Assembly (NCBI GenBank): GCA_030740765.1
Contig: JASLWR010000004.1
Coordinates: 24,873-88,872, forward strand
Direction: 5' to 3'
From: Thermoplasmatota archaeon
GTDB taxonomy: Archaea; Thermoplasmatota; Penumbrarchaeia; JASLWR01
Length of the DNA: 64,000 nt
In this document: positions 1-64,000 of the stretch, piece after piece
Position numbering within the stretch: the stretch's first letter is position 1
Layout: every line of letters begins with the position of its first letter
Position numbers and translations under genes: made by a program
Notes under the pieces: generated by a model
The model's database searches: none
What the model saw: the letters and a program-made list of their open reading frames with translations, nothing else
Told to the model about the DNA's origin: nothing

Positions 1-3000
1 CTGCCATATCACCCAGTGTAGAAAGATAAGCATCCAGTTCTGAAAGGTCACTGGTCTGTGATGGATCAGGGGGAGGTCCATCTGGCAACTCTAACGGTGG
101 GGTGTCGGGTGATTTAGGAATCGGTTCGGGGGGAAATTGCGGTGTCGATTCCATTGGTATTAAGGGTTCTTCCGGTAGGGGAAAGGGAGTTTCCATAGCA
201 CCAACAATCGGGAATGCGAAGGGCTGGACTGCCAGATCCGGAGTAGTGATCTGGGTCGGGGGTGCTGGATTCATGATTGTTTGATCCGAGGGGGAAGGTC
301 CGGGCGGAAGAGCCATTCTTTCAAGGTATTGCGGCCCCTGCTCAGTTGAAAATGAAGGGAGCGAGTATGCGGTGCTGCCTACAGTACCCATGCCTTGTCC
401 CGCCTGATTATTGGGAGTTTGTTGTGAGGATTGCCCGTACTGAGGTAACTGGGGCTGCCCGAACTGATTGGGCGATCCCCCACCTGATTGTTGAACGTTT
501 AGCCCCGGTCCCGGCGGAAGCATTAGCTGTGAGAATTGCATTCCAGGCATCCCGCCATGTCTTTGTGGCTGTGGGGCTGCCCCGTATCCTTGCTTCCCCG
601 TATACATGTGCTGACCCTGGGGATAAGGATGGGAACTAGGGCCGTAAGGGGATTGTTGGAATGGAGGAGGTGACGATGGCGGAACATCCTTCTTCCCGTT
701 CTTCTTTTTTCTCACTATAATCAAGATGATCAGGACAACGATGATGAGGGCGAGTATCCCCCCCAGGATAATGAATAGCATGGAGGAACCTTCGCCCAGT
801 ATCCCGGCACTTTCCGTGTTGACAATATCGGGCTCGCCTTCCGGTGAATCCTCCCCGTTATTCGGGTCGGTACCGGATTCCCGTTCGAATCCGTCGGAGA
901 AACCGTCCCCGTCGCTGTCCATCTCGTAATCGGCACTGCTGCTCACCGCGATCTTTATCTTTTCACTCTCATTGTAGCCGTGACCGTCTGACACGAATAC
1001 CGTTATGGTATGTTTTCCCGGAGCCAATCGTGCATTCATTACTGCACCTGTCCCTAAAGATCGGTTGGCGCTGACATTGGATGTCCAGTAATAGCTAAGA
1101 TTATCCCCGTCCTCGTCGAAGGAAGCGGATGCGTCGAATAAAATCACGCTGTCGAACCTGAATAACGAACCTTCATCAGGAGCTGATATTACCACATCCG
1201 GCCTGGAATTCACCCATACCCTGTACGGGATCGAAATATTGTAACCGGTACCCATCAGATCGTCGGCACGCCAGCGGATGTAATTATCGGTCCCCCAATC
1301 AAACTCCAGCTCCAATAGTACCTGGGTGGGATTGCCATCCACGACGTTTATTACCTTCTTCCATGGACCGTAATTATTTTCGTCGTCACCCCCGCCATTT
1401 GAGATGGAATATTCAATCGTTACCGGATCGACCCCGGTTCCATCGTCGAATATCTGTATGAAACATTCAACATTGTTGCTGTCAGCATACTCATCCTCAA
1501 GCGGTGTAAAAGAGCCAAAATGTACGGGAGAACGGTCTATTTTCAGGTTGAATTTATCGGATAATGTAAAGGGGTTCCCAACCAGATCAGTCCCTCTGAA
1601 CATTAGAAAATTATCCTTCCCTTCAGCGTAGTCGAAGGTCACCGTTATCTTATAACTGTTTTCAGCATCTTCGATAATATTTTCAGCATCTATGGACATC
1701 CATCCACCGAAATCGCCCGGACCAGAGGTTGATATCCTGGCTTCCAGGCTGCCGGGATCCACCCCGCTTCCTGCATCCCTTACAATTATACTGGACGTTA
1801 TTGTGTTTGTTTTGTACCATTCCGTCTCAGGCGAGATTACGTTTGCGAAATTTACAGGTGTGACGTCCACTTTTATATTTATCGAAGGAGATTCTGTAAA
1901 CCCGTTTCCCGAAATGTCCTTGGCACGCCATTTTATGTAATTGTCCTCACCTTCATGAAATATGTATTTGATATCAGGCATCATTGGTTCGCTCACTTCA
2001 GGTATCCACGCGGGGATCCAGAAATCGAAGCCGTGCTCGCTGCCGCTGGAAATAGAGTATTCGATGCTGCTGCCGTCAACCCCGGATCCTTCTCCATCAT
2101 AGATCTCGATGGAGCATTCCACGTCCGTGTGATTGTGCCATGAGCCGTCTTGTGGGGAAAAGTTCGAAAAGACGGGGGGGGTCAAGTCCACCAGTATGCC
2201 CGAGGTTGCGGCATCGCCAATGTTCCCCACCATGTCGATGCACCATACATAAATTTCTGCAAATCCCTCGTCCAGTTTATCTATCTTGATCTCCGTGTCG
2301 TTGATGAACGATCCGTTGATGGTTCCCGACTTATCGGTTCCGGAAAAATAATATCCAAGTAGACCCGAGGCTGGGTCCTCCACCCTATCCCAGGTAACGT
2401 ACATCTCGGCTAGCTTCGTATTCTCCGTCTCCTTGTCCTTGAAACCACCGGCACGACACTGCAGGTTAACGGGAAACAGCGGAGGGTCCGCATCGATCTT
2501 CACCGCAAATGTCAGATTCGTCATGCATATGCCTGTTCCGGGTATATTCTCGATTGTGATGAGATATTCTTCCTCCTCGTCCGTTATGTTTCCGGAAGTG
2601 AATATTATTTCGACGTTTTCACCCCTGCTTTCGTTATCCCACCAAGTTCTTCCGGAGCTGTCCGAAAGCTTGACATCGTAATAATCGTCATGGGGAAAAA
2701 TGTCGATGCTACCGGCATATTGCACTGTTATATTGCTAAGGTTTATACTTTCTTCACCTTGTATCCAAGCTTCCTCCCTCAAGGCTCCTTGGTATTCACC
2801 TATATAATCAGCCGTACCGAAAAAGTCCAGGTCGTTCTCGATTCGAAAGAGCCATGGGAACCGATCAACGGAATATTCACCTGTTTTTGCCGTTGTAAAA
2901 ACCAGGCAATCGATCAACTCCTCGTGTGGAAAAGTGAAATTGAAGATAAGAATGAAATTCAGGTACCACCTGTCCACACCGTTATTCGTGATGAAACAGT

Positions 3001-4063
3001 CGTTTATCAGTAACTGAACTGTCCCAACCTCGTCCTGCAGTTTGAAGAATTTGCCCTGGGTCCAATTGTAGCACAATGTGGCGTTGGTGGTATTGTAATC
3101 CAGGTGGACCTTCACGTTTGATACCTCATCGAGAGAGTCCATGGTGCTGACATTCAGGGTGAGGTTGTACGGTTGGTACTGGGCGTAGCAAATTTTGTCG
3201 TCGCCGGTGGGATTGACCAATTCAACGTTCTCTGCACTGGGTATGGAAGTCATACCCTCCATGGCCTCCAGGATCTCCTGTTGGGAAAGATACCTGGAGA
3301 AGATGGCGGCATCGTCTATCAACACATCCGCACCGCTGTTAGCGGAGATTGGTTTTCCACCCACACAAGGGTCCGTGGGGCAGTGGGAGCCCTGTGCACG
3401 CCGCGGAGATGTAGGAACGTTCTTTGCACCTGTAACCTTCAGAACACCGTCAACATAAATCTGGAGATTGTTCATATTGCACCGAATGGCGACATGATGC
3501 CACTGGCTGTTAGCCAGGTTCAAACCGTTTGCATACGTATTATAATTCGAATTGTCATTATCACTCCCTCCCCAGAAACGTATCTGTGATGAACTGGCAA
3601 GGTTCATAGTGTAGCCGTTTCGGTTGGTACAACAATCCCCGAACATCATCAGCCCCTTCTGGCTTCCAGAATTGACCTTGAACCAGCACATGAAAGTATA
3701 GGCGTTAGGCATATCGAGGTTTGCAAGAGGCCCGCCAACCTGAACACGATTCTGATCGCCCCCGGGGACCCGTAATGACCACCTTCCGTGTTTAGCGTCG
3801 TTGGAAAACGAGACTCCATGAAGTGTCCCGTCGTTCCCACCAGAAATCGACAGGTCCCTTGCCAGGTTTCCCCTGCCTTCCTCAAAATCATAGTACAGTG
3901 CCTCCGGCTGCAATCCTCTCCGGCGTGCGAAAGCAGGTTGAGCGGCTTCCATCTTCCCGATTTTAACGTCTTTGGACCTGTTTTCCTCAAATGCATGAGA
4001 TGATAAGAATACTGCATATGAAGAGACTAAAAGTAATATGACGATGAGTGATATAAAAAACAT
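1..4063 (-). CDS. Giant single-pass surface protein, paralog A (3' partial, C-terminus beyond window start). Signal peptide MFFISLIVILLLVSS, LamG/ConA-like N-terminal head, conserved ectodomain, DSDGDGFSDGFERE motif, TM helix, P/Q/G-rich cytoplasmic tail.
   Basis: ATG is at 4063-4061 (revcomp translation MFFISLIVILLLVSSYAVFLSSHAFEE). Hand translation of the same frame (codon top position = 1 mod 3) reads NSGADVLIDDAAIFSRYLSQ at about 3281-3340, YEMDSDGDGFSDG at about 890-928 and QTSDLSELDAYLSTLGDMA at 2-58. These match paralogs B-D. The frame is identical at both ends, so the ORF is open-ended and not listed by the ORF track. Internal stops were not exhaustively checked. Confidence 0.7.
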   Translation of the reverse strand, partial: MFFISLIVILLLVSSYAVFLSSHAFEENRSKDVKIGKMEAAQPAFARRRGLQPEALYYDFEEGRGNLARDLSISGGNDGTLHGVSFSNDAKHGRWSLRVPGGDQNRVQVGGPLANLDMPNAYTFMCWFKVNSGSQKGLMMFGDCCTNRNGYTMNLASSSQIRFWGGSDNDNSNYNTYANGLNLANSQWHHVAIRCNMNNLQIYVDGVLKVTGAKNVPTSPRRAQGSHCPTDPCVGGKPISANSGADVLIDDAAIFSRYLSQQEILEAMEGMTSIPSAENVELVNPTGDDKICYAQYQPYNLTLNVSTMDSLDEVSNVKVHLDYNTTNATLCYNWTQGKFFKLQDEVGTVQLLINDCFITNNGVDRWYLNFILIFNFTFPHEELIDCLVFTTAKTGEYSVDRFPWLFRIENDLDFFGTADYIGEYQGALREEAWIQGEESINLSNITVQYAGSIDIFPHDDYYDVKLSDSSGRTWWDNESRGENVEIIFTSGNITDEEEEYLITIENIPGTGICMTNLTFAVKIDADPPLFPVNLQCRAGGFKDKETENTKLAEMYVTWDRVEDPASGLLGYYFSGTDKSGTINGSFINDTEIKIDKLDEGFAEIYVWCIDMVGNIGDAATSGILVDLTPPVFSNFSPQDGSWHNHTDVECSIEIYDGEGSGVDGSSIEYSISSGSEHGFDFWIPAWIPEVSEPMMPDIKYIFHEGEDNYIKWRAKDISGNGFTESPSINIKVDVTPVNFANVISPETEWYKTNTITSSIIVRDAGSGVDPGSLEARISTSGPGDFGGWMSIDAENIIEDAENSYKITVTFDYAEGKDNFLMFRGTDLVGNPFTLSDKFNLKIDRSPVHFGSFTPLEDEYADSNNVECFIQIFDDGTGVDPVTIEYSISNGGGDDENNYGPWKKVINVVDGNPTQVLLELEFDWGTDNYIRWRADDLMGTGYNISIPYRVWVNSRPDVVISAPDEGSLFRFDSVILFDASASFDEDGDNLSYYWTSNVSANRSLGTGAVMNARLAPGKHTITVFVSDGHGYNESEKIKIAVSSSADYEMDSDGDGFSDGFERESGTDPNNGEDSPEGEPDIVNTESAGILGEGSSMLFIILGGILALIIVVLIILIIVRKKKNGKKDVPPSSPPPFQQSPYGPSSHPYPQGQHMYTGKQGYGAAPQPQRHGGMPGMQFSQLMLPPGPGLNVQQSGGGSPNQFGQPQLPQYGQSSQQTPNNQAGQGMGTVGSTAYSLPSFSTEQGPQYLERMALPPGPSPSDQTIMNPAPPTQITTPDLAVQPFAFPIVGAMETPFPLPEEPLIPMESTPQFPPEPIPKSPDTPPLELPDGPPPDPSQTSDLSELDAYLSTLGDMA

Positions 4064-4263
4064 TTTACTACTGGTCACTTGGGCCATTCGATCATTCCAT
4101 AGCTTGTTTATAACGATAAAGAGAGTGAACCATAAGGGCGATAGCTATCCGATTGCTTATCTTAATCATAGTATTAATTCATTAATAACTATTTGGTAAA
4201 ATATCCGGATTTGTCCTTTTCCAGTATTTTTTTAACAATTACCCATCACTAGCGGAATTTTCT

Positions 4264-7200
4264 CTAAATTGAATTGATTACCCCTTGCGTCTGGCATACC
4301 GGGCAGGTGACCAATGCCGGGAACTCGGCGATCTCCGCCATGTAATTATTGCCGCATGAATGACACTGCATCTGCAGGAATCCCCTTCGGTTACCGCCAC
4401 CGTCTGGTGGCGTAGGCCCGTTTACACTGCGCAACACCTTCGGCGTTGCTCCCCCCTCGGGAGCAAGCTCCCTACGGGGGAGAGGGGAAGCAGATTCTGC
4501 TTTTTCCTGAAGGAAGCTAGCTTCCGAAGGATGTAGCGGAGCGGAACGGTCTGCGGTCACCGAAGATGAAACCAACAGACCTGTCTGTTGGTGATTCATA
4601 GTTATCTCATTCGTCAATTGTGATGATGAGCCCTCCGGAGCCGGGGGAGCCATGTTTCCTTCCGGAACTGGCGGTGCGGCAGGCACCGTGGGTTCTTTAT
4701 ACATATCATCCAATGAAGAAAGATATGCATCGAGCTCGGACAGATCACTGGTCGGCGAAATACCTGCCGTGGGTGGACTAAGCCCAGCTGGGGCTTGGCT
4801 GGCAGTAGGGATCGAAGCCCCCTCCGGGGGGAACTGCGAGATTTCTCCCGGGGGAGATGAAGGTGATGGCGGTCCCGAAAAAAGCGTTCCCATGGCACCA
4901 ATGTCCGGTGAAGTGGGAGGGAGGACTGACAGATCGGGGCTTGTCATCGGGCTTGGTACCGCCGTATTAATAGTTGTTTGCTCTTCCATGGAAGCGGGTG
5001 CTGGAGGAAGTGCCATTCGTTCAAGATTTTGTACTCCCTGTTCGGTAGTGAATGAAGGAAGGGCATATGCCTGACCTGCCGTAAGATCGGTTCCTGGCCC
5101 CGTTTGATTGTAGAGAGGCTGTTGTGGTGCTTGAGCTTGACCTAATTGCGAAGAACCATACACGTCGGGTCCATGCGGGAGCAACGGGAGGGAGCCCTGT
5201 CCACCCGCCATCCCAACATATGGTGCCTGGAATTGGGGTGAGCCCCCGTATCCTTGCTGCCCGGGTGACATATACTGGCCCCGGGGATGGGGCAGCATAG
5301 CCTGCCCTTGTACTGAGTGCTGGATGGGTGCTTGGACGGATGGAGAAACCTCTTTTTCTTCTTTTTTCATTCTTTTTCTTACGATAAAAAATATTACCCC
5401 AATAAGTATGATCAGCAATAGAATTCCTCCGAGAATGAATAATAACAGTGAAGAATCTTTACTGAGAATACCCGCGGTTTCGGTTTCCACGATGTCTGGT
5501 TTACCGGGGGGACTATGGGCCCCATTATGGGGGTCGGTGCCTTTTTCACGCTCCAGACCGTCAGAGAAACCGTCCCCGTCGCTGTCGCGTTCATAATCGG
5601 CTGTAGCGCCCACCTCGATTTTAACTTTCTCGCTTACATTGTAACCGTGCCCGTCTGACACGAACAAGGTGATAGTATGTTTTCCTGGGGTCAGGATACC
5701 TCTCATTAGAACCTTTGAGCCGATTGAACGGTTCGCACTGACATTGGAGGACCAGTAATAGCTGAGATTGTCGCCGTCCTCATCACGTGATCCCGAGGCA
5801 TCAAAAAATATTTGACTGTCAAACCTGAAGTACACTCCCTGTTCGGGATCCGTGATTATCGCTTCAGGGCGGGAATTCACCCATACGCGGTACTCCCTAG
5901 ACTCATTGTAACCGGTACCCATCAGGTCGTCGGCGCGCCAGCGGATGAAATTTTCTTTTCCCCACTTGAATTCCACCTCCACCAGAACCTGTGCAGGATT
6001 TCCCGAAACCACGTTTTCCGCCTTTTTCCAGGGCCCAAAACTTTTACGGTCGCCCCCCGCCCCGTTCGCAACTGAATATTCAACCGTTGCCGGATCGACC
6101 CCTGAACCATCGTCCAGTATCTGGATGAAACATTCAACCGTCTCGCTGTCCCCGTACTCATCCCCGCCAGGTGTGAACGTCCCGAAATATACCGGAAAGG
6201 TATCAATTTTCAGATTGAATTTATCGGATAGGGTGAAGGGGTTGCCAACCACGTCCGTCCCACGGAACATAATGTAGTTATCTTTCCCTTCGGCATAACT
6301 GAATGTCACAGTGATTTCGTGTGTGTCTTCTCCAGCTTCAGTAATATTTTCGGGGTCAATCGGCATCCATTGGCCATAACTATTTTGACCCTCGGTGGAT
6401 ATCCTAGCTCCAAGGGTTGTAAGGTCCACTCCGCTTCCTGCGTCACTTACAGTGATAGTTGTGCTTATTTTATTTAGGTCGTACCATTCCTTTTGGGATG
6501 ATATCTCCTTGGCGAAATTGACCGGTGTAACGTCCACCTTCAAATTTACCGGAGAAGATTCAGCAAATCCGTTTCCCGAAATGTCCTTGGCACGCCATTT
6601 TATGTAATTGTCCTCTCCCTCAGGGAAGATGTATTTTACACTCGGAATTATAAGGTTTCCTCCTTCCGCGACCCATGCAGGTATCCATAGATCGGAACCC
6701 AGCCCCAGGCCTACTGAAACCGAGTATTCGATGGTACTGCCGTCGACTCCCGCTCCATCTCCGTCGTAGACCTCCACCGAGCAATCGATATCCGTGTGAT
6801 TGTGCCAAGAACCGTCCATGGGAGTATGGTTTGAAAAGACCGGCGCCGTCAGATCAACCAGTATGCTCGATGTGGCGGCCTCCCCAATGTTTCCCACCTT
6901 GTCCACGCACCACACGTAAATCTCAGCTTCTCCCTCGGTCAGCTTATCGATCTTGACCTCCGTATCATTGGTTAATGTCCCGTTAGTGGTTCCTGAATCG
7001 TCCATCTGGGAATAATAATATCCAAGGAGACCAGAAGCAGGGTCCTCAACGGCATCCCAGGTAACGTACATCTCGGGCTGATCCGTATTCCCCGTCTCCT
7101 TGTCCTTGAAACCTCCGGCGTGGCATATAAGATTGACCGGATACAGGGGTGCCTCAGCATCGATCTTCACGGGGAAGGTCAGATTAGTCATGCATATACC

Positions 7201-8751
7201 AGAGCCGGGGATGTTCTCAATGGTGATGAGATATTCCTCGTCCGGGTCGGTTACGTTTATCGAGGTGAAACCTATGTCGATATTTTCTCCCTTGCTATCA
7301 TTGTCCCACCAGGAATTTCCAACGCTGTCCATTACACGCACGTCGAAATAACCGTCTTCAGGGTATATGTTCGCAGAACCCGCGTATCTCACTTTGAGAT
7401 CCGATAAAGCCAATTTCTCGCTTCCTCTTATCCAGTCCCCTTCATCCAGTTCTCCCTGGAATATGCCTGTTAAACCTGGCGAGCCAAGCAATTCCATATC
7501 ATTTTCGACCCTGAACAGGTATGGGAAACGGTCCCGGGAGTTCTCACCAGTATTTGCTGTGATGTCCACGAAACAGTCCACCTGCCTTTCGTGAGTGAAA
7601 GAGAAGTTTATAATGAAGGTAAAATTGACCCACCACCGGTCCACAGCGTCATTGCTAACGGAACATTGGTTCGGAAGAAATCTCACGTGGCCGTCCGGAT
7701 CCTGAACTTTAAAAAATTGGCCCCGGGTCCAGTTGTAGCCAAGAGTTGCGTTTGTCGTGTTGTAGTCGAGATATACAAGAAGTTCGGAAACCTCATAGAG
7801 ATCTCTCGTGGCCGTGATGTTTACGCTGAGATTGTATGCCCGGTACTCGGCATAACATACCTTTTCCACCCCTCCCTCGCCCCTGAGTGCTACCTCGTCA
7901 ACGTGGGCCGTGATCTCCACGGCAAGCCATTTTATTACATTCAGAAAATAACGCTGGCAGTTGCCATTGGAATCCCAGTTGCCGCCAACCCCCGAATACG
8001 TCCGGCCCCTGCCGTATATGAAGATCATTGGGCTCTGACGGTTGTTGGCGTCCCCGATCCGGGTTGCCTGGGGAGCGATGTTGTTATCCCGCAGCTCGGA
8101 ATCAAATAGACCGTTACTGCCGGTGACGGGAGAATTCACACCGTCCCATATCTCGTGGTTGCCCACCTTGTTAAAAGAGAAACCTCCAGCATTGTCGCCT
8201 CTACCGATCCTGTTGGTATAACCGAACATATCTTCGAGAGCGATGTATCCCCCTTGAATGGGATCCTGCTGGTCTACCATCCCGCAGCTTTCGCTCCATA
8301 TACCGCCTCCAGCCTGAACCCAGTTCCGCACGTCCGCAGCCACCACCCTGCCGCGCCCCCTAGAACGGCCCAGGTACACCACGTCGTAATTTGCCAGAAC
8401 CGCGGCATTGAGGGTACCGCTGCACATCTCGGTTATTTCTATACCATTGTTTGTGAGATAGGTTTTGGGAATCGTCACGTAGCTGTTGCGCCCGCAGGAA
8501 TTTGTCCCGTCCCCCTGGTAGATTAGAAATTTAACGTTACCTCCACCCCGGCTCATTGGTGAAAGTTCCTTATTGACCGTAATATGATTATCCCCATTGG
8601 CGTCATTTACCTCTCCCCGCCATCCATTGAGAGTTGGTCCAATATCAGCAAGCAGTATTATAAACAGTATCGAAAATATCAGGCCGGAGACCACTTTATC
8701 TCTCATTTGCTTCAATTCCTTCCATCTCCAAAAAGACCCTGAACAACCCAC
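4264..8751 (-). CDS. Giant single-pass surface protein, paralog B (1495 aa). ThuA/GATase1-like head, Ig-like/PKD ectodomain, Ca-binding-like DSDGDGFSDGLERE, TM, cytoplasmic tail with C-terminal C4 zinc ribbon. Carries an in-frame 75-aa insertion before the Zn ribbon.
   Basis: Long ORF in the track. PKD motif FDASGSRDEDGDNLSYYW. TM segment LLLFILGGILLLIILIGVIFFIV. C-terminus MQCHSCGNNYMAEIAEFPALVTCPVCQTQG. The true start may be the internal Met MRDKVVSGLIFSILFIILL at about 8706, which gives a signal peptide. Confidence 0.85.
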   Translation of the reverse strand: MGCSGSFWRWKELKQMRDKVVSGLIFSILFIILLADIGPTLNGWRGEVNDANGDNHITVNKELSPMSRGGGNVKFLIYQGDGTNSCGRNSYVTIPKTYLTNNGIEITEMCSGTLNAAVLANYDVVYLGRSRGRGRVVAADVRNWVQAGGGIWSESCGMVDQQDPIQGGYIALEDMFGYTNRIGRGDNAGGFSFNKVGNHEIWDGVNSPVTGSNGLFDSELRDNNIAPQATRIGDANNRQSPMIFIYGRGRTYSGVGGNWDSNGNCQRYFLNVIKWLAVEITAHVDEVALRGEGGVEKVCYAEYRAYNLSVNITATRDLYEVSELLVYLDYNTTNATLGYNWTRGQFFKVQDPDGHVRFLPNQCSVSNDAVDRWWVNFTFIINFSFTHERQVDCFVDITANTGENSRDRFPYLFRVENDMELLGSPGLTGIFQGELDEGDWIRGSEKLALSDLKVRYAGSANIYPEDGYFDVRVMDSVGNSWWDNDSKGENIDIGFTSINVTDPDEEYLITIENIPGSGICMTNLTFPVKIDAEAPLYPVNLICHAGGFKDKETGNTDQPEMYVTWDAVEDPASGLLGYYYSQMDDSGTTNGTLTNDTEVKIDKLTEGEAEIYVWCVDKVGNIGEAATSSILVDLTAPVFSNHTPMDGSWHNHTDIDCSVEVYDGDGAGVDGSTIEYSVSVGLGLGSDLWIPAWVAEGGNLIIPSVKYIFPEGEDNYIKWRAKDISGNGFAESSPVNLKVDVTPVNFAKEISSQKEWYDLNKISTTITVSDAGSGVDLTTLGARISTEGQNSYGQWMPIDPENITEAGEDTHEITVTFSYAEGKDNYIMFRGTDVVGNPFTLSDKFNLKIDTFPVYFGTFTPGGDEYGDSETVECFIQILDDGSGVDPATVEYSVANGAGGDRKSFGPWKKAENVVSGNPAQVLVEVEFKWGKENFIRWRADDLMGTGYNESREYRVWVNSRPEAIITDPEQGVYFRFDSQIFFDASGSRDEDGDNLSYYWSSNVSANRSIGSKVLMRGILTPGKHTITLFVSDGHGYNVSEKVKIEVGATADYERDSDGDGFSDGLEREKGTDPHNGAHSPPGKPDIVETETAGILSKDSSLLLFILGGILLLIILIGVIFFIVRKRMKKEEKEVSPSVQAPIQHSVQGQAMLPHPRGQYMSPGQQGYGGSPQFQAPYVGMAGGQGSLPLLPHGPDVYGSSQLGQAQAPQQPLYNQTGPGTDLTAGQAYALPSFTTEQGVQNLERMALPPAPASMEEQTTINTAVPSPMTSPDLSVLPPTSPDIGAMGTLFSGPPSPSSPPGEISQFPPEGASIPTASQAPAGLSPPTAGISPTSDLSELDAYLSSLDDMYKEPTVPAAPPVPEGNMAPPAPEGSSSQLTNEITMNHQQTGLLVSSSVTADRSAPLHPSEASFLQEKAESASPLPRRELAPEGGATPKVLRSVNGPTPPDGGGNRRGFLQMQCHSCGNNYMAEIAEFPALVTCPVCQTQGVINSI
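4372..4596 (+). repeat. 225-nt hairpin-rich repeat element (MITE-like), inserted in frame within the paralog B coding sequence; second copy at 60781-60895.
   Basis: The stretch 4372-4400 (ctgcaggaatccccttcggttaccgccaccgtctggtgg) aligns with 60781-60820 (cgcaggaatcctcttcggtaacccccaccgtttggtgggg). Both copies end in ...ggaagcagattc(c)tgc...gatgaaacc(a/c)acaga...tctgt(t/g)ggtgattcat. Paralogs C and D read TNEITM-QCHSCGNNY without these 75 codons. Confidence 0.6.
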
Positions 8752-8772
8752 AAGTTGTGGGTATCATCCTCA

Positions 8773-8806
8773 GAAATATCAGTATGCACATGCATTCTGA
8801 TATTTC
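8773..8806 (-). terminator. 10-bp inverted repeat hairpin (gaaatatcag/ctgatatttc) in the spacer downstream of paralog C and upstream of paralog B.
   Basis: Perfect 10-bp stem with a 14-nt loop read directly; lies between the stop of 8879..13234 and the start of 4264..8751. Confidence 0.3.
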
Positions 8807-8878
8807 TACCGGATAAAACAACGTACAACCTGTATTTATATCTTATCCGAAGATGCAGCGGGAAGTCTTAAACCGAAG

Positions 8879-11800
8879 CTAGAGAGATTCGATCATTCCC
8901 TGTGTCTGGCAGACCGGGCAGGCGACCAGAGCCGGTAATTCCACTATCTCCGCTGAATAATTATTGCCGCAGGAATGACATTGCATGGTTATTTCATTCG
9001 TCACTGGAGCCGGGGCCCCCTCCGGAACCGATGGTATCGCTGGTGGAATCGCAGGTGGTGCAGTAGGCGATGCAACAGGTGGCGCAGGCTCTGGCGGTTT
9101 TGTCATGTCCTCGAGATATGCGAGATATGAATCAAGTTCGGACAGATCACCGGAACCCTCGGGTGGTACGGCAGGCACTTCCGGGATCATAGACGGGGTC
9201 GGCAGCGGTAATGGAAATACTGCTTCCACACCTGTAGGCGGCATTAGCGGCGGAGATATTGAAGGTGGTGCCGCTTCCATTGCATTGGGTGGTATTGGCG
9301 GTGCCGGTGATGAAGGTAGTGTATTATCCACTGGGGAAATATTTGTAGTATCAGCAATAGGCATCGGGGACCCAATATCGGGACCAAGTGGTGCCACGGA
9401 TGCCTGTATTGGAAATTCAAGACCTGTGAAAACCACTGGAGCGGGCGAAGGCTCGGGAGCAGGCGGAAGGGCCAATCTACCCAGTTCCTGCATTCCCTGG
9501 TCTGTTGAGAAAGTGGGAAGGAGATAGCTGCTGCCTCCTGCATATCCCGTATTCAAAGCTGCTGCCCCTGTCAGTGCCTGCCCGGGGGCGGCAGCCTGGA
9601 ACTGGACCGGGTTCACAAAACCGGGACCGGGAGCCAGCATCAAAGGCGGGGCTGGGGAACCCGGCATGCCGGCCATCGGCGCCGGCATAACTCCACCATA
9701 CCCTTGCACCAGCGGAGCATACTGCGCAGAATGCGGCCCCTGCCCGTATGGGGGCTGCCGGGGGAATGACGGCACTGGCGCCGCTACCTTCTCCTCTTTG
9801 GATTTCCTTTTTTTCCTGACTATGAAAAAGATGATCAGGATCAGTAATATGAGAAGCAGGATGCAGCCGAGTATAATTAAAAGCAGCGAAGAACTTTCTC
9901 CCAGTATCCCCGCACTTTCGGCAGGTACGATATCCGGCTCGCCCTCAGGGATCACGGCGCCGTTGTACGGATCGGTCCCGGATTCCCTCTCGAAACCGTC
10001 CGAGAAACCATCCCCGTCACTGTCCGTCTCGTAATCGGTCTTACTGCCGACCTCTATCCTTACATCCGTACTCTCGTTATAGCCGTGCCCGTCAAAAACG
10101 AACAACGTGATGATGTGTTTTCCGGGAGTCAATCTGCTGCCAAATAGGGCAAGGTGACTCATGGACTTGTTCGCGCTGACGTTGCTGGACCAGTAATAGC
10201 TAAGATTGTCCCCGTCCTCGTCGTATGAATCCGTAGCATCGAAATATATTTCCCTGTCGAATCTGAAATAGGATGCTTGATCAGGAGACGAAATTACTGC
10301 TTCCGGCCTGGAATTCACCCAAACTCTGTATGGTTTCGATATATTGTGACCTGTACCCACCTTATCGTCTGCACGCCAGCGGATGAAATTGTCCGGTCCC
10401 CAGTCGAACTCCAATTCCAGAAGAACCTGGGTAGGATTCCCGATGACCACGTTTACTACCTTTTTCCATGGTCTAAAACTATCATTGTCGCCTCCCGCCC
10501 CACTCGCCATGGAATACTCCACCGTTCCCGGGTCCACGCCTGAACCGTCATCCAATATCTCAACGAAACATTCAACAGTCTGCTGGTTGGAATATTCGTT
10601 CTCCTCCGGTGTGAAGGTGCCGAAATATACCGGCGAAGTATCTATTTTCAGATTGAATTTATCGGAAAGTGTGAAGGGATTGCCCACTATGTCCGTTCCC
10701 CTGAACATGATGTAGTTTTCGGTCCCTTCAGCATATGTGAATGTGACGCTTATCTCAAAGCCGTCTTCACCGGATTTGATTATATTTTCCGGTTCAATAC
10801 TCATCCACGAACGAAAGTCGGTTGGGCCCGACGTTGATATCCTCATTTCAAGACTCTCAGGGTCCACTCCGCTTCCTGCGTCGTTAACGGTGATCTTCGT
10901 AGTTATCGTTTTTTGGAGGTACCATTCCTCTTGTGGCGATATCGTTTGAGCGAAATTGACCGGAGTGTTGTCAATTTTTATATTTACGGGGGAGGATTCC
11001 ACGAAACCGTTTCCCGAAATGTCCTTGGCACGCCATTTTAGGTAATTGTTCTCCCCTTCGAGAAATACATATTTGACAACAGGTGTCATTGGTTCGGTCT
11101 TTTCGGGCATCCAGACGGGTATCCAGAGATCGAAACCGTGCACTCCGTTTTTGGACACTGAATATTCGATGGTGGCGCCATCGACACCGCCTCCCTTCCC
11201 ATCGTGGATATCAACCGAGCAATCGACATCCGTATGATTGTGCCATGAACCGTCCAAGGGAGTATAATTCGAAAAATAGGGTAATGACAGGTCAACCAGT
11301 ATCTCCGAGGCTGCGGCCCCACCGACATTCCCAACATTATCCACGCACCACACATATACCGGTACGGGTCCCTCGGGTAGCTCATTTATCTCGACCTCGG
11401 TTTCATTGGTAAACGATCCGTTCTCAGTGGTGGAATTATCCATAAGGGAATAATAATATCCTCTGAGACCCGAGGCAGGGTCTTCAACCTCATCCCAGGT
11501 GACGAAGACCTCTTGCTTGTTGGTATGTTCGGCGGACTTGCCTTTGAAGCTGTCGGGACGGCATTGGAGGTTCACCGGCGAAAGTGGCGCAGCCGCATCT
11601 ATTTTGAGGGGGAAATATAGATTCTTTGCACATACTCCTTCTTCCGGTATGTTCACTATGCTTATTTGATATTCCTCTTCCGGATCGGTGGCATTTCCGG
11701 ATATTGCCTCAATGGAAACGCTCTTACCGCTGGATTCGTTGTCCCACCATTCATTAGCCATTCTGTCCCGTACCACCACATCGAAGAAATTATCGTCCGG

Positions 11801-13234
11801 ATGAACATTCCCGGAACCTTCGTAGACCACGGTCATGTTGCTAAAAATCAGTTTTTCCTTCCCCCTTATCCAGTTTCCCCTATCAACAATACCCTGATAT
11901 TCACCCTCCACCACGGTCTCTCCCACGAGCTCAAGGTCATTTTCTACACGGAATAGATAAGGGAATCGATCAAGGTTGAATCTCCCGGAGCTTCCGGTTG
12001 TATTTATAAAACAATCTATAAGCTCCTCGTGAGGGAATGTGAAGTCTAGCACGAAGGAAAAATTTATCCACCATTTCTCCACATTATTGTTGGAAAACGC
12101 CGAATCACCCAGCAGTTCCAGATGATTTCCGAGGTCATGAACCTTGTAAAAGTTCTTTTGTGTTCCATTGAATCCGAGGCTTATGTTGGTGTTGTTGTAA
12201 TCTATGTAGATTCGGAGGTCGGAAAGATCGTCAAGAGATTCGAAGGTGGTGACGTTGATACCCAGTTTATAGGAACGGTACCCGGCATAGCATACTGCGC
12301 TTTTATTATCCGAATCAATCAGGTTGACCGATTCGGGCTCGGGGGGACGGGCCGTGGGGAAATTATCCTTAATCATATCGATATATTTTACCATCTGCAG
12401 AAGTTCGTTGTTTCCGCGGTTGCCCCAGTCGAAGGTCATCATGTTCATCATGACATACCCTTCGTCCAGCACGTATTCTATGAAAGCCGGTTTATTGTTC
12501 GCGTTGGACCAGAGAATGTCATTCCACTTGTTGGTTTCGGGATTTGTTCCGAGGTTCGCTCCACCGGAGTCCGCAAGCATACCCGGCGCGGTAACATAAC
12601 CGTGGCAGGTGGTACCCCAGCCCTGAAAATTATTGGCATTAAGTCCATTTCCGCCGTAGCCCTGACCGGTAATCCATTCGTGATCGTTATCAGCCACCGT
12701 AGGGTTCTCGTCGGTGTTGCCGGATTGCTGGTAACTACCGAAGTTCGAACCACCCGGTCCGGTAACATCCTGTCCGGAATTATGCGCGGCATTTGCAACG
12801 AAGATACCACCTTTCTTCACATATTTCTCGATAATACCCCCGTTCATCATTGTCTTTAATGATCCGTCTGCAATATCACCCTGGCAGCCAGTATAAATAG
12901 CATAATAGCGGTCGAAGAGGTACTCTGAATTGTGCTGGGCCGTTACCCCGGGCTGCTCCACATCAAAAGGGATTCCTCTGTTTGTTAGATGATTTTGTAG
13001 AGTGTTGGTACGATCCCCGCCCGAAGAGCAGACCAGCACCTTGTTCGCGGCTCTACTGGACCACTGTTTTCCGCCAATTGTGCCTGCATTTCGAATTTTC
13101 TCATCAATTGATTCAACGGTACTTATGGAATGGTCGCTCCAATCCGTGAGTAATGGGACACTAATTGCAGGGATTATCAATAGTATACAAAGTAACAGGG
13201 GAAGACTGCGTAAGTGGGAAATCACGCTTTTCAT
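8879..13234 (-). CDS. Giant single-pass surface protein, paralog C (1451 aa); same architecture, ThuA/GATase1-like head, C-terminal Zn ribbon MQCHSCGNNYSAEIVELPALVACPVCQTQG.
   Basis: Long ORF in the track. Signal peptide MKSVISHLRSLPLLLCILLIIPAISVP. Motifs FDATDSYDEDGDNLSYYW (PKD) and DSDGDGFSDGFERE. TM helix, then a P-rich tail. Confidence 0.85.
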   Translation of the reverse strand: MKSVISHLRSLPLLLCILLIIPAISVPLLTDWSDHSISTVESIDEKIRNAGTIGGKQWSSRAANKVLVCSSGGDRTNTLQNHLTNRGIPFDVEQPGVTAQHNSEYLFDRYYAIYTGCQGDIADGSLKTMMNGGIIEKYVKKGGIFVANAAHNSGQDVTGPGGSNFGSYQQSGNTDENPTVADNDHEWITGQGYGGNGLNANNFQGWGTTCHGYVTAPGMLADSGGANLGTNPETNKWNDILWSNANNKPAFIEYVLDEGYVMMNMMTFDWGNRGNNELLQMVKYIDMIKDNFPTARPPEPESVNLIDSDNKSAVCYAGYRSYKLGINVTTFESLDDLSDLRIYIDYNNTNISLGFNGTQKNFYKVHDLGNHLELLGDSAFSNNNVEKWWINFSFVLDFTFPHEELIDCFINTTGSSGRFNLDRFPYLFRVENDLELVGETVVEGEYQGIVDRGNWIRGKEKLIFSNMTVVYEGSGNVHPDDNFFDVVVRDRMANEWWDNESSGKSVSIEAISGNATDPEEEYQISIVNIPEEGVCAKNLYFPLKIDAAAPLSPVNLQCRPDSFKGKSAEHTNKQEVFVTWDEVEDPASGLRGYYYSLMDNSTTENGSFTNETEVEINELPEGPVPVYVWCVDNVGNVGGAAASEILVDLSLPYFSNYTPLDGSWHNHTDVDCSVDIHDGKGGGVDGATIEYSVSKNGVHGFDLWIPVWMPEKTEPMTPVVKYVFLEGENNYLKWRAKDISGNGFVESSPVNIKIDNTPVNFAQTISPQEEWYLQKTITTKITVNDAGSGVDPESLEMRISTSGPTDFRSWMSIEPENIIKSGEDGFEISVTFTYAEGTENYIMFRGTDIVGNPFTLSDKFNLKIDTSPVYFGTFTPEENEYSNQQTVECFVEILDDGSGVDPGTVEYSMASGAGGDNDSFRPWKKVVNVVIGNPTQVLLELEFDWGPDNFIRWRADDKVGTGHNISKPYRVWVNSRPEAVISSPDQASYFRFDREIYFDATDSYDEDGDNLSYYWSSNVSANKSMSHLALFGSRLTPGKHIITLFVFDGHGYNESTDVRIEVGSKTDYETDSDGDGFSDGFERESGTDPYNGAVIPEGEPDIVPAESAGILGESSSLLLIILGCILLLILLILIIFFIVRKKRKSKEEKVAAPVPSFPRQPPYGQGPHSAQYAPLVQGYGGVMPAPMAGMPGSPAPPLMLAPGPGFVNPVQFQAAAPGQALTGAAALNTGYAGGSSYLLPTFSTDQGMQELGRLALPPAPEPSPAPVVFTGLEFPIQASVAPLGPDIGSPMPIADTTNISPVDNTLPSSPAPPIPPNAMEAAPPSISPPLMPPTGVEAVFPLPLPTPSMIPEVPAVPPEGSGDLSELDSYLAYLEDMTKPPEPAPPVASPTAPPAIPPAIPSVPEGAPAPVTNEITMQCHSCGNNYSAEIVELPALVACPVCQTQGMIESL

Positions 13235-13390
13235 TCAATTCAACCTCTTTCCATACTGACCGACAGCCCTTACCGCCCGGCGTTGGTCTGCCTTTGGAGT
13301 CATATGATAACAAATCCATAGTCTTATGAATAAATAATGCTTTCGTTTGAAAAGGATAAAACCAGCACGAATATTCTCATCGATGCCGGA

Positions 13391-16300
13391 TCATATTGAT
13401 TCTATAACTCCTTGCGTCTGGCAAACCGTGCAGGTGACCAGTGCAGGGAACTTAGCAATCTCCGCTATATAGTTATTGCCGCAGGAATGGCACTGCATAG
13501 TAATTTTATTAGTCGGGGGAACCGGACTTTCTTCCGGAACCGGGGGTACGTCGGAAGGTGTTGGCTCCGGTGGCGGGGACAATCCACCCAGGGTAGTTAG
13601 ATATGTGTCGAGTTGGGATAAATCACTATCCGCTGAAGTGTCTATTGGAGGTACGCCAAGCACTAAAGATGAAGTGCTGCTAGGGGAAATAGTGGTGGGT
13701 TCCGGTGGAGCCGGGGGTGCTTCACCACTTAGCGGAATGGGTGCTGGAGGCGATTGGAAAGGGTTTTCCATTGCACTTACCCCAGGTAATAATGCAGGTT
13801 GGGCTGAAAGATCCGGAGCGGTCATCTGGGTTGGAGTGAACGCTCCAATCATTCCTTGATCTTCCGAAGGAGGTGGTCCCGGCGGTAAGGCCATTCTGTC
13901 GAGGTTCTGCGGCCCCTGATCGGTACTGAATAATGGTAATGAATATGCGGTACTGCCTGTCATCCCTGTCCCAGACTGACCGTAAAGAGCCAGCTGCTGT
14001 GGCTGAGTTTGCTGGACTTGATTCGGGCCGGAATATTGAGTGTTTGATATATCAGGTACTATCGACTGTATTAGAGGAGGATTTTGAGCTCCCCGCATCC
14101 CCATAACGGCTGCCTGATATTGCGCCATTTCCCCGTACCCTTTCTGCTCAACAGGAATAAATTGACCCTGGGGATAAGGATGCTGGGCCGGTCCGTACAT
14201 TGATTGCGGCATAGGTGACCGGATCGGAACCGAAACATCTCTCACTTCGTCCTTTTTTCTTCTCCTCACAATAAATATGATGACCAAAACCAGTATGGTC
14301 AAAAATAACACAATACCAAGAATGACGAAGAATAGCGAAGAGCCTCCTCCGAGTATGCCACCGCTTTCGGAGATGACGATATCAGGCTCGCCATCCGGGC
14401 TAATGGCACCGTTGTATGGGTCGGATCCTGATTCCCGTTCCAGTCCGTCTGAGAATCCGTCCCCGTCGCTGTCCCGCTGAAAATCGACCTGGCTGATCAC
14501 CTCTAGCTTAACTTTCGTACTCTCGTTGTAACCGTGTCTGTCCGAAACGAATAATGTGATCGTATGTTTTCCAGGGGCTAATCCGGCGCTGAAATAGGCG
14601 TCGAATCCGATTGAACGATTCACACTGACATTTGAGGACCAGTAATAGCTAAGATTGTCCCCATCCTCGTCACTTGAACCGGAAGCATCAAAAGTAATTT
14701 CGCTATCGAACCTGAAATACGACCCTGGATCGGGTGAGGCGATTGCCGCCTCCGGCCTGGAATTCACCCATACCCGGTATGGCAGCGATATGTTGAGCCC
14801 GGTACCCATCATGTCGTCGGCACGCCACCGGATAAAATTGTCATATCCCCAATCGAATTCCAGCTCTATCAGAACCTGCGTGGGATTTCCCGCAACAACA
14901 TTTACCACCTTTTTCCATGGCCCGAATATCTTTTCGTCGCCCCCCATCCCGGTGCCCCCTGCTCCATTTGCCACGGAATACTCAACCGTCGCTGGATCCA
15001 CCCCCGAACTGGCATCGAGTATCTGGATGAAACATTCCACCTTCTCGTTGTCTGCATATTCGTTCTCATCCGGTGTGAATAAACCAAAATAAATGGGAGA
15101 TGTATCGATTTTCAGATTGAATTTATCGGAGAGAGTGAAGAGATTGCCTACCATATCGGTTCCTCTGAACATAATGTAGTTATCCTTTCCCTCCGCGTAT
15201 TTGAAAGTCACTGTTATCTCAAAGCCGTCTTCACCGGATTCGCTGATGTTTTCGACATCTACGGACTCCCACCGGCCGAAATCGTTGGGGCTAGACGTGG
15301 ATATCCTTGCTCCAAGACTGTCCGGGTTCACACCGCTTCCAATGTCGTTAACCAATATCTTTGTGGTTATTTCTTCATGATCATACCATTCCACCTGAGG
15401 TGATATCAGCTTTGCAAAATTGATAGGAGTGGTGTCCACTTTTATATTGTACGAGGGTGATTCGACAAACCCATTTCCAGTGATGTCCTTTGTGCGCCAT
15501 TTAATATAATTTTCCTCGCCCTCCTGAAATACGTATTTGATATTTGGCACCATGGGTTCATTCAACTCGGGTATCCACGCGGGAATCCAGAAATCGAAAC
15601 CGTGCATCCCATCATTGGACACGGAGTACTCGATAGTGCTGCCGTCCACACCGGATCCAGTGCCATCATAAATCTCAATCGAGCAGTCGATATCAGTATG
15701 ATTGTGCCATGAACCATCCTCCGGGGTGTGATTCGAAAATACTGGCGGTGTCAGGTCCACAAGTATACCGGATGAGGCGGCCGTGCCGATATTTCCGACC
15801 TTGTCCACACACCAAACGTAAATTTCCGCGAATTCCTCGTTCAGTTTCTCGATCTTGACCTCTGTGACATTGGTGAATGTCCCGTTACCAGTTCCCGACT
15901 TATCCACCGGGGAATAATAATAGCCCATCAGACCCGATGAGTGGTCCTCAACCGGATCCCATGTGACGAACATCTCGGCGCGATTGGTATGCTCGGTCTC
16001 CTTGTCCTTGAAATCATTGGCATGGCACTTTAAGTTGACGGGGAAGAGAGGCGGGTCCGCATCTATTCTTAGTGGAAAGGTCAGATTTGTCATGCAAATG
16101 CCTGTTCCGGGTATGTTCTCGATGGTGATGAGATATTCTTCTTCCGGGTCCGTATCGTTTCCGGAAGTGATGTTTATCTCGATATTTTCTCCCATGCTCT
16201 CGTTATCCCACCAGGCGCTCCCGTTATTATCGGCAACCCTGACATCGAAATAGTCATCATCGGGGTAGATGTCCGGAGCACCTGCATATCGTACCTTGAG

Positions 16301-17620
16301 ATTGCTGACCTTAATCCTTTCCCTGCCCCGTATCCAATCGTTCTTTTTCAACTCACCCTGATATTCACCTGTAAGATCGGGAATACCAACCAGCTCCAGG
16401 TCATTCTCGACCTTGAAAAGGTGCGGAAAGCGGTCCGTTCTTACAATTCCCGTGATGGCAGCAGTACTGATATAGCAGTCCACCAGTTCTTCATGTGGGA
16501 ATGTGAAATTGAAAATTACTGAAAAATTCAACCACCACCGCTCGACCCCGTCCGTGGAAACCTTGGAATCGTCAACATTCAATTGAACGTGCCCGTCCAA
16601 GTCCTGATATTTGTAGAAGCGAGATTGTGTCCAGTTGTAGCATAGTGTAGCATTGGTAGTATTATAATCAAGGAAAACCTTGACCTCGGAAACCTCGGTA
16701 AGGTCCCTTGCGGAGGTGACATTCACGCTGAGGGTGTAGTTTCTATGACGGGCATAGCATATATTATTCCCGTCACCCTGTCCCAAAATGGCTGCGTTAT
16801 CGGTATAGGCCGTGAGGTCCACTTCCAGCCAACATGCTACTGGCGTCCCACCCTGGTTCTGACCAACCGTGAGAAGAACTTCGGAGCCGAGCGGAATGGT
16901 GGTTATCTCACCATGGGACGCGGAACTACCGGAGAACGATGGCCGGTTCATGTTTCTAACCATGGGATGATTCACGGATGCCACGAAATTATGGCTATTA
17001 CCATTTCCATTTGTCCTTACACCGAAAGGACCGGGGACACCCCTGGACCACCGGCGTTGGTAATTCGTACCGAACATGTCTATCAATATTCCACCGTCGT
17101 TCACGTATTTCTCCATTGAAGGGACCAGTGACTCCATCTGGTTCAGATGCTGGTTCGGCTGGTACTCGGAAATAATGATCATCCGGTAAATGTTCGGATC
17201 GAAATCGTTTGCATTGATCCCGCCAGCGCTTTTCTGGGTGAATTGTATTCCTCTGTTGTTCATCTCCCGGCGCCAGCCGTCAGACCATCCCTGGTGATCC
17301 CATATGATAAGTATGGCTCCCGAATCCGCATGGGTGGGCCATAACCAATCGAAAGTATTGATGATAAAATAACGGGAATGTTGGCCGTTGCCGTAGCCGT
17401 AACTTGCTATGGTCCCCGTGACAAAATAAATGCCTTTGTCACCAGCGGTACGTTTGTTGGACGAGATGGGCGGAGGCTTTGAGGGGCTCTTTACGTTCAA
17501 CCCCACATCGTGGTTTTCGCTGAGAAGTATTTCAGAGCAAATAGTAAGATATCCCGTTCCTATGAAACACAAAACAACAGCTATCGACACCACCACGGGC
17601 CATGGATTCGTTCTACTCAT
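13391..17620 (-). CDS. Giant single-pass surface protein, paralog D (1409 aa); same architecture, C-terminal Zn ribbon MQCHSCGNNYIAEIAKFPALVTCTVCQTQG.
   Basis: Long ORF in the track. Signal peptide MSRTNPWPVVVSIAVVLCFIGTG. Motifs FDASGSSDEDGDNLSYYW (PKD) and DSDGDGFSDGLERE. TM segment, then a P/Q-rich tail. Confidence 0.85.
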   Translation of the reverse strand: MSRTNPWPVVVSIAVVLCFIGTGYLTICSEILLSENHDVGLNVKSPSKPPPISSNKRTAGDKGIYFVTGTIASYGYGNGQHSRYFIINTFDWLWPTHADSGAILIIWDHQGWSDGWRREMNNRGIQFTQKSAGGINANDFDPNIYRMIIISEYQPNQHLNQMESLVPSMEKYVNDGGILIDMFGTNYQRRWSRGVPGPFGVRTNGNGNSHNFVASVNHPMVRNMNRPSFSGSSASHGEITTIPLGSEVLLTVGQNQGGTPVACWLEVDLTAYTDNAAILGQGDGNNICYARHRNYTLSVNVTSARDLTEVSEVKVFLDYNTTNATLCYNWTQSRFYKYQDLDGHVQLNVDDSKVSTDGVERWWLNFSVIFNFTFPHEELVDCYISTAAITGIVRTDRFPHLFKVENDLELVGIPDLTGEYQGELKKNDWIRGRERIKVSNLKVRYAGAPDIYPDDDYFDVRVADNNGSAWWDNESMGENIEINITSGNDTDPEEEYLITIENIPGTGICMTNLTFPLRIDADPPLFPVNLKCHANDFKDKETEHTNRAEMFVTWDPVEDHSSGLMGYYYSPVDKSGTGNGTFTNVTEVKIEKLNEEFAEIYVWCVDKVGNIGTAASSGILVDLTPPVFSNHTPEDGSWHNHTDIDCSIEIYDGTGSGVDGSTIEYSVSNDGMHGFDFWIPAWIPELNEPMVPNIKYVFQEGEENYIKWRTKDITGNGFVESPSYNIKVDTTPINFAKLISPQVEWYDHEEITTKILVNDIGSGVNPDSLGARISTSSPNDFGRWESVDVENISESGEDGFEITVTFKYAEGKDNYIMFRGTDMVGNLFTLSDKFNLKIDTSPIYFGLFTPDENEYADNEKVECFIQILDASSGVDPATVEYSVANGAGGTGMGGDEKIFGPWKKVVNVVAGNPTQVLIELEFDWGYDNFIRWRADDMMGTGLNISLPYRVWVNSRPEAAIASPDPGSYFRFDSEITFDASGSSDEDGDNLSYYWSSNVSVNRSIGFDAYFSAGLAPGKHTITLFVSDRHGYNESTKVKLEVISQVDFQRDSDGDGFSDGLERESGSDPYNGAISPDGEPDIVISESGGILGGGSSLFFVILGIVLFLTILVLVIIFIVRRRKKDEVRDVSVPIRSPMPQSMYGPAQHPYPQGQFIPVEQKGYGEMAQYQAAVMGMRGAQNPPLIQSIVPDISNTQYSGPNQVQQTQPQQLALYGQSGTGMTGSTAYSLPLFSTDQGPQNLDRMALPPGPPPSEDQGMIGAFTPTQMTAPDLSAQPALLPGVSAMENPFQSPPAPIPLSGEAPPAPPEPTTISPSSTSSLVLGVPPIDTSADSDLSQLDTYLTTLGGLSPPPEPTPSDVPPVPEESPVPPTNKITMQCHSCGNNYIAEIAKFPALVTCTVCQTQGVIESI

Positions 17621-17815
17621 ACATGCATCTCCTTAAATGTATAGCCCGTTCTTTGGGTGAAAAATTCGGAAAATCATTGATTTGGAACTATTTATATCTT
17701 GTCCAAATTTATCATGAAATATTATTGAATGATACTGGTTTGGTTCATTCCATCTTAGAAAAAAATTAACAGAATCTCCGAAACTGTAATATTCCAATTC
17801 AAAGATGTCACGGTC

Positions 17816-18271
17816 ATGTCAGCAGCACCATATGATGTATCCCCCCTCACCATGATACACGAGGTATTCCCCGGTGACACAAACGATTACGGCACCATGT
17901 TCGGCGGCAACGTCATAGCATTGATGGACAAGGCGGCAGGTATCTGTGCTTCCAAGTTCGCCCATGAAAATTTCGTCACCGCAAGTGTCGACAGGTTGAA
18001 ATTTCTTGCTCCCATAAAACAGGGCTATGTGGTTGAAGCAACCGCAAGAGTCGTTTATACCTCGAAACATACTGCCGGTCTGGAGGTCATTGTCACCTCA
18101 AAGGACCGCAAGACATGGGTGGCACAACACTGCTCCAGGGCCTTTTTTTTTATGGTGGCGGTAGGAGAGAACGGCAAGATAAAGGAAATTCCCCAATTGG
18201 TACCCATCACCGGAGAAGAGAGGGAAAAGTTTGAAGAAGTTAGAGCCATCCACAGACGCATTAGGAAATAA
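17816..18271 (+). CDS. Acyl-CoA thioesterase, hotdog fold (YciA/BFIT-like)
   Basis: Motifs PGDTNDYGTMFGGNVIALMDKAAGICA and VTASVDRLKFLAPIKQGYVVEATARVV are typical of hotdog acyl-CoA thioester hydrolases. Divergently transcribed from paralog D. Confidence 0.65.
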   Translation: MSAAPYDVSPLTMIHEVFPGDTNDYGTMFGGNVIALMDKAAGICASKFAHENFVTASVDRLKFLAPIKQGYVVEATARVVYTSKHTAGLEVIVTSKDRKTWVAQHCSRAFFFMVAVGENGKIKEIPQLVPITGEEREKFEEVRAIHRRIRK

Positions 18272-18467
18272 TCGCTCTAATTTTCGTCAAAATGAATTAT
18301 TATTGTTCACACAATTATCATTGTTTGAAAATGTCCCAATATAATAATATCCACCTTAAATTTATTAAATATAATGTCTATATATCACAGAAGGACGGAT
18401 ATAATGACCAAACCCCAGATATAATCCTCCCATAAAATAATATAATAATTGCAGGTGGTAAATTCTC

Positions 18468-21400
18468 ATGAGAAAAATAATGTTATTTACGGTTATTCTG
18501 TTGTTGATGGCGCCTCTCAATGTATTTTTTACAGCCCACCGTTCATCGTTTGTCTCTGACACCGGTTTCGGTTCCAATGACGGGAATAGCAAACTCCATG
18601 TACAAAGTGGAGGTAGAGATGCGACCGCGAATCCTTTTGATTCAGTATTTTTCGATGATTTTGAAAGCGGTTTCACGAATTGGACCCATTCGGGTGTCCA
18701 GATCAATCAGGAAGCCAATAATGAACTGAGCCCAGTGAACGCGGCCAACCTAGACGGCAATGGGGATACTCTTACTTCCAATGCCATTGATCTCCGGGGT
18801 TATGGGTTCGGCCATTTGGAATACGGGGTTCAACCCGGCGGAGGAAGTGATCCGCCAGAGGTGGGGGATGATCTGACAGCCTGGATGAACCTGCAAACCA
18901 TCGGCTGGCATAGGGTAAACATCAGCAAGGGAACCGGTAACCCAAGACCTGATTTCTTGACCGTGAACGTCGCGCTTCCCAAAACCGCTTTCCATGCGGG
19001 TTTTCAGATACGTTTTACCACTCCTGCAATTGAAGCAAATGCCGATGATTGGTATATTGATAACGTGCGTGTAAGCGCATCTGAGGGATCTAATTTATTT
19101 TTTGATGATTTCCCCCCAAATCCTCCCGACAATGCCAAATGGCCAGTATCACTGGGAACACCAGTGGTAAATACAAATGCCCAGGCCATTCCAAGCACGG
19201 GGAACTCTCTGAACCTGGATGGTTCCGGCGATACACTACAATCAGGGACCATCAATTTGGGGAGGGTGAGCGAGGCATATATATTTTATTTCTGGGAGCA
19301 GGGAGATGGAAGTAACGGCAACCGGGACGAACCGGAAAATATGGATAATCTCAAAATCGAATATTATATCGACGATCCGGCCCCTCTATGGTTAGAGGTG
19401 GAGGTTACATCACAGGAAAGAGGAGGCGACCCCGGCAGAGCGTTTTTCATGCTTTCCACTTTTTCGTTACCGTGGGACGCTCTTCATGACAATTTCAAAT
19501 TCAGATTACATACCCCTCAAGGAGATAATAATCTTGATGACTGGTTCATTGATGACATAGGATTGAATGCGGCACCCTCCTATTCCGTCCCTTTCGAGGA
19601 TAATTTTGATGACGGACAACTTGCCGCCGCGAAATGGCCCGGCGGGGACCGAAAAGGGTCACCCCAAGTAAACACCAGGGGCGCGAATGAACCCTCGCTG
19701 ACCTATTCTCTCAATCTGGATGGCAGCGGTGATACGGTTGTGTCAGAAAAAATCGACACGTCCTGGGCACCATGGGCCAGCCTTACGTACTGGTGGCAGC
19801 AAGGGGGAGGGGGGGACGAACCGGAAGCCAATGACGATCTCATCGTGGAGATAAACGTGAGCTCAGGGTGGCGTGTTCTCAAAAAACACCTGGGTGCAAC
19901 CGCAGGAACCAATACATTTACGATGGAGGAATTCGTTCTTCCCCAGGACGCAATTTACGACAAATTCAGGGTTAAGTTCAGCACCACCCAGGGCCAGAAC
20001 AGCAAGGATGACTGGTTTATCGATAACGTTAGCGTGAGAAAGGGGAAAGTAGAAAATCCTTCAGATAAGTTTCAGGATTTTTTCGAATCGGGGAACCTCC
20101 TATCGAACTGGGAAATATTGGAGGGTAATCCACAGATCAACGCGGACGGTCAAAATGAACCCTCGCCATCATCTTCTCTTAATCTCGACGGTGAAGGCGA
20201 CATGATTAGCAGCGGAGGGCTTAATCTAGGACAAGCTGCTACGGCTGTTCTCAGCTTCGATTGGCAGCAGAAAGGCGGGGGTGACGATCCGGAAAACGGG
20301 GACGATCTCTATGCAGACATACTTCTCATGAAGACGGGATGGTTTAACATCTTTCAAGCAAAGGGAGTGGACCAGGCCAATAACTTCTATACCAACTTCT
20401 CATTCGTGCTACCCCAGACTGCTCTCCACGGCAATTTTAAAGTCAGGTTCAGAGTAGGCTCCGCGGAAGGGGTAGGGAAGGACGATTGGTTCATCGACAA
20501 CGTATTGATAAAGGGTAAAGATGGCATGGGATTCAAAAGGGTGGGTATCTACAACGAGTATTCCAACAAGGAGAAGGAAGGAATCAACCCGGCGAAGGCA
20601 CTCAGTTCCCAGTTCACCGATTACAAACTGTACCTTTTCGATGACTACCGTTATGCAGCAGAAAATCTCAGCTCTCTTGATTTCTTCATCATCTGTGAAC
20701 AGGAAAGCCTGGCAGCAGGGAAGGCGGGGGACATTCATAACCACTGGAAGAATTCCATGGCGGATTTACTTAACTATACCGGAAGGGTAGTGGTGCTTGA
20801 CGGCGGGTCCGGAAATTCCAGACTTTTGGTGAGCTCATTTCTAAGCTCCACCGGTCATCAGAATATCCCGGGAAATCCCAACGTGGACAATGACATGCCA
20901 AATCATCCAATTTCCGTTGGAATTCCAAATATCTTCGCTGGCCCTTCGGAAGTGGCTCGTTTTACCGGCGTCAATGGGCGAGAGGTGATGACCGTGAACA
21001 ACAACCCGGTGGTTGTTGAGAAGAGATATGCACGGGGATCGGTGATGTTATTTGGTCTCGATTACTCCGAATGGAATTCGTTCACCGAGAAATTACTTTT
21101 CAATGCTTTAAACTGGTCTGTGATCAATAAGATCCAGGTCAACAAACCCACCATAGCAGAAAATGATGTGTATGCGGGTCTGCCGGTAATGGTCTCTGTG
21201 GATGTGAGCGATACCATCGGACCCGAAGATGTTAGCAAGATCACCTTGGAATTCAACGACACTGGCGTCAGTTTTGAATACGAAGATGGAAATGTAAATA
21301 AATTTGGCAATAATAATGGAACCGTTTCTCTGGATTCATGGCATACCGGAAAAAAAGTGGAGAACCTTACACTCAACCTTAACCTAACATTCGGGTGGGA

Positions 21401-24347
21401 CTTTCCGGTGGGGGTGCCCGTAGATGTCATGGTGAAAGGTTATGCGTCAATGGCCGATAATAATGAACACGAAAACGAAACCTTAGGTCTCTTTACCGTT
21501 AAGAACGAGGTTGCTTTCTTTGGAACGCCGGTGGCAAAAAACAGTACTGGGGACGTGATCCCCTCCGGTGGTTACTGCAAGGGGGGTGACGTGATCACTC
21601 TAACCGGTATAAAGGTTGTTTACAGTGGAACCGAGGACAAATACCCGCCTGACGAGCAATTTGACGTCAACGTCTGGGGTGATGGTGGTGACGACCATTG
21701 GGTGGACATGGTTTCATCTGGAGAGGAGATATCCATCGAAGCCACAATGCCTAATAGTGGTATGAATAATTATTCCTTCAAATTTAACCTGTCAGGTCCT
21801 GCCAGGGCTAATTCGGATCCGGTGGCGTTTTATTACGTGAAAATAGATAATGTCACGCCTCGTCTTTCGAATCCTTTCCCAGAAGAGGGGATGTGGTTTA
21901 ACAGCACCAATGTGAAGTGTAGTATCAATATCAACGACACCGAACAATCCGACGACCTGAGCGTGGTAAAATGCTCATACTCCATTGATGGCAACCAAAC
22001 CTGGTCCAATTGGGTGAATGTGGATTCGATCGTTGATGGTGTGGCGGAAAAGACCCTGACCCTTGCTCAGGGAAAGGTGAATCTCGTGAAGTGGAATGCC
22101 TGGGACCGTTTGGGTAATGGACCCATCGAGTTCGGCCCCACCCCCGTATGGATCGATAGCGAAGGTGTGGAGTTCAGTGATTTTGAACCTTTAGGCAAGA
22201 TCGAGGATCTTATGCCCACATGCACGATCAATGTCTCAGATAGCTTGTCAGGGGTCGGCGATCAGGTATGGGTGCGACAATCAACCAATGGTGGAAATAC
22301 ATGGGATGACTGGACTCAACCGGAAAAAACACCAAACGACGATGGATTCGGACTTTCATACCGAGCCACTTTGCAGGAAGGAAGTGGCAACCGCATCCAG
22401 TGGAAAGTTGAGGATGTCGCGGGAAATGTGAATACCAGCGAATTCAAAATAACCGTGGATACGGAGTTCACCATCCCCGAGGTGGAACTGACCTTTCCGG
22501 GGAACGGGACCAACACGAGTTTGAGGCCCAAGCTGGAGTGGAGCCTGGCCAAAGGGGGTGCAGGAGTGAACTTCAAACTGTTCCTTTCGCTAACGGCTGA
22601 TATAGATACCGATGCCGATACACCGAGAACCGAGACCGAGAACCTATCATATACATTTGACGAGGATATTGCCGATATGACCACCTATTACTGGTCGGTA
22701 ATTCCGGTCAAGGACAACGACGTGGGTATCTGTAAAAGCGGGGTCTGGTCATTTACGGCCATGGAGGGGACTCTACCCGAGCTAAAACTGCAATCACCAG
22801 GGGATTCGGACAAGGCAGAAATCCGTCCCACATTGAGATGGGATTTGACCAGGGCAAAGGAGGGCGTTAAGTATCGTGTCTATGTAAGCAATAACAGTGT
22901 TATCGATACAACAAACGTGTCAGGAGCGAAAAAGATCTTGGATGACAAATCGTATGAATTTGTGGAAGATCTGGTGGATGGCGAGACATATTACTGGATA
23001 GTGATTCCCTTTATTACGGAAGGGGGGATCGACTCTGATGGAAGTTGCCTAAGTGGGGTCTGGTCCTTTATTATAGATGCGAACTTCACCATAAAATGGG
23101 AATTTGATATTGCGGTGGAGCACGAAGCAAAGGATGCCGAGTTCGAGGTCGGGGATCACATGAACTTAACCGTAATAATAACGAATTTGGGTAATTCCCT
23201 CGACATTTACAACCTCTCCATCAGCGAAGATTGGAACTACACCGCTATAGGCTCCCTCGATGTAGCTGACAACGCTACCGGCGACATCAAAATATCAATA
23301 GTACTGCCGCTGGACATCACTCTTGGAAATCACACTTTGGTTATTACCGTTACGTCAACCGGCAATAACACAATAGAGACCGAAATGGTTTCATATGCAA
23401 TAATACAGCCTGGAGGGGTGAATCCTCATGATGACACGAACGAGACGGGAGGAGGTTTCTTTTCGGATATCCCCATGCTCTGGATCATTATCGCCATCGT
23501 GGTGCTCTTCCTGATCATCGTGATAATCGTGATCATCGTTAGAAGACGGAACGATGACTGGGATGACGACGAGGACGACGACGATTACGATGACGAATAC
23601 GACGAGGACGAAGATGAAGAAGAGGAGGATTTCGGTCGTATTCGTAAGGATGGAGCCTCACCCATGCTGGCAACTGGCGCCCAGATGGAACCGTGTACCA
23701 ACACCAACTGCCGTAAACCCATCCCGACAAACACTATGTTCTGCACACATTGCGGAGTGAAACAGGGCCAGCAAGCCGAGACTCCTACAACCGCTTCGAA
23801 GCCGGTTGAAACTGAGATAGAGATCGAGGACCTGGATGTGGAAGAGGATTCGGCCGTTACCCTGGATGAGCTTATGAACCGAGCTTCCCAGTTAATAGAC
23901 ACTCCCAAAAAGGAGGAGCCCGTAACGGAAACTGTTGACGAGCCGGATATAGAGGTCGTTGGCGAGGTAAAGGAAGATAAAGGACTTACTATCGATGATG
24001 TTACCTCCGTGGACCAGCTACTGGACATCATGGTAGTGGAGAGCGAGCCATTCGATGATGACGATGAAGACATTATCGAGGTCGTTGCCACCGCGCCCTT
24101 GGAGGAAGATGACGATGAAGCTTTACCATTACCCACGGTCTCCGCTGCCTCGCTTTACGAGGAGGACGACGACGAGGATCTGGCAGCACCCGAACCCATT
24201 CTTTCCATAGAGGATGTGATGATGGAGATCGCCGGGGAGCCTGACCTTGATGAACCCCCGGAACCGGATCGCGCACCTCCGGGCCTAGCGCCTCCGGCTC
24301 ATGCACCACCGGGTAATGCCCCGCCGCCTCCGCCTCCCCCGGAGTAG
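18468..24347 (+). CDS. Giant surface protein (1959 aa). Signal peptide, four tandem MAM-like ~150-aa repeats, ThuA/GATase1-like region, further beta-rich domains, one TM helix, poly-acidic stretch, Zn ribbon, acidic region, poly-proline C-terminus.
   Basis: Each repeat begins F(D/E)DxFExG and ends DDW(Y/F)IDN(V/I), with LNLDGSGDT in between. TM segment MLWIIIAIVVLFLIIVIIVIIV. Acidic stretch RRRNDDWDDDEDDDDYDDEYDEDEDEEEED. Zn ribbon CTNTNCRKPIPTNTMFCTHCG. C-terminus PPGNAPPPPPPPE. SD-like aggtgg lies 10 nt upstream. Confidence 0.85.
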   Translation: MRKIMLFTVILLLMAPLNVFFTAHRSSFVSDTGFGSNDGNSKLHVQSGGRDATANPFDSVFFDDFESGFTNWTHSGVQINQEANNELSPVNAANLDGNGDTLTSNAIDLRGYGFGHLEYGVQPGGGSDPPEVGDDLTAWMNLQTIGWHRVNISKGTGNPRPDFLTVNVALPKTAFHAGFQIRFTTPAIEANADDWYIDNVRVSASEGSNLFFDDFPPNPPDNAKWPVSLGTPVVNTNAQAIPSTGNSLNLDGSGDTLQSGTINLGRVSEAYIFYFWEQGDGSNGNRDEPENMDNLKIEYYIDDPAPLWLEVEVTSQERGGDPGRAFFMLSTFSLPWDALHDNFKFRLHTPQGDNNLDDWFIDDIGLNAAPSYSVPFEDNFDDGQLAAAKWPGGDRKGSPQVNTRGANEPSLTYSLNLDGSGDTVVSEKIDTSWAPWASLTYWWQQGGGGDEPEANDDLIVEINVSSGWRVLKKHLGATAGTNTFTMEEFVLPQDAIYDKFRVKFSTTQGQNSKDDWFIDNVSVRKGKVENPSDKFQDFFESGNLLSNWEILEGNPQINADGQNEPSPSSSLNLDGEGDMISSGGLNLGQAATAVLSFDWQQKGGGDDPENGDDLYADILLMKTGWFNIFQAKGVDQANNFYTNFSFVLPQTALHGNFKVRFRVGSAEGVGKDDWFIDNVLIKGKDGMGFKRVGIYNEYSNKEKEGINPAKALSSQFTDYKLYLFDDYRYAAENLSSLDFFIICEQESLAAGKAGDIHNHWKNSMADLLNYTGRVVVLDGGSGNSRLLVSSFLSSTGHQNIPGNPNVDNDMPNHPISVGIPNIFAGPSEVARFTGVNGREVMTVNNNPVVVEKRYARGSVMLFGLDYSEWNSFTEKLLFNALNWSVINKIQVNKPTIAENDVYAGLPVMVSVDVSDTIGPEDVSKITLEFNDTGVSFEYEDGNVNKFGNNNGTVSLDSWHTGKKVENLTLNLNLTFGWDFPVGVPVDVMVKGYASMADNNEHENETLGLFTVKNEVAFFGTPVAKNSTGDVIPSGGYCKGGDVITLTGIKVVYSGTEDKYPPDEQFDVNVWGDGGDDHWVDMVSSGEEISIEATMPNSGMNNYSFKFNLSGPARANSDPVAFYYVKIDNVTPRLSNPFPEEGMWFNSTNVKCSININDTEQSDDLSVVKCSYSIDGNQTWSNWVNVDSIVDGVAEKTLTLAQGKVNLVKWNAWDRLGNGPIEFGPTPVWIDSEGVEFSDFEPLGKIEDLMPTCTINVSDSLSGVGDQVWVRQSTNGGNTWDDWTQPEKTPNDDGFGLSYRATLQEGSGNRIQWKVEDVAGNVNTSEFKITVDTEFTIPEVELTFPGNGTNTSLRPKLEWSLAKGGAGVNFKLFLSLTADIDTDADTPRTETENLSYTFDEDIADMTTYYWSVIPVKDNDVGICKSGVWSFTAMEGTLPELKLQSPGDSDKAEIRPTLRWDLTRAKEGVKYRVYVSNNSVIDTTNVSGAKKILDDKSYEFVEDLVDGETYYWIVIPFITEGGIDSDGSCLSGVWSFIIDANFTIKWEFDIAVEHEAKDAEFEVGDHMNLTVIITNLGNSLDIYNLSISEDWNYTAIGSLDVADNATGDIKISIVLPLDITLGNHTLVITVTSTGNNTIETEMVSYAIIQPGGVNPHDDTNETGGGFFSDIPMLWIIIAIVVLFLIIVIIVIIVRRRNDDWDDDEDDDDYDDEYDEDEDEEEEDFGRIRKDGASPMLATGAQMEPCTNTNCRKPIPTNTMFCTHCGVKQGQQAETPTTASKPVETEIEIEDLDVEEDSAVTLDELMNRASQLIDTPKKEEPVTETVDEPDIEVVGEVKEDKGLTIDDVTSVDQLLDIMVVESEPFDDDDEDIIEVVATAPLEEDDDEALPLPTVSAASLYEEDDDEDLAAPEPILSIEDVMMEIAGEPDLDEPPEPDRAPPGLAPPAHAPPGNAPPPPPPPE

Positions 24348-25096
24348 AAAATTATCCGACTTTTTTCCAAGCCGTACGGCTAAGTTGTGTAAAGTAAAAT
24401 AATATTTATTTCGGGTGGATACGGTCTTCGTTTTGGCCCCTGCTCTAATAGTTGTGTAGACACAATTTTAGAAAATCCTTAATATTACAAAATCCTTAAT
24501 TATTATATCCCCCATTTCTCTGGTGTTCCCGCCTGCGTGAATTTGGGAACCCTTCTTTGATATTGTCAATGGTGCAAATCTCGACGACCCTAATGGCTCG
24601 TCTGACTTGCCCGCTCCTGATGTATGGTACATACATCTGTATTTGCGGGGTACTGTGACACCAGTAGGTATCACTGTATTTGCAGGGACGTAACCCTGCA
24701 AACCGTTTCCCCGCAAACGGGGTGCGGTCAAGTTTCGAAAATAATTCGAAGCCTTTCGAGTAACGATTTGACGAGTCACGCCTCGGCAAATCCAGGCGTG
24801 TCGTAAGATAGGCCAGGACTCGAAAGGACCAGATGCATCTCTGATGCATAAGGGTTTGCAGCTTGACAATCCTTGACGACCCTGACGGCTCGTCTGGCAT
24901 GACAGGGCGTTACCTGTCATGTTTCGCGGGATCGCGGGCCAGTAGATCTCCGGAGGAAATCGATGGCTCAGCAATGCCCAAAGGGTATTGCGTAGCCTGA
25001 CCGCACACTTGCGGGCAGGGATAGGAACATCTCTGATGTTTCAAGACGAAGTGGGAGCCCGAAGGGCCGATTCCGCTTCATCTAATAATAATCAAG

Positions 25097-26656
25097 GTGA
25101 ATGTTTTGTCCATGGAAGAGAAGATCGAGGAGCTAAGGAGAAAGAAAGAGGAAATGAAGCTGGGTGGCGGTAAGGAGCGTATTGTTCAACAGCACAAAAA
25201 GGGTAAATTAACGGCAAGGGAAAGGATCGATCTATTGTTGGATAACGGCAGTTTCATAGAGATGGATGCATTCGCGCTTCATCATTGCACGGATTTCGGT
25301 ATGGAAAAGAAACGCGTGCTTGGAGATGGTGTGGTAACAGGTTACGGCAACATCGACGGACGGCTGGTTTATGTATTTTCACAGGACTTCACGGTATTCG
25401 GCGGTTCACTGGGTTGGAAATTTGCCGAAAAGATCTGCAAGGTCATGGATATGGCCATGAAGAACGGCGCACCTGTGATCGGCCTTAATGATTCGGGTGG
25501 TGCCCGGATCCAGGAAGGAGTAATATCGCTGGGCGGTTATGCCGAGATATTTTTCAGAAATGTCATGGCGTCCGGAGTGATCCCTCAGATCTCCGCAGTA
25601 ATGGGACCATGCGCGGGAGGGGCGGTCTATTCACCCGCCATAACGGATTTTATCTTCATGGTGAAGGAAACCAGTCACATGTTCATAACCGGTCCCAACG
25701 TAATAAAGGCTGTTACCGGGGAGAAGGTCAGTTTCGAGCAGCTTGGGGGAGCCATGGCCCACAACGAGAAGAGCGGCGTCGCGCACTTTGCGGCCGAGAA
25801 CGAGGAGAACTGCATCGAATACATAAAGACCCTTTTTTCCTTTCTTCCGTCGAATAACATGGACGATCCACCTCGAGTAATGGTCGGTGACGATCCGAAC
25901 CGGATGGACACGGAACTGCTGAAGATAATTCCGGACGAGTCTGACAAACCCTATGACATGAAAGACATAATCCGCCGAGTGGTGGACAACGATGAATTTC
26001 TTGAGGTACATAAGCATTGGGCAATGAATATAATAGTGGGTTTTGCAAGACTCGACGGCTACTCAGTTGGTATTATCGGTAACCAGCCGAATGTTCTGGC
26101 CGGTACTCTCGATATAAATTCCTCGACGAAGGCTGCGCGATTCGTCAGGTTCTGTGATGCTTTCAACATTCCCCTCTTGACCTTCGAGGACGTTCCGGGT
26201 TTCCTTCCAGGCACTTCCCAGGAATACGGCGGAATAATCCGAAACGGGGCCAAATTATTATATGCATACAGCGAGGCCACTGTTCCAAAGATGACCGTTA
26301 TAACCCGAAAGGCATACGGTGGGGCCTATGACGTTATGTGCTCGAAACACATACGGGCGGATATAAACTTTGCATGGCCATCGGCAGAGCTTGCGGTAAT
26401 GGGCCCGGGCGGTGCGGTAAACATAATATTCAGAAAGGAAATTCAGGCGGCCGAGGACCCAGAAAGAAGGACTGATGAACTAGTCGCCCAGTACCGTGAA
26501 AAATTCGCCAATCCCTATATTGCAGCCGAGATGGGTTACATTGATGACATAATCGAGCCTCAGGAGACCAGACCCCGGATAATAAACGCTTTAAAGACCC
26601 TGTTGAACAAAAGGGAATCCCGCCCGGCAAAGAAACACGGAAATATACCTTTGTGA
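25097..26656 (+). CDS. pccB: Acyl-CoA (propionyl/acetyl-CoA) carboxylase, carboxyltransferase subunit
   Basis: N-terminal [39 protein letters not shown]. Carboxyltransferase domains throughout ([22 protein letters not shown]). 519 aa. Confidence 0.9.
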
Positions 26657-26660
26657 TCAC

Positions 26661-28196
26661 ATGTTCCGGAAAATACTGGTGGCCAATCGAGGGGAGATCG
26701 CTCTCCGGGTCATGAGGACTTGCAGGGAAATGGGTATCTCCACCGTTGGAATTTACTCCGATATCGACGCGTATGCTCTTCATGCGAGGTATGCCGACGA
26801 ATCATACAGGGTCGGTGAAAACCCGTCTAGAAAAAGTTACCTGGATGCCGACAGGATCATCGAAGTTGCAAAAGAGACCGGTTCGGATGCAATTCATCCC
26901 GGTTATGGCTTTCTCGCGGAAAATGCCGATTTTGCCCGGAAATGCGAAACGAATGACATTATTTTCATCGGGCCGTATTCCGATTCAATGGCGAAGGTTG
27001 GAGATAAGATCGCCTCGCGTCGATTGGCTAAGAAGGCAGGGATACCCATAACTTCCGGGAGCGATGGTGCCGTAGACGAGAACAATGCCATGGAAATTGC
27101 CCGTGAAATCGGCTATCCTGTGATACTGAAATCCTCGGCTGGTGGAGGCGGGATAAGCATGGGAGTGGTGGAGGAGCCCGGGGACCTGATAAATAAACTC
27201 GATATCGCCCGTTCATCATCGTTATCGTCCTTTGGTGACCCGAATATATTCATTGAAAAATATCTCCTGAGGCCGAGGCATATCGAATTTCAGATTCTGG
27301 CGGATAAACACGGCAATATCATACACCTGGGTGAGCGGGAATGCTCGATCCAGCGAAGATTCCAGAAGTTGATAGAAGAAGCTCCAAGTGTTGTTGTGGA
27401 TGAAGAGACTCGAAATCTTATTGGGGAACGGTCGGTGGAAATTGCGAGATTGGCGGGCTATGTGAACGCGGGGACCATTGAATTTCTGTACCAGGACGGG
27501 GAATTCTTTTTCAATGAGGTCAATGCCAGGTTGCAGGTTGAGCATCCCATCACGGAGCTTGTGACCGGTGTGGATCTTGTAAAGGAGCAAATTCGTATTG
27601 CCCATGGGGCCGAACTGGGGTTTTCACAGAGCGACATTAAATGTAGGGGATGGGCCATGGAATGCAGGATCAACGCAGAGGATCCGTACAATAACTTCAT
27701 CCCTTCCCCTGGAAAGGTTACAGGCTACGTAGCTCCTGGCTCTATTGGGGTCCGTGTCGATTCGGGTATTGTGTCTGGCTCCCTGATCCCAACGTTTTAC
27801 GATTCTCTCTTCGCCAAGGTCGTGGTTCACGCGGATACCAGGGCCTCAGTGGTGGAAAGAATGGGCAGGGCATTGAGAGAGATGAGGGTAGAGGGGATCG
27901 ATACGAACATTCCGTTCCATTTGCATGTGATGGACGACGTATGCTTCAAGGAGGGAGACTTCGATACGAACTTCATCGTTAAAAGAGAAATAATTAAAGG
28001 CCTTTGCCGGGAAGGGGAAGAGCTTAGGCGCGAAATGAATAGAAGGGCTGCGGCGGTTTCGGTTGCCCTTGCCATGTCAAAGGGGCAAATGTCAAAATTT
28101 CATCGGATCGATAATGAAACGAGGTCGCATGATGCTGTCAGCAAATGGAAAATGGCGGGTAGGCTGGAGCGGCTTGGTAGGGGTTTGTCCTCATGA
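26661..28196 (+). CDS. accC: Biotin carboxylase subunit with ~60-aa C-terminal extension
   Basis: MFRKILVANRGEIALRVMRTCREMGI; ATP-grasp and BC motifs (EMNARLQVEHPITE). Confidence 0.9.
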   Translation: MFRKILVANRGEIALRVMRTCREMGISTVGIYSDIDAYALHARYADESYRVGENPSRKSYLDADRIIEVAKETGSDAIHPGYGFLAENADFARKCETNDIIFIGPYSDSMAKVGDKIASRRLAKKAGIPITSGSDGAVDENNAMEIAREIGYPVILKSSAGGGGISMGVVEEPGDLINKLDIARSSSLSSFGDPNIFIEKYLLRPRHIEFQILADKHGNIIHLGERECSIQRRFQKLIEEAPSVVVDEETRNLIGERSVEIARLAGYVNAGTIEFLYQDGEFFFNEVNARLQVEHPITELVTGVDLVKEQIRIAHGAELGFSQSDIKCRGWAMECRINAEDPYNNFIPSPGKVTGYVAPGSIGVRVDSGIVSGSLIPTFYDSLFAKVVVHADTRASVVERMGRALREMRVEGIDTNIPFHLHVMDDVCFKEGDFDTNFIVKREIIKGLCREGEELRREMNRRAAAVSVALAMSKGQMSKFHRIDNETRSHDAVSKWKMAGRLERLGRGLSS

Positions 28197-28723
28197 AATT
28201 CGACCTGTTATTGGACGGAAAAACTTACGAAGTCGAACTGAATATCGGGAAAACCGTTGTTGTAAAACTTGATGGTGTCACTTATAAAGCGGAATTGGAC
28301 CGTACTGAAAAAGATATTTATATATTACTGAACGGAACTAAATCTCACGTGCGGTTTACCGGATCGCACGTATCGGTGGACGGCCATAGACACATGGTAG
28401 AAGTGAAAAATCTTAGGAGGGGGATGCCCCACTGGTCTAATACCTTGAAAGAAGTTGAAGAAGATGCTACCCACAGCTCTTCATTGGAAGAACCCAGGGG
28501 AGAAGGAGTTGTTTACCCGCCCATGCCCGGTAGAGTAATTGCCATAAACGTCAGTGAAGGCGATCGGGTCAATATCGGCTCGCCAATTCTGATACTCGAA
28601 GCCATGAAGATGCAAAATGAACTTTGCTCGAAATGGAACGGGGAGGTGCGGGAGATAAAGGTCACAGTGGGCGATATGGTAGAATCGGGGGATGTATTGA
28701 TGGTTATAGGGAACAAACATTAA
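28193..28723 (+). CDS. Biotin carboxyl carrier protein (biotinyl-lysine motif EAMKM)
   Basis: C-terminal ILILEAMKMQNEL...GDVLMVI; overlaps accC by 4 nt, which fits operon organisation. Confidence 0.85.
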   Translation: MKFDLLLDGKTYEVELNIGKTVVVKLDGVTYKAELDRTEKDIYILLNGTKSHVRFTGSHVSVDGHRHMVEVKNLRRGMPHWSNTLKEVEEDATHSSSLEEPRGEGVVYPPMPGRVIAINVSEGDRVNIGSPILILEAMKMQNELCSKWNGEVREIKVTVGDMVESGDVLMVIGNKH

Positions 28724-29006
28724 TATGTAAGGCCGATTATCAATCCCAACTATCTATCCATCCCTCTTCACCTTCCTCATATCCTTCTAGTTCTTTCATT
28801 TCGTTCTCCCTTTTCTCCCCGTACATCCTCCGGGCGATCTTCATGATGTCGACGATCTTCTATTCAGCAATAGAGGAGATAAGTTCTCACCGAGGTCTTT
28901 ATTCAGCAAACCAACCTTTACTGAATATCTTTCCATTCAAAATATTTGTTCGAAAAAACTCAAAAATAATACCATTGCTTTTCTGAACAAATAAACACCC
29001 TTACAT

Positions 29007-29648
29007 TTATTCAGGAGGCGGTGGCAGCGGCGGCTCTGCAGCCTCAGGCAAAGCCTGCGCTTCCTCAACCGGTGCTAATGCAGGCCATCCTTGCGCTTCG
29101 CCGCCGGATTCCCCTATCGGAACAGCCGGAGATTGTGCGTTTTGCGTAGGCAAAACTTGCTGTTGCATTCCATAGTCCGGCGCGGATTCCGGTTGATGAA
29201 GCTCAGTCACGGTAGGCGGCCCGGATGGGTATGTTTCGCCACGGTTTGTTTCATCCGGCCCACCATTAACCTTTTTCCTCCTTAACATTAGAACGAAGAG
29301 AACCGCCGTGATGATCACGATGATACCCATTATGATACCGACCACTGCCAATGCGGAGAGCCCTTCCTTTTCCGTGACGTTATCAGGCTCGGTGGTATCG
29401 TCATCTTCGGTATCATCATCCCCCACGAATATCTGTTTCACTGTGATATTGACGATCCCGGTGCCGGAAAGCTCTGCAGCATCCATGACGGTCAGTGTAA
29501 CAGAATAGTTTCCTGGAATTTCGAAGTTGAAATTTACCATCCGACCTTCCAGCATTACGAGGGAACCATTGTGGTCAAAGGACCAGACATAGCTCACTAC
29601 ACCTACATTGTCGCTACTTCCGCTACCGTCGAGGATCGGCACAATCAA
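29007..29648 (-). pseudogene. 3' fragment of a surface-protein gene: partial PKD domain, TM helix, Pro-rich cytoplasmic tail ending PPLPPPPE. Truncated at its 5' side by the IS element.
   Basis: The ORF begins at a TTG inside a PKD domain (IVPILDGSGSSDNVGVVSYVWSFD) that lacks its first strands. An in-frame stop (cta at 29649-29651) sits immediately upstream, at the presumed IS junction. Confidence 0.55.
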
Positions 29649-29651
29649 CTA

Positions 29652-31208
29652 ATCCAGTGATGACAAGATAGAAATACCATCTTTGTTTATCGGTTTTTAC
29701 CAAACAAAAAACAAAGAGGTATTTCCATGTCAATAATAGAGAGCACCCTTAATAATTTTTTCTACTGGTCGATACTACGAGAAATATTTTACTCGTTCCC
29801 CCATGAGTATGAATTCACCAAGAGGGGAACCATCAGAAGGATCGAAAGACCAATTTGTCCTCGTTGTGGGAAACCCATGGTAAAGAATGGATTCAATTCC
29901 TACACAAAGAAAGGATTGGGCATAGTCAAGGTCGGAAAATGGCGTTGCACAAAGTGCAAGGTCTCTCTTGAAGAAGACAAAACATTCTGGGAAAATCTCA
30001 AGGATGAGTTCTTTGAGGTGTTAGTTCACATAACCAAGATTCTCAAAGATCACAAGGTTTCCTTCCAGGGGATCAGCGACGTATTCGCATTGGTCTATCC
30101 AAGGTCCAGAGAAACGGTCCGTCTTCAATTCACGAAGAATATTGATGAGGTCGAAATACCAGTTGATACCAATTTCTTCGTGATACATTACGATGAGCAA
30201 CACCCAAGGAAAGGTAGATGCCAGAAATTCAGATTGACATTACTTGATTCAAGTTCCAAGGAGCCTATCGCGGATGAACTCTTCGATGATAAAAGTACCG
30301 AGACCATTGAAAAGTTCCTGGCAAAATATATCGACCCCGAAAAACCTGTTTATATCGTTACCGATCTTGACCCGCGTTACCCAGGCATGTTCGAACGCTT
30401 CTTTACTAATGTTTATTATCATCAACCTTGCTTGACACACCTGAACAAGCGGATAGTAAACGATTTCCCAAGGAAATGCACCTTCCAGCTGGAGTATCTG
30501 AAATACCGTCTGCTGAACATATTCTACGATAGGACCAAGGAACTCCAGTATCTGAAACGAATGATCGAGAAGGAGGAAAAGAGGAAGGATAAAACGGGTT
30601 ATAAACAGTGGTTGAAACGAGCATGGAAGTGTTTCCGTGACCACATTCACAAGTGGAAAAAACGGAGACGTAGGAATAAGGAAAAATTGAAAATGCGTTC
30701 GTACAACGGCTCGGTTCAGGTCTTCAATAAATTGGTTGACGAGTATGATGATTTTCCCGATTATGTCCAGAAACGAATAGATATGATCTCGAAAAACTGG
30801 GAGAATCTCAACACGTTTCGAATGATAAAGGATGGTCCGGCCACGAACAATGCAATCGAAAATTATTACTCTACATCACTGAAAACCCATCAGAAAAGGC
30901 AGTACACCTCCGACGAGGGGATTGAGAGACAGATGAAACTCTCCTGGATGAAGCGGGCAGGAATGTTGAAATACGAAGGCAAAACCCTGCTTCAGATTAT
31001 GATAAAGTTCATGCCGTTCAGGGATCCGGGATAAAACTTGGATAATTTCCGACTATTCGTCATCATTGGTAGTGGATACTTTATTTGGATTTGGATTGAG
31101 AGATGTTTTCAAGAAGGGTCGGGGTGAGATGAGAGAATTTTCGCGCGGTTTAAAAGAAAATTGATGGGAAAAAAGGACGAAATTGACATGATGAATCTTA
31201 TGAATTTG
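29652..31208 (+). mobile_element. Putative IS element (~1.56 kb) carrying one transposase gene; ends not resolved.
   Basis: A transposase ORF is flanked on both sides by two in-frame fragments of what looks like one surface-protein gene (29007-29648 and 31209-31700). Terminal inverted repeats could not be confidently identified by eye. Confidence 0.45.
29727..31034 (+). CDS. Transposase with N-terminal zinc ribbon (IS1595/ISH6-like signature)
   Basis: Zn ribbon CPRCGKPMVKNG...CTKCK. C-terminal TNNAIENYYSTSLKTHQKRQY resembles the TNxIEsxnsxLKR motif of IS1595-type transposases. Family assignment is tentative. Confidence 0.65.
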   Translation: MSIIESTLNNFFYWSILREIFYSFPHEYEFTKRGTIRRIERPICPRCGKPMVKNGFNSYTKKGLGIVKVGKWRCTKCKVSLEEDKTFWENLKDEFFEVLVHITKILKDHKVSFQGISDVFALVYPRSRETVRLQFTKNIDEVEIPVDTNFFVIHYDEQHPRKGRCQKFRLTLLDSSSKEPIADELFDDKSTETIEKFLAKYIDPEKPVYIVTDLDPRYPGMFERFFTNVYYHQPCLTHLNKRIVNDFPRKCTFQLEYLKYRLLNIFYDRTKELQYLKRMIEKEEKRKDKTGYKQWLKRAWKCFRDHIHKWKKRRRRNKEKLKMRSYNGSVQVFNKLVDEYDDFPDYVQKRIDMISKNWENLNTFRMIKDGPATNNAIENYYSTSLKTHQKRQYTSDEGIERQMKLSWMKRAGMLKYEGKTLLQIMIKFMPFRDPG

Positions 31209-31700
31209 CTAAATAACGAGAAAAAAGGTTTGTGCCATCCGATTATAGTCGTTTTGGACATCTATCCCAGCATCATTTCCGCTGGAACCGCTATTTGTTA
31301 TATTAAAACCCGTTATATTAACCCATGCGGACGTGATCTGTACCACATCCCCGTTTCCGCTTCCGTTGATGGTGGTATTCGCAGTTCCATTGCCGATTAG
31401 AGTGATAGTACGGTTAATGATCACGTTCTCACTATAATTTCCTGCATAAACATATATGGTATCGCCAGGATTGGAGGCATTTATTGCATCCTGAATTGTT
31501 ACATGGTCCTGCCCTCCACTGGCATCAACGATAATGTTCCCGCGTTTTCCGCTGATAATACCTTTCTGATCGTTACCCTTGATTATTCTCGATTCTTGGT
31601 AGTTTGTTTCGTTTCTTAACCACTCTGTATTATTGGCGAGACTGATGAATATTCCATTAACTAAGAACAACACAAATAAGATGCATATAATTTTTTTCAT
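31209..31700 (-). pseudogene. 5' fragment of a secreted right-handed beta-helix (pectin-lyase-fold/NosD-like) protein, truncated after 163 aa at the IS junction.
   Basis: Signal peptide MKKIICILFVLFLVNGIFISLA. Beta-helix repeats NRTITLIGNGTANTTINGSGNGDVVQITSAWVNITGFNITNSGSSGNDAGIDV. Stop (cta) at 31209-31211. Confidence 0.55.
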
Positions 31701-31898
31701 AACCTTCCTCCATATTACTTAACAGTGTTAAGTTTGTGAACATATGTTTTTCTATAAATTTTTTCTTTATCCAATAATTATAATATCGACTCTCGATTTC
31801 AGAGAAGGAAAAAGATTTTACCCTCGTATTGATAAACCTTGCCAGTTGATCAAAGAAAAGTAACGCCAACATTCTCATACAATAAAAAATCGTTTTTC

Positions 31899-33275
31899 CT
31901 AAATTCCCATTGGAGCAGGAGGAATCAACCCTTTTTCCATCAGAGCCTTAGTTTTATTTCGCGATTCTTCGATTATTTCTCGTGCTCTTTCGCGTATCTC
32001 AGATGTCGACAGTTTCCGCCTTGCTATACCCTGCTCGATTGCTTTCCGTCCCACATATTCAGCCTCTTTGATGAAAACTTCCCAGTCATCCATTGTGGGA
32101 ACGATGTAATCCTCGTGTATTCCCTTTTCCACAGCGGTCTCCGCAATAGCATCTGCAGCGGCTATTGCCATTTCATCGGTGATGGTGGTTGCACGCACGT
32201 CCAGCGTACCCCGGAAGATCCCAGGGAAACCTATGGAATTGTTTATCTGATTGGGAAAGTCGCTCCTGCCTGTGCCTACGATCCTCGCCCCCGCTTCCTT
32301 TGCTTCCCAGGGCCAGATCTCCGGAACGGGGTTTGCTACCGGGAACACGATAGCATCATCGTTCATATCCCGAACCCACTCTTTTTTGATTATTCCCGGG
32401 CCTGGTCTGGATGCCGCTACGAGAACATCGGCTCCTTTCATGGCCTCCTTGACCCCGCCTGTTAAACCGTCCGGATTGGTGGTGGACGCGAAATCGTATT
32501 TCCAGGGGTTTATTTCCTTCATCGATTCTAAGTCCTCTCTTCCCCCATGAAGTATTCCCTTGCTGTCTACCAAGGTAATATTTTTTCTGGGAACGCCGTA
32601 TTTCGTAAGTACTCTGAGATAAGCAATATTTGCGGCTCCCACACCATTTATTGCAAAGGTTGCTTCCCCCATTTTTTTCCCCACGACCTTGAGGGCGTTG
32701 ATGGTACCGGCAAGTGTGATACTAGCTGTTCCCTGCTGGTCATCATGCCAGACTGGAATATCCATTTCTTTTCGTAATCTCTCCAGTATGTAGAAGCAAT
32801 CCGGTACCTTGATATCCTCGAGGTTGATACCACCAAACGTGGGCTCCACCAGCTTAACCGTTTCAATGAACTTTTCAGGATCTTCCGTATCTATCATAAG
32901 AGGTTGTGCGTCCACTCCCCCGAGATATTTGAAAAGAAGTCCTTTTCCTTCCATAACGGGTAGACCTGCATAGGGACCGATATTTCCTAGGCCAAGTACC
33001 CGTGTACCATTGCTGGCCACAGCCACTGTATTCCACCGGTTCGTCAATTCATTGACCTCGGAGATATCTTCCTTGATGGCAAGGCAGGGCTGGGCTACGC
33101 CAGGCGTATAATAAACCGCAAAATCATTGAACGAACTTATGGAACACTTGGAAATTATCTCGATCTTACCTTGAAAATGTCTGTGCCAAGGTATGCCCTT
33201 GCGGACCGGTTCTTTTGCTTTTTCCAGTAATTTCGCAACATCCTGATTTGAATTTTTCTCGGGTTGTTCGTTCAT
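31899..33275 (-). CDS. NAD(P)-dependent malic enzyme (malate dehydrogenase, decarboxylating)
   Basis: YTPGVAQPCLAI and GTASITLAGTINALKVVGKKMGEATFAINGVGAANIA, typical of short-form malic enzymes. Confidence 0.9.
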   Translation of the reverse strand: MNEQPEKNSNQDVAKLLEKAKEPVRKGIPWHRHFQGKIEIISKCSISSFNDFAVYYTPGVAQPCLAIKEDISEVNELTNRWNTVAVASNGTRVLGLGNIGPYAGLPVMEGKGLLFKYLGGVDAQPLMIDTEDPEKFIETVKLVEPTFGGINLEDIKVPDCFYILERLRKEMDIPVWHDDQQGTASITLAGTINALKVVGKKMGEATFAINGVGAANIAYLRVLTKYGVPRKNITLVDSKGILHGGREDLESMKEINPWKYDFASTTNPDGLTGGVKEAMKGADVLVAASRPGPGIIKKEWVRDMNDDAIVFPVANPVPEIWPWEAKEAGARIVGTGRSDFPNQINNSIGFPGIFRGTLDVRATTITDEMAIAAADAIAETAVEKGIHEDYIVPTMDDWEVFIKEAEYVGRKAIEQGIARRKLSTSEIRERAREIIEESRNKTKALMEKGLIPPAPMGI

Positions 33276-33474
33276 GTCCTTACCATCCGTGTTTTCTTTT
33301 AAAGACTATCTCATTCGGATATATAAAAGGCACTTTCCAATTTTTCGCCCTTGGAATTCTTACCTCGAAAATTGACAATATTGCAGATTTTTTTCGACCA
33401 TCCCACCAAGGATATTTTAATGAAAACCCTCGATTTACATAGACCCCGGGCGATTTTTATTCCGGGAGAACACT

Positions 33475-34338
33475 TCACGCAAGCTCTTCAGCCAATAACG
33501 CAGGAATTTCACCAGGTGTCGCTGCAACCCTGACATTCGCTTTTGACAGGGCTTCGATCTTTGCGCGGGCAGAACCCGTGCCTCTGGATATTATGGCGCC
33601 GGCATGTCCCATGGTCTTGCCCTTTGGGGCGGCCCGACCGGCAATATAGGCGATAACTGGTTTCGTTATATGTCCTTTTATGAACTCGGCCGCCTCTTCC
33701 TCGGCACTGCCCCCTATCTCGCCGATCAACACTATCCCTCTGGTATCCGGGTCTCTCTCGAAACGCACCAGCAGGTCGATGAAATTCAGTCCTACAATGG
33801 GGTCCCCCCCTAAGCCTATAGCAGTTGATTGACCCATGCCCGCTTTGCTTAGATCATCCACTATTTCATAGGTAAGGGTCCCGCTCCGTGAGATAAGACC
33901 GATGGTTCCCGGACAGAATACATGCGATGGCATTACACCCATCTTGCATTTTCCCGGACTTATGATTCCAGGAGTGTTCGGACCTATCACAACGATATTT
34001 TTTTTACTCGCTCGATGAACTATCTCCAGAGAATCATGTATGGGGATGTGTTCAGTAATAACAACAACCGGGTCCAAACCAAATTCGATGGCCTCGAGGG
34101 CAGCGTCTCTTGCAAAGGGCGCAGGGACGAAGATGATGGACGCCGTGGGTTTTTCCGGAATCTCATCGAATGAATCGTATACATTAATTTCTCCCACCTT
34201 TTCTCCGCCCTTTCCCGGCGTCACCCCTGCCACGACATTTGTTCCGTATTCGATCAATCTTTCGGTGTGAAACCTCCCTTGGCCTCCTGTGATCCCCTGA
34301 ACAACCACTTTCGTAGAATCGTCGATTATTATTGACAT
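33475..34338 (-). CDS. sucD: Succinyl-CoA synthetase alpha subunit
   Basis: VVVQGITGGQGRFHTERLIEYGTNVVAGVTPGKGG; active-site His region GHAGAIISRGTGSA. Confidence 0.9.
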   Translation of the reverse strand: MSIIIDDSTKVVVQGITGGQGRFHTERLIEYGTNVVAGVTPGKGGEKVGEINVYDSFDEIPEKPTASIIFVPAPFARDAALEAIEFGLDPVVVITEHIPIHDSLEIVHRASKKNIVVIGPNTPGIISPGKCKMGVMPSHVFCPGTIGLISRSGTLTYEIVDDLSKAGMGQSTAIGLGGDPIVGLNFIDLLVRFERDPDTRGIVLIGEIGGSAEEEAAEFIKGHITKPVIAYIAGRAAPKGKTMGHAGAIISRGTGSARAKIEALSKANVRVAATPGEIPALLAEELA

Positions 34339-35484
34339 CTATAAACCCTCCCTGTATGCTTTGGCCTGTTCCACCGCGTTTTTCGCTGAGTCTTCCATGT
34401 TTTCGTAAACATGATAACCATTATCGGTCAAAATCTTCTTGCCTTCTTCCTCATTGGTACCCATCATGCGTACCGAAATTGGTATCCCTGGTGCAGTATC
34501 CACGATGCCGCGTGCTATCTCATCGCACTTCGTGATGCCGCCAAAGATATTGATGAAAATGGATCTCACGTCTGGTTTTTTCAATACTATACTTAAGGCC
34601 TTGGCCATATTCCTTGCATTGGCGCCTCCGCCCACATCCAGGAAATTGGCAGGCTCGCCGTTAAACTGTTTAAGGATATCCAAAGAGGCCATGACGAGAC
34701 CCGCGCCGCAGCCGATTATCCCGATATCGCCAGGTAGATCCACGTATGCCAATCCCGCTTCCCGGGCTTCTTTTTCGAGATCGGTGAACTCTTCGCTGGT
34801 TTTTCCTTCTGAGCTGAATTCAGGGTGACGGAAAAGTGCATTATTATCGATATTCAGGACTGCGTCCACTGCAATAACATTACCGTCGTCCGTGAGGATC
34901 AGGGGATTTATTTCGGCCAATTCCCCATCGTAGGCCCTGAATACGTCATAAAGTTTCACAGTAATTGCGGCAACCTTCAACATTTTCTTTCCGGCGAGTC
35001 CGATCTGCTTACTGAGTTTACGGGCGTGATATTGTTGAAAACCGACTTCCGGATCGATGTCGAACCTGGCGATGGCCCCGGGATTTTCTCGCGCTACTTC
35101 TTCGATATCCACACCTCCCCTGGAGGACAGAATACAGGTGAAACTTCTTGACTTGCGGTTTACAGTAAATCCCACGTACAGCTCTCTCGCATGGATCAGG
35201 TCTGCCTTTTCTTCGATCAAAAGTTGTCGGACAGCGTGTCCTTTTAGTTCCATTCCAAGCAATTCGGGGATTATCCTCCTGGCCTCATTCATGGATTCGG
35301 CAAATCTTATCCCGCCTGCCTTGCCCCGGCCGCCAACCAGGACCTGGGCTTTCAGGGCTACCGGAAATTCAAGCTCTTTATGTATGGCTTCGCCTTCGTT
35401 TTCATTATCGATAACGATACTCTTGGGTACCGGTATCCCGAATTGTGAAAATATTTCCTTTGCCCTGTATTCATGTAATTTCAT
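34339..35484 (-). CDS. sucC: Succinyl-CoA synthetase beta subunit
   Basis: MKLHEYRAKEIFSQFGIPVPKS; ATP-grasp plus CoA-ligase domains; abuts sucD with no spacer. Confidence 0.9.
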   Translation of the reverse strand: MKLHEYRAKEIFSQFGIPVPKSIVIDNENEGEAIHKELEFPVALKAQVLVGGRGKAGGIRFAESMNEARRIIPELLGMELKGHAVRQLLIEEKADLIHARELYVGFTVNRKSRSFTCILSSRGGVDIEEVARENPGAIARFDIDPEVGFQQYHARKLSKQIGLAGKKMLKVAAITVKLYDVFRAYDGELAEINPLILTDDGNVIAVDAVLNIDNNALFRHPEFSSEGKTSEEFTDLEKEAREAGLAYVDLPGDIGIIGCGAGLVMASLDILKQFNGEPANFLDVGGGANARNMAKALSIVLKKPDVRSIFINIFGGITKCDEIARGIVDTAPGIPISVRMMGTNEEEGKKILTDNGYHVYENMEDSAKNAVEQAKAYREGL

Positions 35485-36308
35485 ATATAGGTGCTCCTGT
35501 AGAGTATACGAACTAGGTCATGTTTTTTCGTGAGCCCTTTGGTGTCTTTATATAATTCGTTCACCAATCCAAGATATTTTGAATCCCTAAGTTTCTTGAA
35601 GAGTTCTTTGGCCTCTTCCCCAGTTAGTGTTGGAGTGGGTTCTGGCAATGATATTTCAATCAGTGGTAGAAGAAATGGGATAATCGTTATTTATTTTTTT
35701 CTTGGATTTAAATAAAACCGGCCGATTTTCATTGATGGCAACATTGATAGGATGTTGTCAAAATGGTGTTAGCGGTATGGCAGGGGGAAAGAAACTTACC
35801 CTCAAAATTTACATAATCTAATGTCAAAATAATGCAATAGTTTTCATACTTGGAATCAAAACCGCCAATCGATCGGCCAAACAAGGATACTCACTTTCGA
35901 CTGTACGGACCTTTCCTCCTCTGGCCGATCTTTTACGACAATCGTCCAATAGCTTGACGGTATGCCATACTGACCACAATAATTCCTCATATTGTTCCCG
36001 GTATAATGCCTCATAAGCGACCTGCTTGTAATGAAGAAGGAGACTGTTCCTCTCGCCTACCCATCCTTCCTTTTTTATCGACGCACCCCTGGGCGCATTA
36101 GACGAACTGCACAGGGAGAAATTGCTCACCAACCTCGAGTGGTTAGGCTCCCAGGTCATGCTTGCCGTGACCGACGCGGAACTGCCCGATGACCTTGTCA
36201 AGAAATTCTTCAGCGTGAACCTTGCCGCCCATTACCAACTGGATTACGACCAGCGGACCGGACTATCGTCTGCGAAACGCCTTGATAAACCGCTTGGAGG
36301 GTAGAAAT

Positions 36309-36758
36309 ATGAGTAAGGGATCGGATAAGGATGCGTTGGAATCTCTCGGTGGAATGGACTTTTTCCTTAATCCTATGCTTAAAGAGAGATACAAGGAAGC
36401 AAAAGAACGCTTGATGGGAACCGATATGATCACAACTTATAAACTGGGGTGGGCTGTAGGGTTTATAAACCAAGACAATGAAGATGTGTCTGAAATTCCC
36501 TTAACTCATCGGTGGAGAGCATTGGATCGTCCATGCCTCAGAGATAAACACGGTTTGGGAGCACTCCTTTCCCTGGTCCCAGAAATCGAAAAAATTGCCT
36601 GTGGAGGTAAACCCGATGAAGCGCGAGACAGAATGGATGGAATAGCCCAGGCGGGCCTGAGGCGAATCCTTGACTGGCTGGAAGACCCGCGCCATGAGGA
36701 GCGGGATATTTTCGATTTTCTTTATCAGGAGATACAGCGGCAAGAGGAGGGGGTATAA
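36309..36758 (+). CDS. Hypothetical ~150-aa protein, first gene of an uncharacterised three-gene cassette. The track ORF starts earlier at an alternative TTG.
   Basis: ATG at 36309 is preceded by ggaggg. No recognisable domain. Its stop overlaps the next start by 1 nt (taATG). Confidence 0.55.
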   Translation: MSKGSDKDALESLGGMDFFLNPMLKERYKEAKERLMGTDMITTYKLGWAVGFINQDNEDVSEIPLTHRWRALDRPCLRDKHGLGALLSLVPEIEKIACGGKPDEARDRMDGIAQAGLRRILDWLEDPRHEERDIFDFLYQEIQRQEEGV

Positions 36759-37213
36759 TGGTAAATTTTGGGGAAGCAAGAAGCTTCACAATAAGTCCAG
36801 AAGGCCATTTAACCATGAAACGGATCACAGAATTAAGCAATTTTAACGACGGAAAGAAAGTTTTTCAGAGATTAGACATATACTTTGCTGCTGCTGCTTG
36901 GGGCATCGCGAATCGAAGTGATGGAAAAGTGACAAAAATACGGGGCAAAGGATACGACATAAGCCAAATAGACCCCAACGGCCTTTTCCAGCTCGTCCTT
37001 GAGAATTTACACCCAGAGATCCAGGACGACGTAGCGGAACTGAAGAAAGCATTTGAGGAATATGCCGAGGCCGGCCTCAAGCACTTTTCCGAAGTGGTCC
37101 ATAGTGAAGTGGATCTGCTCGACTTAATGATGCCTGAAACGTCGAAAAAAAGCCGGGAGGAACAACTCACGGCAAATCTCAGACGGTCCATTGACGAGCT
37201 TCTTGAGGAGTAA
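36758..37213 (+). CDS. Hypothetical 151-aa protein, second gene of the cassette
   Basis: Translationally coupled to the upstream gene; no recognisable domain. Confidence 0.55.
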   Translation: MVNFGEARSFTISPEGHLTMKRITELSNFNDGKKVFQRLDIYFAAAAWGIANRSDGKVTKIRGKGYDISQIDPNGLFQLVLENLHPEIQDDVAELKKAFEEYAEAGLKHFSEVVHSEVDLLDLMMPETSKKSREEQLTANLRRSIDELLEE

Positions 37214-37215
37214 CT

Positions 37216-38628
37216 ATGAAAACACGAGAGTTGGAACCCTGGGAAAAAAAGTTGATCGAGCACTACCCGGGCGTCATATTCGACAAGAGCCTTGTGGACA
37301 TGGACCTCGACAGCCAGGTCCCGCGCTATGTGAGCGAGTATTTGCTCCAGAGATTCCATAAAAGAACCAGGGCCAAGAAGGCTCATAGGAATTTCCGCCG
37401 CTTTATAGAACGGTTTCTCCCGGAACCGCGGGAGCGCCATGCTGTAATTCACCGCCTAACACAAGAGGGCTCGTTGAGAGCAATAGACCACTATAAGGTC
37501 GAGGTAAATGTGAAAACAGGCGTACATTTGGTTCATATCCCCCGGCTTGGTATACATGACGCCCGTATCGACCCTGATCTCGCAGGCGACTATGAACGGC
37601 TTTTAATAGATGGCATCTGGGGCATGGGCCACCTCGTCTGGGATGGTGAAAATGTCTTCGTAGAGAAATTCGTTCCCATCCAGGTCCAGGGCATCGACCT
37701 TCCGGCCTTCATCGAAGGACGGCGTTACTTCACCACCGAAGAGTGGATAAAGGTGCTGGTGAGCTCGCTCGGTCTCAATCCCGATGCATATACGCCCCGC
37801 CAACGTCTTATATTATTAGCACGTATGATCCCTCTCGTCGAGGACCGCGCGAATATCATGGAGCTGGCGCCTACGCAGACTGGGAAGACACATCTCTACA
37901 TCCATATTTCCTATCACGCCACACTTATCTCGGCGGGTACAGTGACCCCCGCTTACCTTTTCGGGAGCAACGTCGGGTACGGCTGCGAGGGCCTTCTCGC
38001 CCGTACTGACTGTATTGTTTTCGATGAGATCACGAACACGCGGCCCGCCAACCCTCAGGAGTTGATAGGAAAACTGAAGAATTACTTGGAGAGCGGGCAC
38101 TATGACAGGGGCAAGGTTCGAGGTCAATCAACAGCTAGCTTCGTATTCCAGGGGAACTATGACTCCGTTGACCCGAACACGATGCGGCCGTCTTCGCCGT
38201 ATCATCTCTCCTGCCTGCCGGCGGAATTCGAGGATTCGGCTCTGCTTGACCGCTTTCATGGGTATCTTTCGGGTTGGGATATGCCCAAGATCCACCCTGG
38301 AGCAATCAGCCGTTCCTATGGATTTATCTCGGATTACCTCTGCGAGGTACTGCATCAGTTCAAAAGAAGGAGTTACATGGATATCGTTACGAAGCGCCTC
38401 GATATCACGGCAGACGGGGCTAAAATAACGCTGCGGGACGTCAGATCTATCCGGAAACTTACTGCGGGATTCGTGAAACTTCTTTTTCCGAATGGCGAGT
38501 TCACGGACGGGGAACTCATAATGGTTGCGGAACTTGCCGCAGAGTTCAGACTGAACATGCTCGGACAGTTGAATCTGCGCGATCGAGGCAATTTTCCCAG
38601 TAAGGAACTGGTGGTTAGTGTGACATGA
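37216..38628 (+). CDS. AAA+-type P-loop NTPase (470 aa), third gene of the cassette
   Basis: Walker A ELAPTQTGKTH at about residue 210. Walker B CIVFDEITN about 55 aa later. Sensor-1-like FVFQGNYD. Arg-finger candidate LLDRFHG. The ~200-aa N-terminal domain is of unknown function. Confidence 0.7.
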   Translation: MKTRELEPWEKKLIEHYPGVIFDKSLVDMDLDSQVPRYVSEYLLQRFHKRTRAKKAHRNFRRFIERFLPEPRERHAVIHRLTQEGSLRAIDHYKVEVNVKTGVHLVHIPRLGIHDARIDPDLAGDYERLLIDGIWGMGHLVWDGENVFVEKFVPIQVQGIDLPAFIEGRRYFTTEEWIKVLVSSLGLNPDAYTPRQRLILLARMIPLVEDRANIMELAPTQTGKTHLYIHISYHATLISAGTVTPAYLFGSNVGYGCEGLLARTDCIVFDEITNTRPANPQELIGKLKNYLESGHYDRGKVRGQSTASFVFQGNYDSVDPNTMRPSSPYHLSCLPAEFEDSALLDRFHGYLSGWDMPKIHPGAISRSYGFISDYLCEVLHQFKRRSYMDIVTKRLDITADGAKITLRDVRSIRKLTAGFVKLLFPNGEFTDGELIMVAELAAEFRLNMLGQLNLRDRGNFPSKELVVSVT

Positions 38629-38807
38629 GGGAGCGCTGAAGATGGGTCGGTTCAAAGGGAAGTTCCAGCCATCCCGTGAATTAATCAGAGTTACTTGAAG
38701 GATTGTTTGATGCCCTAGAAGAAGTTTATATAGACCGGAAATATTGGAAACAGGTAACCGGATGAAAACTTTTATTGGTTTAAAGTGGTATCACGCGGGC
38801 CGATCAT

Positions 38808-39677
38808 ATGTCCGAGCACATAAAAAAAGCTACTCTTGAGTTGCTAAGAAGAGCTGCGACAACGCTGCCCTCTGACATCATGAACACTCTCGCGCGGGCC
38901 TATGAGAACGAAGAATCCGACGCTGCAAAGATGAACCTGAAAGTGATCCTTGATAACGTCAGGATAGCCGGGGAACAATCTTTACCCATGTGCCAGGATA
39001 CGGGCGCGCCAATCTTTTGGATTCATTATCCCAGGTCATATTCTCAGGCTGAGTTACGCAGAAAGATGAACGAAGCCGTGCGAGTTGCTTCCCAAATTCC
39101 ATATCTCCGGCCCAACGCAGTCGATTCCATCACTGGCAAGAATTCCGGGGATAATATCGGTGCAGGCGTTCCGGTATATCATTTCGAAGAATGGGATGAG
39201 AATTATCTGAAGGTTGAACTGATGCTGAAGGGCGGTGGCTCCGAAAACGTTTCTCCCCAGTACAAGTTACCCGATTCATCCCTAGGAGGGGGTCGGAACC
39301 TTGAAGGAGTAAGAAGATGCGTTATCGATGCGGTATTCAAGGCACAGGGATTGGGCTGTGCTCCGGGAGTGATCGGGGTGGCCATCGGCGGGAACCGGGA
39401 CACCGCGTATGCAGCGGCAAAAAAAGCTCTTATGCGGCCTTTCGATGATCAGAATTCCATGCCTGAATTGAACGAACTGGAGCAACGATTATTGAAAGAA
39501 TTGAACGAGCTGGGCATAGGCCCCATGGGCTTTGGTGGAAAGACAACCGTTCTCGCAGTCAAGGCCGTAGCTTTGCACAGGTTGCCCGCCTGTTTCTTCG
39601 TGTCCATCGCATATAACTGTTGGGCTCTTCGCCGCCAGACCATGATCATCAAGGGAGGTGAGGTAAGTTATGACTGA
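38808..39677 (+). CDS. fumA: Class I (Fe-S) fumarate hydratase, alpha subunit
   Basis: 289-aa N-terminal catalytic domain of the split FumA/TtdA family (QDTGAPIFWIHYP, GGGSENVS). Confidence 0.85.
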   Translation: MSEHIKKATLELLRRAATTLPSDIMNTLARAYENEESDAAKMNLKVILDNVRIAGEQSLPMCQDTGAPIFWIHYPRSYSQAELRRKMNEAVRVASQIPYLRPNAVDSITGKNSGDNIGAGVPVYHFEEWDENYLKVELMLKGGGSENVSPQYKLPDSSLGGGRNLEGVRRCVIDAVFKAQGLGCAPGVIGVAIGGNRDTAYAAAKKALMRPFDDQNSMPELNELEQRLLKELNELGIGPMGFGGKTTVLAVKAVALHRLPACFFVSIAYNCWALRRQTMIIKGGEVSYD

Positions 39678-40248
39678 GCTAAGATTACCCACCGATGAAG
39701 CTACCATTAGAGAGCTGAATGTAGGCGATTTCGTCGAGATAACCGGAGTCATGTTCACTGGTCGGGATTCGGCACACTCATTTTTGATGGAAAAGGAACG
39801 AGAAAAATTCAAAGAATTGCTGGAAGGCAGAATAATATATCATTGCGGACCCGTTGTAAAAAAAGTGGATGGTGAATGGAAATTCATATCCGCCGGACCC
39901 ACCACGAGTATCCGTGAAGAGCCGTTCCAGGCCGACGTTTTCAAACGGTACGGTCTCAGAGGCGCACTGGGAAAGGGCGGAATGGGGAAAAAGACCATTG
40001 CCGGATGCAAGGAGTTCGGTGCAGTCTACCTGCATGCCGTGGGCGGTGCCGGAGCGCTGGCGGCGGCCTCGGTAAAACGAGTTAAGAACGTGTATATGCT
40101 CGAGGAATTCGGCGTGCCCGAGGCTTTTTGGGAGATCGAGGTGGAGCGTTTCCCCGCAGTAGTGACGATAGATTCCAAGGGTCGGAGCCTTCACGAGAAA
40201 GTCAGAGCAGATTCCGAAGTGATCTATAAGAAATTGATCGGGATGTAG
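39670..40248 (+). CDS. fumB: Class I fumarate hydratase, beta subunit
   Basis: 192-aa TtdB/FumB-like protein (GRIIYHCGPV, LGKGGMGKKT); overlaps fumA by 8 nt. Confidence 0.85.
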   Translation: MTELRLPTDEATIRELNVGDFVEITGVMFTGRDSAHSFLMEKEREKFKELLEGRIIYHCGPVVKKVDGEWKFISAGPTTSIREEPFQADVFKRYGLRGALGKGGMGKKTIAGCKEFGAVYLHAVGGAGALAAASVKRVKNVYMLEEFGVPEAFWEIEVERFPAVVTIDSKGRSLHEKVRADSEVIYKKLIGM

Positions 40249-40330
40249 AATAAAGATGAATACAATTCTTCTTCATAGTGATACCGCCCGGTTATTTTGA
40301 ATCGCCCTATCGTCAATTCATTCCTGTCAC

Positions 40331-41206
40331 TCATCCCCACTTCTTCAGAAGTTTCTTCATCTTCACGTTGTTCTTGTTGATCAACAACTCTTTGTTGGGG
40401 TCCATTCCAAAGGCTAAACCGAGCATCTGTGATATAAAGAGTACTGGTATGTTGTATTCTACTGCTGCTTCGCTCCCAATAGATTTCTGGTACTCGTCAT
40501 ACATAACGGCGCAGAAAGGGCAGTCAACTATCATAGCATCCGCACCTGCGGCTTTCATGTGATCCAGCTTTTCTCTAGTCATTGCCGTGGGTGTTTCCTC
40601 TTCCACAGCCAACAAAGCAGCACCACAGCACTGGAGCTTATTTTCGTAATTCACAGGCGTAGCTCCTGTGGCCTCGATAAGCTTTTCCATCCCAACCGGG
40701 TGGGCAGGATCCTCGAAATGCTCGTGTATAATGGAGGGCTTCATGTAATGGCAACTGTAATGGGGTGCTATTTTGAAAGGGGCCAATGACCTACTCACGA
40801 GTTCTTTTATCTTTTCCGGCCCCACCGTGATATAGAGCACTTCGGTGAAATGTCTGACCTTTATAGTGCCTTTGTATTCCAGTCTTTCATCTTTCAGAAG
40901 CTTATTCACATCGGATAATGTTTTCAGATCGTTACAGAGCTGGATGTTTATCTTGGTTAGATTGGAGGAACAACTCGGGCAGAGGGTCATAATATCCAGA
41001 CCTGCTTTCTCGGCCAGTGCAAGGTTTCTCGCCGCCATGGCAAAGTTGGTGATCCGGTCCACCTGCGTTAACGGGTAGCCACAACAGGCAAATTCTGATA
41101 GATCAACAAGCTCGATTCCCAGTTTTTTGGCGATGTTCCTAGCGGAAACCTCGTAGTTAAGACTACGGACGGCAACCGTACATCCAAGAAACAGTGCGTA
41201 TTTCAT
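40331..41206 (-). CDS. sdhC: Succinate dehydrogenase / fumarate reductase subunit C, HdrB-like with two CCG domains (type-E SQR or thiol:fumarate reductase type)
   Basis: CCGYP...CPSCSSN and CCGAALL...CPFCAVMY cysteine-rich CCG motifs; no membrane anchor. Confidence 0.75.
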   Translation of the reverse strand: MKYALFLGCTVAVRSLNYEVSARNIAKKLGIELVDLSEFACCGYPLTQVDRITNFAMAARNLALAEKAGLDIMTLCPSCSSNLTKINIQLCNDLKTLSDVNKLLKDERLEYKGTIKVRHFTEVLYITVGPEKIKELVSRSLAPFKIAPHYSCHYMKPSIIHEHFEDPAHPVGMEKLIEATGATPVNYENKLQCCGAALLAVEEETPTAMTREKLDHMKAAGADAMIVDCPFCAVMYDEYQKSIGSEAAVEYNIPVLFISQMLGLAFGMDPNKELLINKNNVKMKKLLKKWG

Positions 41207-42111
41207 TGGGATTCCTCTATTTTATTTAGAATACGTGTACGTTTTATAAGAGCAATGCTCCCCTGAGACGTTGGGGGGATTGGAGGCAGCTTGTATTTCT
41301 CGCGCATGGCTGTCTCGAATTCGCTTATCTCTAAAAGCCGGCCCCGTTTTACCAATTCCTCGACCTGCGTTTTAAAACCTTGATGGATAAAACCCCGCTC
41401 AGTGGCGATCTGCCGCAAGTGATCTCCGGCCTCTCTGACCTTGACTTTCTTGGGACAGAACTCTTCACAGTTATGGCAGTCCGCGCATAACCAGAGCGAC
41501 TCCCCTGTTAATGCTATGAGGGTATCCACACGTTTCGGGCCAAGGTTATCCCTGGGGTCGGAAACGAACCTGTAGCACTTGGCTATTGCGGTTGGTCCCA
41601 TATACCTTTTGTTGATAAGCATGGTTTCGCAAGCCGAAAAGCAAACCCCGCAGAATATGCAGTTCGATGTCGCATCCAGCTCCTTTATTGCAGCGGGCTC
41701 CATACGGAACTCACTACTGGGCAGTTCTTTCTCATAGCCGGTAGAGAGCCATGGTCTGACACCCTTGATCTTGTCCCAGAATATTTCCATGTCCACAACG
41801 AGGTCCTTTATTACTCTCATATTATCGAGAGGTTCCAGAAGTATTTGGCCATTTATTGAAGCTTCGGATATCTGAGTTTTACAGGCTAGTAAGCTTTGAC
41901 CATTTACTTTAATCGCACAAGAGCCACAGATGTTGGATCTGCAGGATCGCCTGAACGTAAAAGAACCATCCTTTTCCTCCTTTATCCTGTGCATGGCATC
42001 GAGTATGGTGGACCCTTTTTTCATATCAATAGCGAAATCCTTGTAATAAGGTCTTTCATCCCTCTCGGGGTTGTACCTAAAAACTTTGAACTTTATTTCC
42101 ATTTCCCACAC
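41203..42111 (-). CDS. sdhB: Succinate dehydrogenase / fumarate reductase iron-sulfur subunit
   Basis: 2Fe-2S CRSNICGSCAIKVNG; 4Fe-4S CIFCGVCFSAC and CADCHNCEEFCP. Confidence 0.85.
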   Translation of the reverse strand: MWEMEIKFKVFRYNPERDERPYYKDFAIDMKKGSTILDAMHRIKEEKDGSFTFRRSCRSNICGSCAIKVNGQSLLACKTQISEASINGQILLEPLDNMRVIKDLVVDMEIFWDKIKGVRPWLSTGYEKELPSSEFRMEPAAIKELDATSNCIFCGVCFSACETMLINKRYMGPTAIAKCYRFVSDPRDNLGPKRVDTLIALTGESLWLCADCHNCEEFCPKKVKVREAGDHLRQIATERGFIHQGFKTQVEELVKRGRLLEISEFETAMREKYKLPPIPPTSQGSIALIKRTRILNKIEESQ

Positions 42112-42114
42112 CTT

Positions 42115-43824
42115 TTAATATTTTCTCTCTTGGGGCTGGAACTTAGTTATATTCACTTTTTTATACTCAAATCTGAGCCCCTCTGGCGTGAACTTTGCAA
42201 GGGTATGTTTTAGCCACTTATTATCATCCCTATGTGGATAGTCGTTTCGGTAATGGGCCCCTCGGCTTTCTTTCCTCGAATAGGCTCCAACAGCAACTAT
42301 CTCTGCTAAAATGAGAAGATTCTCCAGTTCAAGAGCTCCTATCAAGTCTGTGTTATAGACTCTTCCCTTATCCTGAATATTGATATTATTATATCTTTCC
42401 TTAAGCTCACGAATCTTATCGATGGCTCTTTTCATAATTTCTTCGTCTCTGAAGATACCTACGCCAATAGTCATTGCTTCCTGAAGCTCAGTCCTTATCC
42501 CGCTAACGCTCTCGTTGCCATCGTTCTCTAATAACCTGTTTATGCGGTCTAATTCGTCCTTGAATTCAACTGTAGGGAAGGCTTTTAATGAGTGGGTTTT
42601 TGCGTATTTACTCGCATTCTCCCCGCTCCTCTTTCCAAACACAATGGTTTCAAGCAGAGAATTCCCACCGAGTCTGTTTGCACCATGACAGGAAACACAT
42701 GCACACTCCCCTGCAGCAAACATTCCTTCAATCTCGGGCGAAATCCCATTAACGTCCGTGGAGATGCCGCCCATGGTGAAATGGGCTGTGGGCTGGACGG
42801 GTATAGGGTCCTTAATTGGATCCACGCCAACGTAATTCAAACACAATTCGCGAACCTGGGGCAGTCTCTCCATAATCTTTTTCTCACCGATATGTCTCAG
42901 ATCAAGATATACGAAATCCCGGCCATTTATGCCCCTGCCCTCAATGATCTCCGTCCATATTGAACGGGATACCAGATCCCTGGGGCCGAGTTCCATTTTT
43001 TCGGGGGCGTACTTCTTCATGAAACGGTTCGCTTGAATACTTATTGGGGAGTTCAAGTCTAGCTTATCATCGCTCAACAGATAACCGCCCTCACCCCTGC
43101 ACCCTTCGGAGACCAATATTCCCTGCCTGTAAAGACCCGTAGGATGGAACTGGAGGCACTCCATATCCTTGAGAGCCGCACCAGCTTTGAGGGCCAAAGC
43201 CATTCCATCCCCTGTGCAGACATGGGCATTAGAGGTGACCTTGTACATTCTACCAGCCCCGCCAGTGGTCACAATTACTGATTTCGCCCGAACTCCGATG
43301 AATTCCCCACTAGCCTGTTCGTAAGCCACAACACCGCGTACGATTCCATCTATAACAACTATTTTGGTCACAGTCCATTCGTGATAGATTTTAATATCAT
43401 GTTTCATCAATTGCTCGTTAAGTGTCTGAAGGATGAGATGTCCCGTTTTGTCTGCACCGTAGCATGTTCGAGGGAAGCTTTGGCCACCAAATGGCCTTTG
43501 GGCTATCCTACCGTTTACCGTTCTTGAGAATATTGTACCCCAGTGCTCAATCTGGTAGATATTAAAAGGGGCCTCTCTTACAAGAATCTCAGCTGCGTCC
43601 TGGTCACATAGATAGTCAGACCCCTTAACAGTATCGAACCAGTGGCTCTCAATACTGTCTCTCTCGTCAATCACGGCATTTATTCCGCCTTGAGCTGCTC
43701 CAGAGTGAGACCTCACAGGATGAGTTCGGGTTATGATGGCAATATCTGATTCCTTTGAAGCCCCGATTGCAGCTCTCATTCCTGCGAGACCGCCGCCAAT
43801 AACTATTATATCATGTGTGATCAA
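42115..43824 (-). CDS. sdhA: Succinate dehydrogenase / fumarate reductase flavoprotein subunit
   Basis: DIIVIGGGLAGMRAA FAD fingerprint; RSHSGAAQGGINA (covalent FAD His region). Confidence 0.9.
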   Translation of the reverse strand: MITHDIIVIGGGLAGMRAAIGASKESDIAIITRTHPVRSHSGAAQGGINAVIDERDSIESHWFDTVKGSDYLCDQDAAEILVREAPFNIYQIEHWGTIFSRTVNGRIAQRPFGGQSFPRTCYGADKTGHLILQTLNEQLMKHDIKIYHEWTVTKIVVIDGIVRGVVAYEQASGEFIGVRAKSVIVTTGGAGRMYKVTSNAHVCTGDGMALALKAGAALKDMECLQFHPTGLYRQGILVSEGCRGEGGYLLSDDKLDLNSPISIQANRFMKKYAPEKMELGPRDLVSRSIWTEIIEGRGINGRDFVYLDLRHIGEKKIMERLPQVRELCLNYVGVDPIKDPIPVQPTAHFTMGGISTDVNGISPEIEGMFAAGECACVSCHGANRLGGNSLLETIVFGKRSGENASKYAKTHSLKAFPTVEFKDELDRINRLLENDGNESVSGIRTELQEAMTIGVGIFRDEEIMKRAIDKIRELKERYNNINIQDKGRVYNTDLIGALELENLLILAEIVAVGAYSRKESRGAHYRNDYPHRDDNKWLKHTLAKFTPEGLRFEYKKVNITKFQPQERKY

Positions 43825-43891
43825 CTAGAGCACCTAGTTGCATCAATCATATCATCAAGTATAAATTTTATTCGTTAATATTCCAATTCAT

Positions 43892-45433
43892 GTGTCATGG
43901 ATTAGCGGATATTATGGTGTAATTTTGGAAGAAAATTGGGGAATAAATCTACAAAAGAACGATATCATATCCGGTAAATGGGATTCCTATCTTCACCAGT
44001 GGGGGGAAGATCTGGAATCTATTGGGACCGAATGCATTGTCTCATTTGCCCCCCAAATGAACAACTTTTATATGCCATGGGGCGGACAGCCTGAAAGATT
44101 TAAAGATGCATGGGCCAGGGTAGTGGGAATCGTGGAATCGATTGGGAGTTATGCCGAATGGCTCTGGTTGGTATACCATGAGAATATACCGGAAGATATC
44201 GAAACCGCAGATTATTTCCCTGCGGATGGGTCAGTTGATATCGTCGGTACGTGGGGCCGGAACCTGGGAGACACCAAACCCTGGTACTCCTGGCAGGGAT
44301 TCAAGGAATTATTTTCAGAATCTCTCCTTGAATTGAATTCCACCGGGCTTCCCCAGATGGTTTTTGCCGGCTCTACATGGTTCGGTGGAGACAGAACACA
44401 ATGGTTCGGTGATCTGTTCTCGTGGCTGACCAATGAGCATCCGGAGGTTCAATACCTAATACTAATTGATCGCGAGGTAGATGGCTCGGACCTATATTTG
44501 ACCGAGGAACTCTTCAATACTCGTGAGTTCCAGGAAGGGCTTGGAATGTTTAGTGAAAACGGCCAGTATTATCTAGAAGAGATTATAAATAAGTCTACTT
44601 TTACCTGGCCAATTGGCGAATTTCTTATTTTACTTTCAGTAATCATTCTTGTGATGATATTTCTAGGGTTCACATATTTTCTATCAGGTCGTTCAAAAGG
44701 CAATAATGGAAAAAAGATTTACATTTCCATGAAACGTATTATCGAGGAGAACAAGGCCGAACCCATCCCGGATGTTCCGATTATAGACCGGGGATTCCAA
44801 AGTACAATTGATGGTATCTATCTGGCCGGTGAAATAACCGGAACGAATCTTCTCAGACCCTGTATGAAAGAAGGACTGGATGCCATACGGATAATCGCGA
44901 AAAGGATCAAAAAAGAGAACAAGGCGGGTAAAGAGAAAGTGGATAAGAAACAGAAAAAAAAGTTTGACGTTGCGATAATCGGGGGCGGTCCGGCGGGTCT
45001 GGTGGCGGGGATAGAGGCCAAGAAATTGGGACTTGATTATATTGTTCTAGAGAAGGAACATTGGGCCCAAAAAGTACGTCAATATGCTAAAGAAAAGGCA
45101 GTCACAGGAGAGCCCTACGCACTGGAACTGGATTCTCTTTTGGATTTCCCGGATACTGATAGGGAAGCTCTCTTGGAAATGTGGAACAGAGTCCTCAAAG
45201 TTAAAAATATAAATTTATGGGAAAGAGAAGAGACATTGATAGTAAAACGGGGTTTTAAGCTCATCACTGAAAAGGCGACGTATTCTGCAAAATATATTTT
45301 GATAACTGTGGGTGTATCGGGCCCTTTGAACCGTTTGGATGTAGTGGGTGAAGACCTCCCTCACGTACATAGATATCTACCAGAACCGGATAATTATGAG
45401 AATAAAAATATCCTGGTGGTAGGGGGGGGATAA
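43892..45433 (+). CDS. Multidomain membrane protein, upstream part of a frameshifted gene. Glycoside-hydrolase-like N-terminal domain, TM helix, then a pyridine-nucleotide-disulfide (TrxR-like) oxidoreductase domain interrupted at a G8 homopolymer.
   Basis: FAD fingerprint FDVAIIGGGPAGLVAG. The ORF ends ...NILVVGGG* inside the second dinucleotide motif, at a run of 8 G (45422-45429). Confidence 0.6.
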   Translation: MSWISGYYGVILEENWGINLQKNDIISGKWDSYLHQWGEDLESIGTECIVSFAPQMNNFYMPWGGQPERFKDAWARVVGIVESIGSYAEWLWLVYHENIPEDIETADYFPADGSVDIVGTWGRNLGDTKPWYSWQGFKELFSESLLELNSTGLPQMVFAGSTWFGGDRTQWFGDLFSWLTNEHPEVQYLILIDREVDGSDLYLTEELFNTREFQEGLGMFSENGQYYLEEIINKSTFTWPIGEFLILLSVIILVMIFLGFTYFLSGRSKGNNGKKIYISMKRIIEENKAEPIPDVPIIDRGFQSTIDGIYLAGEITGTNLLRPCMKEGLDAIRIIAKRIKKENKAGKEKVDKKQKKKFDVAIIGGGPAGLVAGIEAKKLGLDYIVLEKEHWAQKVRQYAKEKAVTGEPYALELDSLLDFPDTDREALLEMWNRVLKVKNINLWEREETLIVKRGFKLITEKATYSAKYILITVGVSGPLNRLDVVGEDLPHVHRYLPEPDNYENKNILVVGGG

Positions 45434-45452
45434 TGCGATAGAGACCGCAATA

Positions 45453-46877
45453 ATGTTCTCCAAGAAAAATAAGGTCACCATATCCTATAGAAGACCCTAT
45501 TTTACCAGATTGACAAGCATCAATCAGCGTAATATAGAAGAGCTTATAAAGAAGGGAAAAGTACGGGTAATATATGATTCGGTGATAAAAAAAATCGGAA
45601 GGGACAAGGTCATCCTTGAAATCAGGAACATCGGCAACAGAAAAATGAGGTACCACGATGTATTCCTGGAACTGGGTAGACGCCCGAATAAGGAGTTTCT
45701 CACGTCCATTGGTGTAAAGTTCGGGAGCGATCTTACGATAAAAGATAGGATGAGGACTGCATGGAAAAATAAAGTTATTAAGCGAGATGTTATTGGCGGG
45801 ATATTGTTATTTGTTTTCGCATTTTTATTTTACTTTTACATGAAGCGTAGCTCTTATACAAGCCTCCCGGCACCATCGATCGGAGGATATGAACTTTCAT
45901 TTTATTATATTACGATATATACGTTCGGTGTAATGGCGTTGGGTCTCTGGTTCGTTTATAGATTCAGAAAGGCAAGAAACAGGAAATTGATGTTTGTTAG
46001 GATGATATTCATAATGTTGATCCAGCTATCGGTGGGTTATGTTTTTGCGAATCCGTCAGCAAATCCCATTATGAGGCAGTGGACAGGTAATGATTTCTTT
46101 ACCTGGGAGGCTTATCAACTTTCAATTGTCTGGCCATTGGAACTGCAGCCTCTTGTATGGAACTGGTTGGAAATGTCATGGGTAAACTGGGAGTTCTATC
46201 TCGGTTGGGTTGTAATATTTTCTTTTATAGGTGTGCCTGTTGGAGCTTTTTTACTTGGCAAGGGGTTCTACTGTTCGGGAGTGTGCGGCTGCGGAGCCCT
46301 TGCGGAGACTGTTGGAGACCCTTTCAGGAGTAAATCACTTAAGAATAAATTCGCATACAGACTGGAATATTCAAAATATGTGATACTGGGAATCTCCGTG
46401 GTGCTCACCTTCATTATGATCGAGAACGAGATATTTGAGACGAATCCTCAAAGTCCATACTATCATGTTTCGTACCTCGTCTATTGGATATTTATTCTCG
46501 TGTTCTTATCATCGATCATTGGTGTAGGAACGTATCCGTTCCTGTCCGGAAGGACCTGGTGCAGATACTTCTGTCCCATGGCAGCGTTGTTGTCGATATT
46601 TTCCATGATAAGCCCAAACCGTATAGAAACCTATAAAGAGAGATGCATCGGGTGTAACAAGTGTAATGAGAACTGTCAATATGGGATTAACATCAAGGGC
46701 AAGGCACTGCTTGGTAAACCAGTTAGGACGCGGGAATGCGTTCAGTGCGGTGTATGTGAAGCAGTATGCCCGACAGATGCGTTAAGAGCCCAATTTACAA
46801 TATACAGGCGGAAAAAGGGGGTGGTTCCAAGTGAAAGTTCCTACAAACCGTACAGACATTTCGGGGGTTTGAGGTGA
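45453..46877 (+). CDS. Downstream part of the same gene: rest of the TrxR-like domain fused to a NapH/MauN-like polytopic membrane polyferredoxin
   Basis: In the +1 frame the sequence reads DNAIETAIMFSKKNKVTISYRR, continuing the NAD motif. About 6 TM helices. CSGVCGCG. Two 4Fe-4S motifs, CIGCNKCNENCQ and CVQCGVCEAVCP. Confidence 0.6.
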   Translation: MFSKKNKVTISYRRPYFTRLTSINQRNIEELIKKGKVRVIYDSVIKKIGRDKVILEIRNIGNRKMRYHDVFLELGRRPNKEFLTSIGVKFGSDLTIKDRMRTAWKNKVIKRDVIGGILLFVFAFLFYFYMKRSSYTSLPAPSIGGYELSFYYITIYTFGVMALGLWFVYRFRKARNRKLMFVRMIFIMLIQLSVGYVFANPSANPIMRQWTGNDFFTWEAYQLSIVWPLELQPLVWNWLEMSWVNWEFYLGWVVIFSFIGVPVGAFLLGKGFYCSGVCGCGALAETVGDPFRSKSLKNKFAYRLEYSKYVILGISVVLTFIMIENEIFETNPQSPYYHVSYLVYWIFILVFLSSIIGVGTYPFLSGRTWCRYFCPMAALLSIFSMISPNRIETYKERCIGCNKCNENCQYGINIKGKALLGKPVRTRECVQCGVCEAVCPTDALRAQFTIYRRKKGVVPSESSYKPYRHFGGLR

Positions 46878-47022
46878 GTTTTAATGTACGAGAAAATCTC
46901 GATTGGTGATATTCCAATGATAGACTACTTGATATGATGAAACGTATTGGTAAAGGTGGTATCGTATTAATATAATCGAAGAGAAGCTCAGAACCTCTCC
47001 AAGAGAATCGGAAAATGCTGGG

Positions 47023-47337
47023 GTGAAAGAATGTCAAGGTGTGGAGGGATCGGATGATGAAAGATTGAAGAAAATCTGCGGCCTATCTGAAAAGAGATCA
47101 TCCCATAATATGTGGAGACCGATTATCCTGTTCGGCGTGATAATTCTTTTATTTGTTGTCTCGAGATCATTGAACTTTGAGGGAAAAATCCTCGAAATGC
47201 GAGATTGGATCCATTCTCTTGGGATACTCGGCCCCTTTCTATTCACAGTGGTCTACATAACAGCCACCATAACTGCAGTACCTGGAACGATCATGACCAT
47301 TGCCGCAGGATCCGTTTTCGGGTCTCTAGTGTCTTGA
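47023..47337 (+). pseudogene. DedA/TVP38 (SNARE-associated) family membrane protein, truncated after ~104 aa
   Basis: DedA-type N-terminal region ends ...IAAGSVFGSLVS* well short of full length; the IS630 remnant follows immediately. Confidence 0.5.
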
Positions 47338-47387
47338 CAACTTAATTAATAGACATCCTTTATAAACCAACAATCTATTATGTTGTC

Positions 47388-47930
47388 ATGGACAGAATTT
47401 CATTTACTGAAGAAGAAATAAAGTACCTCACCGATTTTGTAAAAAGAGGTCGGAAAAGCGCAAGAGAATTGACCAGAGCCCGTATTTTGTTACTAATACA
47501 CGATGGCAAAACAGAGATGGAGATAAAAGAAATATTGCGTATCTGTAGGGCAACCGTTTCCAACACCAAGAAGAGATATCGTGAAGGAGGTCTTGAAATT
47601 GCTCTTTCGGAGAAGCCAAGATCTGGTCAGCCAAGAAAATACACCAATGTACATGAAGCCGAGATTATTGCGATGGCGTGTACAGACTCACCAAAAGGCC
47701 GTAAGAGATGGACCATTCGACTCTTGACTGAGCGAATGAAACGGCGGAAGTGCTTTAAGACACTCAACCGAGAAAGCGTTCGTCTAATTTTAAAAAAAGC
47801 AAAACTCGACCTTGGTCGAAAAGAATGTGGTGCATTTCAGAAATAAACCAGGAGTATCGAGAACGGATGTATGATATTCTTGAGTTGTATGAAAAAACTA
47901 GGTTTTTATGAGAATTCAAACACCCCACCA
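47388..47930 (+). mobile_element. IS630-family transposase remnant: N-terminal HTH region, frameshift, short continuation, then truncation (no DDE domain)
   Basis: Typical IS630 N-terminus ARILLLIHDGKTEMEIKEILRICRATVSNTKKRYREGGLEIALSEKPRSGQPRKYT...RKRWTIRLL. After the stop at 47846, another frame reads EYRERMYDILELYEKTRFL*, which matches the IS630 MEDVLxxYE region. Confidence 0.65.
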
Positions 47931-48033
47931 TCTGCCGGAAAGTTCCCCAAGACGAAAAAAGATTTTAAAAATGTAATAAAATTTTCTTATGATTCCACCC
48001 TAAATTTTTACGCTTATTTTTAAATAATATAGA

Positions 48034-49062
48034 GTGTTTTTATATAAAAATATGATATTTGAAAAAATGACAGGTCTTACTCATAGGGTAAGGGAAATAT
48101 TCGTGGAACGTAGATATTGTCAATGGTGTGAAGCTCGACAGAAAGTCGAGGTTCGGAGCTTGACGATGTTCGCGGAATCGCAGCCCAGAGGGACCGATTC
48201 CGCTGAATTCTATAAATGGAGCTTTTTTTTTCTTTCTGCAGTTATCCTCGTTACGATCTGTTTAATATTAGTTACGAGTGATATCGAAAATAATACTGAT
48301 GAATTTGAGATCGAGAATTCTATCCTTTCTACCGACGAGCCTGTTATCATAGGTACCCGGGCCGATGAGAGCTGTCCGGCCGGCGGTTCCGTGAATGGTG
48401 ACCAGGAATACTCTTGCGGGAGTTCCTGCCACGATGTACAAAGCGCTTCGAAAGTGATTTTGAGTACATCCTACCAGGCCATGTCACCAGGAGAGACCAT
48501 TACTGTTACAGTAAGAATAACTGGTGCGGAAGCCCAGAGTTCCTCTGTGGGAGTGTTTCTGGTAACAAGCCTGTCGTCCGAAGAGAGCCACCCTGGGGAA
48601 GGCGGATGGGAAATTTTATCGGACCCCAGCGGTTCGACGAATTTTAATTACTATCTGAAAGATGCAGTTTATGGCGGGGGGGCCTGGACATGGACCCTCA
48701 AGGCTCCAGCGAATCCGGGGACGTATTACCTTTATGCAAGGGAACACCATGGAAACGGGCAGAAATATTGGCAGGAAAACACAAATGGGCTGAAATTCGA
48801 TGTTATCGAGACGGAAGGTTCCGGCTCAGGATGGTTGCCTTTGATCTATGTGTTCACGGGTCTCATCATAAGTTTCTTCGTTATCTTGATAATTAAAACA
48901 ATACGGAAACGCGACTCATCAAAAAAGGGTGGGACAAAAGATTTCCAGGATGTTTACGAAGACGGCGAAACGATGATCGAATGTCCCAAATGCGCCTGCT
49001 CGTTAAAGGCAAAGAACCGGAATCGACATAAGAGAAGGTGCACAATTCGCGGGCGGATTTGA
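48034..49062 (+). CDS. Membrane protein: N-terminal TM anchor, ~170-aa extracytoplasmic domain, second TM helix, basic cytoplasmic tail with C-terminal zinc ribbon
   Basis: TM1 FFFLSAVILVTICLILV. TM2 WLPLIYVFTGLIISFFVILII. C-terminus IECPKCACSLKAKNRNRHKRRC. The track start is an alternative GTG; a likely ATG is at 48052. Confidence 0.6.
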   Translation: MFLYKNMIFEKMTGLTHRVREIFVERRYCQWCEARQKVEVRSLTMFAESQPRGTDSAEFYKWSFFFLSAVILVTICLILVTSDIENNTDEFEIENSILSTDEPVIIGTRADESCPAGGSVNGDQEYSCGSSCHDVQSASKVILSTSYQAMSPGETITVTVRITGAEAQSSSVGVFLVTSLSSEESHPGEGGWEILSDPSGSTNFNYYLKDAVYGGGAWTWTLKAPANPGTYYLYAREHHGNGQKYWQENTNGLKFDVIETEGSGSGWLPLIYVFTGLIISFFVILIIKTIRKRDSSKKGGTKDFQDVYEDGETMIECPKCACSLKAKNRNRHKRRCTIRGRI

Positions 49063-49203
49063 TCTTATACTTTCCATAACACCTTTAAAGGCGGTATAAC
49101 AAACGTTAAGCAAGTGATCTCTTTTGGTCTGAATTCTATTGATTGTATGACTTCCACAACAAATTCAATGATTTGATTTCGATGTTATCTTTTCTTAAAA
49201 GTT

Positions 49204-49677
49204 TTATTCTACATTGTTCAATATCTTTTCCATTTTCACAAGAAAATCATCAACTGTCCCCTCCAACAGTTCCACCATTTTCTTGTAGTGCCTGTGACCC
49301 ATGCCGTAGGGGTCCTCCACTTCCTTTCCACTGGTCCCGTATATCCAATCAAGATATGTTTTTGTATTTCCATGCCTGTGAATGGATAGAATACCGTTCA
49401 TCTCGTATATTCCCATTGGCAGAATCAGATCGTTCTCTTTCATCATCCCCGGGGTGGCTACCCTTGATCTATGTTCTCGGATGGAGGCAATCCCCATTTC
49501 CCGACCAACAATATTCCGGACCGCCTCGGCGGCCCGGTTGCCGGGATTTATGAGGCCCGCCGAACTTATTCTTACCCTTTTTTCCAACGGGTGACCATGC
49601 AGTCGGTGCAGTATCAGATGCTCGGCAGCAGGCGACCGACAAATGTTACCCAGACAGGTGATTAAAATTTTGTACAT
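49204..49677 (-). CDS. Low-molecular-weight protein tyrosine phosphatase / arsenate-reductase-like (CX5R P-loop)
   Basis: MYKILITCLGNICRSPAAEHL contains the CxGNxCRS signature. Confidence 0.8.
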   Translation of the reverse strand: MYKILITCLGNICRSPAAEHLILHRLHGHPLEKRVRISSAGLINPGNRAAEAVRNIVGREMGIASIREHRSRVATPGMMKENDLILPMGIYEMNGILSIHRHGNTKTYLDWIYGTSGKEVEDPYGMGHRHYKKMVELLEGTVDDFLVKMEKILNNVE

Positions 49678-49885
49678 AATGACAACTCCGAGTCCGAGGT
49701 ATTGCTTATTATAGTATATAAGGAATGATGATTTTCAATGAATATTCACTTTAATACCCTGTGATAATTGCCACCATAAAGGTAATAAAGGGGTAGTCGA
49801 TAAAGGGAAAGCACAAATTTCTCCTTGATACTCCCCCAAACCAGTTGGATTCAAACTTTTCTAGCGATCCCGAAAGGAAGGTGAC

Positions 49886-50494
49886 GTGTTGGCCTGGTTA
49901 GAAACGATAATGCAATGGTTCTCCGAGGAAGATGTCGGTGGCGACCGAATCATTGATGAAAAATGGCAAATGCTTGAATTGAACGGAGATCCCTCCCGTT
50001 TTGCGGTTTCCAACGAGAATCTTCCCTTTGAGATTGGAATCTATATCAATGAGGAGTTTGCCCATCTGATGGTGTTCACCAATCTCGAGACAGCGGATTG
50101 GTATGTGAAGGACCAGCGCAATATATATTACGATCTCCTGGTCCAGAACAACAAGAACCTTTTCGTCAAGTATTATCTTTCCGGAGAGAATGATACGGTG
50201 GCACTCCGGACAGAACTCGATCTTGCCTATCTCAACAAGAGAGAGTTCAACGATGCCCTCCAGGCCGTTATTGTAGGCACCATGTGGCTTATGAAGAAAA
50301 TGGGGCTTTTGGATGAGAAATCCTGTGAGGTTGGATCCGACAACGAAACCTCGGACAAGATAATGAAGATGCTCGATAAGGGTATTTCCAAGCACGAGAT
50401 CATAAATTCTCTGATAAAAGACTGTGGCATGAATCCCGAAGAAGCAACCGAGAAGGTATTCGCCCTTGCCAAGAACGGGAATAATTCAAGCTAG
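49886..50494 (+). CDS. Hypothetical cytoplasmic protein (202 aa)
   Basis: Clean ORF with no recognisable motif; possibly YbjN-like, but this is not supported by any specific motif. Confidence 0.45.
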   Translation: MLAWLETIMQWFSEEDVGGDRIIDEKWQMLELNGDPSRFAVSNENLPFEIGIYINEEFAHLMVFTNLETADWYVKDQRNIYYDLLVQNNKNLFVKYYLSGENDTVALRTELDLAYLNKREFNDALQAVIVGTMWLMKKMGLLDEKSCEVGSDNETSDKIMKMLDKGISKHEIINSLIKDCGMNPEEATEKVFALAKNGNNSS

Positions 50495-50577
50495 ATCTCT
50501 GATTTTTGGGGATGAACTTTAAATAACATGGCAAAATGGTTCCAAATCCTTAATATAATTATGAAAACCATATTCAT

Positions 50578-52434
50578 ATGGATAATATGGGATCATTTCG
50601 CACACCCATCTCGGTAACGATATTTATCATTATTATAATGGGCCCCCTGGTCATTTTATTGGCCCCGGGGGCAAGTGCTGCGGTTGCAAAGGTCACCATC
50701 TCGATGAATTCACCCACGTCCAAAGTAGCGGAGATGGGATACGGGGAGAAGACCGAAGTGGATTTCACAGGCAAGCTCACGACAGCAGTTGGAAACAACG
50801 GGATAGTAATCACGCTGGAAACCGTCGCAACTGTTCCGGAATATGTCTCAGTGGAATTTCGTCCGTCAGTTATAACCGTTTCAGAGCCCGGTACTCAGAC
50901 TTCGGTATTTTCCGTTCTTGTAACTGTGGGGCACGAGATCGAAGGCGGAACTCCTTTCGCAATTGGCATCCGAGGGAAATGGCATAGTGAAGGTAGTACT
51001 ACCCTATTCAACACGAATACCGAGCACGTTGAACTCAATCCAACAATATATTACGGGATCGAGGTTACCCCTCGAACGCTTATAAAATCGGGACCCAGGG
51101 GCGATTCTCTCATTTTTCCAGTTGCCGTTGAGAGTCTATCCAATACCGATTTCGATTATTCGGTGGGTTTGGACCACTTGACCTATGATGCATATGGCGC
51201 CATGCATTTGCTTGAACATGCGTCCCATCCTGATGGCTTGATCTCCATCTTGCAGCAGAGATCGACACTGCCGAGGCTATCCACAGACACAGTGGAACTT
51301 ACGGTGGATGGGGACAAATATCGGGATGAATGGAGTGTCCTCGAAATAGTTCTTAACCTCTCCATAATGGGAACTGATATTATCGAACATTTCTCCCTCC
51401 ATTCCCAGTCTGTCGGTAGTAATTTTGTATTATTTGTTCCCGGGACTAGCTTCCTGGTGGCCCAGGTTGCTTCATTTGGGATAATGGATCTTGAAGATAT
51501 GACTCTCCCTGAAAGCTGGAACCCGGGAAGCAATTGGGTGATTGAACACAGCATGGGATCTCCTGGTGACGGAAGAAGTTATTCTCTAACGTTGGGAGTA
51601 TTGCTAATAGGTGCGGAGAAAGAGCTTACACTGGAGAGCGAAATTCCTAACGGTTTCGTATTTACACTCGAGCCAAACTCACTTGAGCTGGGCCACCTCG
51701 AACTTGGATTCTTCAATATCACAATTACAAGAGATGCTACGAGCGGAGGGGGTATGTCCGGATCCAATGAGCTTGTCACCATTATCCCCACCGCTCCCGA
51801 TTCCCATTCAACCAAGGTCTTCGTGGTGGTCCCACCCCTCGCTAAAGTTGAACCAGACGGCTTGTCAAACCTTGAGCTTGGGGCTATAGCAGGCGGGATA
51901 TTCATTCTTACCATTCTGGGATTAGGGAAGATGGAGTTATCGAGATATCATCTCTATTGGCTGTTCTTTATTCCCCTTTACACGTATATCCATGAGGAGA
52001 ACGCGTTGGATCATTTCACCCGCGGCAGGATCTACCAGTATATCAAGGACAATCCCGGTGCATATTACTCGAAAATAAAGAAAGAATTGGGGCTGAACAA
52101 CGGCGTGGTGTCTTACCATCTTCAAACATTGAAACGAGTTGAACTGATAAAGTCTAGGAGATCGGGGATACGAAAGATGTTCTTCATCACTGGGTCTCCT
52201 TTGCCGAAAGAAATTAGTGCGAAACTCAACTTTATGGAAACCTCCATAAGGTCGCTGGTCTCGGAGAATCCGGGTATCACACACAAGGAGATCGGGGCGA
52301 ACTTTCCCGACAAGAGCAGCAGGACCATCTCCCATTACGTAAAAAAACTTTCGAGAAAGGATTATATCTATCTTGTTAAGGAAGGGAAATACTCCCGGTG
52401 TTATCCGAAGGAAAAACCGATTCCATCTGGATAA
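50578..52434 (+). CDS. Membrane-anchored transcription regulator: signal peptide, ~430-aa ectodomain, TM helix, two cytoplasmic winged-HTH (ArsR/MarR-like) domains
   Basis: TM segment LGAIAGGIFILTILGL. wHTH 1 RGRIYQYIKDNPGAYYSKIKKELGLNNGVVSYHLQTLKRVELIKSRR. wHTH 2 IRSLVSENPGITHKEIGANFPDKSSRTISHYVKKLSRKDYIY. Confidence 0.7.
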   Translation: MDNMGSFRTPISVTIFIIIIMGPLVILLAPGASAAVAKVTISMNSPTSKVAEMGYGEKTEVDFTGKLTTAVGNNGIVITLETVATVPEYVSVEFRPSVITVSEPGTQTSVFSVLVTVGHEIEGGTPFAIGIRGKWHSEGSTTLFNTNTEHVELNPTIYYGIEVTPRTLIKSGPRGDSLIFPVAVESLSNTDFDYSVGLDHLTYDAYGAMHLLEHASHPDGLISILQQRSTLPRLSTDTVELTVDGDKYRDEWSVLEIVLNLSIMGTDIIEHFSLHSQSVGSNFVLFVPGTSFLVAQVASFGIMDLEDMTLPESWNPGSNWVIEHSMGSPGDGRSYSLTLGVLLIGAEKELTLESEIPNGFVFTLEPNSLELGHLELGFFNITITRDATSGGGMSGSNELVTIIPTAPDSHSTKVFVVVPPLAKVEPDGLSNLELGAIAGGIFILTILGLGKMELSRYHLYWLFFIPLYTYIHEENALDHFTRGRIYQYIKDNPGAYYSKIKKELGLNNGVVSYHLQTLKRVELIKSRRSGIRKMFFITGSPLPKEISAKLNFMETSIRSLVSENPGITHKEIGANFPDKSSRTISHYVKKLSRKDYIYLVKEGKYSRCYPKEKPIPSG

Positions 52435-52446
52435 AACACTGCAAGA

Positions 52447-55400
52447 TCAATCGAGAATTATGTGCCCATCCCCTTGAGGTACCATCTCAGTTGCCCGGAA
52501 ACCTACCTCCTCTGCCAAACTCTCCAGTTCCAGGTCTCCCAGGATCACTGGTTCTACCTGATCCAGTGCTTCAGGGGTGCCGATGGATATTAGAGCCTTC
52601 AGCGCAGCCCTACGATCTTCCATCTCCACCGAACTTTTCAACATCTTAACAAGAGAGGGAACAACCCGTTCGTCTTTCATTTCTCCGAGTACTTTCAATA
52701 CTATCGGCCGCGTTCCCTTTGGTACCGTGAAAAGAACGTTCGCCAGGGCCGGAGCCGTGTAGCTGTTTGCGATATGCTTCAACCTGCTAAGCGTGACCTC
52801 TGCCTCCCCCCTAGACTGGTACATTAGATTGTCAAGGTTGGGTTTAGTAATGTGCTCGAACACACATTCCTTTAAGGGAGAGCGGGCAATACGCTGTAAC
52901 AGGAACCATTTTATGTCATGGTCGTAAAGATCGCTCAATAGCACTTTTGATCTCGTAGATATGCAGGCACTGGATATTACTTTCCCGGGAATAGTATTAT
53001 CAAAGAACGAATCCAAATCCGTATCCGATACAAATTTTTTAACATATTTCGGTTCCATCTCCACCAACATCATGACCAACCCCTTGAAGGTGTTGACAGA
53101 CCTTTTTCCAGGGAGGATGATCTCACTTTTTTTCTCTGCAAACTGCCTGAGAATTTCTTTAACTGAAATGGTGGAACTTACTGCCAGTCTCCATTGCTGC
53201 TCCATGTGATCAGTTCTATTGTCGTTTGAGCCGGTACTGGCTTTTCCCGCCGGCGATCTTTCAGGTATGACTACCCGTTTTTCAGAATTGGACTTTTTCA
53301 CTCCTGGCATTTCCAGAAGTAGCTTCATATAAACTGACAAGACCCTTGCAGCGGTGACAGGATGATTGCTCGCTTCGGCCAAAAGCCCCAGGGGTCGCTC
53401 CATCAATATCTCGTGTATTTCGCGAGATGTTGTGAAGCGTATGTTGTGGGAGACAACGTTTCTCATCTTTAGAAAACCACCCTTCACCGCCACCTCGGAC
53501 AGCCTATAAACGTCGGAATCCTTTAAAATGTCGTAGAGTTTCCTCTTATGCATGCCTAAGTCCTTGGCAATATCCTCAAGAAGCAGTTCCTTTTCCACCT
53601 TTTTTCCCATTGACTCCTTATAAAGGTCCGCATAACGTCCGGGCCTTATCATTGCGTCGGTGATATGTTTGATTATCGTCCTGTCAGGGAGATTCCTTCG
53701 AACATCCTTTGAGGGGTATTTTTTGATCTTGATATCTGAAATTATCTCGTCTTTCTCTCCTGGGCTCTTCATTGTCCCCTTCTTGACTTTCCCCCCCGGC
53801 GATCCGAAGGCTGCCGTATTCTCCCGGGTGATGAGGTTCCCACTTTTCGGATGTGCGAGAATGGTGATCTCAGGTAACTGCTCAGGTAAGGATGAAGGGA
53901 GCTCGATCCTTATGGGGATATCATTTTTGCCCGGCTCCAGCCGAAATCCCTCTATGATGTTAATTTCCCCATATGCCTTTGAAGAGGGCCAGTGAACCCT
54001 GTACTCTTTTCCGGGCAGAATTACGGTAAAATCCACTAATACGTCCTTTTTCGCATCACAGTTGGCCGTGACGGGTATCTCAAGGAGCGTCCCTTCTGCT
54101 CCCTCAGCTTGATCATAATCAAGATCTAACTGAATGTTTTTTCGAAATTCTGCAACTGTCTTCCGGACCTTCATATTCTTTTTGTAATCCCCCAGAAATC
54201 TCAGGGTCTCATTAAGTATCCTGGTGTGGTTATTGATGTTGTTACGAAACCCGTCTCGCAACCATTTGCATGCCTTTTCCAACCTGTTCTCTTGTGACCT
54301 CATCACACGACCAAGTGTGGAAAAGAACAGATATAGATGAAGATAAGCCATATTGAAATTGTATATGTGGGCCGCCAATCCCTCTGGCTTCATCTTGCCC
54401 GGCAAGGAAAAATCACGAATACCCCGTGATACCTTATTCATAAAATACACTGACATGAGACCGAATACCATTGGATAGATTTTCTTGTAATCAGGAACAT
54501 ACTCAGGGCCGCCTGATTCCATTTTTTCTAAAATTTTATCTTTCAATATCCCCGAATCTAGCTGCCTAATGAAAAAATCCATGTCTTTATTGAAGAATGA
54601 AGTGTAATCCAGGTCCAGTTGTTTGATCCTCTCTGTTGCCATCTCAGTATTTTTCACAGACCTGTTGCTTTTTTTTATTCTATCATCGTAAGGGGCAAAG
54701 TGTTCGATCAGGTTTGACGAATCACCATCGCCTATCTTACAGTTTTTCATTATTCTTTTCACAAGATTGTCCATTACAAAGGCATCGGACTTTGCCTTTT
54801 TCGCAAACACCAGCCTTTTCTTGCCCTTGGGCATGCTTTCGACCCTTTTCTTTAATGCTCTTGTGTAACCTTTAATTAAATTCGATGTATAACGGCCGGG
54901 TGTTTCCAATTCTGGTCCGTTTTTACCCAGAGCTTGCAAGGAAGAAGTGTCCTCCATATATGAGCTTATAATGCTTTCAACGAGGAACGTCACTCGGCTG
55001 ATATTCTTTGCATGCTCCTCAAGATAATTTCTGTCGAATCCCATGTTCGCCGCCGTTCTAGCGAGGACAGTAGAATTTAATTTATTCATTTCGTCCGGTT
55101 CAATCAGCACCTTTCCAAGGTGCAAGTTCAAATAAGTACCATTATTCAGCTTGAGAGTAGTAAAATCCTTCTCATTTACGGCTTCAGCCACCTTTTCTCC
55201 ATAGAACAGGTAATTTCCGATTTCCCTTTTAAGGTCCGCCGATAGTCCACTAGCAATCTTCTTGGGAATAATTTCCTTTTCAAGTTTTACCGAAAACTGC
55301 CGGGCCCCCTTTATCAAGAACATGTACGGAAGCCTGAAAACGCTTAGGGGAGTCTTTTCCAGATCGATGTATATTTCAAAGCTTACGTTGACATACCCCG

Positions 55401-56703
55401 AAGGCATTTTATCATCAAGGCGTATCACCCACTCCACTTCTCCCCTTTCTTGAGCTTCCTCCCGGTTTACGTCCAAAACTTCCACCGAAGTGCCCACCCC
55501 CTTTCCTTTTATCGTTTCTGCGGTGATTCTCGCAGTAAATTTCTCATCAATCAACCGGCCTCCGGTCTTGTAAAGGGCGATAAGGTGTACGGATTCTCCG
55601 GGACAATAAGAATATTTATCCGTTGTGGCACCGAAAAATTCGATATCCATGCCGCCTGTTACCTCGATAGCGCCTTTCTCCGTTGCCTCAACATCACCAG
55701 ATATCTCAAAAAATAGCTCATAACTACCTTGGAGTAATTCTTGTGTATCCTCAACGAGAAATTGGTATTCTTTCGGAACAATTTCTCTAGCAGAGTTTGG
55801 CTCCAATGTTATTTTACCCAATGGGATCGAACATATGTCGTTATCGTTTTTTCGAAAGTGAAGTCTTGTTGAAAGATCGAGTATTTCGATGCCTGTGTTA
55901 CTGATCCCCGCCGTGACCGTCAACATGCCACCCGGGAGAATCGAACGGGGACTGATATCAAGCATTGAGAGTGAAATATCATATTTACTCGCAATGAAAA
56001 AAACATTTTCAAAACATTTTGAAGTTTTAACGCTGTAATGACATAGAAATATCTCAACCCCCATTTCACCCTTTTCTTCGATATCTGAGATATTCGCCAG
56101 AAATGTTTCCGTATGCTCTCCCGAAAAAGTTACTCTTTTTTTATCGAAATGATGTAACTTCTTGCCGTTTACATCGAAAATATTACCCCAAATATCGACC
56201 GAACTCTCTTTTCCGGAAGCCTCGAGGATGATATTCATCTCTGCAGGCTTACCCGGTATTACTCTGTAATTGTTAGCCTCAACCCCTTTGATAGAGATAT
56301 CTGGCGGAGTGTATGAGAAAGTTTTTAACATTTCGGGAAGGATCGATGTGTAGTAAACGCCATGTTTCAGAATAACCTTCAACTCGTGCTCATCGGTATC
56401 GGAGAACGTTGGCTCCAGACTCATCCTATGTTTGAATTCCTTCGTTTCTGGTACTACGATATATTTTTCGATCGATTTTACCGGGCCAACACAACTGATC
56501 TCAATTTTTTGTGTAACTTCGTTTTCAGGAAGAGACAATAAAATATCGATGGTGATGGGTTCTCCCGGAGATCCCGTTGAAAGTTTCACATCCCCCGTAA
56601 TTTCAGGTTTTGCGCTCTTCGTGAAAATATCCAGGTTGATTACAATTTCTTCGGCCCCTTTTCCCTTTCGCATGACCTCATTCCCTTTTACCCTAAATAT
56701 CAC
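52447..56703 (-). CDS. Giant cytoplasmic protein (1418 aa) with C-terminal HEAT / PBS-lyase-like repeats and an internal HTH-like segment; function unknown
   Basis: HEAT-like repeats LGEMKDERVVPSLVKMLKSSVEMEDRRAALKALISIGTPEAL. No TM segment or signal peptide. Convergent with the upstream wHTH regulator gene. Confidence 0.7.
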   Translation of the reverse strand: MIFRVKGNEVMRKGKGAEEIVINLDIFTKSAKPEITGDVKLSTGSPGEPITIDILLSLPENEVTQKIEISCVGPVKSIEKYIVVPETKEFKHRMSLEPTFSDTDEHELKVILKHGVYYTSILPEMLKTFSYTPPDISIKGVEANNYRVIPGKPAEMNIILEASGKESSVDIWGNIFDVNGKKLHHFDKKRVTFSGEHTETFLANISDIEEKGEMGVEIFLCHYSVKTSKCFENVFFIASKYDISLSMLDISPRSILPGGMLTVTAGISNTGIEILDLSTRLHFRKNDNDICSIPLGKITLEPNSAREIVPKEYQFLVEDTQELLQGSYELFFEISGDVEATEKGAIEVTGGMDIEFFGATTDKYSYCPGESVHLIALYKTGGRLIDEKFTARITAETIKGKGVGTSVEVLDVNREEAQERGEVEWVIRLDDKMPSGYVNVSFEIYIDLEKTPLSVFRLPYMFLIKGARQFSVKLEKEIIPKKIASGLSADLKREIGNYLFYGEKVAEAVNEKDFTTLKLNNGTYLNLHLGKVLIEPDEMNKLNSTVLARTAANMGFDRNYLEEHAKNISRVTFLVESIISSYMEDTSSLQALGKNGPELETPGRYTSNLIKGYTRALKKRVESMPKGKKRLVFAKKAKSDAFVMDNLVKRIMKNCKIGDGDSSNLIEHFAPYDDRIKKSNRSVKNTEMATERIKQLDLDYTSFFNKDMDFFIRQLDSGILKDKILEKMESGGPEYVPDYKKIYPMVFGLMSVYFMNKVSRGIRDFSLPGKMKPEGLAAHIYNFNMAYLHLYLFFSTLGRVMRSQENRLEKACKWLRDGFRNNINNHTRILNETLRFLGDYKKNMKVRKTVAEFRKNIQLDLDYDQAEGAEGTLLEIPVTANCDAKKDVLVDFTVILPGKEYRVHWPSSKAYGEINIIEGFRLEPGKNDIPIRIELPSSLPEQLPEITILAHPKSGNLITRENTAAFGSPGGKVKKGTMKSPGEKDEIISDIKIKKYPSKDVRRNLPDRTIIKHITDAMIRPGRYADLYKESMGKKVEKELLLEDIAKDLGMHKRKLYDILKDSDVYRLSEVAVKGGFLKMRNVVSHNIRFTTSREIHEILMERPLGLLAEASNHPVTAARVLSVYMKLLLEMPGVKKSNSEKRVVIPERSPAGKASTGSNDNRTDHMEQQWRLAVSSTISVKEILRQFAEKKSEIILPGKRSVNTFKGLVMMLVEMEPKYVKKFVSDTDLDSFFDNTIPGKVISSACISTRSKVLLSDLYDHDIKWFLLQRIARSPLKECVFEHITKPNLDNLMYQSRGEAEVTLSRLKHIANSYTAPALANVLFTVPKGTRPIVLKVLGEMKDERVVPSLVKMLKSSVEMEDRRAALKALISIGTPEALDQVEPVILGDLELESLAEEVGFRATEMVPQGDGHIILD

Positions 56704-56719
56704 AGGGCCCTTAAGTTGT

Positions 56720-57529
56720 TTACGTTCCGATCCATACCCCCGATACGATGTTTCGAAGCGTGGCTATACCCGAGAGTCCGGCGAGGTAACTGGTCTTTGG
56801 ATTGCTTATTGCGGGGAAATTCTTCAGTTTGATACTGAAACTACCGAATCTCCCTGATACTGTGAGATAATGTTTGCTCCTTGTAGCCCCAGGGTCGGCA
56901 ATGATTTTCACGCTTGTTTTATCGAACCCGATCCCTGCAAGCGAAACTGCCGCAGCCACATTGACATTCTTTGGGAACTGTTTCACCGCATCTCGTGCGC
57001 TTCCCTCATAGATCACTTCTGCGTCCTTAAGTTCATACAAGTTTATTCCCTTTCTGTGAATGTATTCTGCGCCTTCGAGGCTTGCTATGGATTTGATCGT
57101 TTTCAGTTCGACCTTATCTAGATTTGCCACATTGGCGGATTTCAGCCCGTCGATACCGGCGATAGCTCCGGAAGGAAGGTAGAGATGACTGGAATGCACT
57201 TTTGTAAGTTCCTTCAGTTTGTCGAACAAGGCATCATCGTTGAAGGCACCGATGCTTAAAACCATAAGGTCTTTACCCTTGCCAAGAACGATAGGACCAA
57301 AATGCTCAACCGCTTCATGGGATGCTGCTTCAATAACTAGGTCCGACTGCTCGATCAATTCCATACAGTCATCCCTGGTGTGCGCTTTAGGAATTCGGGA
57401 AGCCAGTTGTCTACACTTGGACTGGATCGTATCAAACAGGAGAACTTTTGGAATTTCGTTGATATCGTCGCATGCCTTTGCTAGCATGGACCCAATGAAT
57501 CCACAGCCGATTATCCCGATATTCATCAT
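56720..57529 (-). CDS. nadX: L-aspartate dehydrogenase (NAD biosynthesis)
   Basis: MMNIGIIGCGFIGSMLAKA Rossmann motif; Asp-DH C-terminal domain (LPSGAIAGIDGLKSA). Confidence 0.7.
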   Translation of the reverse strand: MMNIGIIGCGFIGSMLAKACDDINEIPKVLLFDTIQSKCRQLASRIPKAHTRDDCMELIEQSDLVIEAASHEAVEHFGPIVLGKGKDLMVLSIGAFNDDALFDKLKELTKVHSSHLYLPSGAIAGIDGLKSANVANLDKVELKTIKSIASLEGAEYIHRKGINLYELKDAEVIYEGSARDAVKQFPKNVNVAAAVSLAGIGFDKTSVKIIADPGATRSKHYLTVSGRFGSFSIKLKNFPAISNPKTSYLAGLSGIATLRNIVSGVWIGT

Positions 57530-57748
57530 ACCACTTTTTCGAAATCTATTATCATTTTTCAGGTTTGAAACGGTTCCGGGCGTGGTAAATTATCTGTTTG
57601 ATTATATACTTTCCTGTCTGTTTGGTGGATGGGAGTGGGGTTAATTGGCGGTATTGGTGAACATTTGTCGTGTTGTCTTTTTATAACGCGGTTCAATGCG
57701 AAAAGTTGAATAGCCTTCGGGTCGTTACAGAATTGTCCCCTTCTCTGA

Positions 57749-58417
57749 ATGCGGATCGAAGTGACAACAATGCCATCCCAAACGAAATTAAAAGCAGGAA
57801 CAATTTTGGATATACTCCAGAAACTCTACCCCGACGTAAAGGTGGGATTTCACTACAGAGATCCGTTTAAGATTCTAATTGTCACAATGCTATCGGCCCA
57901 ATCCACAGATCGACAGACGGGACCCGCGGCAGAGTTTCTTTTCCAGGCATATGATACCCCCGAGAAGCTCTCCGAAGCCTCTTTAAATGATATCGAAACG
58001 AGAATAAAGTCCGTGGGAATTTACAAAAACAAGGCGAAGCACGTCCGAAAAACTTCGGCTATACTTCTTGATCAATTCGCAGGCAAGGTCCCGGATACAA
58101 TGGAGGGACTGCTTACGCTGCCCGGGGTTGGGCGTAAGACAGCAAACATAGTGTTATCCAAAGCCTTTAATCTGAACGTGGGGATCGCGGTGGATACACA
58201 CGTATATCGCCTAGCGCACCGACTGGGCCTTGCAAGCAAAAAGGCGCGGGACCGCGTTGAGGAAGAATTAGTTTCTCTCTTTCCATCATCACGGTATATG
58301 GACATCAATAGTCTTTTGATACACCACGGGAGGGTCGTTTGTAAGGCAAGGAAACCGCTATGTTTGGAATGTGTGTTATCTGGTTTGTGCAAGTATTTTA
58401 TTAAGACGTCCTTATAA
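57749..58417 (+). CDS. nth: Endonuclease III (DNA glycosylase/AP lyase, HhH-GPD with 4Fe-4S)
   Basis: LSAQSTDRQT; HhH motif LPGVGRKTANIVL; C-terminal C-X6-C-X2-C-X5-C cluster (CKARKPLCLECVLSGLC). Confidence 0.85.
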   Translation: MRIEVTTMPSQTKLKAGTILDILQKLYPDVKVGFHYRDPFKILIVTMLSAQSTDRQTGPAAEFLFQAYDTPEKLSEASLNDIETRIKSVGIYKNKAKHVRKTSAILLDQFAGKVPDTMEGLLTLPGVGRKTANIVLSKAFNLNVGIAVDTHVYRLAHRLGLASKKARDRVEEELVSLFPSSRYMDINSLLIHHGRVVCKARKPLCLECVLSGLCKYFIKTSL

Positions 58418-58737
58418 AATTAATTTTTAGCTTAATGTTTTTTATATCGGGCCGACGTTCGCCTTAGGAGCCGCCCGTAGGCATTGCCGAGGGCGGCCAC
58501 TTCGTTCCGCACAATTAAAATTGTGCTCCGCCTTCGATTTCCGAGGGAAATCTACAGGCTCAGGGGTATCCGTAGGCAAACTTGCCGAGGATACAAATGA
58601 ATCTTTGATTCATTGAGTATCTTTGATACCCCGCAGTGAACGGGAGTCGGCCCTCTTTAGTAATATAATTTCGATCGTTCTCCAGCAACCCCCCAGTACT
58701 GAATACACACGAATCGAATGATAAGTGGGATATCACC

Positions 58738-60774
58738 ATGGACGAAGCCCAAAACGATACTGAATCCGATGACGGGTATGAAGAAGACATCCCAGCACCG
58801 AGACGAAGAGATTATATTCCATCCATCGCGATGGCGCTGATATTCTGTGTTGCTATCATCCTGGGATTGGCTCTTTCTCCCATATATACCTCCCAGGGAA
58901 TGAAGGCTTTCAAAAACGAGGATGCGGTTGTCAATCCCCTGCTCTATATTATTTTTATCATTGTGTTTACTATAATAGTCCTCTTCGTGGTCAAGAAGGG
59001 TAAACGGAGCTGGATCAAGTATTTTTTTCTGGGAGCTATCTTTTTTACCATCATAAACGTCGTCTCTCCGGTACTGGACGGAGCGGTTTATGGTGTGGGC
59101 GAGGATTGGGAAAAGAAGACCTATGGGGATGAATTGGCTGCCTGGGATAAATCGGTTTTTGGCGGAAACGAATACGATTTCGCCATTCATGCGGACGGAC
59201 GTTTTGCAGTTTACGAGGATGAAAGTGAAATATTCTCGTATCAAGTGGGTAACCCGGTGGATGACCACGCCGATATCACTGTTTTTTCGTTATCATCCAA
59301 TAATCGTGATGATGCCGTCGCGGTAGCTGTCAAAGGGGCCGGTATCCACCTGTTCACCATTGAAAATTCGGATAAGATCCTACATCGTTTTTCGGCTCCC
59401 GGAAACGTTTCAACTTACCTTTTCGATACCTTGAATAACGATAATTTCGAGTTTACTTCTTGTGTAATTGATAATTCGGGGAACAATCCAACAATAAACT
59501 TGACGTCAATGAACCTGGGATACGATCCCAACGGTACCGTCGTAATTGGCCCGCATTATTATTACGAATATTCACTGGAGAACATAACGAACTCTGACGG
59601 AAAACAGATCCGGATCGGTGGAGAAAACCTCACCACGGCCGTATTGATCCCTGGGAAGAACCATGGGTTGAGGATCTGTCTCTCGGTTAATACCTTGAGT
59701 TACTTATTTAGCCTCCCGGGCCTTGACAATTGCTCCACCGTGAAATTTCCCTCACCCCTTGGATCAACGTACATTCTTGGCGATGGAGGACAAAATGAGC
59801 TGGTTCTATACAATCGTGATAAGTTCGAGGTCTTTTCATTAAGCGATAACGCCGTTGTTTCCATAGCAAAGAAGGTGATGGATGAAAAAATTGATGATCT
59901 GGTAGTTGCAAAAGGGATAAAGGGAGACGACACGGAAGCCGTTTACGTGCTGTCCAATGGTAGGATTCATCTGTTCGGTCCTGATGATTGGAAGGAGGGA
60001 TATGGTTATACCGAAGAAAAGCAGAAAGGGGCAAGCAGACTTTCGGTAAGCGACGCGGATGGTGACGGTCACATAGAGCTGAACCTGCTGTCTGGTAATG
60101 TTGTTCGACAATATGAGATATCCCCGGTGGAAAGGCACATCTGGGTTTGGGCCGTCGGTACTGTGGCAGCTTTGGCCCTGGTGGGAGCCATCCGCTTTCA
60201 CCCCGAGTGGTACGTGGTGGACGGGGTTGGAATCCTGGTGGCAGTTGGAGCCATAGCTCTGATCGGGATATCCCTGGCAATTCTCCCCTCTCTGGTTCTC
60301 CTGGTGATACTCGCCGTGTATGACGCCATATCCGTTTACAAAACAAAACACATGATCGATCTTGCTGACGGCGTTATGGAAATGAGGCTTCCCGTATTAC
60401 TTGTGATACCAAAGGACGGCAATTATTCATTCAGGAAACAAAAAAAATTGACCGAAGAGCTGGATAGCGGCGAGCCCCGGGGCGCCATGTTCATGGGACT
60501 TGGAGATATAATAATTCCCGGTATTCTTATTGTTTCTGCTTTCACCTATCTTCCCGAAGGCGTCCTTTTCGGGATCAGCAAGGCCTTGGTGGTTGCGTTG
60601 GGAGCTTTGATAGGTGGCTTGGTGGGTTTTGTTGCATTGATGAGATTCGTGTTGAAGGGAAATCCCCAGGCAGGACTGCCACTCTTGAACGGCGGAACGA
60701 TACTCGGTTATCTGATATCTTATATGATCCTTTACGGTGATTTTGGTTTTGGTCTAACTTTCAGCCTTTTCTGA
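58738..60774 (+). CDS. Presenilin / signal-peptide-peptidase family intramembrane aspartyl protease with ~450-aa N-terminal extracytoplasmic domain
   Basis: Catalytic motifs LAVYDAISVY (YD) and MGLGDIIIPGILIV (GxGD) lie in polytopic C-terminal half. N-terminal TM segments, then a large domain with Ca-binding-like DADGDGH. Confidence 0.7.
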   Translation: MDEAQNDTESDDGYEEDIPAPRRRDYIPSIAMALIFCVAIILGLALSPIYTSQGMKAFKNEDAVVNPLLYIIFIIVFTIIVLFVVKKGKRSWIKYFFLGAIFFTIINVVSPVLDGAVYGVGEDWEKKTYGDELAAWDKSVFGGNEYDFAIHADGRFAVYEDESEIFSYQVGNPVDDHADITVFSLSSNNRDDAVAVAVKGAGIHLFTIENSDKILHRFSAPGNVSTYLFDTLNNDNFEFTSCVIDNSGNNPTINLTSMNLGYDPNGTVVIGPHYYYEYSLENITNSDGKQIRIGGENLTTAVLIPGKNHGLRICLSVNTLSYLFSLPGLDNCSTVKFPSPLGSTYILGDGGQNELVLYNRDKFEVFSLSDNAVVSIAKKVMDEKIDDLVVAKGIKGDDTEAVYVLSNGRIHLFGPDDWKEGYGYTEEKQKGASRLSVSDADGDGHIELNLLSGNVVRQYEISPVERHIWVWAVGTVAALALVGAIRFHPEWYVVDGVGILVAVGAIALIGISLAILPSLVLLVILAVYDAISVYKTKHMIDLADGVMEMRLPVLLVIPKDGNYSFRKQKKLTEELDSGEPRGAMFMGLGDIIIPGILIVSAFTYLPEGVLFGISKALVVALGALIGGLVGFVALMRFVLKGNPQAGLPLLNGGTILGYLISYMILYGDFGFGLTFSLF

Positions 60775-60780
60775 TACATC

Positions 60781-60895
60781 CGCAGGAATCCTCTTCGGTA
60801 ACCCCCACCGTTTGGTGGGGGCGGAGAAGAGGAAGCAGATTCCTGCGTTTCCGAGGATGAAACCCACAGATTCATCTGTGGGTGATTCATTTATT
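60781..60895 (+). repeat. Intergenic copy (~115 nt) of the hairpin-rich repeat also found inserted at 4372-4596
   Basis: Its first 22 nt (cgcaggaatcctcttcggtaac) pair as an imperfect long inverted repeat with 60827-60848 (gaagaggaagcagattcctgcg); perfectly paired arms are cgcaggaatc/gattcctgcg and ctcttc/gaagag. Inner hairpins cccccaccgtttggtggggg and cccacagattcatctgtggg. Ends in gtgattcat, like the copy at 4596. Confidence 0.55.
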
Positions 60896-60953
60896 TCGGT
60901 TTTCGACCCACGAACTAACTAGTTGACAATACTTTCGGATCGTATACATTAAC

Positions 60954-61190
60954 TCACCCGCATTTCGGGCAAAAATATAATCCTTGGGAGGAGTCTACCA
61001 GGAGCGGGTCACCACATCTGGGACAGATGTTTTCCTGGGGAGTCGCTATTGGCGCCGGTGGGGCTCGGGGCGCAAATTGTGGTGAAACGGGCTCTGCCAT
61101 ACCTTGGAAAGTGTAGTCGTGAATGAAATAATTGTTATCGTCGATATATCCCTTTACATATTCTTTCTTGATGCATGTATTGATGAGCAT
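60954..61190 (-). CDS. Small zinc-ribbon protein (Pro-rich linker plus C-terminal CPRCG...CPKCG)
   Basis: C-terminus ICPRCGDPLLVDSSQGLYFCPKCG. The start may be the internal MAEPV, which would remove the overlap with the upstream gene. Confidence 0.45.
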   Translation of the reverse strand: MLINTCIKKEYVKGYIDDNNYFIHDYTFQGMAEPVSPQFAPRAPPAPIATPQENICPRCGDPLLVDSSQGLYFCPKCG

Positions 61191-61513
61191 TTCGGTCTTG
61201 GGTATAGGTTTGCCGATTTTTTTGCCACTTCCACTATCTTTATCTTTGGATAAGACCGCAGTATTGCGCTGATATCTTGAATCGGTTTGTCCTGCCGATA
61301 TTTATAATAACCGAATATGAAAAAACCAAGCCCGATCATAAAGAAAGGGAAGCCGCAAACAACGGTGAGCATTGTTCCATTAGACTTGTTTTTGGCCTCC
61401 GTATTGTCCTCCAGCCCATCGAAGTAATACGACATCCCCATTATGAGGAAACCTATACCAATAAGTAAGACTATGATTCCGATTGCTCTGTATACGAAGC
61501 CGGGTTTTGCCAT
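61154..61513 (-). CDS. Small membrane protein (two TM helices)
   Basis: Hydrophobic segments AIGIIVLLIGIGFLIMGM and VVCGFPFFMIGLGFFIFGYY. Confidence 0.45.
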   Translation of the reverse strand: MAKPGFVYRAIGIIVLLIGIGFLIMGMSYYFDGLEDNTEAKNKSNGTMLTVVCGFPFFMIGLGFFIFGYYKYRQDKPIQDISAILRSYPKIKIVEVAKKSANLYPRPKCSSIHASRKNM

Positions 61514-61606
61514 AGATAATTACCTGATCCCTATCTAGTACCTCAAGATGTTTTATGAGATCTTACAGGTTTGGCCCGATGTTGGATCGGGGAGTTTATG
61601 ATCGGA

Positions 61607-62242
61607 TTACAGTGGTTTCCCGCAGCCTTTGCAGAATTTATTCCCAGGTGGGGATTGTGAGCCGCAGGCCCCGCAAAATACACCGCCACCACCAGAAGCT
61701 CCTGCTCCCTGTCCCATGACTGAGCCCATCTGCTGGGCCATCATCTTGTATTCCTCCATTTTCTGGGATTTCTTTTGCTGTTCGATAAGCTCGCTCATGC
61801 GGGATTTCACCTGGACCGGATTAGCGACATTTAACCAGGCGACCTCGTATGCTAGAACTCCCATTCCCCTAACTCCTCCTCCACCTGCGGTGTTAAAGCC
61901 TATCATTCCAGCGCCAAATATCCTTGCAAGGAATGGCCGTAGAACCACCGTATCGGTGATCCTGTCATAGGGAGCTTCTTTGAAAGTTTTGCTTAGAATT
62001 CCTGTTTGTGAAATGACCCTTTTATTGGTTGCCGCATATGTCGTGTGTTTCAACATTGCCATTATGACAAAAACAAAAACACCAATGAAGATTGCGTAAC
62101 TTACCAAGCAAATCGCACCGACACCAATATCACCAGCCATAAGATAAATTGAGTATATCAATGCAAATATCGTTACCACAAATAGTGCCGCGAGTCTCGT
62201 CATAATGGATATAAATATGTGGGGCCCCGTTCCCAACCCCAC
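61607..62242 (-). CDS. Membrane protein with bacterial-type PH (bPH_2/YdbS-like) domain and C-terminal zinc ribbon
   Basis: Two N-terminal TM helices. YATNKRVISQTGILSKTFKEAPYDRITDTVV is typical of bPH_2. Gly-rich linker, then CGACGSQSPPGNKFCKGCGKPL. Confidence 0.6.
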   Translation of the reverse strand: MGLGTGPHIFISIMTRLAALFVVTIFALIYSIYLMAGDIGVGAICLVSYAIFIGVFVFVIMAMLKHTTYAATNKRVISQTGILSKTFKEAPYDRITDTVVLRPFLARIFGAGMIGFNTAGGGGVRGMGVLAYEVAWLNVANPVQVKSRMSELIEQQKKSQKMEEYKMMAQQMGSVMGQGAGASGGGGVFCGACGSQSPPGNKFCKGCGKPL

Positions 62243-62603
62243 AGGTCGGCTTATACCGACCCATTGCTATCGTCTTCATTTTAATAAACTCTGGCGAGGG
62301 CGTGCGTTTCTTACGTCGCACGCCCATGTTTGGTTACTATGTACTCAATCATGTTCGCTTTCTCCACCCACGAAAACTCAAAACGTCTGTTTATATTACA
62401 CAAACGAATAAATGTACAATTTGGAATCTCCATATGCAGGGCTCAATAGATCTGGAACACATTTGTCTCAAGGGAAGATTTGTCAAAAATTGCGAAATAA
62501 TCAGACCACCGTGAATTAAATCAACATATTGGGCTTTCCTCAAAGGTAAAGACAAATAATTAAAAGGAAACAATAAAAAAGGGTAAGCAATGTAATTAGG
62601 TAT

Positions 62604-62942
62604 ATGCCATCCCCGGGGAACGCAGCTTCGGATCAGATATTGGGCCTGGAACCCAATGTCTTCTGGGCAGCACTCTTATTTCTACTTGTGCTGGTGGCAG
62701 TATCCTGCTTTTTCATCTACAGGTATCTTTCACGTCGAAAAAGAGGCCTGGCAGAGAATCCGGAAGAGGATCCATTTGAACGGGAAATGGGGCCGTATGG
62801 GGTCTATGACGACAGGGCTCTTATCTCCCGGAAAGTGGATCGTACGACGAAAAAGATGCAGAGGCTGCTGAGTTCCGGCTCAGCTAAGGACGCTAGATTT
62901 CTGAAAATGGACACACGGAAGAGGAAATTACGACGAAAATGA
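62604..62942 (+). CDS. Small single-TM protein with basic C-terminus
   Basis: TM segment FWAALLFLLVLVAVSCFFIY followed by a K/R-rich tail. Confidence 0.4.
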   Translation: MPSPGNAASDQILGLEPNVFWAALLFLLVLVAVSCFFIYRYLSRRKRGLAENPEEDPFEREMGPYGVYDDRALISRKVDRTTKKMQRLLSSGSAKDARFLKMDTRKRKLRRK

Positions 62943-63006
62943 ACTGACGATCCAACGATAACACACACTAAACCATCGAAATACACATCATCAACGAGGA
63001 ATACGC

Positions 63007-63879
63007 ATGGCGCTGATACCCCTTTTCTTCCCGGACTGCGTCGTTGCCATCGGAGTGGGCGACGAGGCGAGCAAGCGAGAATGGAAAGCCTCCGGTTTCC
63101 TTTACGGGCATCTGTCCGATGTAAATGGCTCGGGAGAAAAAAAATACCGGATCTATCTGGTCACGAACCGCCACGTCATAGACGATATAAGGGAATCCCA
63201 CATTTATCTAAGGTTCAATCCGCAGGAGATGGACGAGCCGGTGCACGATTACAATCTCCCATTCTATGACAAGGAGGGGAAAAGCGTATGGGTAGCACAC
63301 CCGGACCCGGATATCGACGTCGCCGTTACCAATATAAACTACATGATGCTGCGTGAACACGCAATGCAGGTGAATTTCTTCAGGAGCGATGTGCACGCGG
63401 CGGGGACAGGGAAACTCGTTGAATTGGGTACCATGGAGGGGGACTTCTGTTACGTGCTCGGTTTCCCAATGGGTCTCGTGAGCAATCGAAGGAATACTGT
63501 AATAGTCCGGAACGGGACAATCGCCCGGATCCGGGGCACCTTGCTCAATAAAAACCCGAATCCGGAATATCTCATCGATTCCTTCGTCTTTCCCGGAAAC
63601 AGTGGGGGTCCTCTCGTTTCCAAGCCAGAATCCATTGCTATCAAGGGAACGAAAGCTCAGAGTTCGGCCTATCTTATAGGAATTATCACGTCTTCTGTCA
63701 GGTACAGGGATGCCGCTGTAAGCACGCAAACCAAAAGGGTCAGAATAATTTTCGAAGAGAATTCGGGACTTGCAGGGGTTCACCCGGTGGATTATATCGA
63801 CGAAGCCATCGACGAACACCTAAGCCGCTTCGGTGATCGTGGCCGGAAGACAGAGGTCTACCACGACCGGCACTCGTAG
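63007..63879 (+). CDS. Trypsin/chymotrypsin-fold (S1-like) serine protease, apparently cytoplasmic (no signal peptide)
   Basis: Catalytic-triad context: TNRHV (His), DIDVAV (Asp), GNSGGPL (Ser). Confidence 0.65.
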   Translation: MALIPLFFPDCVVAIGVGDEASKREWKASGFLYGHLSDVNGSGEKKYRIYLVTNRHVIDDIRESHIYLRFNPQEMDEPVHDYNLPFYDKEGKSVWVAHPDPDIDVAVTNINYMMLREHAMQVNFFRSDVHAAGTGKLVELGTMEGDFCYVLGFPMGLVSNRRNTVIVRNGTIARIRGTLLNKNPNPEYLIDSFVFPGNSGGPLVSKPESIAIKGTKAQSSAYLIGIITSSVRYRDAAVSTQTKRVRIIFEENSGLAGVHPVDYIDEAIDEHLSRFGDRGRKTEVYHDRHS

Positions 63880-64000
63880 GTCAAAGGTGTTTTTCTCCCA
63901 CCATTACTCTTTCTTCCATCCCTTTGTCCTAGCTTCGGACCCCGTGGGTAAATCATCAAGCTGCATCAATACCCCGTCTATCACCCTTAGTTGAAGGGTA

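Follow-up and report, generated by a model that had tools for sequence, protein, structure and literature searches.

Tandem head-swapped surface proteins with a predicted cytoplasmic zinc ribbon in a marine Thermoplasmatota archaeon

The 64,000-nucleotide stretch of DNA analysed here (the window) comes from an uncultured marine Thermoplasmatota archaeon and begins with a tandem array of large surface-protein genes on the minus strand, at positions 1-17620 (Table 1). The original prediction of four co-oriented paralogous genes with one architecture held for these genes, A to D, but the count of four did not: a fifth paralogue lies beyond the window start, as shown by contig L001, whose sequence agrees at 100% identity with window positions 1-14063. 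The same contig completes gene A, whose last 58 codons, ribbon included, fall beyond the window and are visible only there; full-length A has 1420 aa and its C-terminal end is CHSCGNNYNAEISELPSLVTCTVCQTQGAIESL. The mechanically called reading frame of B extends to an upstream GTG at 8751, giving 1495 aa, and D has the same sequence as NCBI MAG protein QGH39_00275 (Candidatus Thermoplasmatota archaeon). Reading frames are intact in all copies, and the insertion in B is a structured dispersed repeat element that sits immediately N-terminal to the ribbon. The proteins share one order of parts, which runs from a hydrophobic signal/anchor segment at the N terminus through the variable head, the conserved all-beta stalk, a TSP3 motif, one transmembrane (TM) helix and a tail to the ribbon.

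Table 1. Coordinates of the array and of the adjoining gene, in window positions except where contig L001 is named
Feature	Position	Strand	Remarks and equivalents
Paralogue A (laminin-G head)	1..4063	-	3' end cut by window; alternative upstream ATG at 4087
Paralogue B	4264..8706	-	1480 aa from ATG at 8706; head without Pfam match
Putative C4 zinc ribbon of B	4267..4368	-	
In-frame repeat-element insertion in B	4369..4596	-	228 nt, 76 codons; between ...NEITM and QCHSC
Paralogue C	8879..13234	-	1451 aa; head without Pfam match
Putative C4 zinc ribbon of C	8882..8983	-	
Paralogue D	13391..17620	-	1409 aa; head without Pfam match
Putative C4 zinc ribbon of D, QCHSCGNNYIAEIAKFPALVTCTVCQTQGVIESI	13394..13495	-	
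Acidic amphipathic motif SDLSQLDTYL of D, predicted short helix	13598..13627	-	also A 23-52, B 4720-4749, C 9122-9151
Tail motif 1 of D, YSLPLFSTDQGPQNLDRMALPPGP	13874..13945	-	also A 296-367, B 4996-5067, C 9455-9526
Juxtamembrane Tyr/Gln/Pro block YGPxxHPYPQGQ[YF]..QxGYG of D	14132..14197	-	A 581-646
Single TM helix of D, then RRRKK	14267..14356	-	also A 713-790, B 5380-5454, C 9818-9895
Conserved ectodomain core of D	14357..16759	-	equivalents A 791-3190, B 5455-7857, C 9896-12292
TSP3-type calcium-binding motif of D, DSDGDGFSDGLERESGSDP	14417..14473	-	also A 863-919, B 5530-5586, C 9968-10024
Variable head of D	16760..17620	-	others A 3191-4063 (LamG), B 7858-8706, C 12293-13234
Fifth paralogue, olfactomedin head	L001:14357-18721		
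Divergently transcribed 1959-aa type-I protein	18468..24347	+	part of stalk shared, E 5e-45 to core profile

The stalk, about 800 aa long and 62-70% identical among paralogues, was modelled as roughly eight Ig/FN3/PKD-like beta-sandwiches (all beta, pLDDT 83.9). The calcium-type motif foreseen in it recurs as DSDGDGFSDG[LF]ERE[KS]G[TS]DP in all four window copies, which scored 25.1-30.5 bits with TSP3_bac (PF18884), at or above the cut-off of 25 bits. The PKD domain that had also been proposed was supported in fold, by a PKD-type beta-sandwich in the model, but not in sequence: the Pfam models PF18911/PF00801 reached 16.5-20.7 bits in three copies, compared with gathering thresholds of 27 and 23.5, and copy C had no Pfam match to a PKD model. 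Foldseek neighbours of the stalk were contactin, titin, GhpA, CEA, ICAM-5 and SiiE (E 1e-13 to 1e-6). In the model, tandem Ig/FN3-like domains project a head, as in Ig-like adhesins and cell-adhesion molecules, an architecture that is a kind and not a homologous family.

Pairwise identity among the heads is at most 23%. The head of A matched LamG, a lectin fold (E 8e-20, Pfam), and that of the fifth paralogue the olfactomedin propeller (E 3.5e-40, Pfam); the other three of the five (B, C and D) had no above-threshold Pfam/NCBIfam model or recognizable fold, so ligand binding by the heads is an extrapolation from two of them. The head of D recurs in P0049, a 2425-aa parallel beta-helix/lectin protein, and a Peptidase_C25 surface protease gene immediately downstream of the fifth paralogue encodes a similar TM helix and tail. 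These lectin-type heads, the recurrence in P0049 and the adjoining peptidase would all suit a scaffold for nutrient capture or enzymes, with polymer-binding or catalytic heads serving particle-attached heterotrophy and a tail that is only a spacer. However, searches of the heads against Pfam/NCBIfam and the PDB detected no catalytic domain, and such a scaffold gives no reason for the ribbon to be better conserved than anything else in the protein, making this account unlikely. Its extracellular half overlaps with the explanation that we favour below.

Each protein has just two hydrophobic segments, the N-terminal one included, consistent with the single TM helix expected after the ectodomain, and a basic cluster of the RKKKK type directly follows that helix. 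N-glycosylation sequons number 17-22 per ectodomain versus 0-2 per tail. The ectodomains of B-D have 20-22, an approximately twofold enrichment over the 10-12 (s.d. 3) expected from shuffles, and no enrichment over shuffles was seen in the tail, which has no cysteines besides the ribbon's four. The positive charges after the helix, the restriction of sequon enrichment to the ectodomain and the placement of the cysteines together predict a cytoplasmic tail, in agreement with the original prediction; an extracellular tail, named beforehand as a refuting outcome, was looked for and not found.

After the TM helix, the tail runs for 291-371 aa rich in Pro, Gln, Ser and Gly, comprising a disordered Pro/Gln/Tyr-rich stretch of 250-340 aa and then the C-terminal C4 ribbon. 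AlphaFold predicted it to be disordered except at the ribbon and at a short helix on the SDL motif, and tails without the ribbon are 37-47% identical among the five paralogues. The juxtamembrane block includes a P and two Y that are invariant when tails are aligned across the family. Tail motif 1 was recovered in all four window copies as YxLPxF[ST]TxQGxQxLxRxALPPxP, much as first described, and its Y, L, P, F, T, G, Q, A, L, P and P are invariant family-wide. The second anticipated motif, SDLSELDxYL, was likewise present in 4/4 copies, as [SG]DLS[EQ]LDxYL, but is limited to 10 of 48 relatives, all from the closest subfamily. No DNA-binding, HTH, ZAS or enzymatic domain of Pfam or NCBIfam matched the tail. 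Because unrelated surface proteins of the same organism also have long disordered tails, part of the tail may be a habit of the lineage and not a specific device.

Conservation peaks in the ribbon, at 75-86% identity among the five paralogues. The C terminus that had been called invariant, CHSCGNNYxAEIxxxPALVxCxVCQTQG, was confirmed in B, C and D within the window; for A it could be seen on L001. Chance is not an issue for the array, because the paralogues match one another at E = 0 in sequence searches and the C, H, C, Y, P, C, C and G of the ribbon are invariant across 41 relatives. It stands at the C-terminal end in 44 of 48 family members; a few members end without it, in PPLPPPE or PPPPA, so not every copy requires it. 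AlphaFold gave four strands (pLDDT 87-94), and the arrangement CHSC-x16-CxVC has the two knuckles of an MJ0042-type ribbon (a CxxC pair about 16-20 residues apart in a small beta ribbon), suggesting that it binds zinc. The isolated ribbons scored below the corresponding models, at 10.7-13.7 bits with TIGR02098 (cut-off 20.9) and 13-18 bits with Zn_ribbon_4/5 (PF13717 and PF13719; cut-offs 30.3 and 29.3). A structural-neighbour search with the predicted ribbon, proposed at the outset, returned generic fold matches, none of them significant; at the top was the ZitP zinc finger (PDB 2nb9; probability 0.94, TM 0.59, r.m.s.d. 2.1 Å over 40 columns, E 0.4). The net charge of -3 to +1 and the near absence of Lys and Arg argue for protein binding over nucleic-acid binding. 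We also considered and rejected a transmembrane transcription regulator or anti-sigma-type receptor, given that charge and the lack of an HTH or ZAS match in the tail.

Homologous ribbons occur elsewhere. One, strongly basic, forms the C terminus of a helical, non-membrane protein of 7,274 aa (hhalign probability 98.3%, E 1e-14, 44% identity) that is present as fragments in the same MAG and has neither signal peptide nor membrane segment; others are C-terminal on the lectin/Ig type-I proteins P0097 (Kelch + LamG + Ig) and P0137 (10x Big_7 + TSP3). These observations bear on the idea that the tail is extracellular or that the genes are decaying duplicates, the 'ribbon' being a disulfide knot or meaningless. 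We consider this highly improbable: the positive cluster is C-terminal of the helix and sequons are enriched on the N-terminal side only, the frames are intact, the ribbon is invariant between species whose stalks are merely 45-55% identical, and its homologue is found on a protein without a signal peptide or membrane segment.

An exhaustive profile search of 1.84 billion representatives identified 79 relatives in total. The family is confined to three GTDB species, and the comparison of related genomes that had been advised showed arrays in all three, with 2-8 tandem copies. HMM searches of the ectodomain and tail were run, as had also been advised, and full-length homology to a characterized family was looked for and not found. 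There was no above-threshold Pfam/NCBIfam model for the tail or ribbon, no sequence relative in the PDB and no family described in the literature for the tail or the whole protein; database homologues are called 'hypothetical protein' wherever their source names them, and the majority are unnamed. The statement that this is not a described family thus stands.

Synteny around the arrays consists only of a thioesterase, the 1959-aa protein and propionyl-CoA carboxylase, with no conserved candidate partner gene beside the arrays and no conserved transcription factor near them. The 1959-aa protein, the synteny of whose gene with the array is conserved in a related species, carries a CxxxC..CxxC site of its own, and its acidic/Pro-rich tail terminates in PPPPPPPE. 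Signalling by regulated proteolysis—ectodomain binding or shedding, intramembrane cleavage and action of the freed tail on a target, like Notch or an anti-sigma factor—would draw on the type-I architecture with its conserved intracellular domain, on the Peptidase_C25 gene directly 3' of the fifth paralogue and on a presenilin/SPP-family intramembrane protease gene in the window (58738-60774; PF06550, E 1e-68). Presenilin homologues are common in archaea. This protease gene is 41 kb from the array, however, neither a DNA-binding nor an enzymatic domain is present in the tail, the charge of the ribbon is acidic to neutral and a nearby conserved transcription factor is absent, leaving this route distinctly improbable.

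The proteins could instead form a structural coat (S-layer or glycocalyx) on an archaeon that lacks a wall, with the helix and tail just anchoring it and the ribbon aiding packing or oligomerization under the membrane. Like archaeal S-layer glycoproteins with a C-terminal anchor, they are predicted to be N-glycosylated, are beta-rich and type-I, and some S-layer glycoproteins have PKD domains (1l0q). Unlike the array, S-layer glycoproteins lack both the ribbon and a long, conserved tail in the cytoplasm, and they do not usually form large head-swapped arrays; an S-layer is usually built from one or two abundant species, whereas the arrays here hold from 5 to at least 12 paralogues whose heads are unrelated. 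S-layer/PGF-CTERM models found no match (Pfam and NCBIfam at E up to 0.01), an invariant ribbon and linear motifs more conserved than the ectodomain would be superfluous for a mere anchor, and the same ribbon ends a giant protein without a membrane segment. We therefore regard the coat as doubtful. Membership among S-layer/PGF-CTERM archaeosortase substrates was separately rejected, as no model matched and the helix, trailed by about 290-370 residues, is not at the extreme C terminus.

We favour, at roughly even odds, the reading that these are type-I surface glycoproteins resembling adhesion receptors, in which the ribbon docks the tail onto a common cytoplasmic partner. On the outside, the exchangeable, ligand-binding head would sit on a rigid stalk that includes a calcium-binding TSP3 motif, and tandem duplication with head swapping would create a panel of binding specificities. 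Inside, all paralogues would present the same module, with a stop-transfer cluster of basic residues, then about 250 aa of disordered tail holding the invariant short motifs YGPxxHPYPQGQY, LPPGP and YxLPxFSTxQGxQNLxRMALPPGP and, in this subfamily, the acidic helix SDLSELDxYL, and finally the C4 ribbon. The ribbon may act as a protein-protein docking knob, its putative target being one shared cytoplasmic partner or scaffold to which all receptors are tied, and the linear motifs may recruit or regulate additional partners. The proteins might serve in signalling, in anchoring or as plain coating.

The extracellular part resembles Ig-superfamily cell-adhesion molecules and bacterial Ig-like adhesins (contactin, ICAM-5 and CEA; SiiE and GhpA) in using an Ig/FN3 bead-string to project a head, although at about 10% identity and with so generic a fold the likeness need not reflect common descent. 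The eukaryotic molecules are type-I and bind adaptors through short-motif tails, but lack a zinc ribbon, and the bacterial adhesins have no cytoplasmic tail. For the combination of membrane anchor, disordered linker and partner-binding zinc ribbon, there are three precedents: the ZnR-linker switch of GltJ in Myxococcus (PMC11135422), ZitP–PopZ (PMC5182065) and CdpC–FtsZ1 in Haloferax (bioRxiv 10.64898/2026.07.16.738847). GltJ belongs to the Agl-Glt focal adhesions of Myxococcus xanthus, where its ribbon (ZnR) binds a linker motif and then MglB (PMC11135422). Like the array proteins, it has a cytoplasmic four-cysteine ribbon and a long disordered linker bearing a conserved motif; in GltJ, a partner domain recognizes proline-rich sequences, and surface adhesion is coupled to the cell interior. 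It differs in being bacterial, with an N-terminal ribbon, the opposite topology, a GYF domain and an outer part that is TonB-like and lacks both Ig stalk and lectin head. With MJ0042-type models the array ribbons reach 10-18 bits where the cut-offs are 21-30, too low for membership of that class by sequence. ZitP similarly is a membrane-tethered cytoplasmic ribbon that docks on a scaffold, the PopZ polar matrix (PDB 2nb9; PMC5182065), but is alphaproteobacterial, with an N-terminal ribbon and a DUF3426 outer domain. CdpC (HVO_0399, DUF7093) of Haloferax volcanii, unlike the array proteins, has no ectodomain or TM helix, attaches by an amphipathic helix and is a single 346-aa gene. DUF7093 did not appear in the Pfam results for the whole proteins or, with E allowed up to 10, for the five ribbons. 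The array proteins also lack the second, N-terminal zinc ribbon and amphipathic helix of the CdpC type, having hydrophobic signal/anchor N termini and, in the tail, the cysteines of one ribbon only. The two share an archaeal host, membrane attachment, a disordered linker (about 240 aa in CdpC) and a C-terminal zinc ribbon (about 40 aa in CdpC), so that their tails are built alike and are similar in size, and in CdpC the ribbon cysteines are required to bind FtsZ1 (bioRxiv 10.64898/2026.07.16.738847).

Four paralogous, co-oriented genes (A to D) occupy the minus strand at the start of the window, and D is identical to the NCBI protein QGH39_00275 from the same MAG, annotated as 'Candidatus Thermoplasmatota archaeon'. 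The succinate dehydrogenase flavoprotein, used to place the organism, had its closest relative, self excluded, at only 64% identity, and that lineage label was therefore kept. Positions 1-14063 of the window are 100% identical to a JGI metagenome contig, L001, which could therefore be used to read past the window edge. On L001 the full A protein measures 1420 aa, its C terminus being the zinc ribbon seen in the other copies (CHSCGNNYNAEISELPSLVTCTVCQTQGAIESL). It is followed by a fifth paralogue, by a Peptidase_C25 protein whose tail is acidic and disordered, and by an asparagine synthetase gene (PF03590, AsnA). The original prediction of a four-gene array was right about the four genes, but the array has five members in all; likewise, its claim of a ribbon in every copy holds for A on L001, but that fourth ribbon lies outside the window. 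The sequences upstream of the five paralogues do not align with one another (mean column identity 39%), and we therefore claim no common promoter element. The window contained no tRNA and no Rfam family reaching its gathering score. Elsewhere in the window, a BrxL-like Lon protease gene lies among TCA-cycle genes; two small ORFs, neither of them matching Pfam, come before it, and its neighbourhood held no other BREX gene; the sole Pfam match of a separate 1418-aa protein was to C-terminal HEAT repeats.

Coordinates of features in the window and on other contigs (window positions unless a contig is named; L numbers denote contigs from metagenomes or related genomes)
Feature	Location	Strand	Details
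Gene A	1-4063	minus	cut, extends past window start
Gene B	4264-8706	minus	1480 aa from ATG; 1495 aa from upstream GTG
Gene C	8879-13234	minus	1451 aa
Gene D	13391-17620	minus	1409 aa
Fifth paralogue	L001:14357-18721		1454 aa; same genome, past window start
Peptidase_C25 protein	L001:18859-23487		1542 aa; gingipain-type, type-I membrane protein
Repeat inserted in B	4369-4596	minus	228 nt
Intergenic repeat	60777-60887	minus	111 nt
Further repeat copies	L004:8767-8887; L002:13229-13342; L002:17653-17765; L013-L022		
Polyproline ending	18468-24347	plus	
Polyproline ending	29007-29648	minus	
Possible mobile-element scar	29727-31700		435-aa ORF
BrxL-like Lon protease	36222-38628	plus	BrxL_N + BrxL_ATPase, E 2e-93
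HEAT-repeat protein	52447-56703	minus	1418 aa
Presenilin/signal-peptide-peptidase family protease	58738-60774	plus	PF06550, E 1e-68

The paralogues differ most at their N termini. Their heads, the first ~285-320 residues, are unrelated to one another (≤23% identity): that of A has a laminin-G/ConA-like fold (E 8e-20) and that of the fifth copy is an olfactomedin domain (E 3.5e-40), a domain familiar mainly from animals, and the heads of B, C and D had no Pfam match and no PDB sequence match at E up to 1. The stalk that follows has a core of ~800 residues with 62-70% identity between paralogues, which AlphaFold predicted to be all-beta, a string of ~8 sandwich domains (mean pLDDT 83.9); its Foldseek neighbours were contactin-2, titin, the GhpA grappling hook, CEA, ICAM-5 and the SiiE adhesin, at ~10% identity. 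The PKD domain proposed for this ectodomain fell below the Pfam threshold by sequence but was backed by the fold, and the proposed calcium-type motif, DSDGDGFSDG[LF]ERE[KS]G[TS]DP, scored above the TSP3_bac cut-off in every copy. Outside the cell, the proteins would form an adhesion or capture device, in which interchangeable, partly lectin-type heads are held out on a rigid, glycosylated stalk whose base has a calcium site, and the ectodomain has probably diversified by duplication and head replacement.

Hydrophobic segments number exactly two per protein: the signal or anchor at the N terminus, and a single helix around residue 1090-1140. Four independent features predict that the tail beyond this helix is cytoplasmic, in agreement with the single-pass topology first proposed. 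RKKKK-type residues directly follow the helix, forming a positive cluster on its C-terminal side; the ectodomains of B-D carry 20-22 sequons each, about twofold the 10-12 (sd 3) expected from shuffling, versus 0-2 in the tail, without enrichment; the tail has no cysteines besides the four in its ribbon; and a homologous ribbon occurs on a protein without any membrane segment. These features argue against an extracellular tail, which, together with the notion that the genes are decaying duplicates, we consider very improbable.

Pro, Gln, Ser and Gly abound in the tail, which comprises 291-371 residues. When 16 diverse relatives were aligned, an ordered series of blocks emerged: RKKKK; YGPxxHPYPQGQYxPxxQGYG (P, Y and Y invariant); LxLPPGP; YxLPxFSTDQGxQNLxRMALPPGP (Y, L, P, F, T, G, Q, A, L, P and P invariant); a variable Pro-rich spacer, containing [SG]DLS[EQ]LDxYL in the window's subfamily; and the C-terminal EITMQCHSCGNNYxAEIxxLPAxVTCPxCQTQGMIESL. 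Ribbon residues C, H, C, Y, P, C, C and G were invariant among 41 relatives, bearing out the description of a conserved tail with short motifs and a terminal C4 ribbon. AlphaFold predicted a disordered tail (pLDDT 41-60), with a slight rise at the fourth block and a short helix at the SDL motif, ending in a confident four-stranded ribbon (pLDDT 87-94), the fold prediction that the original note had called for. The motifs resemble eukaryotic PPG/GYF ligands, LD motifs or pYxxP sites, a likeness not used as evidence.

The ribbon is the best-conserved segment of the whole protein, with 75-86% identity between paralogues versus 37-47% for the remaining tail, and between species its pattern is kept where stalk identity falls to 45-55%. 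It looks to be the part of the protein under the strongest purifying selection. Beside this distribution of constraint, a purely structural coat is an unlikely account of the proteins, and nutrient-capture scaffolds with a passive tail are more doubtful still. Inside the cell, a flexible tether, invariant short motifs and the terminal ribbon would together make a docking device. The net charge of the ribbon on surface proteins is only -3 to +1; as it has no basic surface, its partner is more probably a protein than a nucleic acid, and a nucleic-acid-binding ribbon was rejected on these charge data.

Database searches placed the proteins in no characterized family, as the original prediction had supposed. 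Whole proteins matched only TSP3_bac and LamG in Pfam, plus a sub-threshold PKD, and had no meaningful match in NCBIfam, on which grounds an S-layer or PGF-CTERM family was rejected. The isolated ribbon gave only generic sub-threshold zinc-ribbon matches (Zn_ribbon_19/8/4, RpoP, S27e); against MJ0042_CXXC it scored 10-14 bits (cut-off 20.9), below what would place it in the MJ0042/ZitP-GltJ family, and a test for the CdpC/DUF7093 family was likewise negative. The ribbon profile found no true sequence relative in the PDB, where generic rubredoxin or ZitP fragments were treated as Cys-pattern noise. A weak half-ribbon match (MQCHSCxNxxxxxIxxxP, E 3e-4) to the microsporidian ribosome-dormancy factor MDF1 (6rm3 chain SNN) is probably noise of the same kind. 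The nearest structural neighbour, the ZitP zinc finger, was not significant (E 0.4, TM 0.59). A full-length search of 5.8 billion clustered proteins returned 51 relatives, each unnamed or 'hypothetical'. A word-indexed search with the 41-aa ribbon profile gathered only four candidates and gave a single 41-aa fragment, and an exhaustive HMM search was used instead; with the tail profile against 1.84 billion representatives, it returned 79 proteins, the majority with the same stalk. Only 3 of 185,579 GTDB species representatives, all 'uncultured archaeon' MAGs, encode the family, and our literature search found no description of it. This is an undescribed family of unusual design and narrow distribution.

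Every genome carrying the family has it in tandem arrays. The MAG ERP003628_co1_33 has eight consecutive copies on one contig, three on a second and one on a third, and shares with the window the genes adjoining the array (a divergently transcribed gene of ~1960 aa, a thioesterase and propionyl-CoA carboxylase); no conserved partner gene was found in the arrays' flanks. The ribbon has been lost from a few family members, whose C termini read PPLPPPE or PPPPA. This type of C terminus, polyproline capped by Glu or Ala (PPLPPPPE, PPPPPPPE, PPPPA), is the second to recur: it is carried by ribbon-less members and by unrelated type-I surface proteins of the genome, the examples being two proteins in the window (table) and P0042, P0044, P0074, P0095 and P0116 from the databases. 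It may be an alternative tail-end signal.

The junction of disordered tail and ribbon also hosts a dispersed repeat. In paralogue B, a stop-free, in-frame insertion of 228 nt (76 codons) lies exactly between NEITM and QCHSC, and its ends are matched by an intergenic element of 111 nt (37 codons), the short form of the repeat. In a related species, three paralogues carry this element at the corresponding junction, again in frame. The four short copies have a multi-hairpin structure in common, with 37 predicted pairs, 4 of them showing compensatory double changes. Metagenome contigs contained ten exact-core matches in six different flanking contexts (intergenic copies); the short form was identical in eight of the ten, and the reading frame MNHPQMNLWVSSSETQESASSSPPPPNGGGYRRGFLRM was open in eight, with a stop codon in none. 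The repeat matched no Rfam family. This MITE-like element, dispersed and structured, has a length divisible by three and is tolerated inside the disordered tail; it resembles the palindromic elements of Rickettsia, which are inserted into genes in frame. Separately, at 30-32 kb, where GC content drops to 0.40, a basic, transposase-like ORF with an N-terminal CxxC..CxxC and no Pfam match adjoins a truncated beta-helix/pectinesterase-like ORF; the region may be a mobile-element scar.

The ribbon is a reusable module, which the tail search also found closing further proteins at the C terminus. P0097 (Kelch propeller, two LamG, sialidase-type lectin, Ig) and P0137 (ten Big_7 domains, TSP3) have a membrane helix before it; P0103 (7,274 aa), P0100 (7,686 aa) and P0108 (2,009 aa) have no membrane segment. 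Four partial proteins from the window's own MAG (QGH39_01405, QGH39_07470, QGH39_09265 and QGH39_12690) fall in the P0103 cluster. Profile-profile comparison aligned the two ribbon sets end to end to the C terminus (probability 98.3%, E 1e-14, 44% identity); the window and 22 loci contained no further small ribbon-bearing proteins. The 7,274-aa protein is acidic, helical and rich in Glu, Leu, Ala and Lys, even its most hydrophobic run of 19 residues falls short of what a membrane helix requires, and no Pfam domain explains the giant proteins (7,274-7,686 aa), whose fragments carry the JGI label 'RpoP' because of the ribbon. Their ribbon is strongly basic (+6 to +9), in contrast to that of the surface proteins. 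Relative to known surface adhesins and receptors, what is new is a conserved cytoplasmic tail with a terminal zinc ribbon common to a giant cytoplasmic protein.

We favour an adhesion receptor with a docking tail (probability about 0.5), and regard the receptor or adhesin originally proposed as the best available interpretation. Signalling by regulated proteolysis, an idea prompted by the adjacent C25 protease and by a presenilin-type protease encoded in the window, is improbable. The latter, an intramembrane aspartyl protease, has an unexplained N-terminal extension of ~470 aa. More speculatively, and with low probability, there could be an archaeal linkage of cortex to surface, the prokaryotic equivalent of focal adhesions or of a membrane skeleton, with the docking ribbon as its common plug tying a panel of lectin-headed, Ig-stalk receptors to the 7,274-aa cytoplasmic protein. 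The tie would run through the receptors' acidic C-terminal ribbons and linear motifs, by ribbon-to-ribbon pairing (acidic versus basic) or a shared docking site. In a bolder extension, C25 shedding followed by presenilin-type intramembrane cleavage would free the tail as a signal.

Accounts of archaeal cell surfaces usually centre on S-layers and short anchors, and to our knowledge almost nothing is known of how archaea couple surface contact to the cell interior. As a docking plug, the ribbon would offer a ~35-residue handle for finding an intracellular partner. A Pfam/NCBIfam domain definition would make dozens of 'hypothetical proteins' recognizable. The reach is limited to a narrow, uncultured lineage, and the functions proposed throughout are those that we infer. 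A partner would let one ask whether some archaea link adhesion to a cortical scaffold or division protein, as the following systems do through similar ribbons. The C-terminal ribbon of Haloferax CdpC binds FtsZ1 (bioRxiv 10.64898/2026.07.16.738847). In the focal adhesions of Myxococcus, the GltJ ribbon binds first a linker motif, then MglB (PMC11135422), and in Caulobacter the ZitP ribbon binds PopZ (PMC5182065). The window proteins share with these three, in which partner binding is known, the logic of membrane attachment, disordered linker and small ribbon, as a functional analogy only. With eukaryotic adhesion receptors they share a layout of lectin head, Ig stalk, one membrane pass and a disordered tail with short linear motifs, to which the archaeal family adds a terminal zinc ribbon under stronger constraint than any extracellular part.

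Follow-up and report, generated by a model that had tools for sequence, protein, structure and literature searches.

Differing, well-conserved tip domains on a common stalk and tail in a tandem family of giant, predicted archaeal surface proteins

In a marine archaeon, giant surface proteins predicted to be membrane-anchored are encoded in tandem; stalk and tail are common to them, whereas the well-conserved tip domains differ, among them a lectin-like LamG domain and ThuA/amidotransferase-like domains of three distant kinds, a clear if not revolutionary case of domain shuffling. Four of these paralogs (A–D), all on the minus strand, span positions 1–17620 of the window, the 64,000-nt stretch of Thermoplasmatota DNA analysed here; a fifth, F, lies just outside it. 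The locus provides a natural experiment in which one scaffold bears at least three unrelated tip folds. Weighing the evidence set out below, we consider it probable that these are type I membrane surface proteins of roughly 1400 aa on which portable heads have been replaced on one stalk and have taken on distinct recognition roles.

Alignment of the paralogs confirmed a proposal of the first-pass annotation, that four proteins diverge over their first ~300 aa and are collinear over the remainder. Past the heads, pairs of A–D are 54–63% identical over 1076–1159 aa of stalk, membrane span and tail (BLASTP), whereas the heads (279, 286, 302 and 275 aa) have no significant match to one another in pairwise BLASTP, the best pair being C–D (E 0.008, 86 aa aligned). 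The break between head and stalk is sharp in the alignment and lies ~15 aa upstream of a conserved (V/I)CYA motif. A–D and F belong to one paralog family, as they share a homologous, collinear region that runs from the stalk through the membrane span and the tail to the C-terminal zinc ribbon. Paralog A, cut by the start of the window, is 1420 aa when complete and ends ~200 nt before window position 1 (full gene on contig Ga0373640_0000116, L017:14644-18906). The interval originally given, 2950–4063, corresponds to residues 1–371 of A; it contains the head and overshoots slightly, reaching ~90 residues into the first conserved domain of the stalk. The peptides quoted at that stage were all located, ADVLIDDAAIFSRYLSQQEI in A, VVYLG...WVQAGGGI in B and IEKYVKKGGIFVANAAHN in C. 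An independent JGI contig carries the same genes, as does a metagenome-assembled genome (MAG), the single related MAG recovered by a genome scan with one stalk; a metagenome scan with the stalk alignment returned PKD-level matches only, and the A–D/F family is known from only two genomes and fragments. The array is followed by a gene for a Peptidase_C25 protein.

Table 1 Coordinates of the paralogs and of their predicted parts in the window.
Feature	Window position	Strand	Description	Basis or remark
Paralog A	<1..4063	minus		C-terminus truncated at window start
A, head	3227..4063	minus	N-terminal hydrophobic signal/anchor and Laminin_G_3 (concanavalin-A-like) domain	Pfam scan
A, stalk and tail	1..3226	minus	Stalk, predicted membrane span, most of the putative cytoplasmic tail	Alignment; truncated by window start
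Paralog B	4264..8751	minus		
B, head	7894..8706	minus	Signal/anchor and ThuA/GATase1-like alpha/beta domain (~7912-8535)	Family profile and PDB profile matches
B, stalk	5464..7893	minus	Conserved, ~810 aa; PKD-like domain and TSP3-type calcium-binding repeat near the membrane; 20 N-x-S/T sequons	
B, span and tail	4264..5463	minus	Predicted membrane span, Pro/Gln-rich putative cytoplasmic tail, C-terminal CxxC...CxxC zinc ribbon	
B, insertion	4369-4596		In-frame structured insertion within the span and tail part, 228 nt	
Paralog C	8879..13234	minus		
C, head	12329..13234	minus	Signal/anchor and alpha/beta domain (~12347-13057)	Profile comparisons
C, stalk	9899..12328	minus	Conserved; 21 sequons	
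C, span and tail	8879..9898	minus	Predicted membrane span, putative cytoplasmic tail, zinc ribbon	
Paralog D	13391..17620	minus		
D, head	16796..17620	minus	Signal/anchor and alpha/beta domain (~16820-17434), predicted class I glutamine-amidotransferase-like fold	Homologous to C-type domain
D, stalk	14366..16795	minus	Conserved; 22 sequons	
D, span and tail	13391..14365	minus	Predicted membrane span, putative cytoplasmic tail, zinc ribbon	
Protein E	18468..24347	plus	Distant family relative, 1959 aa	Divergently transcribed
E, GATase1-like segment	20514..21143	plus	Residues 683-892	hhalign to B family

The head of A is a LamG domain, as had been suggested from its sequence signature. Residues 104–264 (window 3272–3754) match Pfam Laminin_G_3 over nearly the full profile (positions 4–150 of 151; E 8.1e-20, 71.9 bits; cut-off 27.6), and searches of PDB sequences gave weak matches to a LamG domain of neurexin-1-alpha. 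Head A, which is 92.6% identical to the ortholog head in the related MAG, is the only one of the A–D heads to pass a curated Pfam threshold. The head of F has a precomputed olfactomedin (OLF) match and is 88% identical to that of its MAG ortholog, which itself matches Pfam OLF over profile positions 26–243 of 246 (E 1.5e-42); F is 55–66% identical to the MAG paralogs.

Head B had no Pfam match in a full-length scan and, searched alone, scored 13.7 bits against ThuA (E 0.075; cut-off 33.4). Single-sequence searches of heads B, C and D against PDB sequences found nothing, and a three-sequence B-type profile gave marginal flavodoxin-like matches only. Head B nevertheless reaches 23.2 bits with an HMM of 23 relatives from which B, the closely related P0005 and P0007 and the L1_1-like P0006 had been left out; the highest score among 2200 shuffles is 8.2. 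ThuA is matched by 15 of the 27 members of the B family and GATase1_like by 7, and the family profile finds the PDB entries 2gk3 (1.6e-9), 3soz (8e-5) and 3rht, a '(GATase1)-like protein' (0.039). These comparisons place head B as a profile-level homologue of ThuA/GATase1_like members and of solved GATase1-like structures. Its start was placed at 8706 in agreement with the public gene call, although the ORF could begin at the GTG at 8751.

Profile comparisons also show that heads C and D are homologous to each other, D matching the C family in hhalign at 93.2% (E 2.9e-7) and scoring 25.6 bits with the C-family HMM. Between the C and B families hhalign gives only 74.8% (E 2.6e-5). With the C-family HMM, the best B-family protein reaches 23.4 bits and 17 of 28 fall below E 1e-3, the shuffle maximum being 9.7. 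The head C family is distantly related to head D and probably also, at the superfamily or fold level, to the ThuA/GATase1-like B family. The C/D-type domain, found on 51 proteins, has no Pfam model, and a Pfam scan of 43 C-family members returned no match. Head D is placed in the ThuA/GATase1-like superfamily by its homology to the C-type family together with the class I glutamine-amidotransferase-like fold of its model, the best structural matches of which are S51 peptidases. AlphaFold, run with shallow alignments, reached a pLDDT of 41 for C and 52 for D (62–82 for the D core alone), and at this confidence the structural matches lend weak support. The hhalign comparisons made with shallow alignments were not significant, and a MAFFT alignment of the four alpha/beta heads misaligned the E segment; the pooled profile was dropped. 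The earlier assignment of ThuA/GATase1-like heads to B, C and D therefore holds at the superfamily or fold level and with unequal strength, none of the three passing a Pfam threshold alone.

Protein E comprises, from its N-terminus, a signal peptide, a region with Reelin-subrepeat-B-like domains, a GATase1-like domain, a stalk, a membrane span and finally a tail that is acidic and bears a zinc ribbon. Its stalk (residues 889–1358) is homologous to those of A–D at ~24–29% identity, and the GATase1-like segment directly precedes this part, which is the head position. The ThuA-like segment previously noted in this protein (VVVLDGGSG...MLFGLDY) is indeed present: it matches the B family in hhalign at 91.5% over 182 columns (E 8.7e-7) after a third sequence (P0077, residues 2041–2260) was added, against only 21% with two sequences. 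The sole match of the E segment in the PDB is 2gk3 (E 0.74).

The distribution of N-glycosylation sequons follows the same division into parts. The heads have none where 17 would be expected (P 4e-8), the stalks have 20–22 against 7–8 expected, and the tails have about none. The stalk is presumably N-glycosylated, and the pattern yields a testable structural prediction, bare heads on a glycosylated stalk. The element inserted in B has no family in Rfam.

When orthologs of the two genomes are compared, no part of the proteins is as well conserved as the heads (87–93% identical, compared with 75–79% for stalks and 45–59% for tails), which points to specific, distinct ligands. The heads are also found on other scaffolds. 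A D-type head occurs on a NosD beta-helix protein (56% identical), C-type heads on further scaffolds (54% and 46%), including P0034, which has BNR repeats, and a B-type head on an Ig-like surface protein (42%); other C-family members carry dockerin or PEP-CTERM, and B-type heads are present on IPTL-CTERM or PEP-CTERM proteins. P0004 was among the matches listed in a word-index search with a concatenated B+D+E query. The heads of B, C and D are far less alike than each is to its off-scaffold relatives. Recent gene conversion was considered and rejected, the DNA repeats being only 68–84% identical with no recent tracts, as was recent horizontal acquisition of heads, their GC content equalling that of the stalks. 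The description of modular heads on a constant stalk and tail is right as architecture. The term 'swapping', which accompanied it, fits only if replacement was ancient, since heads and stalks of the two available genomes are congruent and give no indication of recent exchange between paralogs.

Unlike heads could also have arisen in place, B, C and D having inherited one ancestral GATase1-like head that drifted after duplication, with LamG and olfactomedin as the only true replacements. We regard this as unlikely, although B, C, D and the E segment all appear to fall in one superfamily and the GATase1-like domain at the head position of E suggests that such a head is ancestral. Moreover, the stalk tree groups B with a B-like paralog, L1_1, whose head is 28% identical, showing that whole-gene duplication followed by head divergence does occur. 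However, ortholog heads change more slowly than stalks, yet the heads of B, C and D lack significant pairwise similarity while their stalks are 61–68% identical, and each of these heads has its much closer relatives (42–56% identity) on unrelated scaffolds. Much the same observations make it scarcely credible that the N-terminal differences are fast-evolving, poorly structured leaders or artefacts of assembly or annotation instead of real domains. Low AlphaFold confidence and the sub-threshold Pfam scores of heads B, C and D would fit such leaders or artefacts, but ortholog heads exceed all other protein parts in identity, each head type has significant homologues elsewhere, and the genes recur on the independent JGI contig and in the MAG.

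It is likewise improbable, in our judgement, that the alpha/beta heads act as enzymes on the cell surface, for instance as hydrolases or peptidases akin to peptidase E or to sugar-processing proteins of the ThuA type, which would make the family a tethered exoenzyme array. The S51 matches of the D model, the co-occurrence of C-type relatives with dockerins and their position beside peptidase domains, and the Peptidase_C25 protein encoded just after the array are compatible with enzymes, as is a His, in the motif [ND]-H-[PE], that is invariant across the four window domains (B, C, D and the E segment). Alignments of the B, C, D and E families, however, show this His as the sole conserved residue of triad type: the nucleophile position of the Cys-His-Glu triad of true class I glutamine amidotransferases holds no conserved Cys, and neither Cys nor Ser is conserved as a nucleophile after the 'GG' strand in any family. 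To our knowledge, the ThuA and GATase1_like families lack a catalytic triad, and the LamG and olfactomedin heads of the same family are classic binding domains.

We therefore favour head replacement on a constant stalk, in which A–D, F and the distant relative E would constitute a tandem surface-protein family of an uncultured marine archaeon. Each protein would consist of an N-terminal signal or anchor, a globular head of ~230 aa, a sequon-rich stalk of ~800 aa with a PKD-like domain and a TSP3-type calcium-binding repeat at its end, a single membrane span, and a Pro/Gln-rich cytoplasmic tail that terminates in the conserved zinc ribbon; topology and any role of the tail are predictions from sequence. 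Three or more unrelated folds would be represented among the heads, each head a self-contained and portable domain: a LamG beta-sandwich (A), a GATase1-like fold (B, C, D and E) and an olfactomedin beta-propeller (F), the GATase1-like alpha/beta heads being probably non-catalytic and divided into a B and E branch and a C and D branch that has no Pfam model. The ancestor probably bore a GATase1-like head, like E. Tandem duplication may have been followed by replacement of heads through recombination at the head–stalk junction, the incoming heads being drawn from domains that also circulate on other secreted scaffolds, and each combination of head and stalk would then have been fixed and kept under strong purifying selection. 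The glycosylated stalk would hold an unglycosylated recognition head off the cell. Through its putatively ligand-binding head, every paralog would engage a ligand of its own outside the cell, glycans or particle surfaces being the most plausible candidates, and the zinc-ribbon tail would connect the protein to a cytoplasmic partner.

A bolder extension, which we offer as a conjecture and think doubtful, is that the family is an archaeal counterpart of animal adhesion receptors, in which LamG, olfactomedin or GATase1-like heads on a glycosylated stalk have their ligand engagement relayed by the zinc-ribbon tail to an intracellular partner, as outside-in signalling or coupling to internal machinery, and that the C/D-type head represents an extracellular domain family new to description and common on bacterial proteins anchored through dockerin or PEP-CTERM. 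The repertoire of heads probably decides what this uncultured marine archaeon attaches to or senses, which has implications for the way planktonic archaea exploit particles and polymers. For annotation, heads B and D and, more tentatively, head C, all previously unannotated, are placed in the GATase1-like superfamily, and the C/D-type family marks a gap in Pfam. We found nothing relevant in the literature on olfactomedin or LamG in archaea or on Marine Group II surface proteins.

Comparisons to known domains and systems highlight both shared and distinct features. Head A matches Laminin_G_3 (PF13385; concanavalin-A-like lectin/glucanase superfamily) end to end and well above the curated threshold, but it is a single N-terminal domain atop an archaeal membrane-anchored stalk. 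OLF domains (PF02191) are best known from animal extracellular proteins; F and its MAG ortholog bear a full-length one as head, on top of an archaeal stalk. A motif order of strand, helix, GG-strand, [ND]H[PE]xxxG, G-x-G-strand and a C-terminal helix ending in W is shared with ThuA (PF06283) and GATase1_like (PF07090), represented by the structures 2gk3, 3soz, 3rht, 1t0b and 4e5v, and the B family matches both Pfam models. B, C, D and the E segment themselves, however, fall below every Pfam threshold, C and D make up a family of their own, and the window domains, which lack a catalytic Cys, are predicted to be extracellular, whereas the PDB entries just listed were deposited as cytoplasmic proteins. 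Peptidase E and cyanophycinase (MEROPS S51), which form one branch within the class I glutamine-amidotransferase-like fold, are only 7–14% identical in sequence, and their Ser-His-Glu triad could not be placed in the D model, which is of low confidence outside its core. In architecture the family compares with long modular prokaryotic adhesins, such as the giant RTX adhesins, whose Ig-like stalk carries a ligand-binding region at its far end: both have a long, repetitive, beta-rich extender and a distal binding module, and paralogs or relatives differ mainly in that module. In contrast to these adhesins, the archaeal proteins are predicted type I membrane proteins with an N-terminal head and a conserved cytoplasmic tail with a zinc ribbon, and their sequon-rich stalk suggests archaeal N-glycosylation.

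The minus strand carries four large ORFs, A–D, arranged head to tail and built to one plan: an N-terminal hydrophobic segment precedes the head, about 810 aa of stalk follow, and beyond a single membrane span comes a Pro/Gln-rich tail that closes with a zinc ribbon. MAFFT aligns them collinearly from roughly 15 residues before a (V/I)CYA motif through the C terminus, and the sequence N-terminal to that junction is essentially unalignable. The post-head parts are 54–63% identical over 1076–1159 aa (BLASTP), and pairwise BLASTP among the heads (279, 286, 302 and 275 aa in A–D) found no significant match, the best being C with D (E = 0.008, 86 aa). This agrees with the first-pass annotation, which had described different heads on a collinear remainder and whose quoted peptides are all present in the window; the interval that it gave, 2950–4063, contains the head of A (3227–4063) and also takes in about 90 residues of conserved stalk. 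By exact protein match, the window lies on JGI contig Ga0373640_0000116, on which the complete A has 1420 aa, zinc ribbon included. A is followed there by F, with an olfactomedin (OLF) β-propeller head on an A–D-type stalk, tail and zinc ribbon, and then by a 1542-aa Peptidase_C25 protein. F is a fifth member, which the window edge cuts off from the picture of four paralogs.

Coordinates of the paralogs, the structured element and other genes (window positions, except loci L001 and L002 of the related genome CAYFHS010000001.1 and L017 of Ga0373640_0000116)
Feature	Position	Strand	Description
Paralog A	<1..4063	−	Large ORF, C terminus cut by window start
Paralog B	4264..8751	−	Large ORF
Paralog C	8879..13234	−	Large ORF
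Paralog D	13391..17620	−	Large ORF
Protein E	18468..24347	+	1959 aa, divergent from A–D
Paralog F	L017:19000-23364	same as A–D	1454 aa; about 290–4660 nt before window position 1
Zinc ribbon of B	4264-4371		C-terminal
Zinc ribbon of C	8879-8986		C-terminal
Zinc ribbon of D	13391-13498		C-terminal
OLF-type paralog, related genome	L002:13546-17877		Further head type
Propeller-like paralog, related genome	L002:17968-22032		Further head type
B-like paralog L1_1, related genome	L001:293-4594		Further head type, second B-like GATase1-like
Insertion in B	4369-4596	−	228 nt, 76 codons, in frame
Element copies, related genome	L002:13235-13351; L002:17659-17775		In frame at the B-equivalent site
Element copy, related genome	L001:1-103		Start of locus, just upstream of L1_1
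Element copy, window	60777-60890	−	Intergenic
Repeat region of E	18468-20513		N-terminal 682 aa
BrxL-like Lon protease gene	37216-38628	+
1418-aa ORF	52447-56703	−
678-aa protein	58738-60774	+

Close to the membrane, A–D contain a TSP3_bac calcium-binding repeat that scores above threshold and a PKD-like domain that stays below it. N-x-S/T sequons are distributed unevenly: each stalk has 20–22 against 7–8 expected, about 2.7-fold up and a count reached in 0 of 1000 shuffles, whereas the five heads of the window organism together have none against 17 expected from composition (Poisson P = 4e-8) and the tails have about 0. This pattern fits an extracellular, putatively N-glycosylated stalk, a bare head and a cytoplasmic tail. 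The tail holds short conserved motifs and ends in a CxxC...CxxC ribbon, CHSCGNNY...CP(V/I)CQTQG, which is the most conserved DNA segment of the paralogs (77–84% identity) and matches no Pfam family (Zn_ribbon_8 at E = 0.38).

The head of A had been read as LamG-like, and Pfam Laminin_G_3 bears this out, matching residues 104–264 over nearly the full profile (positions 4–150 of 151; E = 8.1e-20; 71.9 bits against a cut-off of 27.6); matches to PDB sequences are weak, with a neurexin-1-alpha LamG domain at 0.003. The head of B alone reaches ThuA at E = 0.075 at most. A related metagenome-assembled genome (MAG) supplied two relatives, an ortholog (82% identical) and the head of the B-like paralog L1_1 (28%), and a profile of the three sequences retrieved 27 proteins at E ≤ 8e-9 from a 5.8-billion database. 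Scanned singly, 15 of the 27 match ThuA (best 3.7e-6), 7 GATase1_like and 3 DUF7408; their anchors are IPTL-CTERM, PEP-CTERM or TSP_3. An independent HMM of 23 proteins, built without B, the closely related P0005 and P0007 and the L1_1-like P0006, scores B at 23.2 bits and its MAG ortholog at 26.4, against a maximum of 8.2 among 2200 shuffles, and the family profile finds the solved structures 2gk3 (1.6e-9), 3soz (8e-5) and 3rht, a ‘(GATase1)-like protein’ (0.039). The independent score, the family's Pfam matches and the match to 2gk3 together place B, at the level of sequence comparison, within a family of secreted ThuA/GATase1-like domains, as one of its divergent members.

Word-index searches with C and D returned few relatives: three fragments for C and, among the matches listed for D, P0004, in which a NosD β-helix and a MAM-like domain come directly after a domain that shares 56% identity with the D head. 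Searching 1.84 billion representatives in full with HMMER and a C profile yielded 51 proteins at E ≤ 1e-3. One, P0033, has an A–D-type stalk (head 75.5% identical to C, stalk 45.5%); the others place the domain on different scaffolds, with dockerin (8), PEP-CTERM (5), and also TSP_3, BNR and peptidase domains. Among the C/D-type matches P0033–P0080, the giant proteins P0069 and P0077 each combine two distinct branches of this superfamily. In none of the family members scanned is the C-type domain covered by a Pfam model. With the deeper alignment, hhalign links the C family to the D family (93.2%, E = 2.9e-7, 145 columns) and to the B family (74.8%, E = 2.6e-5, 124 columns). A cleaned C-family HMM of 50 sequences gives 25.6 bits to D, 27.6 to its MAG ortholog, up to 23.4 to B-family proteins (17 of 28 at E < 1e-3) and 12.2 to B itself, against maxima of 9.7 for 4950 shuffles and 4.3 for reversed sequences; LamG, OLF and propeller heads score below 0. 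AlphaFold models from shallow alignments were poor (C, pLDDT 41; D, pLDDT 52, pTM 0.59, core 62–82), and Foldseek with the low-confidence D model ranked peptidase E top (E = 3e-4). Judged from these profiles, the heads of C and D are homologues, and they very probably form a separate branch of the class I glutamine-amidotransferase-like superfamily to which B belongs. We reject a role for them as amidotransferases, since the head-family alignments contain no conserved nucleophile, only a His in the motif [ND]H[PE]. The ThuA/GATase1-like label originally given to B, C and D thus survives at the superfamily level, less firmly for C than for B and D, but ThuA membership does not, either for B or for C and D, whose family is without a Pfam model.

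The distant relative E had likewise been credited with a ThuA-like segment. A two-sequence alignment of this segment (residues 683–892) reached only 21% against the B family in hhalign; addition of a third homologue, P0077 (residues about 2041–2260), raised this to 91.5% (E = 8.7e-7, 182 columns), which upholds the claim at the level of the B family. Because the segment directly adjoins the part of E homologous to the A–D stalk (residues 889–1358, 24–29% identity), it occupies the head position, which suggests that the ancestral head was GATase1-like. The region N-terminal to it contains repeated domains, about four when counted by eye, which end in ...DDW(F/Y)IDN(V/I) and match Reelin_subrepeat-B in two stretches (E = 4.7e-14), and the tail of E is strongly acidic, with its own zinc ribbon.

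The MAG, ‘uncultured archaeon ERP003628_co1_33’ (CAYFHS010000001.1), comes from a project listed as a seawater metagenome (PMC5531098). It carries an array of the same kind in a different gene order: E, D-type, OLF-type (Pfam 1.5e-42), propeller-like (PQQ_2 at 1e-3, sub-threshold) and then, across a 9.5-kb interval (152,935–162,456) between the two loci covered, B-like, B and A. In the stalk tree every window paralog pairs with the same-headed MAG paralog, and the head–stalk combinations are therefore older than the split of the two genomes; the tree also joins B with B-like and OLF with propeller-like, and shows no sign of exchange among the window and MAG paralogs. DNA repeats among the paralogs are 68–84% identical and contain no gene-conversion tracts, and GC content is the same in heads and stalks. 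The proposal of modular head swapping is supported as to architecture, with the refinement that the swapping is ancient and stable.

For the GATase1-like heads of B, C and D, divergence in place could be offered instead of replacement. Between orthologs, however, heads are more conserved (87–93% identity) than stalks (75–79%) or tails (45–59%, the Pro/Gln-rich part preceding the ribbon being the least conserved), and yet the B, C and D heads have diverged from one another far beyond their stalks. Each also has relatives 42–56% identical on unrelated scaffolds. Even for these three heads, replacement through domain shuffling is thus the preferred explanation, and in-place divergence is less favoured.

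B differs further by an insertion just before its zinc ribbon, which is lacking at that site in C, D and the MAG ortholog of B. Its predicted RNA fold is strong (MFE −105.7 kcal/mol, z −5.4), and its two ends recur as a 117-nt element, of which the MAG has in-frame copies in two paralogs; the element is present in the MAG D ortholog and absent from D in the window. The consensus fold has 37 pairs, 4 with compensatory double changes, and Rfam gave no match. The insertion has the appearance of a mobile element, small and structured, that can sit in frame within genes, reminiscent of the Rickettsia palindromic elements.

Elsewhere in the window, central-metabolism genes (succinyl-CoA synthetase, fumarase, succinate dehydrogenase) surround a gene for a BrxL-like Lon protease (BrxL_ATPase 1.9e-93, BrxL_N 3.5e-25); among the window ORFs scanned, no further BREX component was noticed. 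The 1418-aa ORF has HEAT repeats at its extreme C terminus as its sole Pfam matches, and the 678-aa protein has a presenilin-type signal-peptide peptidase domain (SPP, 1e-68) in its C-terminal third and an N-terminal region of about 450 aa without annotation.

LamG and olfactomedin domains are well known as extracellular modules for binding. No catalytic triad is present in the GATase1-like heads, whose bacterial relatives occur as stand-alone secreted domains with dockerin, PEP-CTERM or IPTL-CTERM anchors. The most likely role of the heads would be to recognise, or adhere to, external ligands that differ between paralogs, with the putatively glycosylated stalk serving as a spacer and the zinc-ribbon tail providing a link on the cytoplasmic side; the main rival is that the α/β heads are enzymatic. 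Domain shuffling on surface proteins is already known, as are the folds involved.

Follow-up and report, generated by a model that had tools for sequence, protein, structure and literature searches.

A candidate protein-docking ribbon at the C-termini of tandem surface-protein paralogs in a marine Thermoplasmatota archaeon

ZitP of Caulobacter crescentus, which consists of a zinc_ribbon_5 domain (PF13719), a transmembrane (TM) segment and DUF3426, docks to the PopZ scaffold through its zinc ribbon (ZnR), and this ribbon is a determinant of polar localisation (PMC5182065). In the gliding focal-adhesion machinery of Myxococcus xanthus, the membrane protein GltJ (AgmX) carries a cytoplasmic ZnR and a long disordered linker; this ZnR binds a motif within that linker, is a competitor of MglA-GTP and serves to recruit MglB (PMC11135422). 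Ribbons of the MJ0042 type are described by Zn_ribbon_4 (PF13717) and Zn_ribbon_5 (PF13719) in Pfam and by TIGR02098 in NCBIfam, and usually lie at the N-terminus, ahead of a TM segment and on the cytoplasmic side. Zn_Ribbon_1 and DZR domains fused to membrane proteins are widespread in bacteria and archaea and mostly uncharacterised. ToxR and CadC in bacteria and ArnR in archaea are membrane-bound one-component regulators.

We analysed a window of 64,000 nucleotides from a MAG of a marine 'Candidatus Thermoplasmatota archaeon', whose proteins have NCBI accessions MDP61548xx and locus tags QF682_. Marine Thermoplasmatota that remain uncultured are abundant. Our literature search returned nothing relevant on archaeal TM proteins with zinc-ribbon tails. 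A sequence-only reading of the window had described at least eight proteins composed of an ectodomain, a TM segment and a cytoplasmic zinc ribbon, and had interpreted them as a lineage-specific coupling of surface proteins to an intracellular ribbon-binding partner. The observation was confirmed in part, and the interpretation was likewise supported in part.

The tandem paralogs and their terminal ribbon

The left part of the window holds a tandem array of large surface-protein genes:

1-4144, minus strand: paralog 1, with a Laminin_G_3 head; its C-terminus and ribbon are cut off by the window start
4264-8751, minus strand: paralog 2, 1495 aa or less if it starts further in, with ribbon A at 4267-4374
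8879-13234, minus strand: paralog 3, 1451 aa, with ribbon A at 8882-8989
13391-17620, minus strand: paralog 4, 1409 aa, with ribbon A at 13394-13501

Paralog 1 is an open frame at 2-4144 with a TM segment at aa 1125-1143 and a Laminin_G_3 match (E 8e-20). Its complete form of 1428 aa, found on ENA contig L001, which carries the same genes, has the terminal sequence MQCHSCGNNYNAEISELPSLVTCTVCQTQGAIESL with the ribbon present. Four paralogs had been said to end in a zinc ribbon; three do so within the window, and the end of the fourth is confirmed on L001 only. The same contig carries a fifth paralog beyond the window, and the array comprises at least five paralogs. Paralog 4 corresponds to P0004, annotated as a hypothetical protein of 'Candidatus Thermoplasmatota archaeon'. 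A 1418-aa ORF (52447-56703) was considered as a fifth paralog and rejected, as it has HEAT repeats and no TM segment.

The three complete paralogs share a layout in which a signal/TM segment is followed by an ectodomain of about 1,070-1,090 aa, a TM segment, a basic stretch rich in R and K, a P/Q-rich tail of 290-370 aa and a terminal ribbon of the form CHxC-x16-C(P/T)xC, hereafter ribbon A. The N-terminal heads differ between paralogs (13-16% identity), the stalk is conserved (Ig-like/PKD/TSP3) and there is a single membrane helix. The density of N-glycosylation sequons per 100 aa is 1.9-2.1 for the ectodomain and 0-0.6 for the tail. No Pfam domain was found in the tails, which contain two conserved islands, namely the motif YxLPxF(S/T)TxxGxQxLxR(M/L)ALPP, represented in paralog 3 by YLLPTFSTDQGMQELGRLALPPAP at 9455-9526, and an acidic helix ELDxYL. 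Paralog 2 has a 76-aa insertion directly ahead of ribbon A.

Ribbon A is 36 residues long and specific to the paralog family, with the consensus MQCHSCGNNYxAEIxxxPALVxCPVCQTQGxIESL and a conserved -E-S-L/I terminus. Its four-cysteine pattern is unvaried in 13 of 13 family members, and mean pairwise identity reaches 57% in the ribbon and 68% in the tail motif versus 14-25% in the surrounding tail. In an AF2 model of paralog 3, the ribbon was predicted as a four-stranded fold (pLDDT 92-96) and the tail motif as a beta-hairpin (pLDDT 77-79). When the ribbon was omitted, to probe whether it folds back onto the motif, the hairpin persisted and its pLDDT, the sole readout in this comparison, which did not include contacts, fell to 63-68. 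Ribbon A presumably binds zinc. Its 36 residues hold 0-1 K+R and 1-4 D+E, and this near absence of basic residues makes nucleic-acid binding unlikely; a nucleic acid had been named among the possible ligands.

Three related genomes carry arrays of two to at least six paralogs in which the terminal ribbon is kept throughout, and our metagenome scan for further family loci yielded three only. Family members without the ribbon are also known (P0007 and L005 1511-5617), and the distant ectodomain relatives L021 and L022 have short tails that lack it, so the ribbon is dispensable for the function of the ectodomain. All-against-all BLAST of the ORFs of the window and of loci L004-L010 revealed no conserved neighbouring gene, the sole shared neighbourhood being the synteny between L007 and L008.

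Against the MJ0042 families, ribbon A stays below every curated threshold: PF13717 gave E 0.068 and 13.6 bits (cutoff 30.3), PF13719 was not listed, and TIGR02098 was not listed at E<=1. It does show the features of the type, a pair of CxxC knuckles separated by about 16-19 residues within a domain of about 36 residues. An hhalign comparison of ribbon A (profile A2) with archaeal ribbons of the form CPxC..F.V..P..I.CPxCG (profile A6) gave a probability of 98.3% and E 2e-14. A6 ribbons match PF13717 in seven of seven cases. The A2 profile, run against 1.84 billion proteins, retrieved P0064 (E 8e-6), P0063 (E 6e-6) and P0072 (E 1e-4), of which P0064 clears the gathering scores of both PF13717 and PF13719. 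Judged by these profile comparisons, ribbon A is homologous to MJ0042-type ribbons and a divergent member of that type. Its position departs from the usual one: ribbon A lies on the cytoplasmic side at the extreme C-terminus, 290-370 residues past the TM segment. A PDB sequence search with the ribbon profile gave nothing significant; a match to MDF1 (E 7.5e-4), covering half the profile, was taken as chance.

Just 64 cluster representatives match the ribbon-A profile among the 1.84 billion proteins, nearly all of them at the extreme C-terminus. They include proteins with Kelch/LamG, beta-helix/BNR and TSP3 ectodomains, as well as TM-less proteins, 7,686 aa long in one case and at least 2,009 aa in another. 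Among giant helical-repeat proteins that end in the ribbon, one has 7,686 aa and one at least 5,342 aa, and a ribbon-less relative, 1,074 aa long, is encoded 1.6 kb to the right of the window. Ribbon A is best read as a portable C-terminal tag, found in other archaea at the end of unrelated ectodomain proteins and of TM-less giants built of helical repeats.

Zinc modules on neighbouring membrane proteins

The remaining genes that bear on the argument are the following:

18468-24347, plus strand: 1959-aa type-I surface protein, with a Zn_Ribbon_1-like ribbon (CTNTNC-x10-CTHC) at 23694-23753
29007-29648, minus strand: surface-protein fragment (PKD, TM, proline tail ending in PPLPPPPE) without a zinc module
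48034-49062, plus strand: 342-aa protein (possible starts at 48052 or downstream), with a C2HC finger at 48982-49041
50578-52434, plus strand: 618-aa protein with an ectodomain, TM segments and a cytoplasmic ArsR-type HTH (52003-52185)
58738-60774, plus strand: presenilin-family intramembrane aspartyl protease (PSH), 678 aa (NF041679, E 5e-86)
60954-61513, minus strand: frameshift-split 186-aa gene, with the break in an A7 run at 61217-61223
61607-62242, minus strand: 211-aa protein, with a Zn_Ribbon_1/DZR-like ribbon at 61622-61675

The 1959-aa protein is a distant relative of the paralogs (BLASTP 7e-17 to paralog 3). Its ribbon had been taken as C-terminal; it lies at aa 1743-1762, 52 aa past the TM segment, and is followed by 197 residues that form an acidic/proline tail ending in PPPPPPPE. 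The ribbon fragment scores 23.9 bits against PF13240 (E 3.5e-5), short of the cutoff of 25; the motif follows the canonical pattern, and a fragment from this protein's cluster bears the NCBI name 'zinc ribbon domain-containing protein'. Together with the 211-aa protein it represents a type, CxxCG-x(10)-FCxxCG beside TM segments, that is unrelated in sequence to ribbon A. The fragment at 29007-29648 adjoins a transposase-like ORF.

The 342-aa protein combines a choice-of-anchor-V-like ectodomain, a TM segment and a C-terminal zinc module, CPxCxC-x9-H-x3/4-(C/H). In its orthologues P0019, P0020 and P0021 the CPxC and the His are kept and Cys is exchanged for His at the fourth ligand. This conserved ligand set with its swap at the fourth position identifies a C2H(C/H) zinc finger, and not the ribbon that had been reported. 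No Pfam family matches the finger, and its assignment stands at pattern level. A UBZ4-like reading, which relied on the spacing, had no Pfam support and gave way to that of a generic C2H(C/H) finger. We also rejected the N-terminal CQWC of this ORF as half of a split site because it is not conserved; the JGI call for the gene (298 aa, L023) is short enough to start downstream of it.

A 78-aa ORF at 60954-61190 had been described as a ribbon-ending membrane protein. It does end in a ribbon and has no TM segment, being the 3' part of the 186-aa gene, which is broken by a 1-nt deletion in the A-run. A further frameshift lies in a G8 run at about 45425-45432. The intact form has two TM segments, a winged helix (PCI-like), a proline linker and a CPRCG-x14-CPKCG ribbon at 60960-61025, and an intact counterpart, P0016, is 99% identical over 100%. 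This ribbon passes the cutoff of PF08792 (A2L_zn_ribbon, 25.0 bits vs 22.9) and falls below that of PF08271 (25.5 bits vs 29). The description of the 211-aa protein as a PH-domain membrane protein ending in a ribbon holds, with TM segments at 17-35 and 43-61, a bPH_2 domain (PF03703, E 2e-12, 47.4 bits vs 22) and a terminal CGACG-x10-CKGCG that stays below the cutoffs of Zn_Ribbon_1 (PF13240, 16.6 vs 25) and DZR (PF12773, 18.1 vs 27.3). It has no ectodomain, and neither has the 186-aa protein.

Across the window, a CxxC..CxxC motif occurs in 7 of 41 proteins, versus 0.13 expected from 2,000 shuffles, and, with just the last 60 aa considered, in four versus 0.012. Ferredoxin-type Cys clusters (45453-46877 and 40331-42111) and an EndoIII cluster were left out of the ribbon count, and tRNA and Rfam scans of the window found nothing. 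The recurrence of zinc motifs is not due to chance, but the modules fall into at least four unrelated kinds: ribbon A, the Zn_Ribbon_1/DZR-like ribbons of the 1959-aa and bPH_2 proteins, the A2L/TFIIB-like ribbon and the C2HC finger. Six proteins have the claimed architecture, and all but one of these are members of a single superfamily. All eight qualify under the looser definition of a TM protein with a zinc module, half of them accounted for by tandem duplication of one gene.

The modules differ in position as well as in kind, and so one common ribbon-binding partner is not supported. There is no single shared zinc system across the window's membrane proteins, and the four further membrane proteins with other zinc modules are neighbours of the array by circumstance, separate from it. 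Among TM proteins outside the family, 4 of 13 in the window carry a zinc module; in the regions flanking related and other archaeal loci the count is 3 of 45 to 4 of 54. Fisher tests on this small sample give p 0.04-0.10, with 0.04 for the comparison with 3 of 45 and 0.10 once the right-hand extension is added. Membrane proteins with MJ0042-type ribbons also occur in another euryarchaeal MAG (L018), and the architecture is therefore not confined to the window's lineage.

A proposed docking tag and its alternatives

We propose that the paralog ribbon, which closes a long disordered tail, is a tag for protein docking and that the other zinc modules are separate from it, and we regard the case for this proposal as evenly balanced. 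Ribbon A would serve as a protein-protein docking or switch module, as the ribbons of ZitP and GltJ do. It may link the tail with a partner in the cytoplasm or bend back onto the tail's own conserved motif, and binding events at the variable heads could thereby be connected to the cell interior. The architectures, the conservation, the ribbon's homology and its scarcity of basic residues are results of the analysis; zinc binding, docking and a cytoplasmic partner are inferred, the docking by analogy with the bacterial ribbons. That a zinc ribbon couples surface proteins to a partner inside the cell is plausible for the paralogs, given the hhalign link; it does not extend to one partner for all the proteins.

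It may be that the modules have no functional theme, and are cheap generic zinc caps that stabilise or terminate disordered tails, brought together by duplication and coincidence. The variety of kinds and positions is consistent with this, as are the weak enrichment over the flanks, the ribbon-less family members and the fact that four or five of the eight proteins represent one duplicated family. Yet ribbon A is strongly kept in proteins that are 40-55% identical, next to a tail that is not, it turns up at the ends of unrelated proteins too, and its bacterial relatives have demonstrated partners; we consider generic caps rather unlikely. Alternatively, ribbon A might be a C-terminal sorting or localisation signal, read by targeting, insertion or quality-control machinery or directing proteins to a membrane region. 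Its strictly C-terminal place in nearly all 64 matches, on membrane proteins and non-membrane giants alike, the conserved -E-S-L/I end and the role of the ZitP ribbon itself in polar localisation would fit such a signal. However, signal peptides and TM helices already explain membrane insertion, paralogues without the ribbon exist and no candidate receptor was found among the neighbours across L004-L010. We give this explanation, which largely overlaps with docking, a slim chance.

Membrane-tethered DNA- or RNA-binding tails, acting in place or after intramembrane proteolysis by an enzyme such as PSH, are improbable. The 186-aa protein, with its winged helix and A2L/TFIIB-like ribbon, the cytoplasmic HTH of the 618-aa protein and a SAP-like tail motif in the ribbon homologue P0063 (21.1 bits, below the cutoff) point in this direction, and the single-pass type-I topology predicted for the paralogs would suit substrates of PSH, which is encoded in the same window. 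Against this, ribbon A is essentially devoid of basic residues, its tail is acidic with abundant proline, a frameshift interrupts the winged-helix gene in this population and the co-location with PSH is a single observation. PSH is relevant solely to this speculative release of tails by proteolysis. We hold it very improbable that the paired CxxC motifs are thiol/redox or metal sensors in place of structural zinc sites: the matches to HypA, to a dual-CXXC selenoprotein family and to rubredoxin-like proteins that suggest it all lie far under the cutoffs, whereas the AF2 fold and the spacing match a structural zinc ribbon, and no redox partner genes are adjacent.

The 36-residue domain and the 24-residue tail peptide offer a testable handle in the search for cytoplasmic partners of archaeal surface receptors. 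A more specific version, which we consider a long shot, is that ribbon A joins the variable-headed receptors to a cytoplasmic scaffold of giant helical-repeat proteins. Marine Thermoplasmatota would then have an outside-to-inside connection that resembles a membrane skeleton or a focal adhesion, and a tag shared with the giants would point to an unrecognised cortical scaffold.

Comparison with described systems

The 186-aa and 618-aa proteins resemble ToxR, CadC and ArnR in tethering a DNA-binding-type domain to the membrane. They differ in that the 186-aa gene is frameshifted in the population, and neither protein is related to the paralog family. The 618-aa protein likewise joins a surface domain to a binding module in the cytoplasm, in this case without zinc.

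No counterpart of PopZ or of MglA/MglB/AglZ and no GYF domain was identified that would place the paralogs directly with ZitP or GltJ, the tails having no Pfam domain and the L004-L010 loci no conserved neighbour. Like GltJ, the paralog tails bring a ribbon together with a disordered stretch and a short conserved motif; unlike in GltJ, the ribbon is C-terminal, the order of the parts is reversed and there is no GYF domain. With ZitP, ribbon A shares the small cytoplasmic four-Cys form. ZitP, however, is a bitopic bacterial protein with an N-terminal ribbon and a small periplasmic domain, whereas in the archaeal paralogs a ribbon that fails the Pfam threshold stands at the extreme C-terminus of a 1,400-aa type-I protein, after a disordered tail of about 300 aa. 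With the paralogs, membrane-anchored ribbons of the ZitP/GltJ type would no longer be limited to bacteria and would include archaeal examples in the reversed orientation.

Gene content and the paralog family

The window sequence is archaeal, and its proteins are identical to deposited 'Candidatus Thermoplasmatota archaeon' MAG proteins. Its central part encodes enzymes of ordinary metabolism (propionyl/acetyl-CoA carboxylase, malic enzyme, succinyl-CoA synthetase, fumarase and succinate dehydrogenase), and giant paralogous genes lined up head to tail make up its left third, followed by a divergent gene:

2-4144, minus strand, paralog cut by the window edge
4264-8751, minus strand, paralog
8879-13234, minus strand, paralog
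13391-17620, minus strand, paralog
18468-24347, plus strand, 1959-aa protein

The complete paralogs have an N-terminal signal/TM segment, an ectodomain of ~1,070-1,090 aa, one strong TM segment followed by RK-rich residues, and a tail of 290-370 aa rich in P, Q, G, S and A. Their C-terminal consensus is MQCHSCGNNYxAEIxxxPALVxC(P/T)VCQTQGxI(E/N)S(L/I), a predicted four-Cys zinc ribbon that we call ribbon A. The ribbon of the truncated copy was supplied by L001, an ENA contig with the same genes, which also carries a fifth paralog whose head is of the olfactomedin kind. N-glycosylation sequons are concentrated in the ectodomain, in agreement with the proposed topology. The 1959-aa protein shares an ectodomain repeat core with the paralogs (BLASTP 7e-17, identity 23-26%). 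It had been grouped with them as ending in a ribbon, which holds for the paralogs but not for this protein, whose ribbon (CTNTNC-x10-CTHC) lies 52 residues past the TM segment and 197 residues ahead of the end. Judged by sequence, these proteins form one family that accounts for most of the zinc-module count.

A search among 185,579 species-level genomes found relatives of the paralogs in only three; the arrays there comprise from 2 to at least 6 copies, most with a terminal ribbon. The paralog heads are almost unrelated (13-16% identity), whereas the stalks are 55-64% identical. The only conserved parts of the tail are the motif YxLPxF(S/T)TxxGxQxLxR(M/L)ALPP (68% identity, versus 14-25% for background tail), ribbon A (57%; 45-85% to the first sequence of its alignment, A2) and an ELDxYL helix that stands out only between close paralogs.

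The head of paralog 8879-13234 (12300-13100) is 54% identical to part of P0014, a Planctomycetota 'exo-alpha-sialidase' MAG protein, suggesting exchange of head domains between domains of life. Surface proteins devoid of a terminal ribbon (24321-24347, 29007-29033, protein P0007 and locus L005 1511-5617) end in short proline motifs (...PPPPPPPE, ...PPLPPPPE, ...ALPPPES), which might serve as a different kind of C-terminal ligand motif. The family C-termini (4267-4275, 8882-8890, 13394-13402) end in -(E/N)-S-(L/I), an ending that resembles PDZ ligands of class I; no nearby PDZ protein was found.

The 618-aa protein at 50578-52434 combines a choice-of-anchor-T-like ectodomain, TM segments and a cytoplasmic ArsR-type HTH, making it a candidate membrane-tethered transcription regulator; its homologues adjoin family members in two other loci (L007, L008). 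The 1418-aa ORF at 52447-56703 was rejected as a paralog, as it has HEAT repeats and no membrane helix. A presenilin-family intramembrane protease (58738-60774; PSH, E 5e-86) has an N-terminal extension of ~460 aa with extra TM helices. At 36222-38628, two small ORFs without annotation lie ahead of a stand-alone BrxL-like Lon protease (E 2e-93), with no further BREX genes in view around it. At 29007-31034, a 213-aa remnant (PKD, TM, proline tail) adjoins a 435-aa transposase-like ORF with an N-terminal CPRC...CTKC ribbon and weak IS1249/IS66 matches, probably a surface-protein gene that a mobile element cut short. At 47388-47846 there is an IS630-like HTH_32 fragment.

Other zinc modules and their density

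The sequence-only reading described an ectodomain-TM-cytoplasmic ribbon architecture in at least eight window proteins. The recurrence of the motif is real: paired Cys knuckles occurred in 7/41 window proteins against 0.13 expected from shuffles, and four lay within the last 60 residues against 0.012 expected, which excludes chance CxxC pairs. The architecture itself had to be corrected for three more proteins. In orthologues of the 342-aa protein (48034-49062), CPxCxCxLKxKNxxxH-x3/4-(C/H) is kept and the last ligand swaps from Cys to His, so its supposed terminal ribbon was rejected in favor of a C2HC-type finger; its N-terminal CQWC is not conserved. The 211-aa PH-domain protein (61607-62242) does have a terminal ribbon, with bPH_2 and two TM segments, but no ectodomain.

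The 78-aa ORF (60954-61190) is not a separate membrane protein. It overlaps a two-TM 119-aa ORF in a different frame, and inserting a single A into the A7 run (61217-61223) yields a 186-aa protein 99% identical to metagenomic P0016. The gene (60954-61513, minus strand) is thus split by a 1-nt deletion, A8 to A7; its intact form has two TM segments, a winged helix and the ribbon, and a 70%-identical relative, P0017, gives a PCI/winged-helix match. As three further independent assemblies carry A7 and the intact A8 allele exists elsewhere (P0016, P0144), the frameshift probably reflects true variation in the population, a pseudogene or a slippage site rather than an assembly error. ORFs 43892-45433 (...NILVVGGG*) and 45453-46877 (...DNAIETA, other frame), separated at a G8 run (45425-45453), appear to be one split Pyr_redox plus Fer4_5 membrane oxidoreductase, called likewise in two JGI assemblies and NCBI GCA_030751375.1.

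We compared zinc-module density with that in regions flanking related and other archaeal loci, setting the paralog family aside. Modules were present in 4/13 TM proteins in the window versus 3/45 in the flanks, or ~4/54 with the last loci added. The Fisher p value was 0.04, rising to 0.10 once 10 kb to the right of the window was included, so the raised density is suggestive only. In a related contig (L020), a ribbon-A protein adjoins a type-I protein with a different ribbon directly after the TM segment, and a distant euryarchaeal MAG (L018) encodes two adjacent membrane proteins with multiple ribbons. The habit is therefore not limited to this lineage, contrary to what had been proposed.

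Identity of ribbon A

Ribbon A had no curated family match (best, Zn_ribbon_8 at 18 bits and Zn_ribbon_4 at 13.6 bits). A search of 1.84 billion representatives with its 40-position profile gave 64 matches, 30 at E<=1e-10, with the ribbon at the extreme C-terminus in almost all 64. They comprise family members, helical-repeat giants and proteins with other ectodomains, including:

P0044, other ectodomain
P0053, Kelch and LamG
P0063, Big_7 and TSP3
P0064, four ribbons, Euryarchaeota MAG
P0072, beta-helix and BNR, two ribbons, Thermoplasmatales MAG

Two archaeal giants without TM segments, P0069 (7,686 aa) and P0082 (at least 5,342 aa of open frame), bear ribbon A at their ends. They are built of the same repeats as a weakly homologous (E 4e-10) 1,074-aa helical-repeat protein without Pfam match, encoded 1.6 kb right of the window (L012 11479-14703).

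P0064 exceeded the gathering scores of Zn_ribbon_4 and Zn_ribbon_5, ribbons of its type matched PF13717 best in 7/7 cases, and they aligned with ribbon A at an hhalign probability of 98.3%. By these profile comparisons, ribbon A is a divergent MJ0042-type ribbon. Our core finding is an uncharacterized variant of the MJ0042-type membrane-anchored ribbon, present in an archaeon at the C-terminus of a tandem family of giant surface proteins.

A possible docking or switch module

The coupling of these surface proteins to an intracellular partner, perhaps a nucleic acid, a cytoskeletal component or a secretion/sorting component, had been proposed. We found no single system, and no partner gene was conserved beside the paralog-family arrays. 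Lys and Arg are nearly absent from ribbon A, which favors a protein rather than a nucleic acid as its ligand. AF2 folds the short tail motif into a hairpin, with a pLDDT of 77-79 in the presence of the ribbon and 63-68 in its absence; this sole fold-back comparison reports pLDDT without contact information.

Known systems offer precedents. Caulobacter ZitP is a bitopic protein with a PF13719-type ribbon at its cytoplasmic end, and this ribbon binds the scaffold PopZ (PMC5182065). The ribbon of Myxococcus GltJ attaches to a short motif within the disordered linker of the same protein, where it competes with MglA-GTP, and it recruits MglB (PMC11135422). Together with the scarcity of Lys and Arg, these precedents lead us to favor a role in which ribbon A would act as a docking or switch module on the paralog tails, in which, as in GltJ, a ribbon occurs together with a long disordered stretch and a short conserved motif.

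What the first reader, a model, noticed from the sequence alone, without database searches (positions are those of the whole stretch)
4372..4596. In-frame insertion of a 225-nt hairpin-rich repeat element inside the coding sequence of paralog B, just before the zinc ribbon
Paralogs C and D read ...TNEITMQCHSCGNNY. Paralog B reads ...TNEITM-[75 aa]-MQCHSCGNNY.
- The extra 225 nt are a multiple of 3 and contain no stop codon.
- They are a copy of the intergenic element at 60781-60895, with shared start (c(t/g)gcaggaatcc(c/t)cttcggt), shared internal block and shared end (...tctgt(t/g)ggtgattcat).
- The insert encodes a Pro/Gly/Ser-rich peptide that blends into the disordered tail, so the protein is probably still functional.

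This would be a MITE-like element exapted as coding linker sequence.
Basis: seen in the sequence. Interest (0 to 1): 0.75.

Follow-up and report, generated by a model that had tools for sequence, protein, structure and literature searches.

The report
In-frame mobile hairpin element in archaeal gene
A small hairpin-rich mobile DNA element of marine Thermoplasmatota archaea sits inside a surface-protein gene without breaking it, because the family's copies are multiples of three bases long and stop-free in two reading frames, an archaeal counterpart of the Rickettsia palindromic elements.

Summary
Gene B (4264..8706, minus strand) carries 228 extra bases (76 codons, not 225/75) at 4372-4599. 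The intergenic relative is 60780-60890 (111 nt).

It belongs to a multi-copy element family of marine Thermoplasmatota: about 19 distinct sites, with sizes of 111, 165, 219, 228, 342 and 375 nt.
- The core has two covarying hairpin domains, conserved on one strand only.
- Optional hairpin modules sit in its loops.
- There are no terminal inverted repeats.
- There is no target duplication beyond a possible AT.
- Every copy lies just 3' of 5'-TNYAT.

This anatomy matches IS200/IS605-type "PATE" elements, but no transposase partner was found.

Nearly all lengths are multiples of three. Frames -0 (which opens with the element's terminal ATG) and +2 are stop-free.

In-frame copies interrupt five unrelated protein families:
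- the giant surface-protein paralogs
- a Fic protein (sense orientation)
- a DUF4350 protein
- a TfoX_N protein
- N-terminal fusions exactly at the start codons of three genes (PPS, ParE-like, DUF4258-like)

In B the insert lies in a predicted disordered linker ahead of a confidently folded, conserved zinc ribbon. It is fixed in all five assemblies that cover it.

Translation through the insert is inferred, not shown, and "exaptation" is unproven. I rate it a new variant of the RPE/PATE kind, of moderate interest.

The parts
4372..4599 (+). 228-nt copy of the element (CTGCAGGAATCC...GGTGATTCAT). It lies antisense to gene B and is read by the gene in the element's frame -0 as 76 codons (MNHQQ...GFLQ).
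4372..4412 (+). 5' core block: the 5' strands of helices P1/P1' plus hairpin P2 (CCGCCACC-GTCT-GGTGGCG).
4413..4483 (+). Extra module 'Z' (about 63 nt net), inserted after P2. It contains the hairpin GCAACACCTTCGGCGTTGC (4431-4449). The same hairpin recurs in another copy (L145), and the module's peptide recurs in P0186.
4484..4500 (+). Core middle block GGGGAAGCAGATTCTGC (3' strands of P1'/P1).
4501..4559 (+). Module X1 (54 nt net, two hairpins). It is about 90% identical to the X1 module of the intergenic copy in L127.
4560..4599 (+). 3' core domain: CCGAAGATGAA-ACCAACAGA-CCTG-TCTGTTGGT-GA-TTCAT. The terminal TTCAT pairs with ATGAA. On the gene strand the terminal CAT is the ATG that opens the inserted codons.
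4367..4371 (+). Target pentanucleotide TGCAT (consensus TNYAT) immediately 5' of the element. Its CAT is the Met codon of ...ITM|QCHSCG on the gene strand.
4264..8706 (-). Gene B: a 1480-aa surface-protein paralog. It has a signal/TM segment, large extracellular domains, a TM helix, a low-complexity tail, the insert, and a C-terminal zinc ribbon.
4264..4371 (-). Zinc-ribbon coding segment downstream of the insert (MQCHSCGNNY...CPVCQTQGVINSI plus stop). It is conserved and folds at pLDDT 93-95.
8984..8989 (-). Empty site in paralog C (plus strand ...TTGCAT|GGTTAT..., between 8986 and 8987).
13496..13501 (-). Empty site in paralog D (plus strand ...CTGCAT|AGTAAT..., between 13498 and 13499).
60780..60890 (+). 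Canonical 111-nt core copy, 5 nt after the stop codon of the signal-peptide-peptidase gene (58738..60774). Left flank is TACAT. It is identical to copies at six or more other loci.
8739..8803 (-). Weak, diverged relative of the 3' domain, lying between paralogs C and B (20 bits, E about 0.003-0.008). Membership is uncertain.

Best explanation
Window 4372-4599 is one copy of a previously undescribed family of small non-autonomous mobile elements in marine 'Candidatus Thermoplasmatota' archaea.

**Anatomy of the family (shown)**
- The core is 111 nt and has two hairpin domains.
- Optional hairpin modules (X, Y, Z and nested ones) sit in its loops and linker.
- There are no terminal inverted repeats and no target duplication longer than 2 nt.
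- The family keeps a conserved 3' end, TTCAT.
- Every copy lies immediately 3' of 5'-TNYAT-3'.

**Mobilisation (inferred, about 45% likely)**
The element moves like an IS200/IS605-type PATE: as single-stranded DNA, cut and joined by a Y1 (HUH) transposase supplied in trans. Such an enzyme would recognise the strand-specific subterminal hairpins and the short target.

**Why it can sit in genes (shown, except for translation itself)**
- Total lengths are multiples of three.
- Two phases are stop-free. Frame -0 begins with the element's own terminal ATG. Frame +2 is on the other strand.
- An insertion in those phases therefore adds 37-76 residues instead of truncating the protein.
- Insertion at a start codon puts a new in-frame ATG exactly where the old one was.

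**What happened in gene B (inferred)**
The element landed, antisense, on the Met codon just before the C-terminal zinc ribbon. It is read through as part of a disordered linker. It is tolerated and fixed in the population, with no evidence of a new function.
For: **Family and mobility**
- One metagenome scan gave 17 loci, about 12 distinct sites, 11 of them in a single metagenome.
- The covariance model and protein look-ups added more copies.
- Contigs end or diverge exactly at ...GATTCAT.

**Empty versus filled sites**
- Paralogs C and D are empty, and so are 30 of 33 homologues.
- Removing the 165-nt copy from the Fic gene gives 317 aa, the length of nearly all of the 120 listed homologues (of 544 found), with full-length coverage.
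- The TfoX_N Pfam match improves from 54 to 63 bits, and from profile positions 13-59 to 13-79, once the insert is removed.

**Target and ends**
- The left flank is T(16/17) N Y(17/17) A(17/17) T(17/17); the right flank shows no preference.
- The best terminal match between the two ends is 7 of 20.
- Two further sites read TTCAT and TCCAT.
- The published PATE definition fits: no inverted repeats, near-terminal palindromes, no target duplication, a 4-6-nt targeting oligonucleotide (PMC3119063).

**Structure**
- 96.7% of cells are paired, against 46-57% in the slid controls.
- Nine pairs carry compensatory changes; 0 of 500 shuffles reach the observed values.
- Every one-sided change gives a U-G or G-U pair on the + strand, which would be an A-C mismatch on the - strand.
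- Module X has six covarying pairs.

**Frame neutrality**
- Lengths are 111, 165 (three variants), 219, 228, 342 and 375 nt.
- Frames +2 and -0 are stop-free in the core, X1, X2, Y and XY variants. Shuffles give both frames open with probability 0.002-0.04.

**Coding insertions**
- B, and three paralogs in a second genome, carry it at the same codon.
- Fic (sense, frame +2), DUF4350 and TfoX_N carry internal copies.
- Start-codon fusions occur in the PPS, ParE-like and DUF4258-like genes.

**Gene B itself**
- The insert is identical in all five cluster members that reach the C-terminus.
- AlphaFold gives pLDDT 43-56 for the insert and 93-95 for the zinc ribbon.
Against: - No autonomous partner was found. 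There is no IS200-type TnpA in the 284 kb held, and every metagenome hit had both ends within 376 nt.
- A 2-nt AT duplication, or insertion inside an AT, cannot be excluded from sequence alone.
- Covariation also extends to the optional modules. A transposase should not need those, which hints at an RNA-level role or at templated hairpin repair.
- Translation of the insert is inferred from frame and conservation. No transcript or peptide data were available.
- Two decayed copies break the multiple-of-three rule (163 and 376 nt), and the 342-nt copy has stops in all frames.
- The same codon is occupied in four paralogs of two genomes by different subfamily variants. This requires either gene conversion or a hot spot, and I could not resolve which.
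Confidence: 0.75

Rival explanations
1. The repeats are primarily genes or motifs for a functional structured RNA transcribed from the + strand. Examples would be a regulatory or stabilising RNA, a protein-binding RNA, or a transposon-derived guide-RNA scaffold whose guide is the right flank. On this view the copy in gene B is incidental.
For: - Conservation is strand-specific, and every one-sided change gives a G-U pair on the + strand.
- Covariation extends to the optional module X.
- UUCG, CUUG and CUCG loops occur on the + strand.
- The linker motif UUUCCGAGGAUGAAACC is conserved even in diverged copies.
Against: - No Rfam family matches at the gathering scores or at E up to 10.
- Orientation relative to neighbouring genes is mixed: sense 3' UTR, antisense 3' UTR, divergent promoter regions, and inside genes in both orientations. 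No single cis-role fits.
- Near-identical copies, assembly breaks at the element's ends and a fixed target pentanucleotide are marks of transposition.
- Single-stranded DNA recognition by a Y1 transposase also gives strand-specific hairpin conservation that tolerates G-T pairs.
Confidence: 0.15
2. The insert is removed from B's mRNA, either as an archaeal bulge-helix-bulge intron or as a self-splicing or self-cleaving RNA. On this view the protein never contains the 76 residues.
For: The element is highly structured on both strands. Introns in archaeal protein-coding genes are known (my own knowledge, not tested here).
Against: - In the gene-strand fold the two junctions are not brought together. 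Each lies in its own local hairpin, so no bulge-helix-bulge motif appears.
- No ribozyme or intron family matches.
- Splicing would not need a multiple-of-three length or a stop-free frame. Yet all six genes with internal copies (B, three paralogs in the second genome, DUF4350, TfoX_N) plus Fic keep both.
- Old, degenerate copies (P0013 and the 1437-aa paralog) have diverged and still keep the frame open.
Confidence: 0.03
3. The 76-aa segment is an ancestral coding part of the paralog family, and the dispersed copies derive from this gene.
For: Four paralogs in two genomes carry an insert at exactly the same codon.
Against: - 30 of 33 family members lack it, including B's closest homologue P0004 (67% identity, full coverage).
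- The same element, with the same ends and the same target, lies in unrelated genes and in many intergenic spacers.
- B's copy carries family-wide modules (X1, Z) that are also found in intergenic copies elsewhere.
Confidence: 0.02

Closest known systems
Rickettsia palindromic elements (RPEs; Ogata et al. 2000, as summarised in PMC10969869)
   Same: - Both are multi-copy, roughly 100-150-bp hairpin-forming repeats.
- Both are found in frame inside unrelated protein-coding genes as well as between genes.
- Both encode a conserved peptide, and the host proteins appear to remain intact.
   Different: - The host is archaeal (marine Thermoplasmatota), and no sequence relationship to RPEs was tested or is expected.
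- This family has a defined 5-nt target (TNYAT).
- It has a terminal ATG that recreates a start codon.
- It has two usable phases on opposite strands.
- It is built from modules, and total lengths stay multiples of three even in intergenic copies.
PATEs, palindrome-associated transposable elements derived from IS200/IS605-type transposons (Haloquadratum walsbyi; PMC3119063)
   Same: - No terminal inverted repeats.
- Near-terminal palindromes.
- No target duplication.
- Too short to encode a transposase.
- Insertion next to a short targeting oligonucleotide.
- Archaeal host.
   Different: - No parent IS605-type element with matching ends was found here.
- In the passages of PMC3119063 read here, PATEs are not described as frame-neutral or as in-frame coding insertions.
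- In this family the two hairpin domains are not copies of each other.
Classical prokaryotic MITEs (e.g. Correia, ERIC, Nezha; review PMC10969869)
   Same: Both are small, non-autonomous and multi-copy. Both occasionally give in-frame fusions with host ORFs.
   Different: MITEs are defined by terminal inverted repeats and usually a target-site duplication. Both features are absent here.
Transposon-end guide RNAs of IS200/IS605 elements (TnpB omega/reRNA)
   Same: Both are structured RNA-like scaffolds that end exactly at the transposon's right end, with the target motif lying on the left flank. This comparison rests on my own knowledge.
   Different: No tnpB gene is adjacent to any copy. No Rfam IS605-related motif matches. 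The function as a guide RNA is untested.

Membership tests
PATE / IS200-IS605-type non-autonomous element | No terminal inverted repeats | tested here: met
   The first 20 nt match the reverse complement of the last 20 nt at no more than 7 of 20 positions, at any offset from -3 to +3.
PATE / IS200-IS605-type non-autonomous element | Near-terminal palindromes (subterminal hairpins) | tested here: met
   The 3' hairpin ends 8 nt from the right end, and the 5' hairpin domain starts at nt 2. Pairing is 96.7%, with 9 covarying pairs.
PATE / IS200-IS605-type non-autonomous element | No target-site duplication | tested here: inconclusive
   Empty and filled sites (paralogs C and D against B; 317-aa Fic homologues against P0037) differ by exactly the element. 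Copies with a TAT left flank still end in CAT, which excludes a duplication of 3 nt or more. A 2-nt AT duplication cannot be excluded.
PATE / IS200-IS605-type non-autonomous element | Insertion adjacent to a short (4-6 nt) targeting sequence on one side only | tested here: met
   The left flank is TNYAT at 18 of 19 sites (ATCAT at the other), and NYAT at all 19. The right flank shows no preference.
PATE / IS200-IS605-type non-autonomous element | Ends shared with an autonomous tnpA/tnpB element in the same genomes | tested here: inconclusive
   None was found. All 17 metagenome hits to the 3' end have the 5' end within 376 nt. tblastn with a recalled IS200 TnpA sequence found nothing in 284 kb. 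No whole genome was available.
Classical MITE | Terminal inverted repeats and a target-site duplication | tested here: not met
RPE-like in-frame palindromic repeats (a functional class, not a sequence family) | The same repeat inserted in frame in unrelated protein-coding genes, leaving the ORFs intact | tested here: met
   - Surface-protein paralogs.
- Fic.
- DUF4350 and TfoX_N.
- Start-codon fusions to the PPS, ParE-like and DUF4258-like genes.
RPE-like in-frame palindromic repeats (a functional class, not a sequence family) | Sequence homology to the Rickettsia RPE families | not tested
   No RPE sequences were compared. The hosts are in different domains of life, so homology is not expected.
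Archaeal bulge-helix-bulge intron | Bulge-helix-bulge motif formed by the two junctions | tested here: not met
   In the minimum-free-energy fold of the gene strand, each junction lies in a separate local hairpin. Only this one fold was examined.
Any described RNA family (Rfam 15) | Covariance-model match at the gathering score | tested here: not met
   There were 0 matches in the window at gathering scores. The best E-values on the two copies were 0.4 or higher, all far below the gathering scores.

The most novel reading that the evidence does not exclude
The element lineage is adapted for life in a streamlined, gene-dense genome.
- Its length is held at a multiple of three.
- Two phases are kept stop-free.
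- Its target (TNYAT, which contains CAT, the complement of ATG) and its own terminal ATG mean that an insertion on a Met or start codon regenerates an in-frame ATG at the same position. This would preserve leaderless or coupled translation initiation.
- Copies inside genes would then act as long-lived refuges from which the family can reseed.

This would be a 'stealth' single-stranded-DNA transposon that creates protein linkers and N-terminal extensions in archaea.
Probability: 0.35. Interest if true: 0.75.

Novelty: new variant of a known kind. Interest (0 to 1): 0.55.

Why it matters
**Biology.** As far as the searchable literature shows, in-frame palindromic elements of the RPE type have not been described in archaea or in marine Thermoplasmatota. 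This family shows how selfish DNA can persist in compact genomes by being harmless to reading frames. It is also a ready source of disordered linkers and N-terminal extensions.

**Practical consequences.**
- The element breaks or mis-joins metagenome assemblies at its ends (L005, L006, L126, L128, L129).
- It creates spurious small ORFs in MAG annotations (P0001, P0002, P0186).
- It inflates protein lengths (B, Fic, DUF4350, TfoX_N).

**Possible use.** If the mobilising enzyme is found, this would be a very small (111-nt) substrate with a defined target for single-stranded-DNA transposition.

Tried and rejected
1. **Genome-contig scan.** The pattern GCAGGAATCCNCTTCGG had only 16 specified bases, too few for 596 Gb. 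Just L064 was a true copy.
2. **Peptide profile in the word-indexed protein search.** Only 5 candidates and 2 small ORFs came back, and even B was missed. The exhaustive representative search later did better.
3. **Exact look-up of B from the GTG start.** Not on record. The ATG at 8706 is the start that was called.
4. **Rfam.** Nothing credible at gathering scores or at E up to 10.
5. **Viral contigs.** 0 matches.
6. **Search for a Y1 transposase.** tblastn with an IS200 TnpA sequence recalled from memory found nothing in the 284 kb held. This is weak, because little sequence was searched and the query was recalled.
7. **Single-sequence fold of the 219-nt variant.** It gave an alternative global pairing, so module architecture rests on alignments and not on that fold.
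8. **C/D-box or kink-turn reading of the GAUGA...UGAU motif.** I considered it by eye and dropped it, having no test and no Rfam support.
9. **Diversity-generating retroelement (template and variable repeat).** Rejected, because the differences between copies are not adenine-specific and are compensatory within hairpins.
10. **Helitron-like or IS91-like insertion inside an AT.** Sequence alone cannot distinguish this. I kept it as a sub-alternative of the mobilisation step.
Full report
**1. The observation**

Gene B runs on the minus strand from 8706 (ATG) to 4264. The 1480-aa product is on record as P0003. Its tail reads ...QLTNEIT-MNHQQTGLLVSSSVTADRSAPLHPSEASFLQEKAESASPLPRRELAPEGGATPKVLRSVNGPTPPDGGGNRRGFLQ-MQCHSCGNNY... 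Paralogs C (8879..13234) and D (13391..17620) read ...TNEITMQCHSCGNNY.

In the nucleotide alignment B has 228 extra columns, which is 76 codons. Written on the plus strand the insert is CTGCAGGAATCC...GGTGATTCAT, at 4372-4599. It is preceded by ...CACTGCAT.

The intergenic relative is 60780-60890 (111 nt). It starts 5 nt after the stop codon of a signal-peptide-peptidase gene.

The two copies share a 41-nt 5' block, a middle block and a 40-nt 3' block. B's copy has two additional segments. The 5' motif occurs twice in the window against 0.12 expected by chance. Both copies fold much better than shuffled sequence, with z-scores of -7 to -8.

**2. It is a dispersed repeat family**

- Loci carrying the identical peptidase protein, from six assemblies, all hold the 111-nt copy. 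One contig ends exactly at ...GATTCAT and another diverges right after it.
- A metagenome scan with the 3' block gave 17 loci, about 12 distinct sites. Eleven lie on different contigs of one metagenome.
- A covariance model (R1) and protein look-ups added further copies in L136, L145, L142-144, L146 and L147. They also found diverged relatives in L128 and, weakly, at window 8739-8803.
- Source names place the organism in 'Candidatus Thermoplasmatota archaeon' MAGs. B is MDP6154845.1.

**3. Anatomy**

The core is 111 nt. Domain 1 (nt 2-68) is a long interrupted hairpin. A conserved linker, UUUCCGAGG, follows. Domain 2 (nt 78-111) is a hairpin whose outer stem pairs AUGAA with the terminal UUCAU.

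On ten distinct sequences:
- 96.7% of cells are paired, against 46-57% when the partners are slid.
- Nine pairs carry compensatory changes.
- No shuffle out of 500 reaches the observed values.

Every one-sided change gives a U-G or G-U pair on the + strand. On the - strand these would be A-C mismatches, so the structure is conserved on one strand only.

The larger variants carry hairpin modules in loops or in the linker:

| Module | Net size | Position | Notes |
|---|---|---|---|
| X | +54 nt | linker | two subtypes with six covarying pairs |
| Y | +54 nt | loop of domain 1 | |
| nested in Y | +156 nt net | inside Y | |
| Z | +63 nt | after hairpin P2 | seen in B |

A 342-nt copy has still other pieces. 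B's X1 module is about 90% identical to that of an intergenic copy (L127). Its Z hairpin and Z peptide recur in other copies.

**4. Ends and target**

- There are no terminal inverted repeats.
- Across 19 sites the five bases to the left are T-N-Y-A-T, with TACAT the commonest. The right flank is unconstrained, and the element always ends in TTCAT (CTCAT once).
- Empty and filled sites differ by exactly the element (C and D against B; 317-aa Fic homologues against P0037).
- Copies with a TAT left flank still end in CAT. This rules out a duplication of 3 nt or more. A 2-nt AT duplication remains possible.

These are the defining features of PATEs, the transposase-less relatives of IS200/IS605-type elements described in Haloquadratum (PMC3119063). 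Strand-specific hairpins fit single-stranded-DNA transposition.

The partner transposase was not found. That step is therefore inferred, at about 45%.

**5. Frame neutrality**

Total lengths are 111, 165 (three different variants), 219, 228, 342 and 375 nt, plus further 111- and 165-nt copies inside genes. All are multiples of three. Two decayed copies, of 163 and 376 nt, are the exceptions. Single indels are not all multiples of three, but their sums are.

Frames +2 and -0 have no stop in the core, X1, X2, Y and XY variants. Under shuffling, both are open with probability 0.002-0.04 per variant. Frame +2 stays open over all 375 nt of L133, where the shuffle probability is 0.004. The variants share sequence, so these probabilities are not independent.

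**6. Other coding insertions**

- **Second genome, same codon.** L064 and L141 come from the same region of a second genome. There, three of five arrayed paralogs carry a 111-nt copy at the same codon as B. Two of these are near-identical degenerate copies (the 1437-aa paralog and P0013). The third is canonical (the 1427-aa paralog).
- **Fic protein.** A Fic protein of the same MAG as the window (P0037/P0164, 372 aa) equals the 317-aa family plus a 55-aa insert. The insert is a 165-nt copy in sense orientation, read in frame +2.
- **DUF4350 and TfoX_N.** An exhaustive search with the -0 peptide found a DUF4350 protein with a 165-nt copy in its tail. It also found a TfoX_N protein split by a 111-nt copy. 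Both were confirmed at the DNA level, with targets TCCAT and TTCAT.
- **Start-codon fusions.** The element abuts the native start codon of three genes:
  - A phosphopantothenate-synthetase gene, where a TTTTATAAA box lies about 25-33 nt upstream of the element's own ATG.
  - A ParE-like toxin gene, where the element lies exactly between the upstream gene's TAA and the toxin's ATG.
  - A DUF4258-like gene.

The target contains CAT and the element ends in CAT. An antisense insertion on an ATG therefore recreates an in-frame ATG at the same position. Whether that ATG is used is inference.

**7. Gene B itself**

- All five members of B's 90%-identity cluster that reach the C-terminus carry the identical insert.
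- AlphaFold, run on the last 199 residues with 26 homologues, gives pLDDT 43-56 and no secondary structure for the insert. It gives pLDDT 93-95 for the zinc ribbon.
- The zinc ribbon downstream of the insert is as conserved as in insert-free paralogs. This argues that ribosomes read through in frame.
- B's closest homologue in the other genome (P0004, 67% identity) is empty at this site.
- B's copy shares some derived bases with the P0013 copies but belongs to the X1 subfamily. Gene conversion and repeated hits at one codon therefore both remain possible.

**8. Comparison and verdict**

- Functionally this is an archaeal counterpart of the Rickettsia palindromic elements (PMC10969869).
- Anatomically it is a PATE-like element, not a classical MITE.
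- It matches no Rfam family.
- No paper in the library links such elements to marine Thermoplasmatota.

I rate the finding a new variant of a known kind, with interest 0.55.

Noticed in passing
window 8739-8803 (-): A short sequence between paralog C's stop and B's start resembles the element's 3' domain and linker (TTTCTGAGGATGATACCCACAACTTGTGGGTTGTTCAG; 20 bits, E about 0.003-0.008). It could be a relic, a diverged mini-copy or chance.
   Followed up: partly
window 4264-17620 (-), continuing below 4087; L141 5595-24332: A tandem array of 1350-1500-aa surface-protein paralogs. Their N-terminal domains differ (LamG-like, olfactomedin-like and others). All share a TM helix, a Pro/Gln-rich tail and a C-terminal CxxC...CxxC zinc ribbon. 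The near-identical tails of two neighbours in L141 indicate gene conversion.
   Followed up: partly
window 37216-38628 (+): The 470-aa product matches the BrxL-like Lon protease of BREX systems (Pfam BrxL_ATPase 1.9e-93, BrxL_N 3.5e-25). This may be a defence-system remnant in an archaeal MAG.
   Followed up: no
window 30001-32000: G+C drops to 0.40 here, against 0.42-0.54 in the rest of the window. The 435-aa ORF at 29727..31034 has no Pfam match. This may be foreign DNA.
   Followed up: no
L145 1922-2263 (-) and L145 1743-1925 (+): A 342-nt copy lies against the end of an HSP70-like gene. The element's terminal ATGA supplies that gene's TGA stop codon (frame -1). A 91-aa ORF in L137 ends the same way.
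   Followed up: partly
L133 2857-3231 versus L134 99-474: The 375-nt and 376-nt copies have the same right flank but unrelated left flanks. This points to recombination at the element, a strain rearrangement or an assembly chimera.
   Followed up: no
window 4431-4449 and L145 1954-1972: The hairpin GCAACACCT(TC/AT)GGCGTTGC occurs in B's Z module and also in another copy, at a different place in the element (the 3' domain). Hairpin sub-modules therefore appear to be shuffled between positions.
   Followed up: partly
P0171, P0172 (short contigs carrying the Fic gene): Fragments of the Fic gene run into the 111-nt core version of the element instead of the 165-nt version, and then the contig ends. 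This is either a real length polymorphism or an assembler walking into the commonest repeat variant.
   Followed up: no
L128 1558-1662 (-): A diverged family member (26 bits) keeps CCGCAGGAA and GTTTCCGAGGATGAAACCCACA, but its stems differ. This suggests older subfamilies exist.
   Followed up: no
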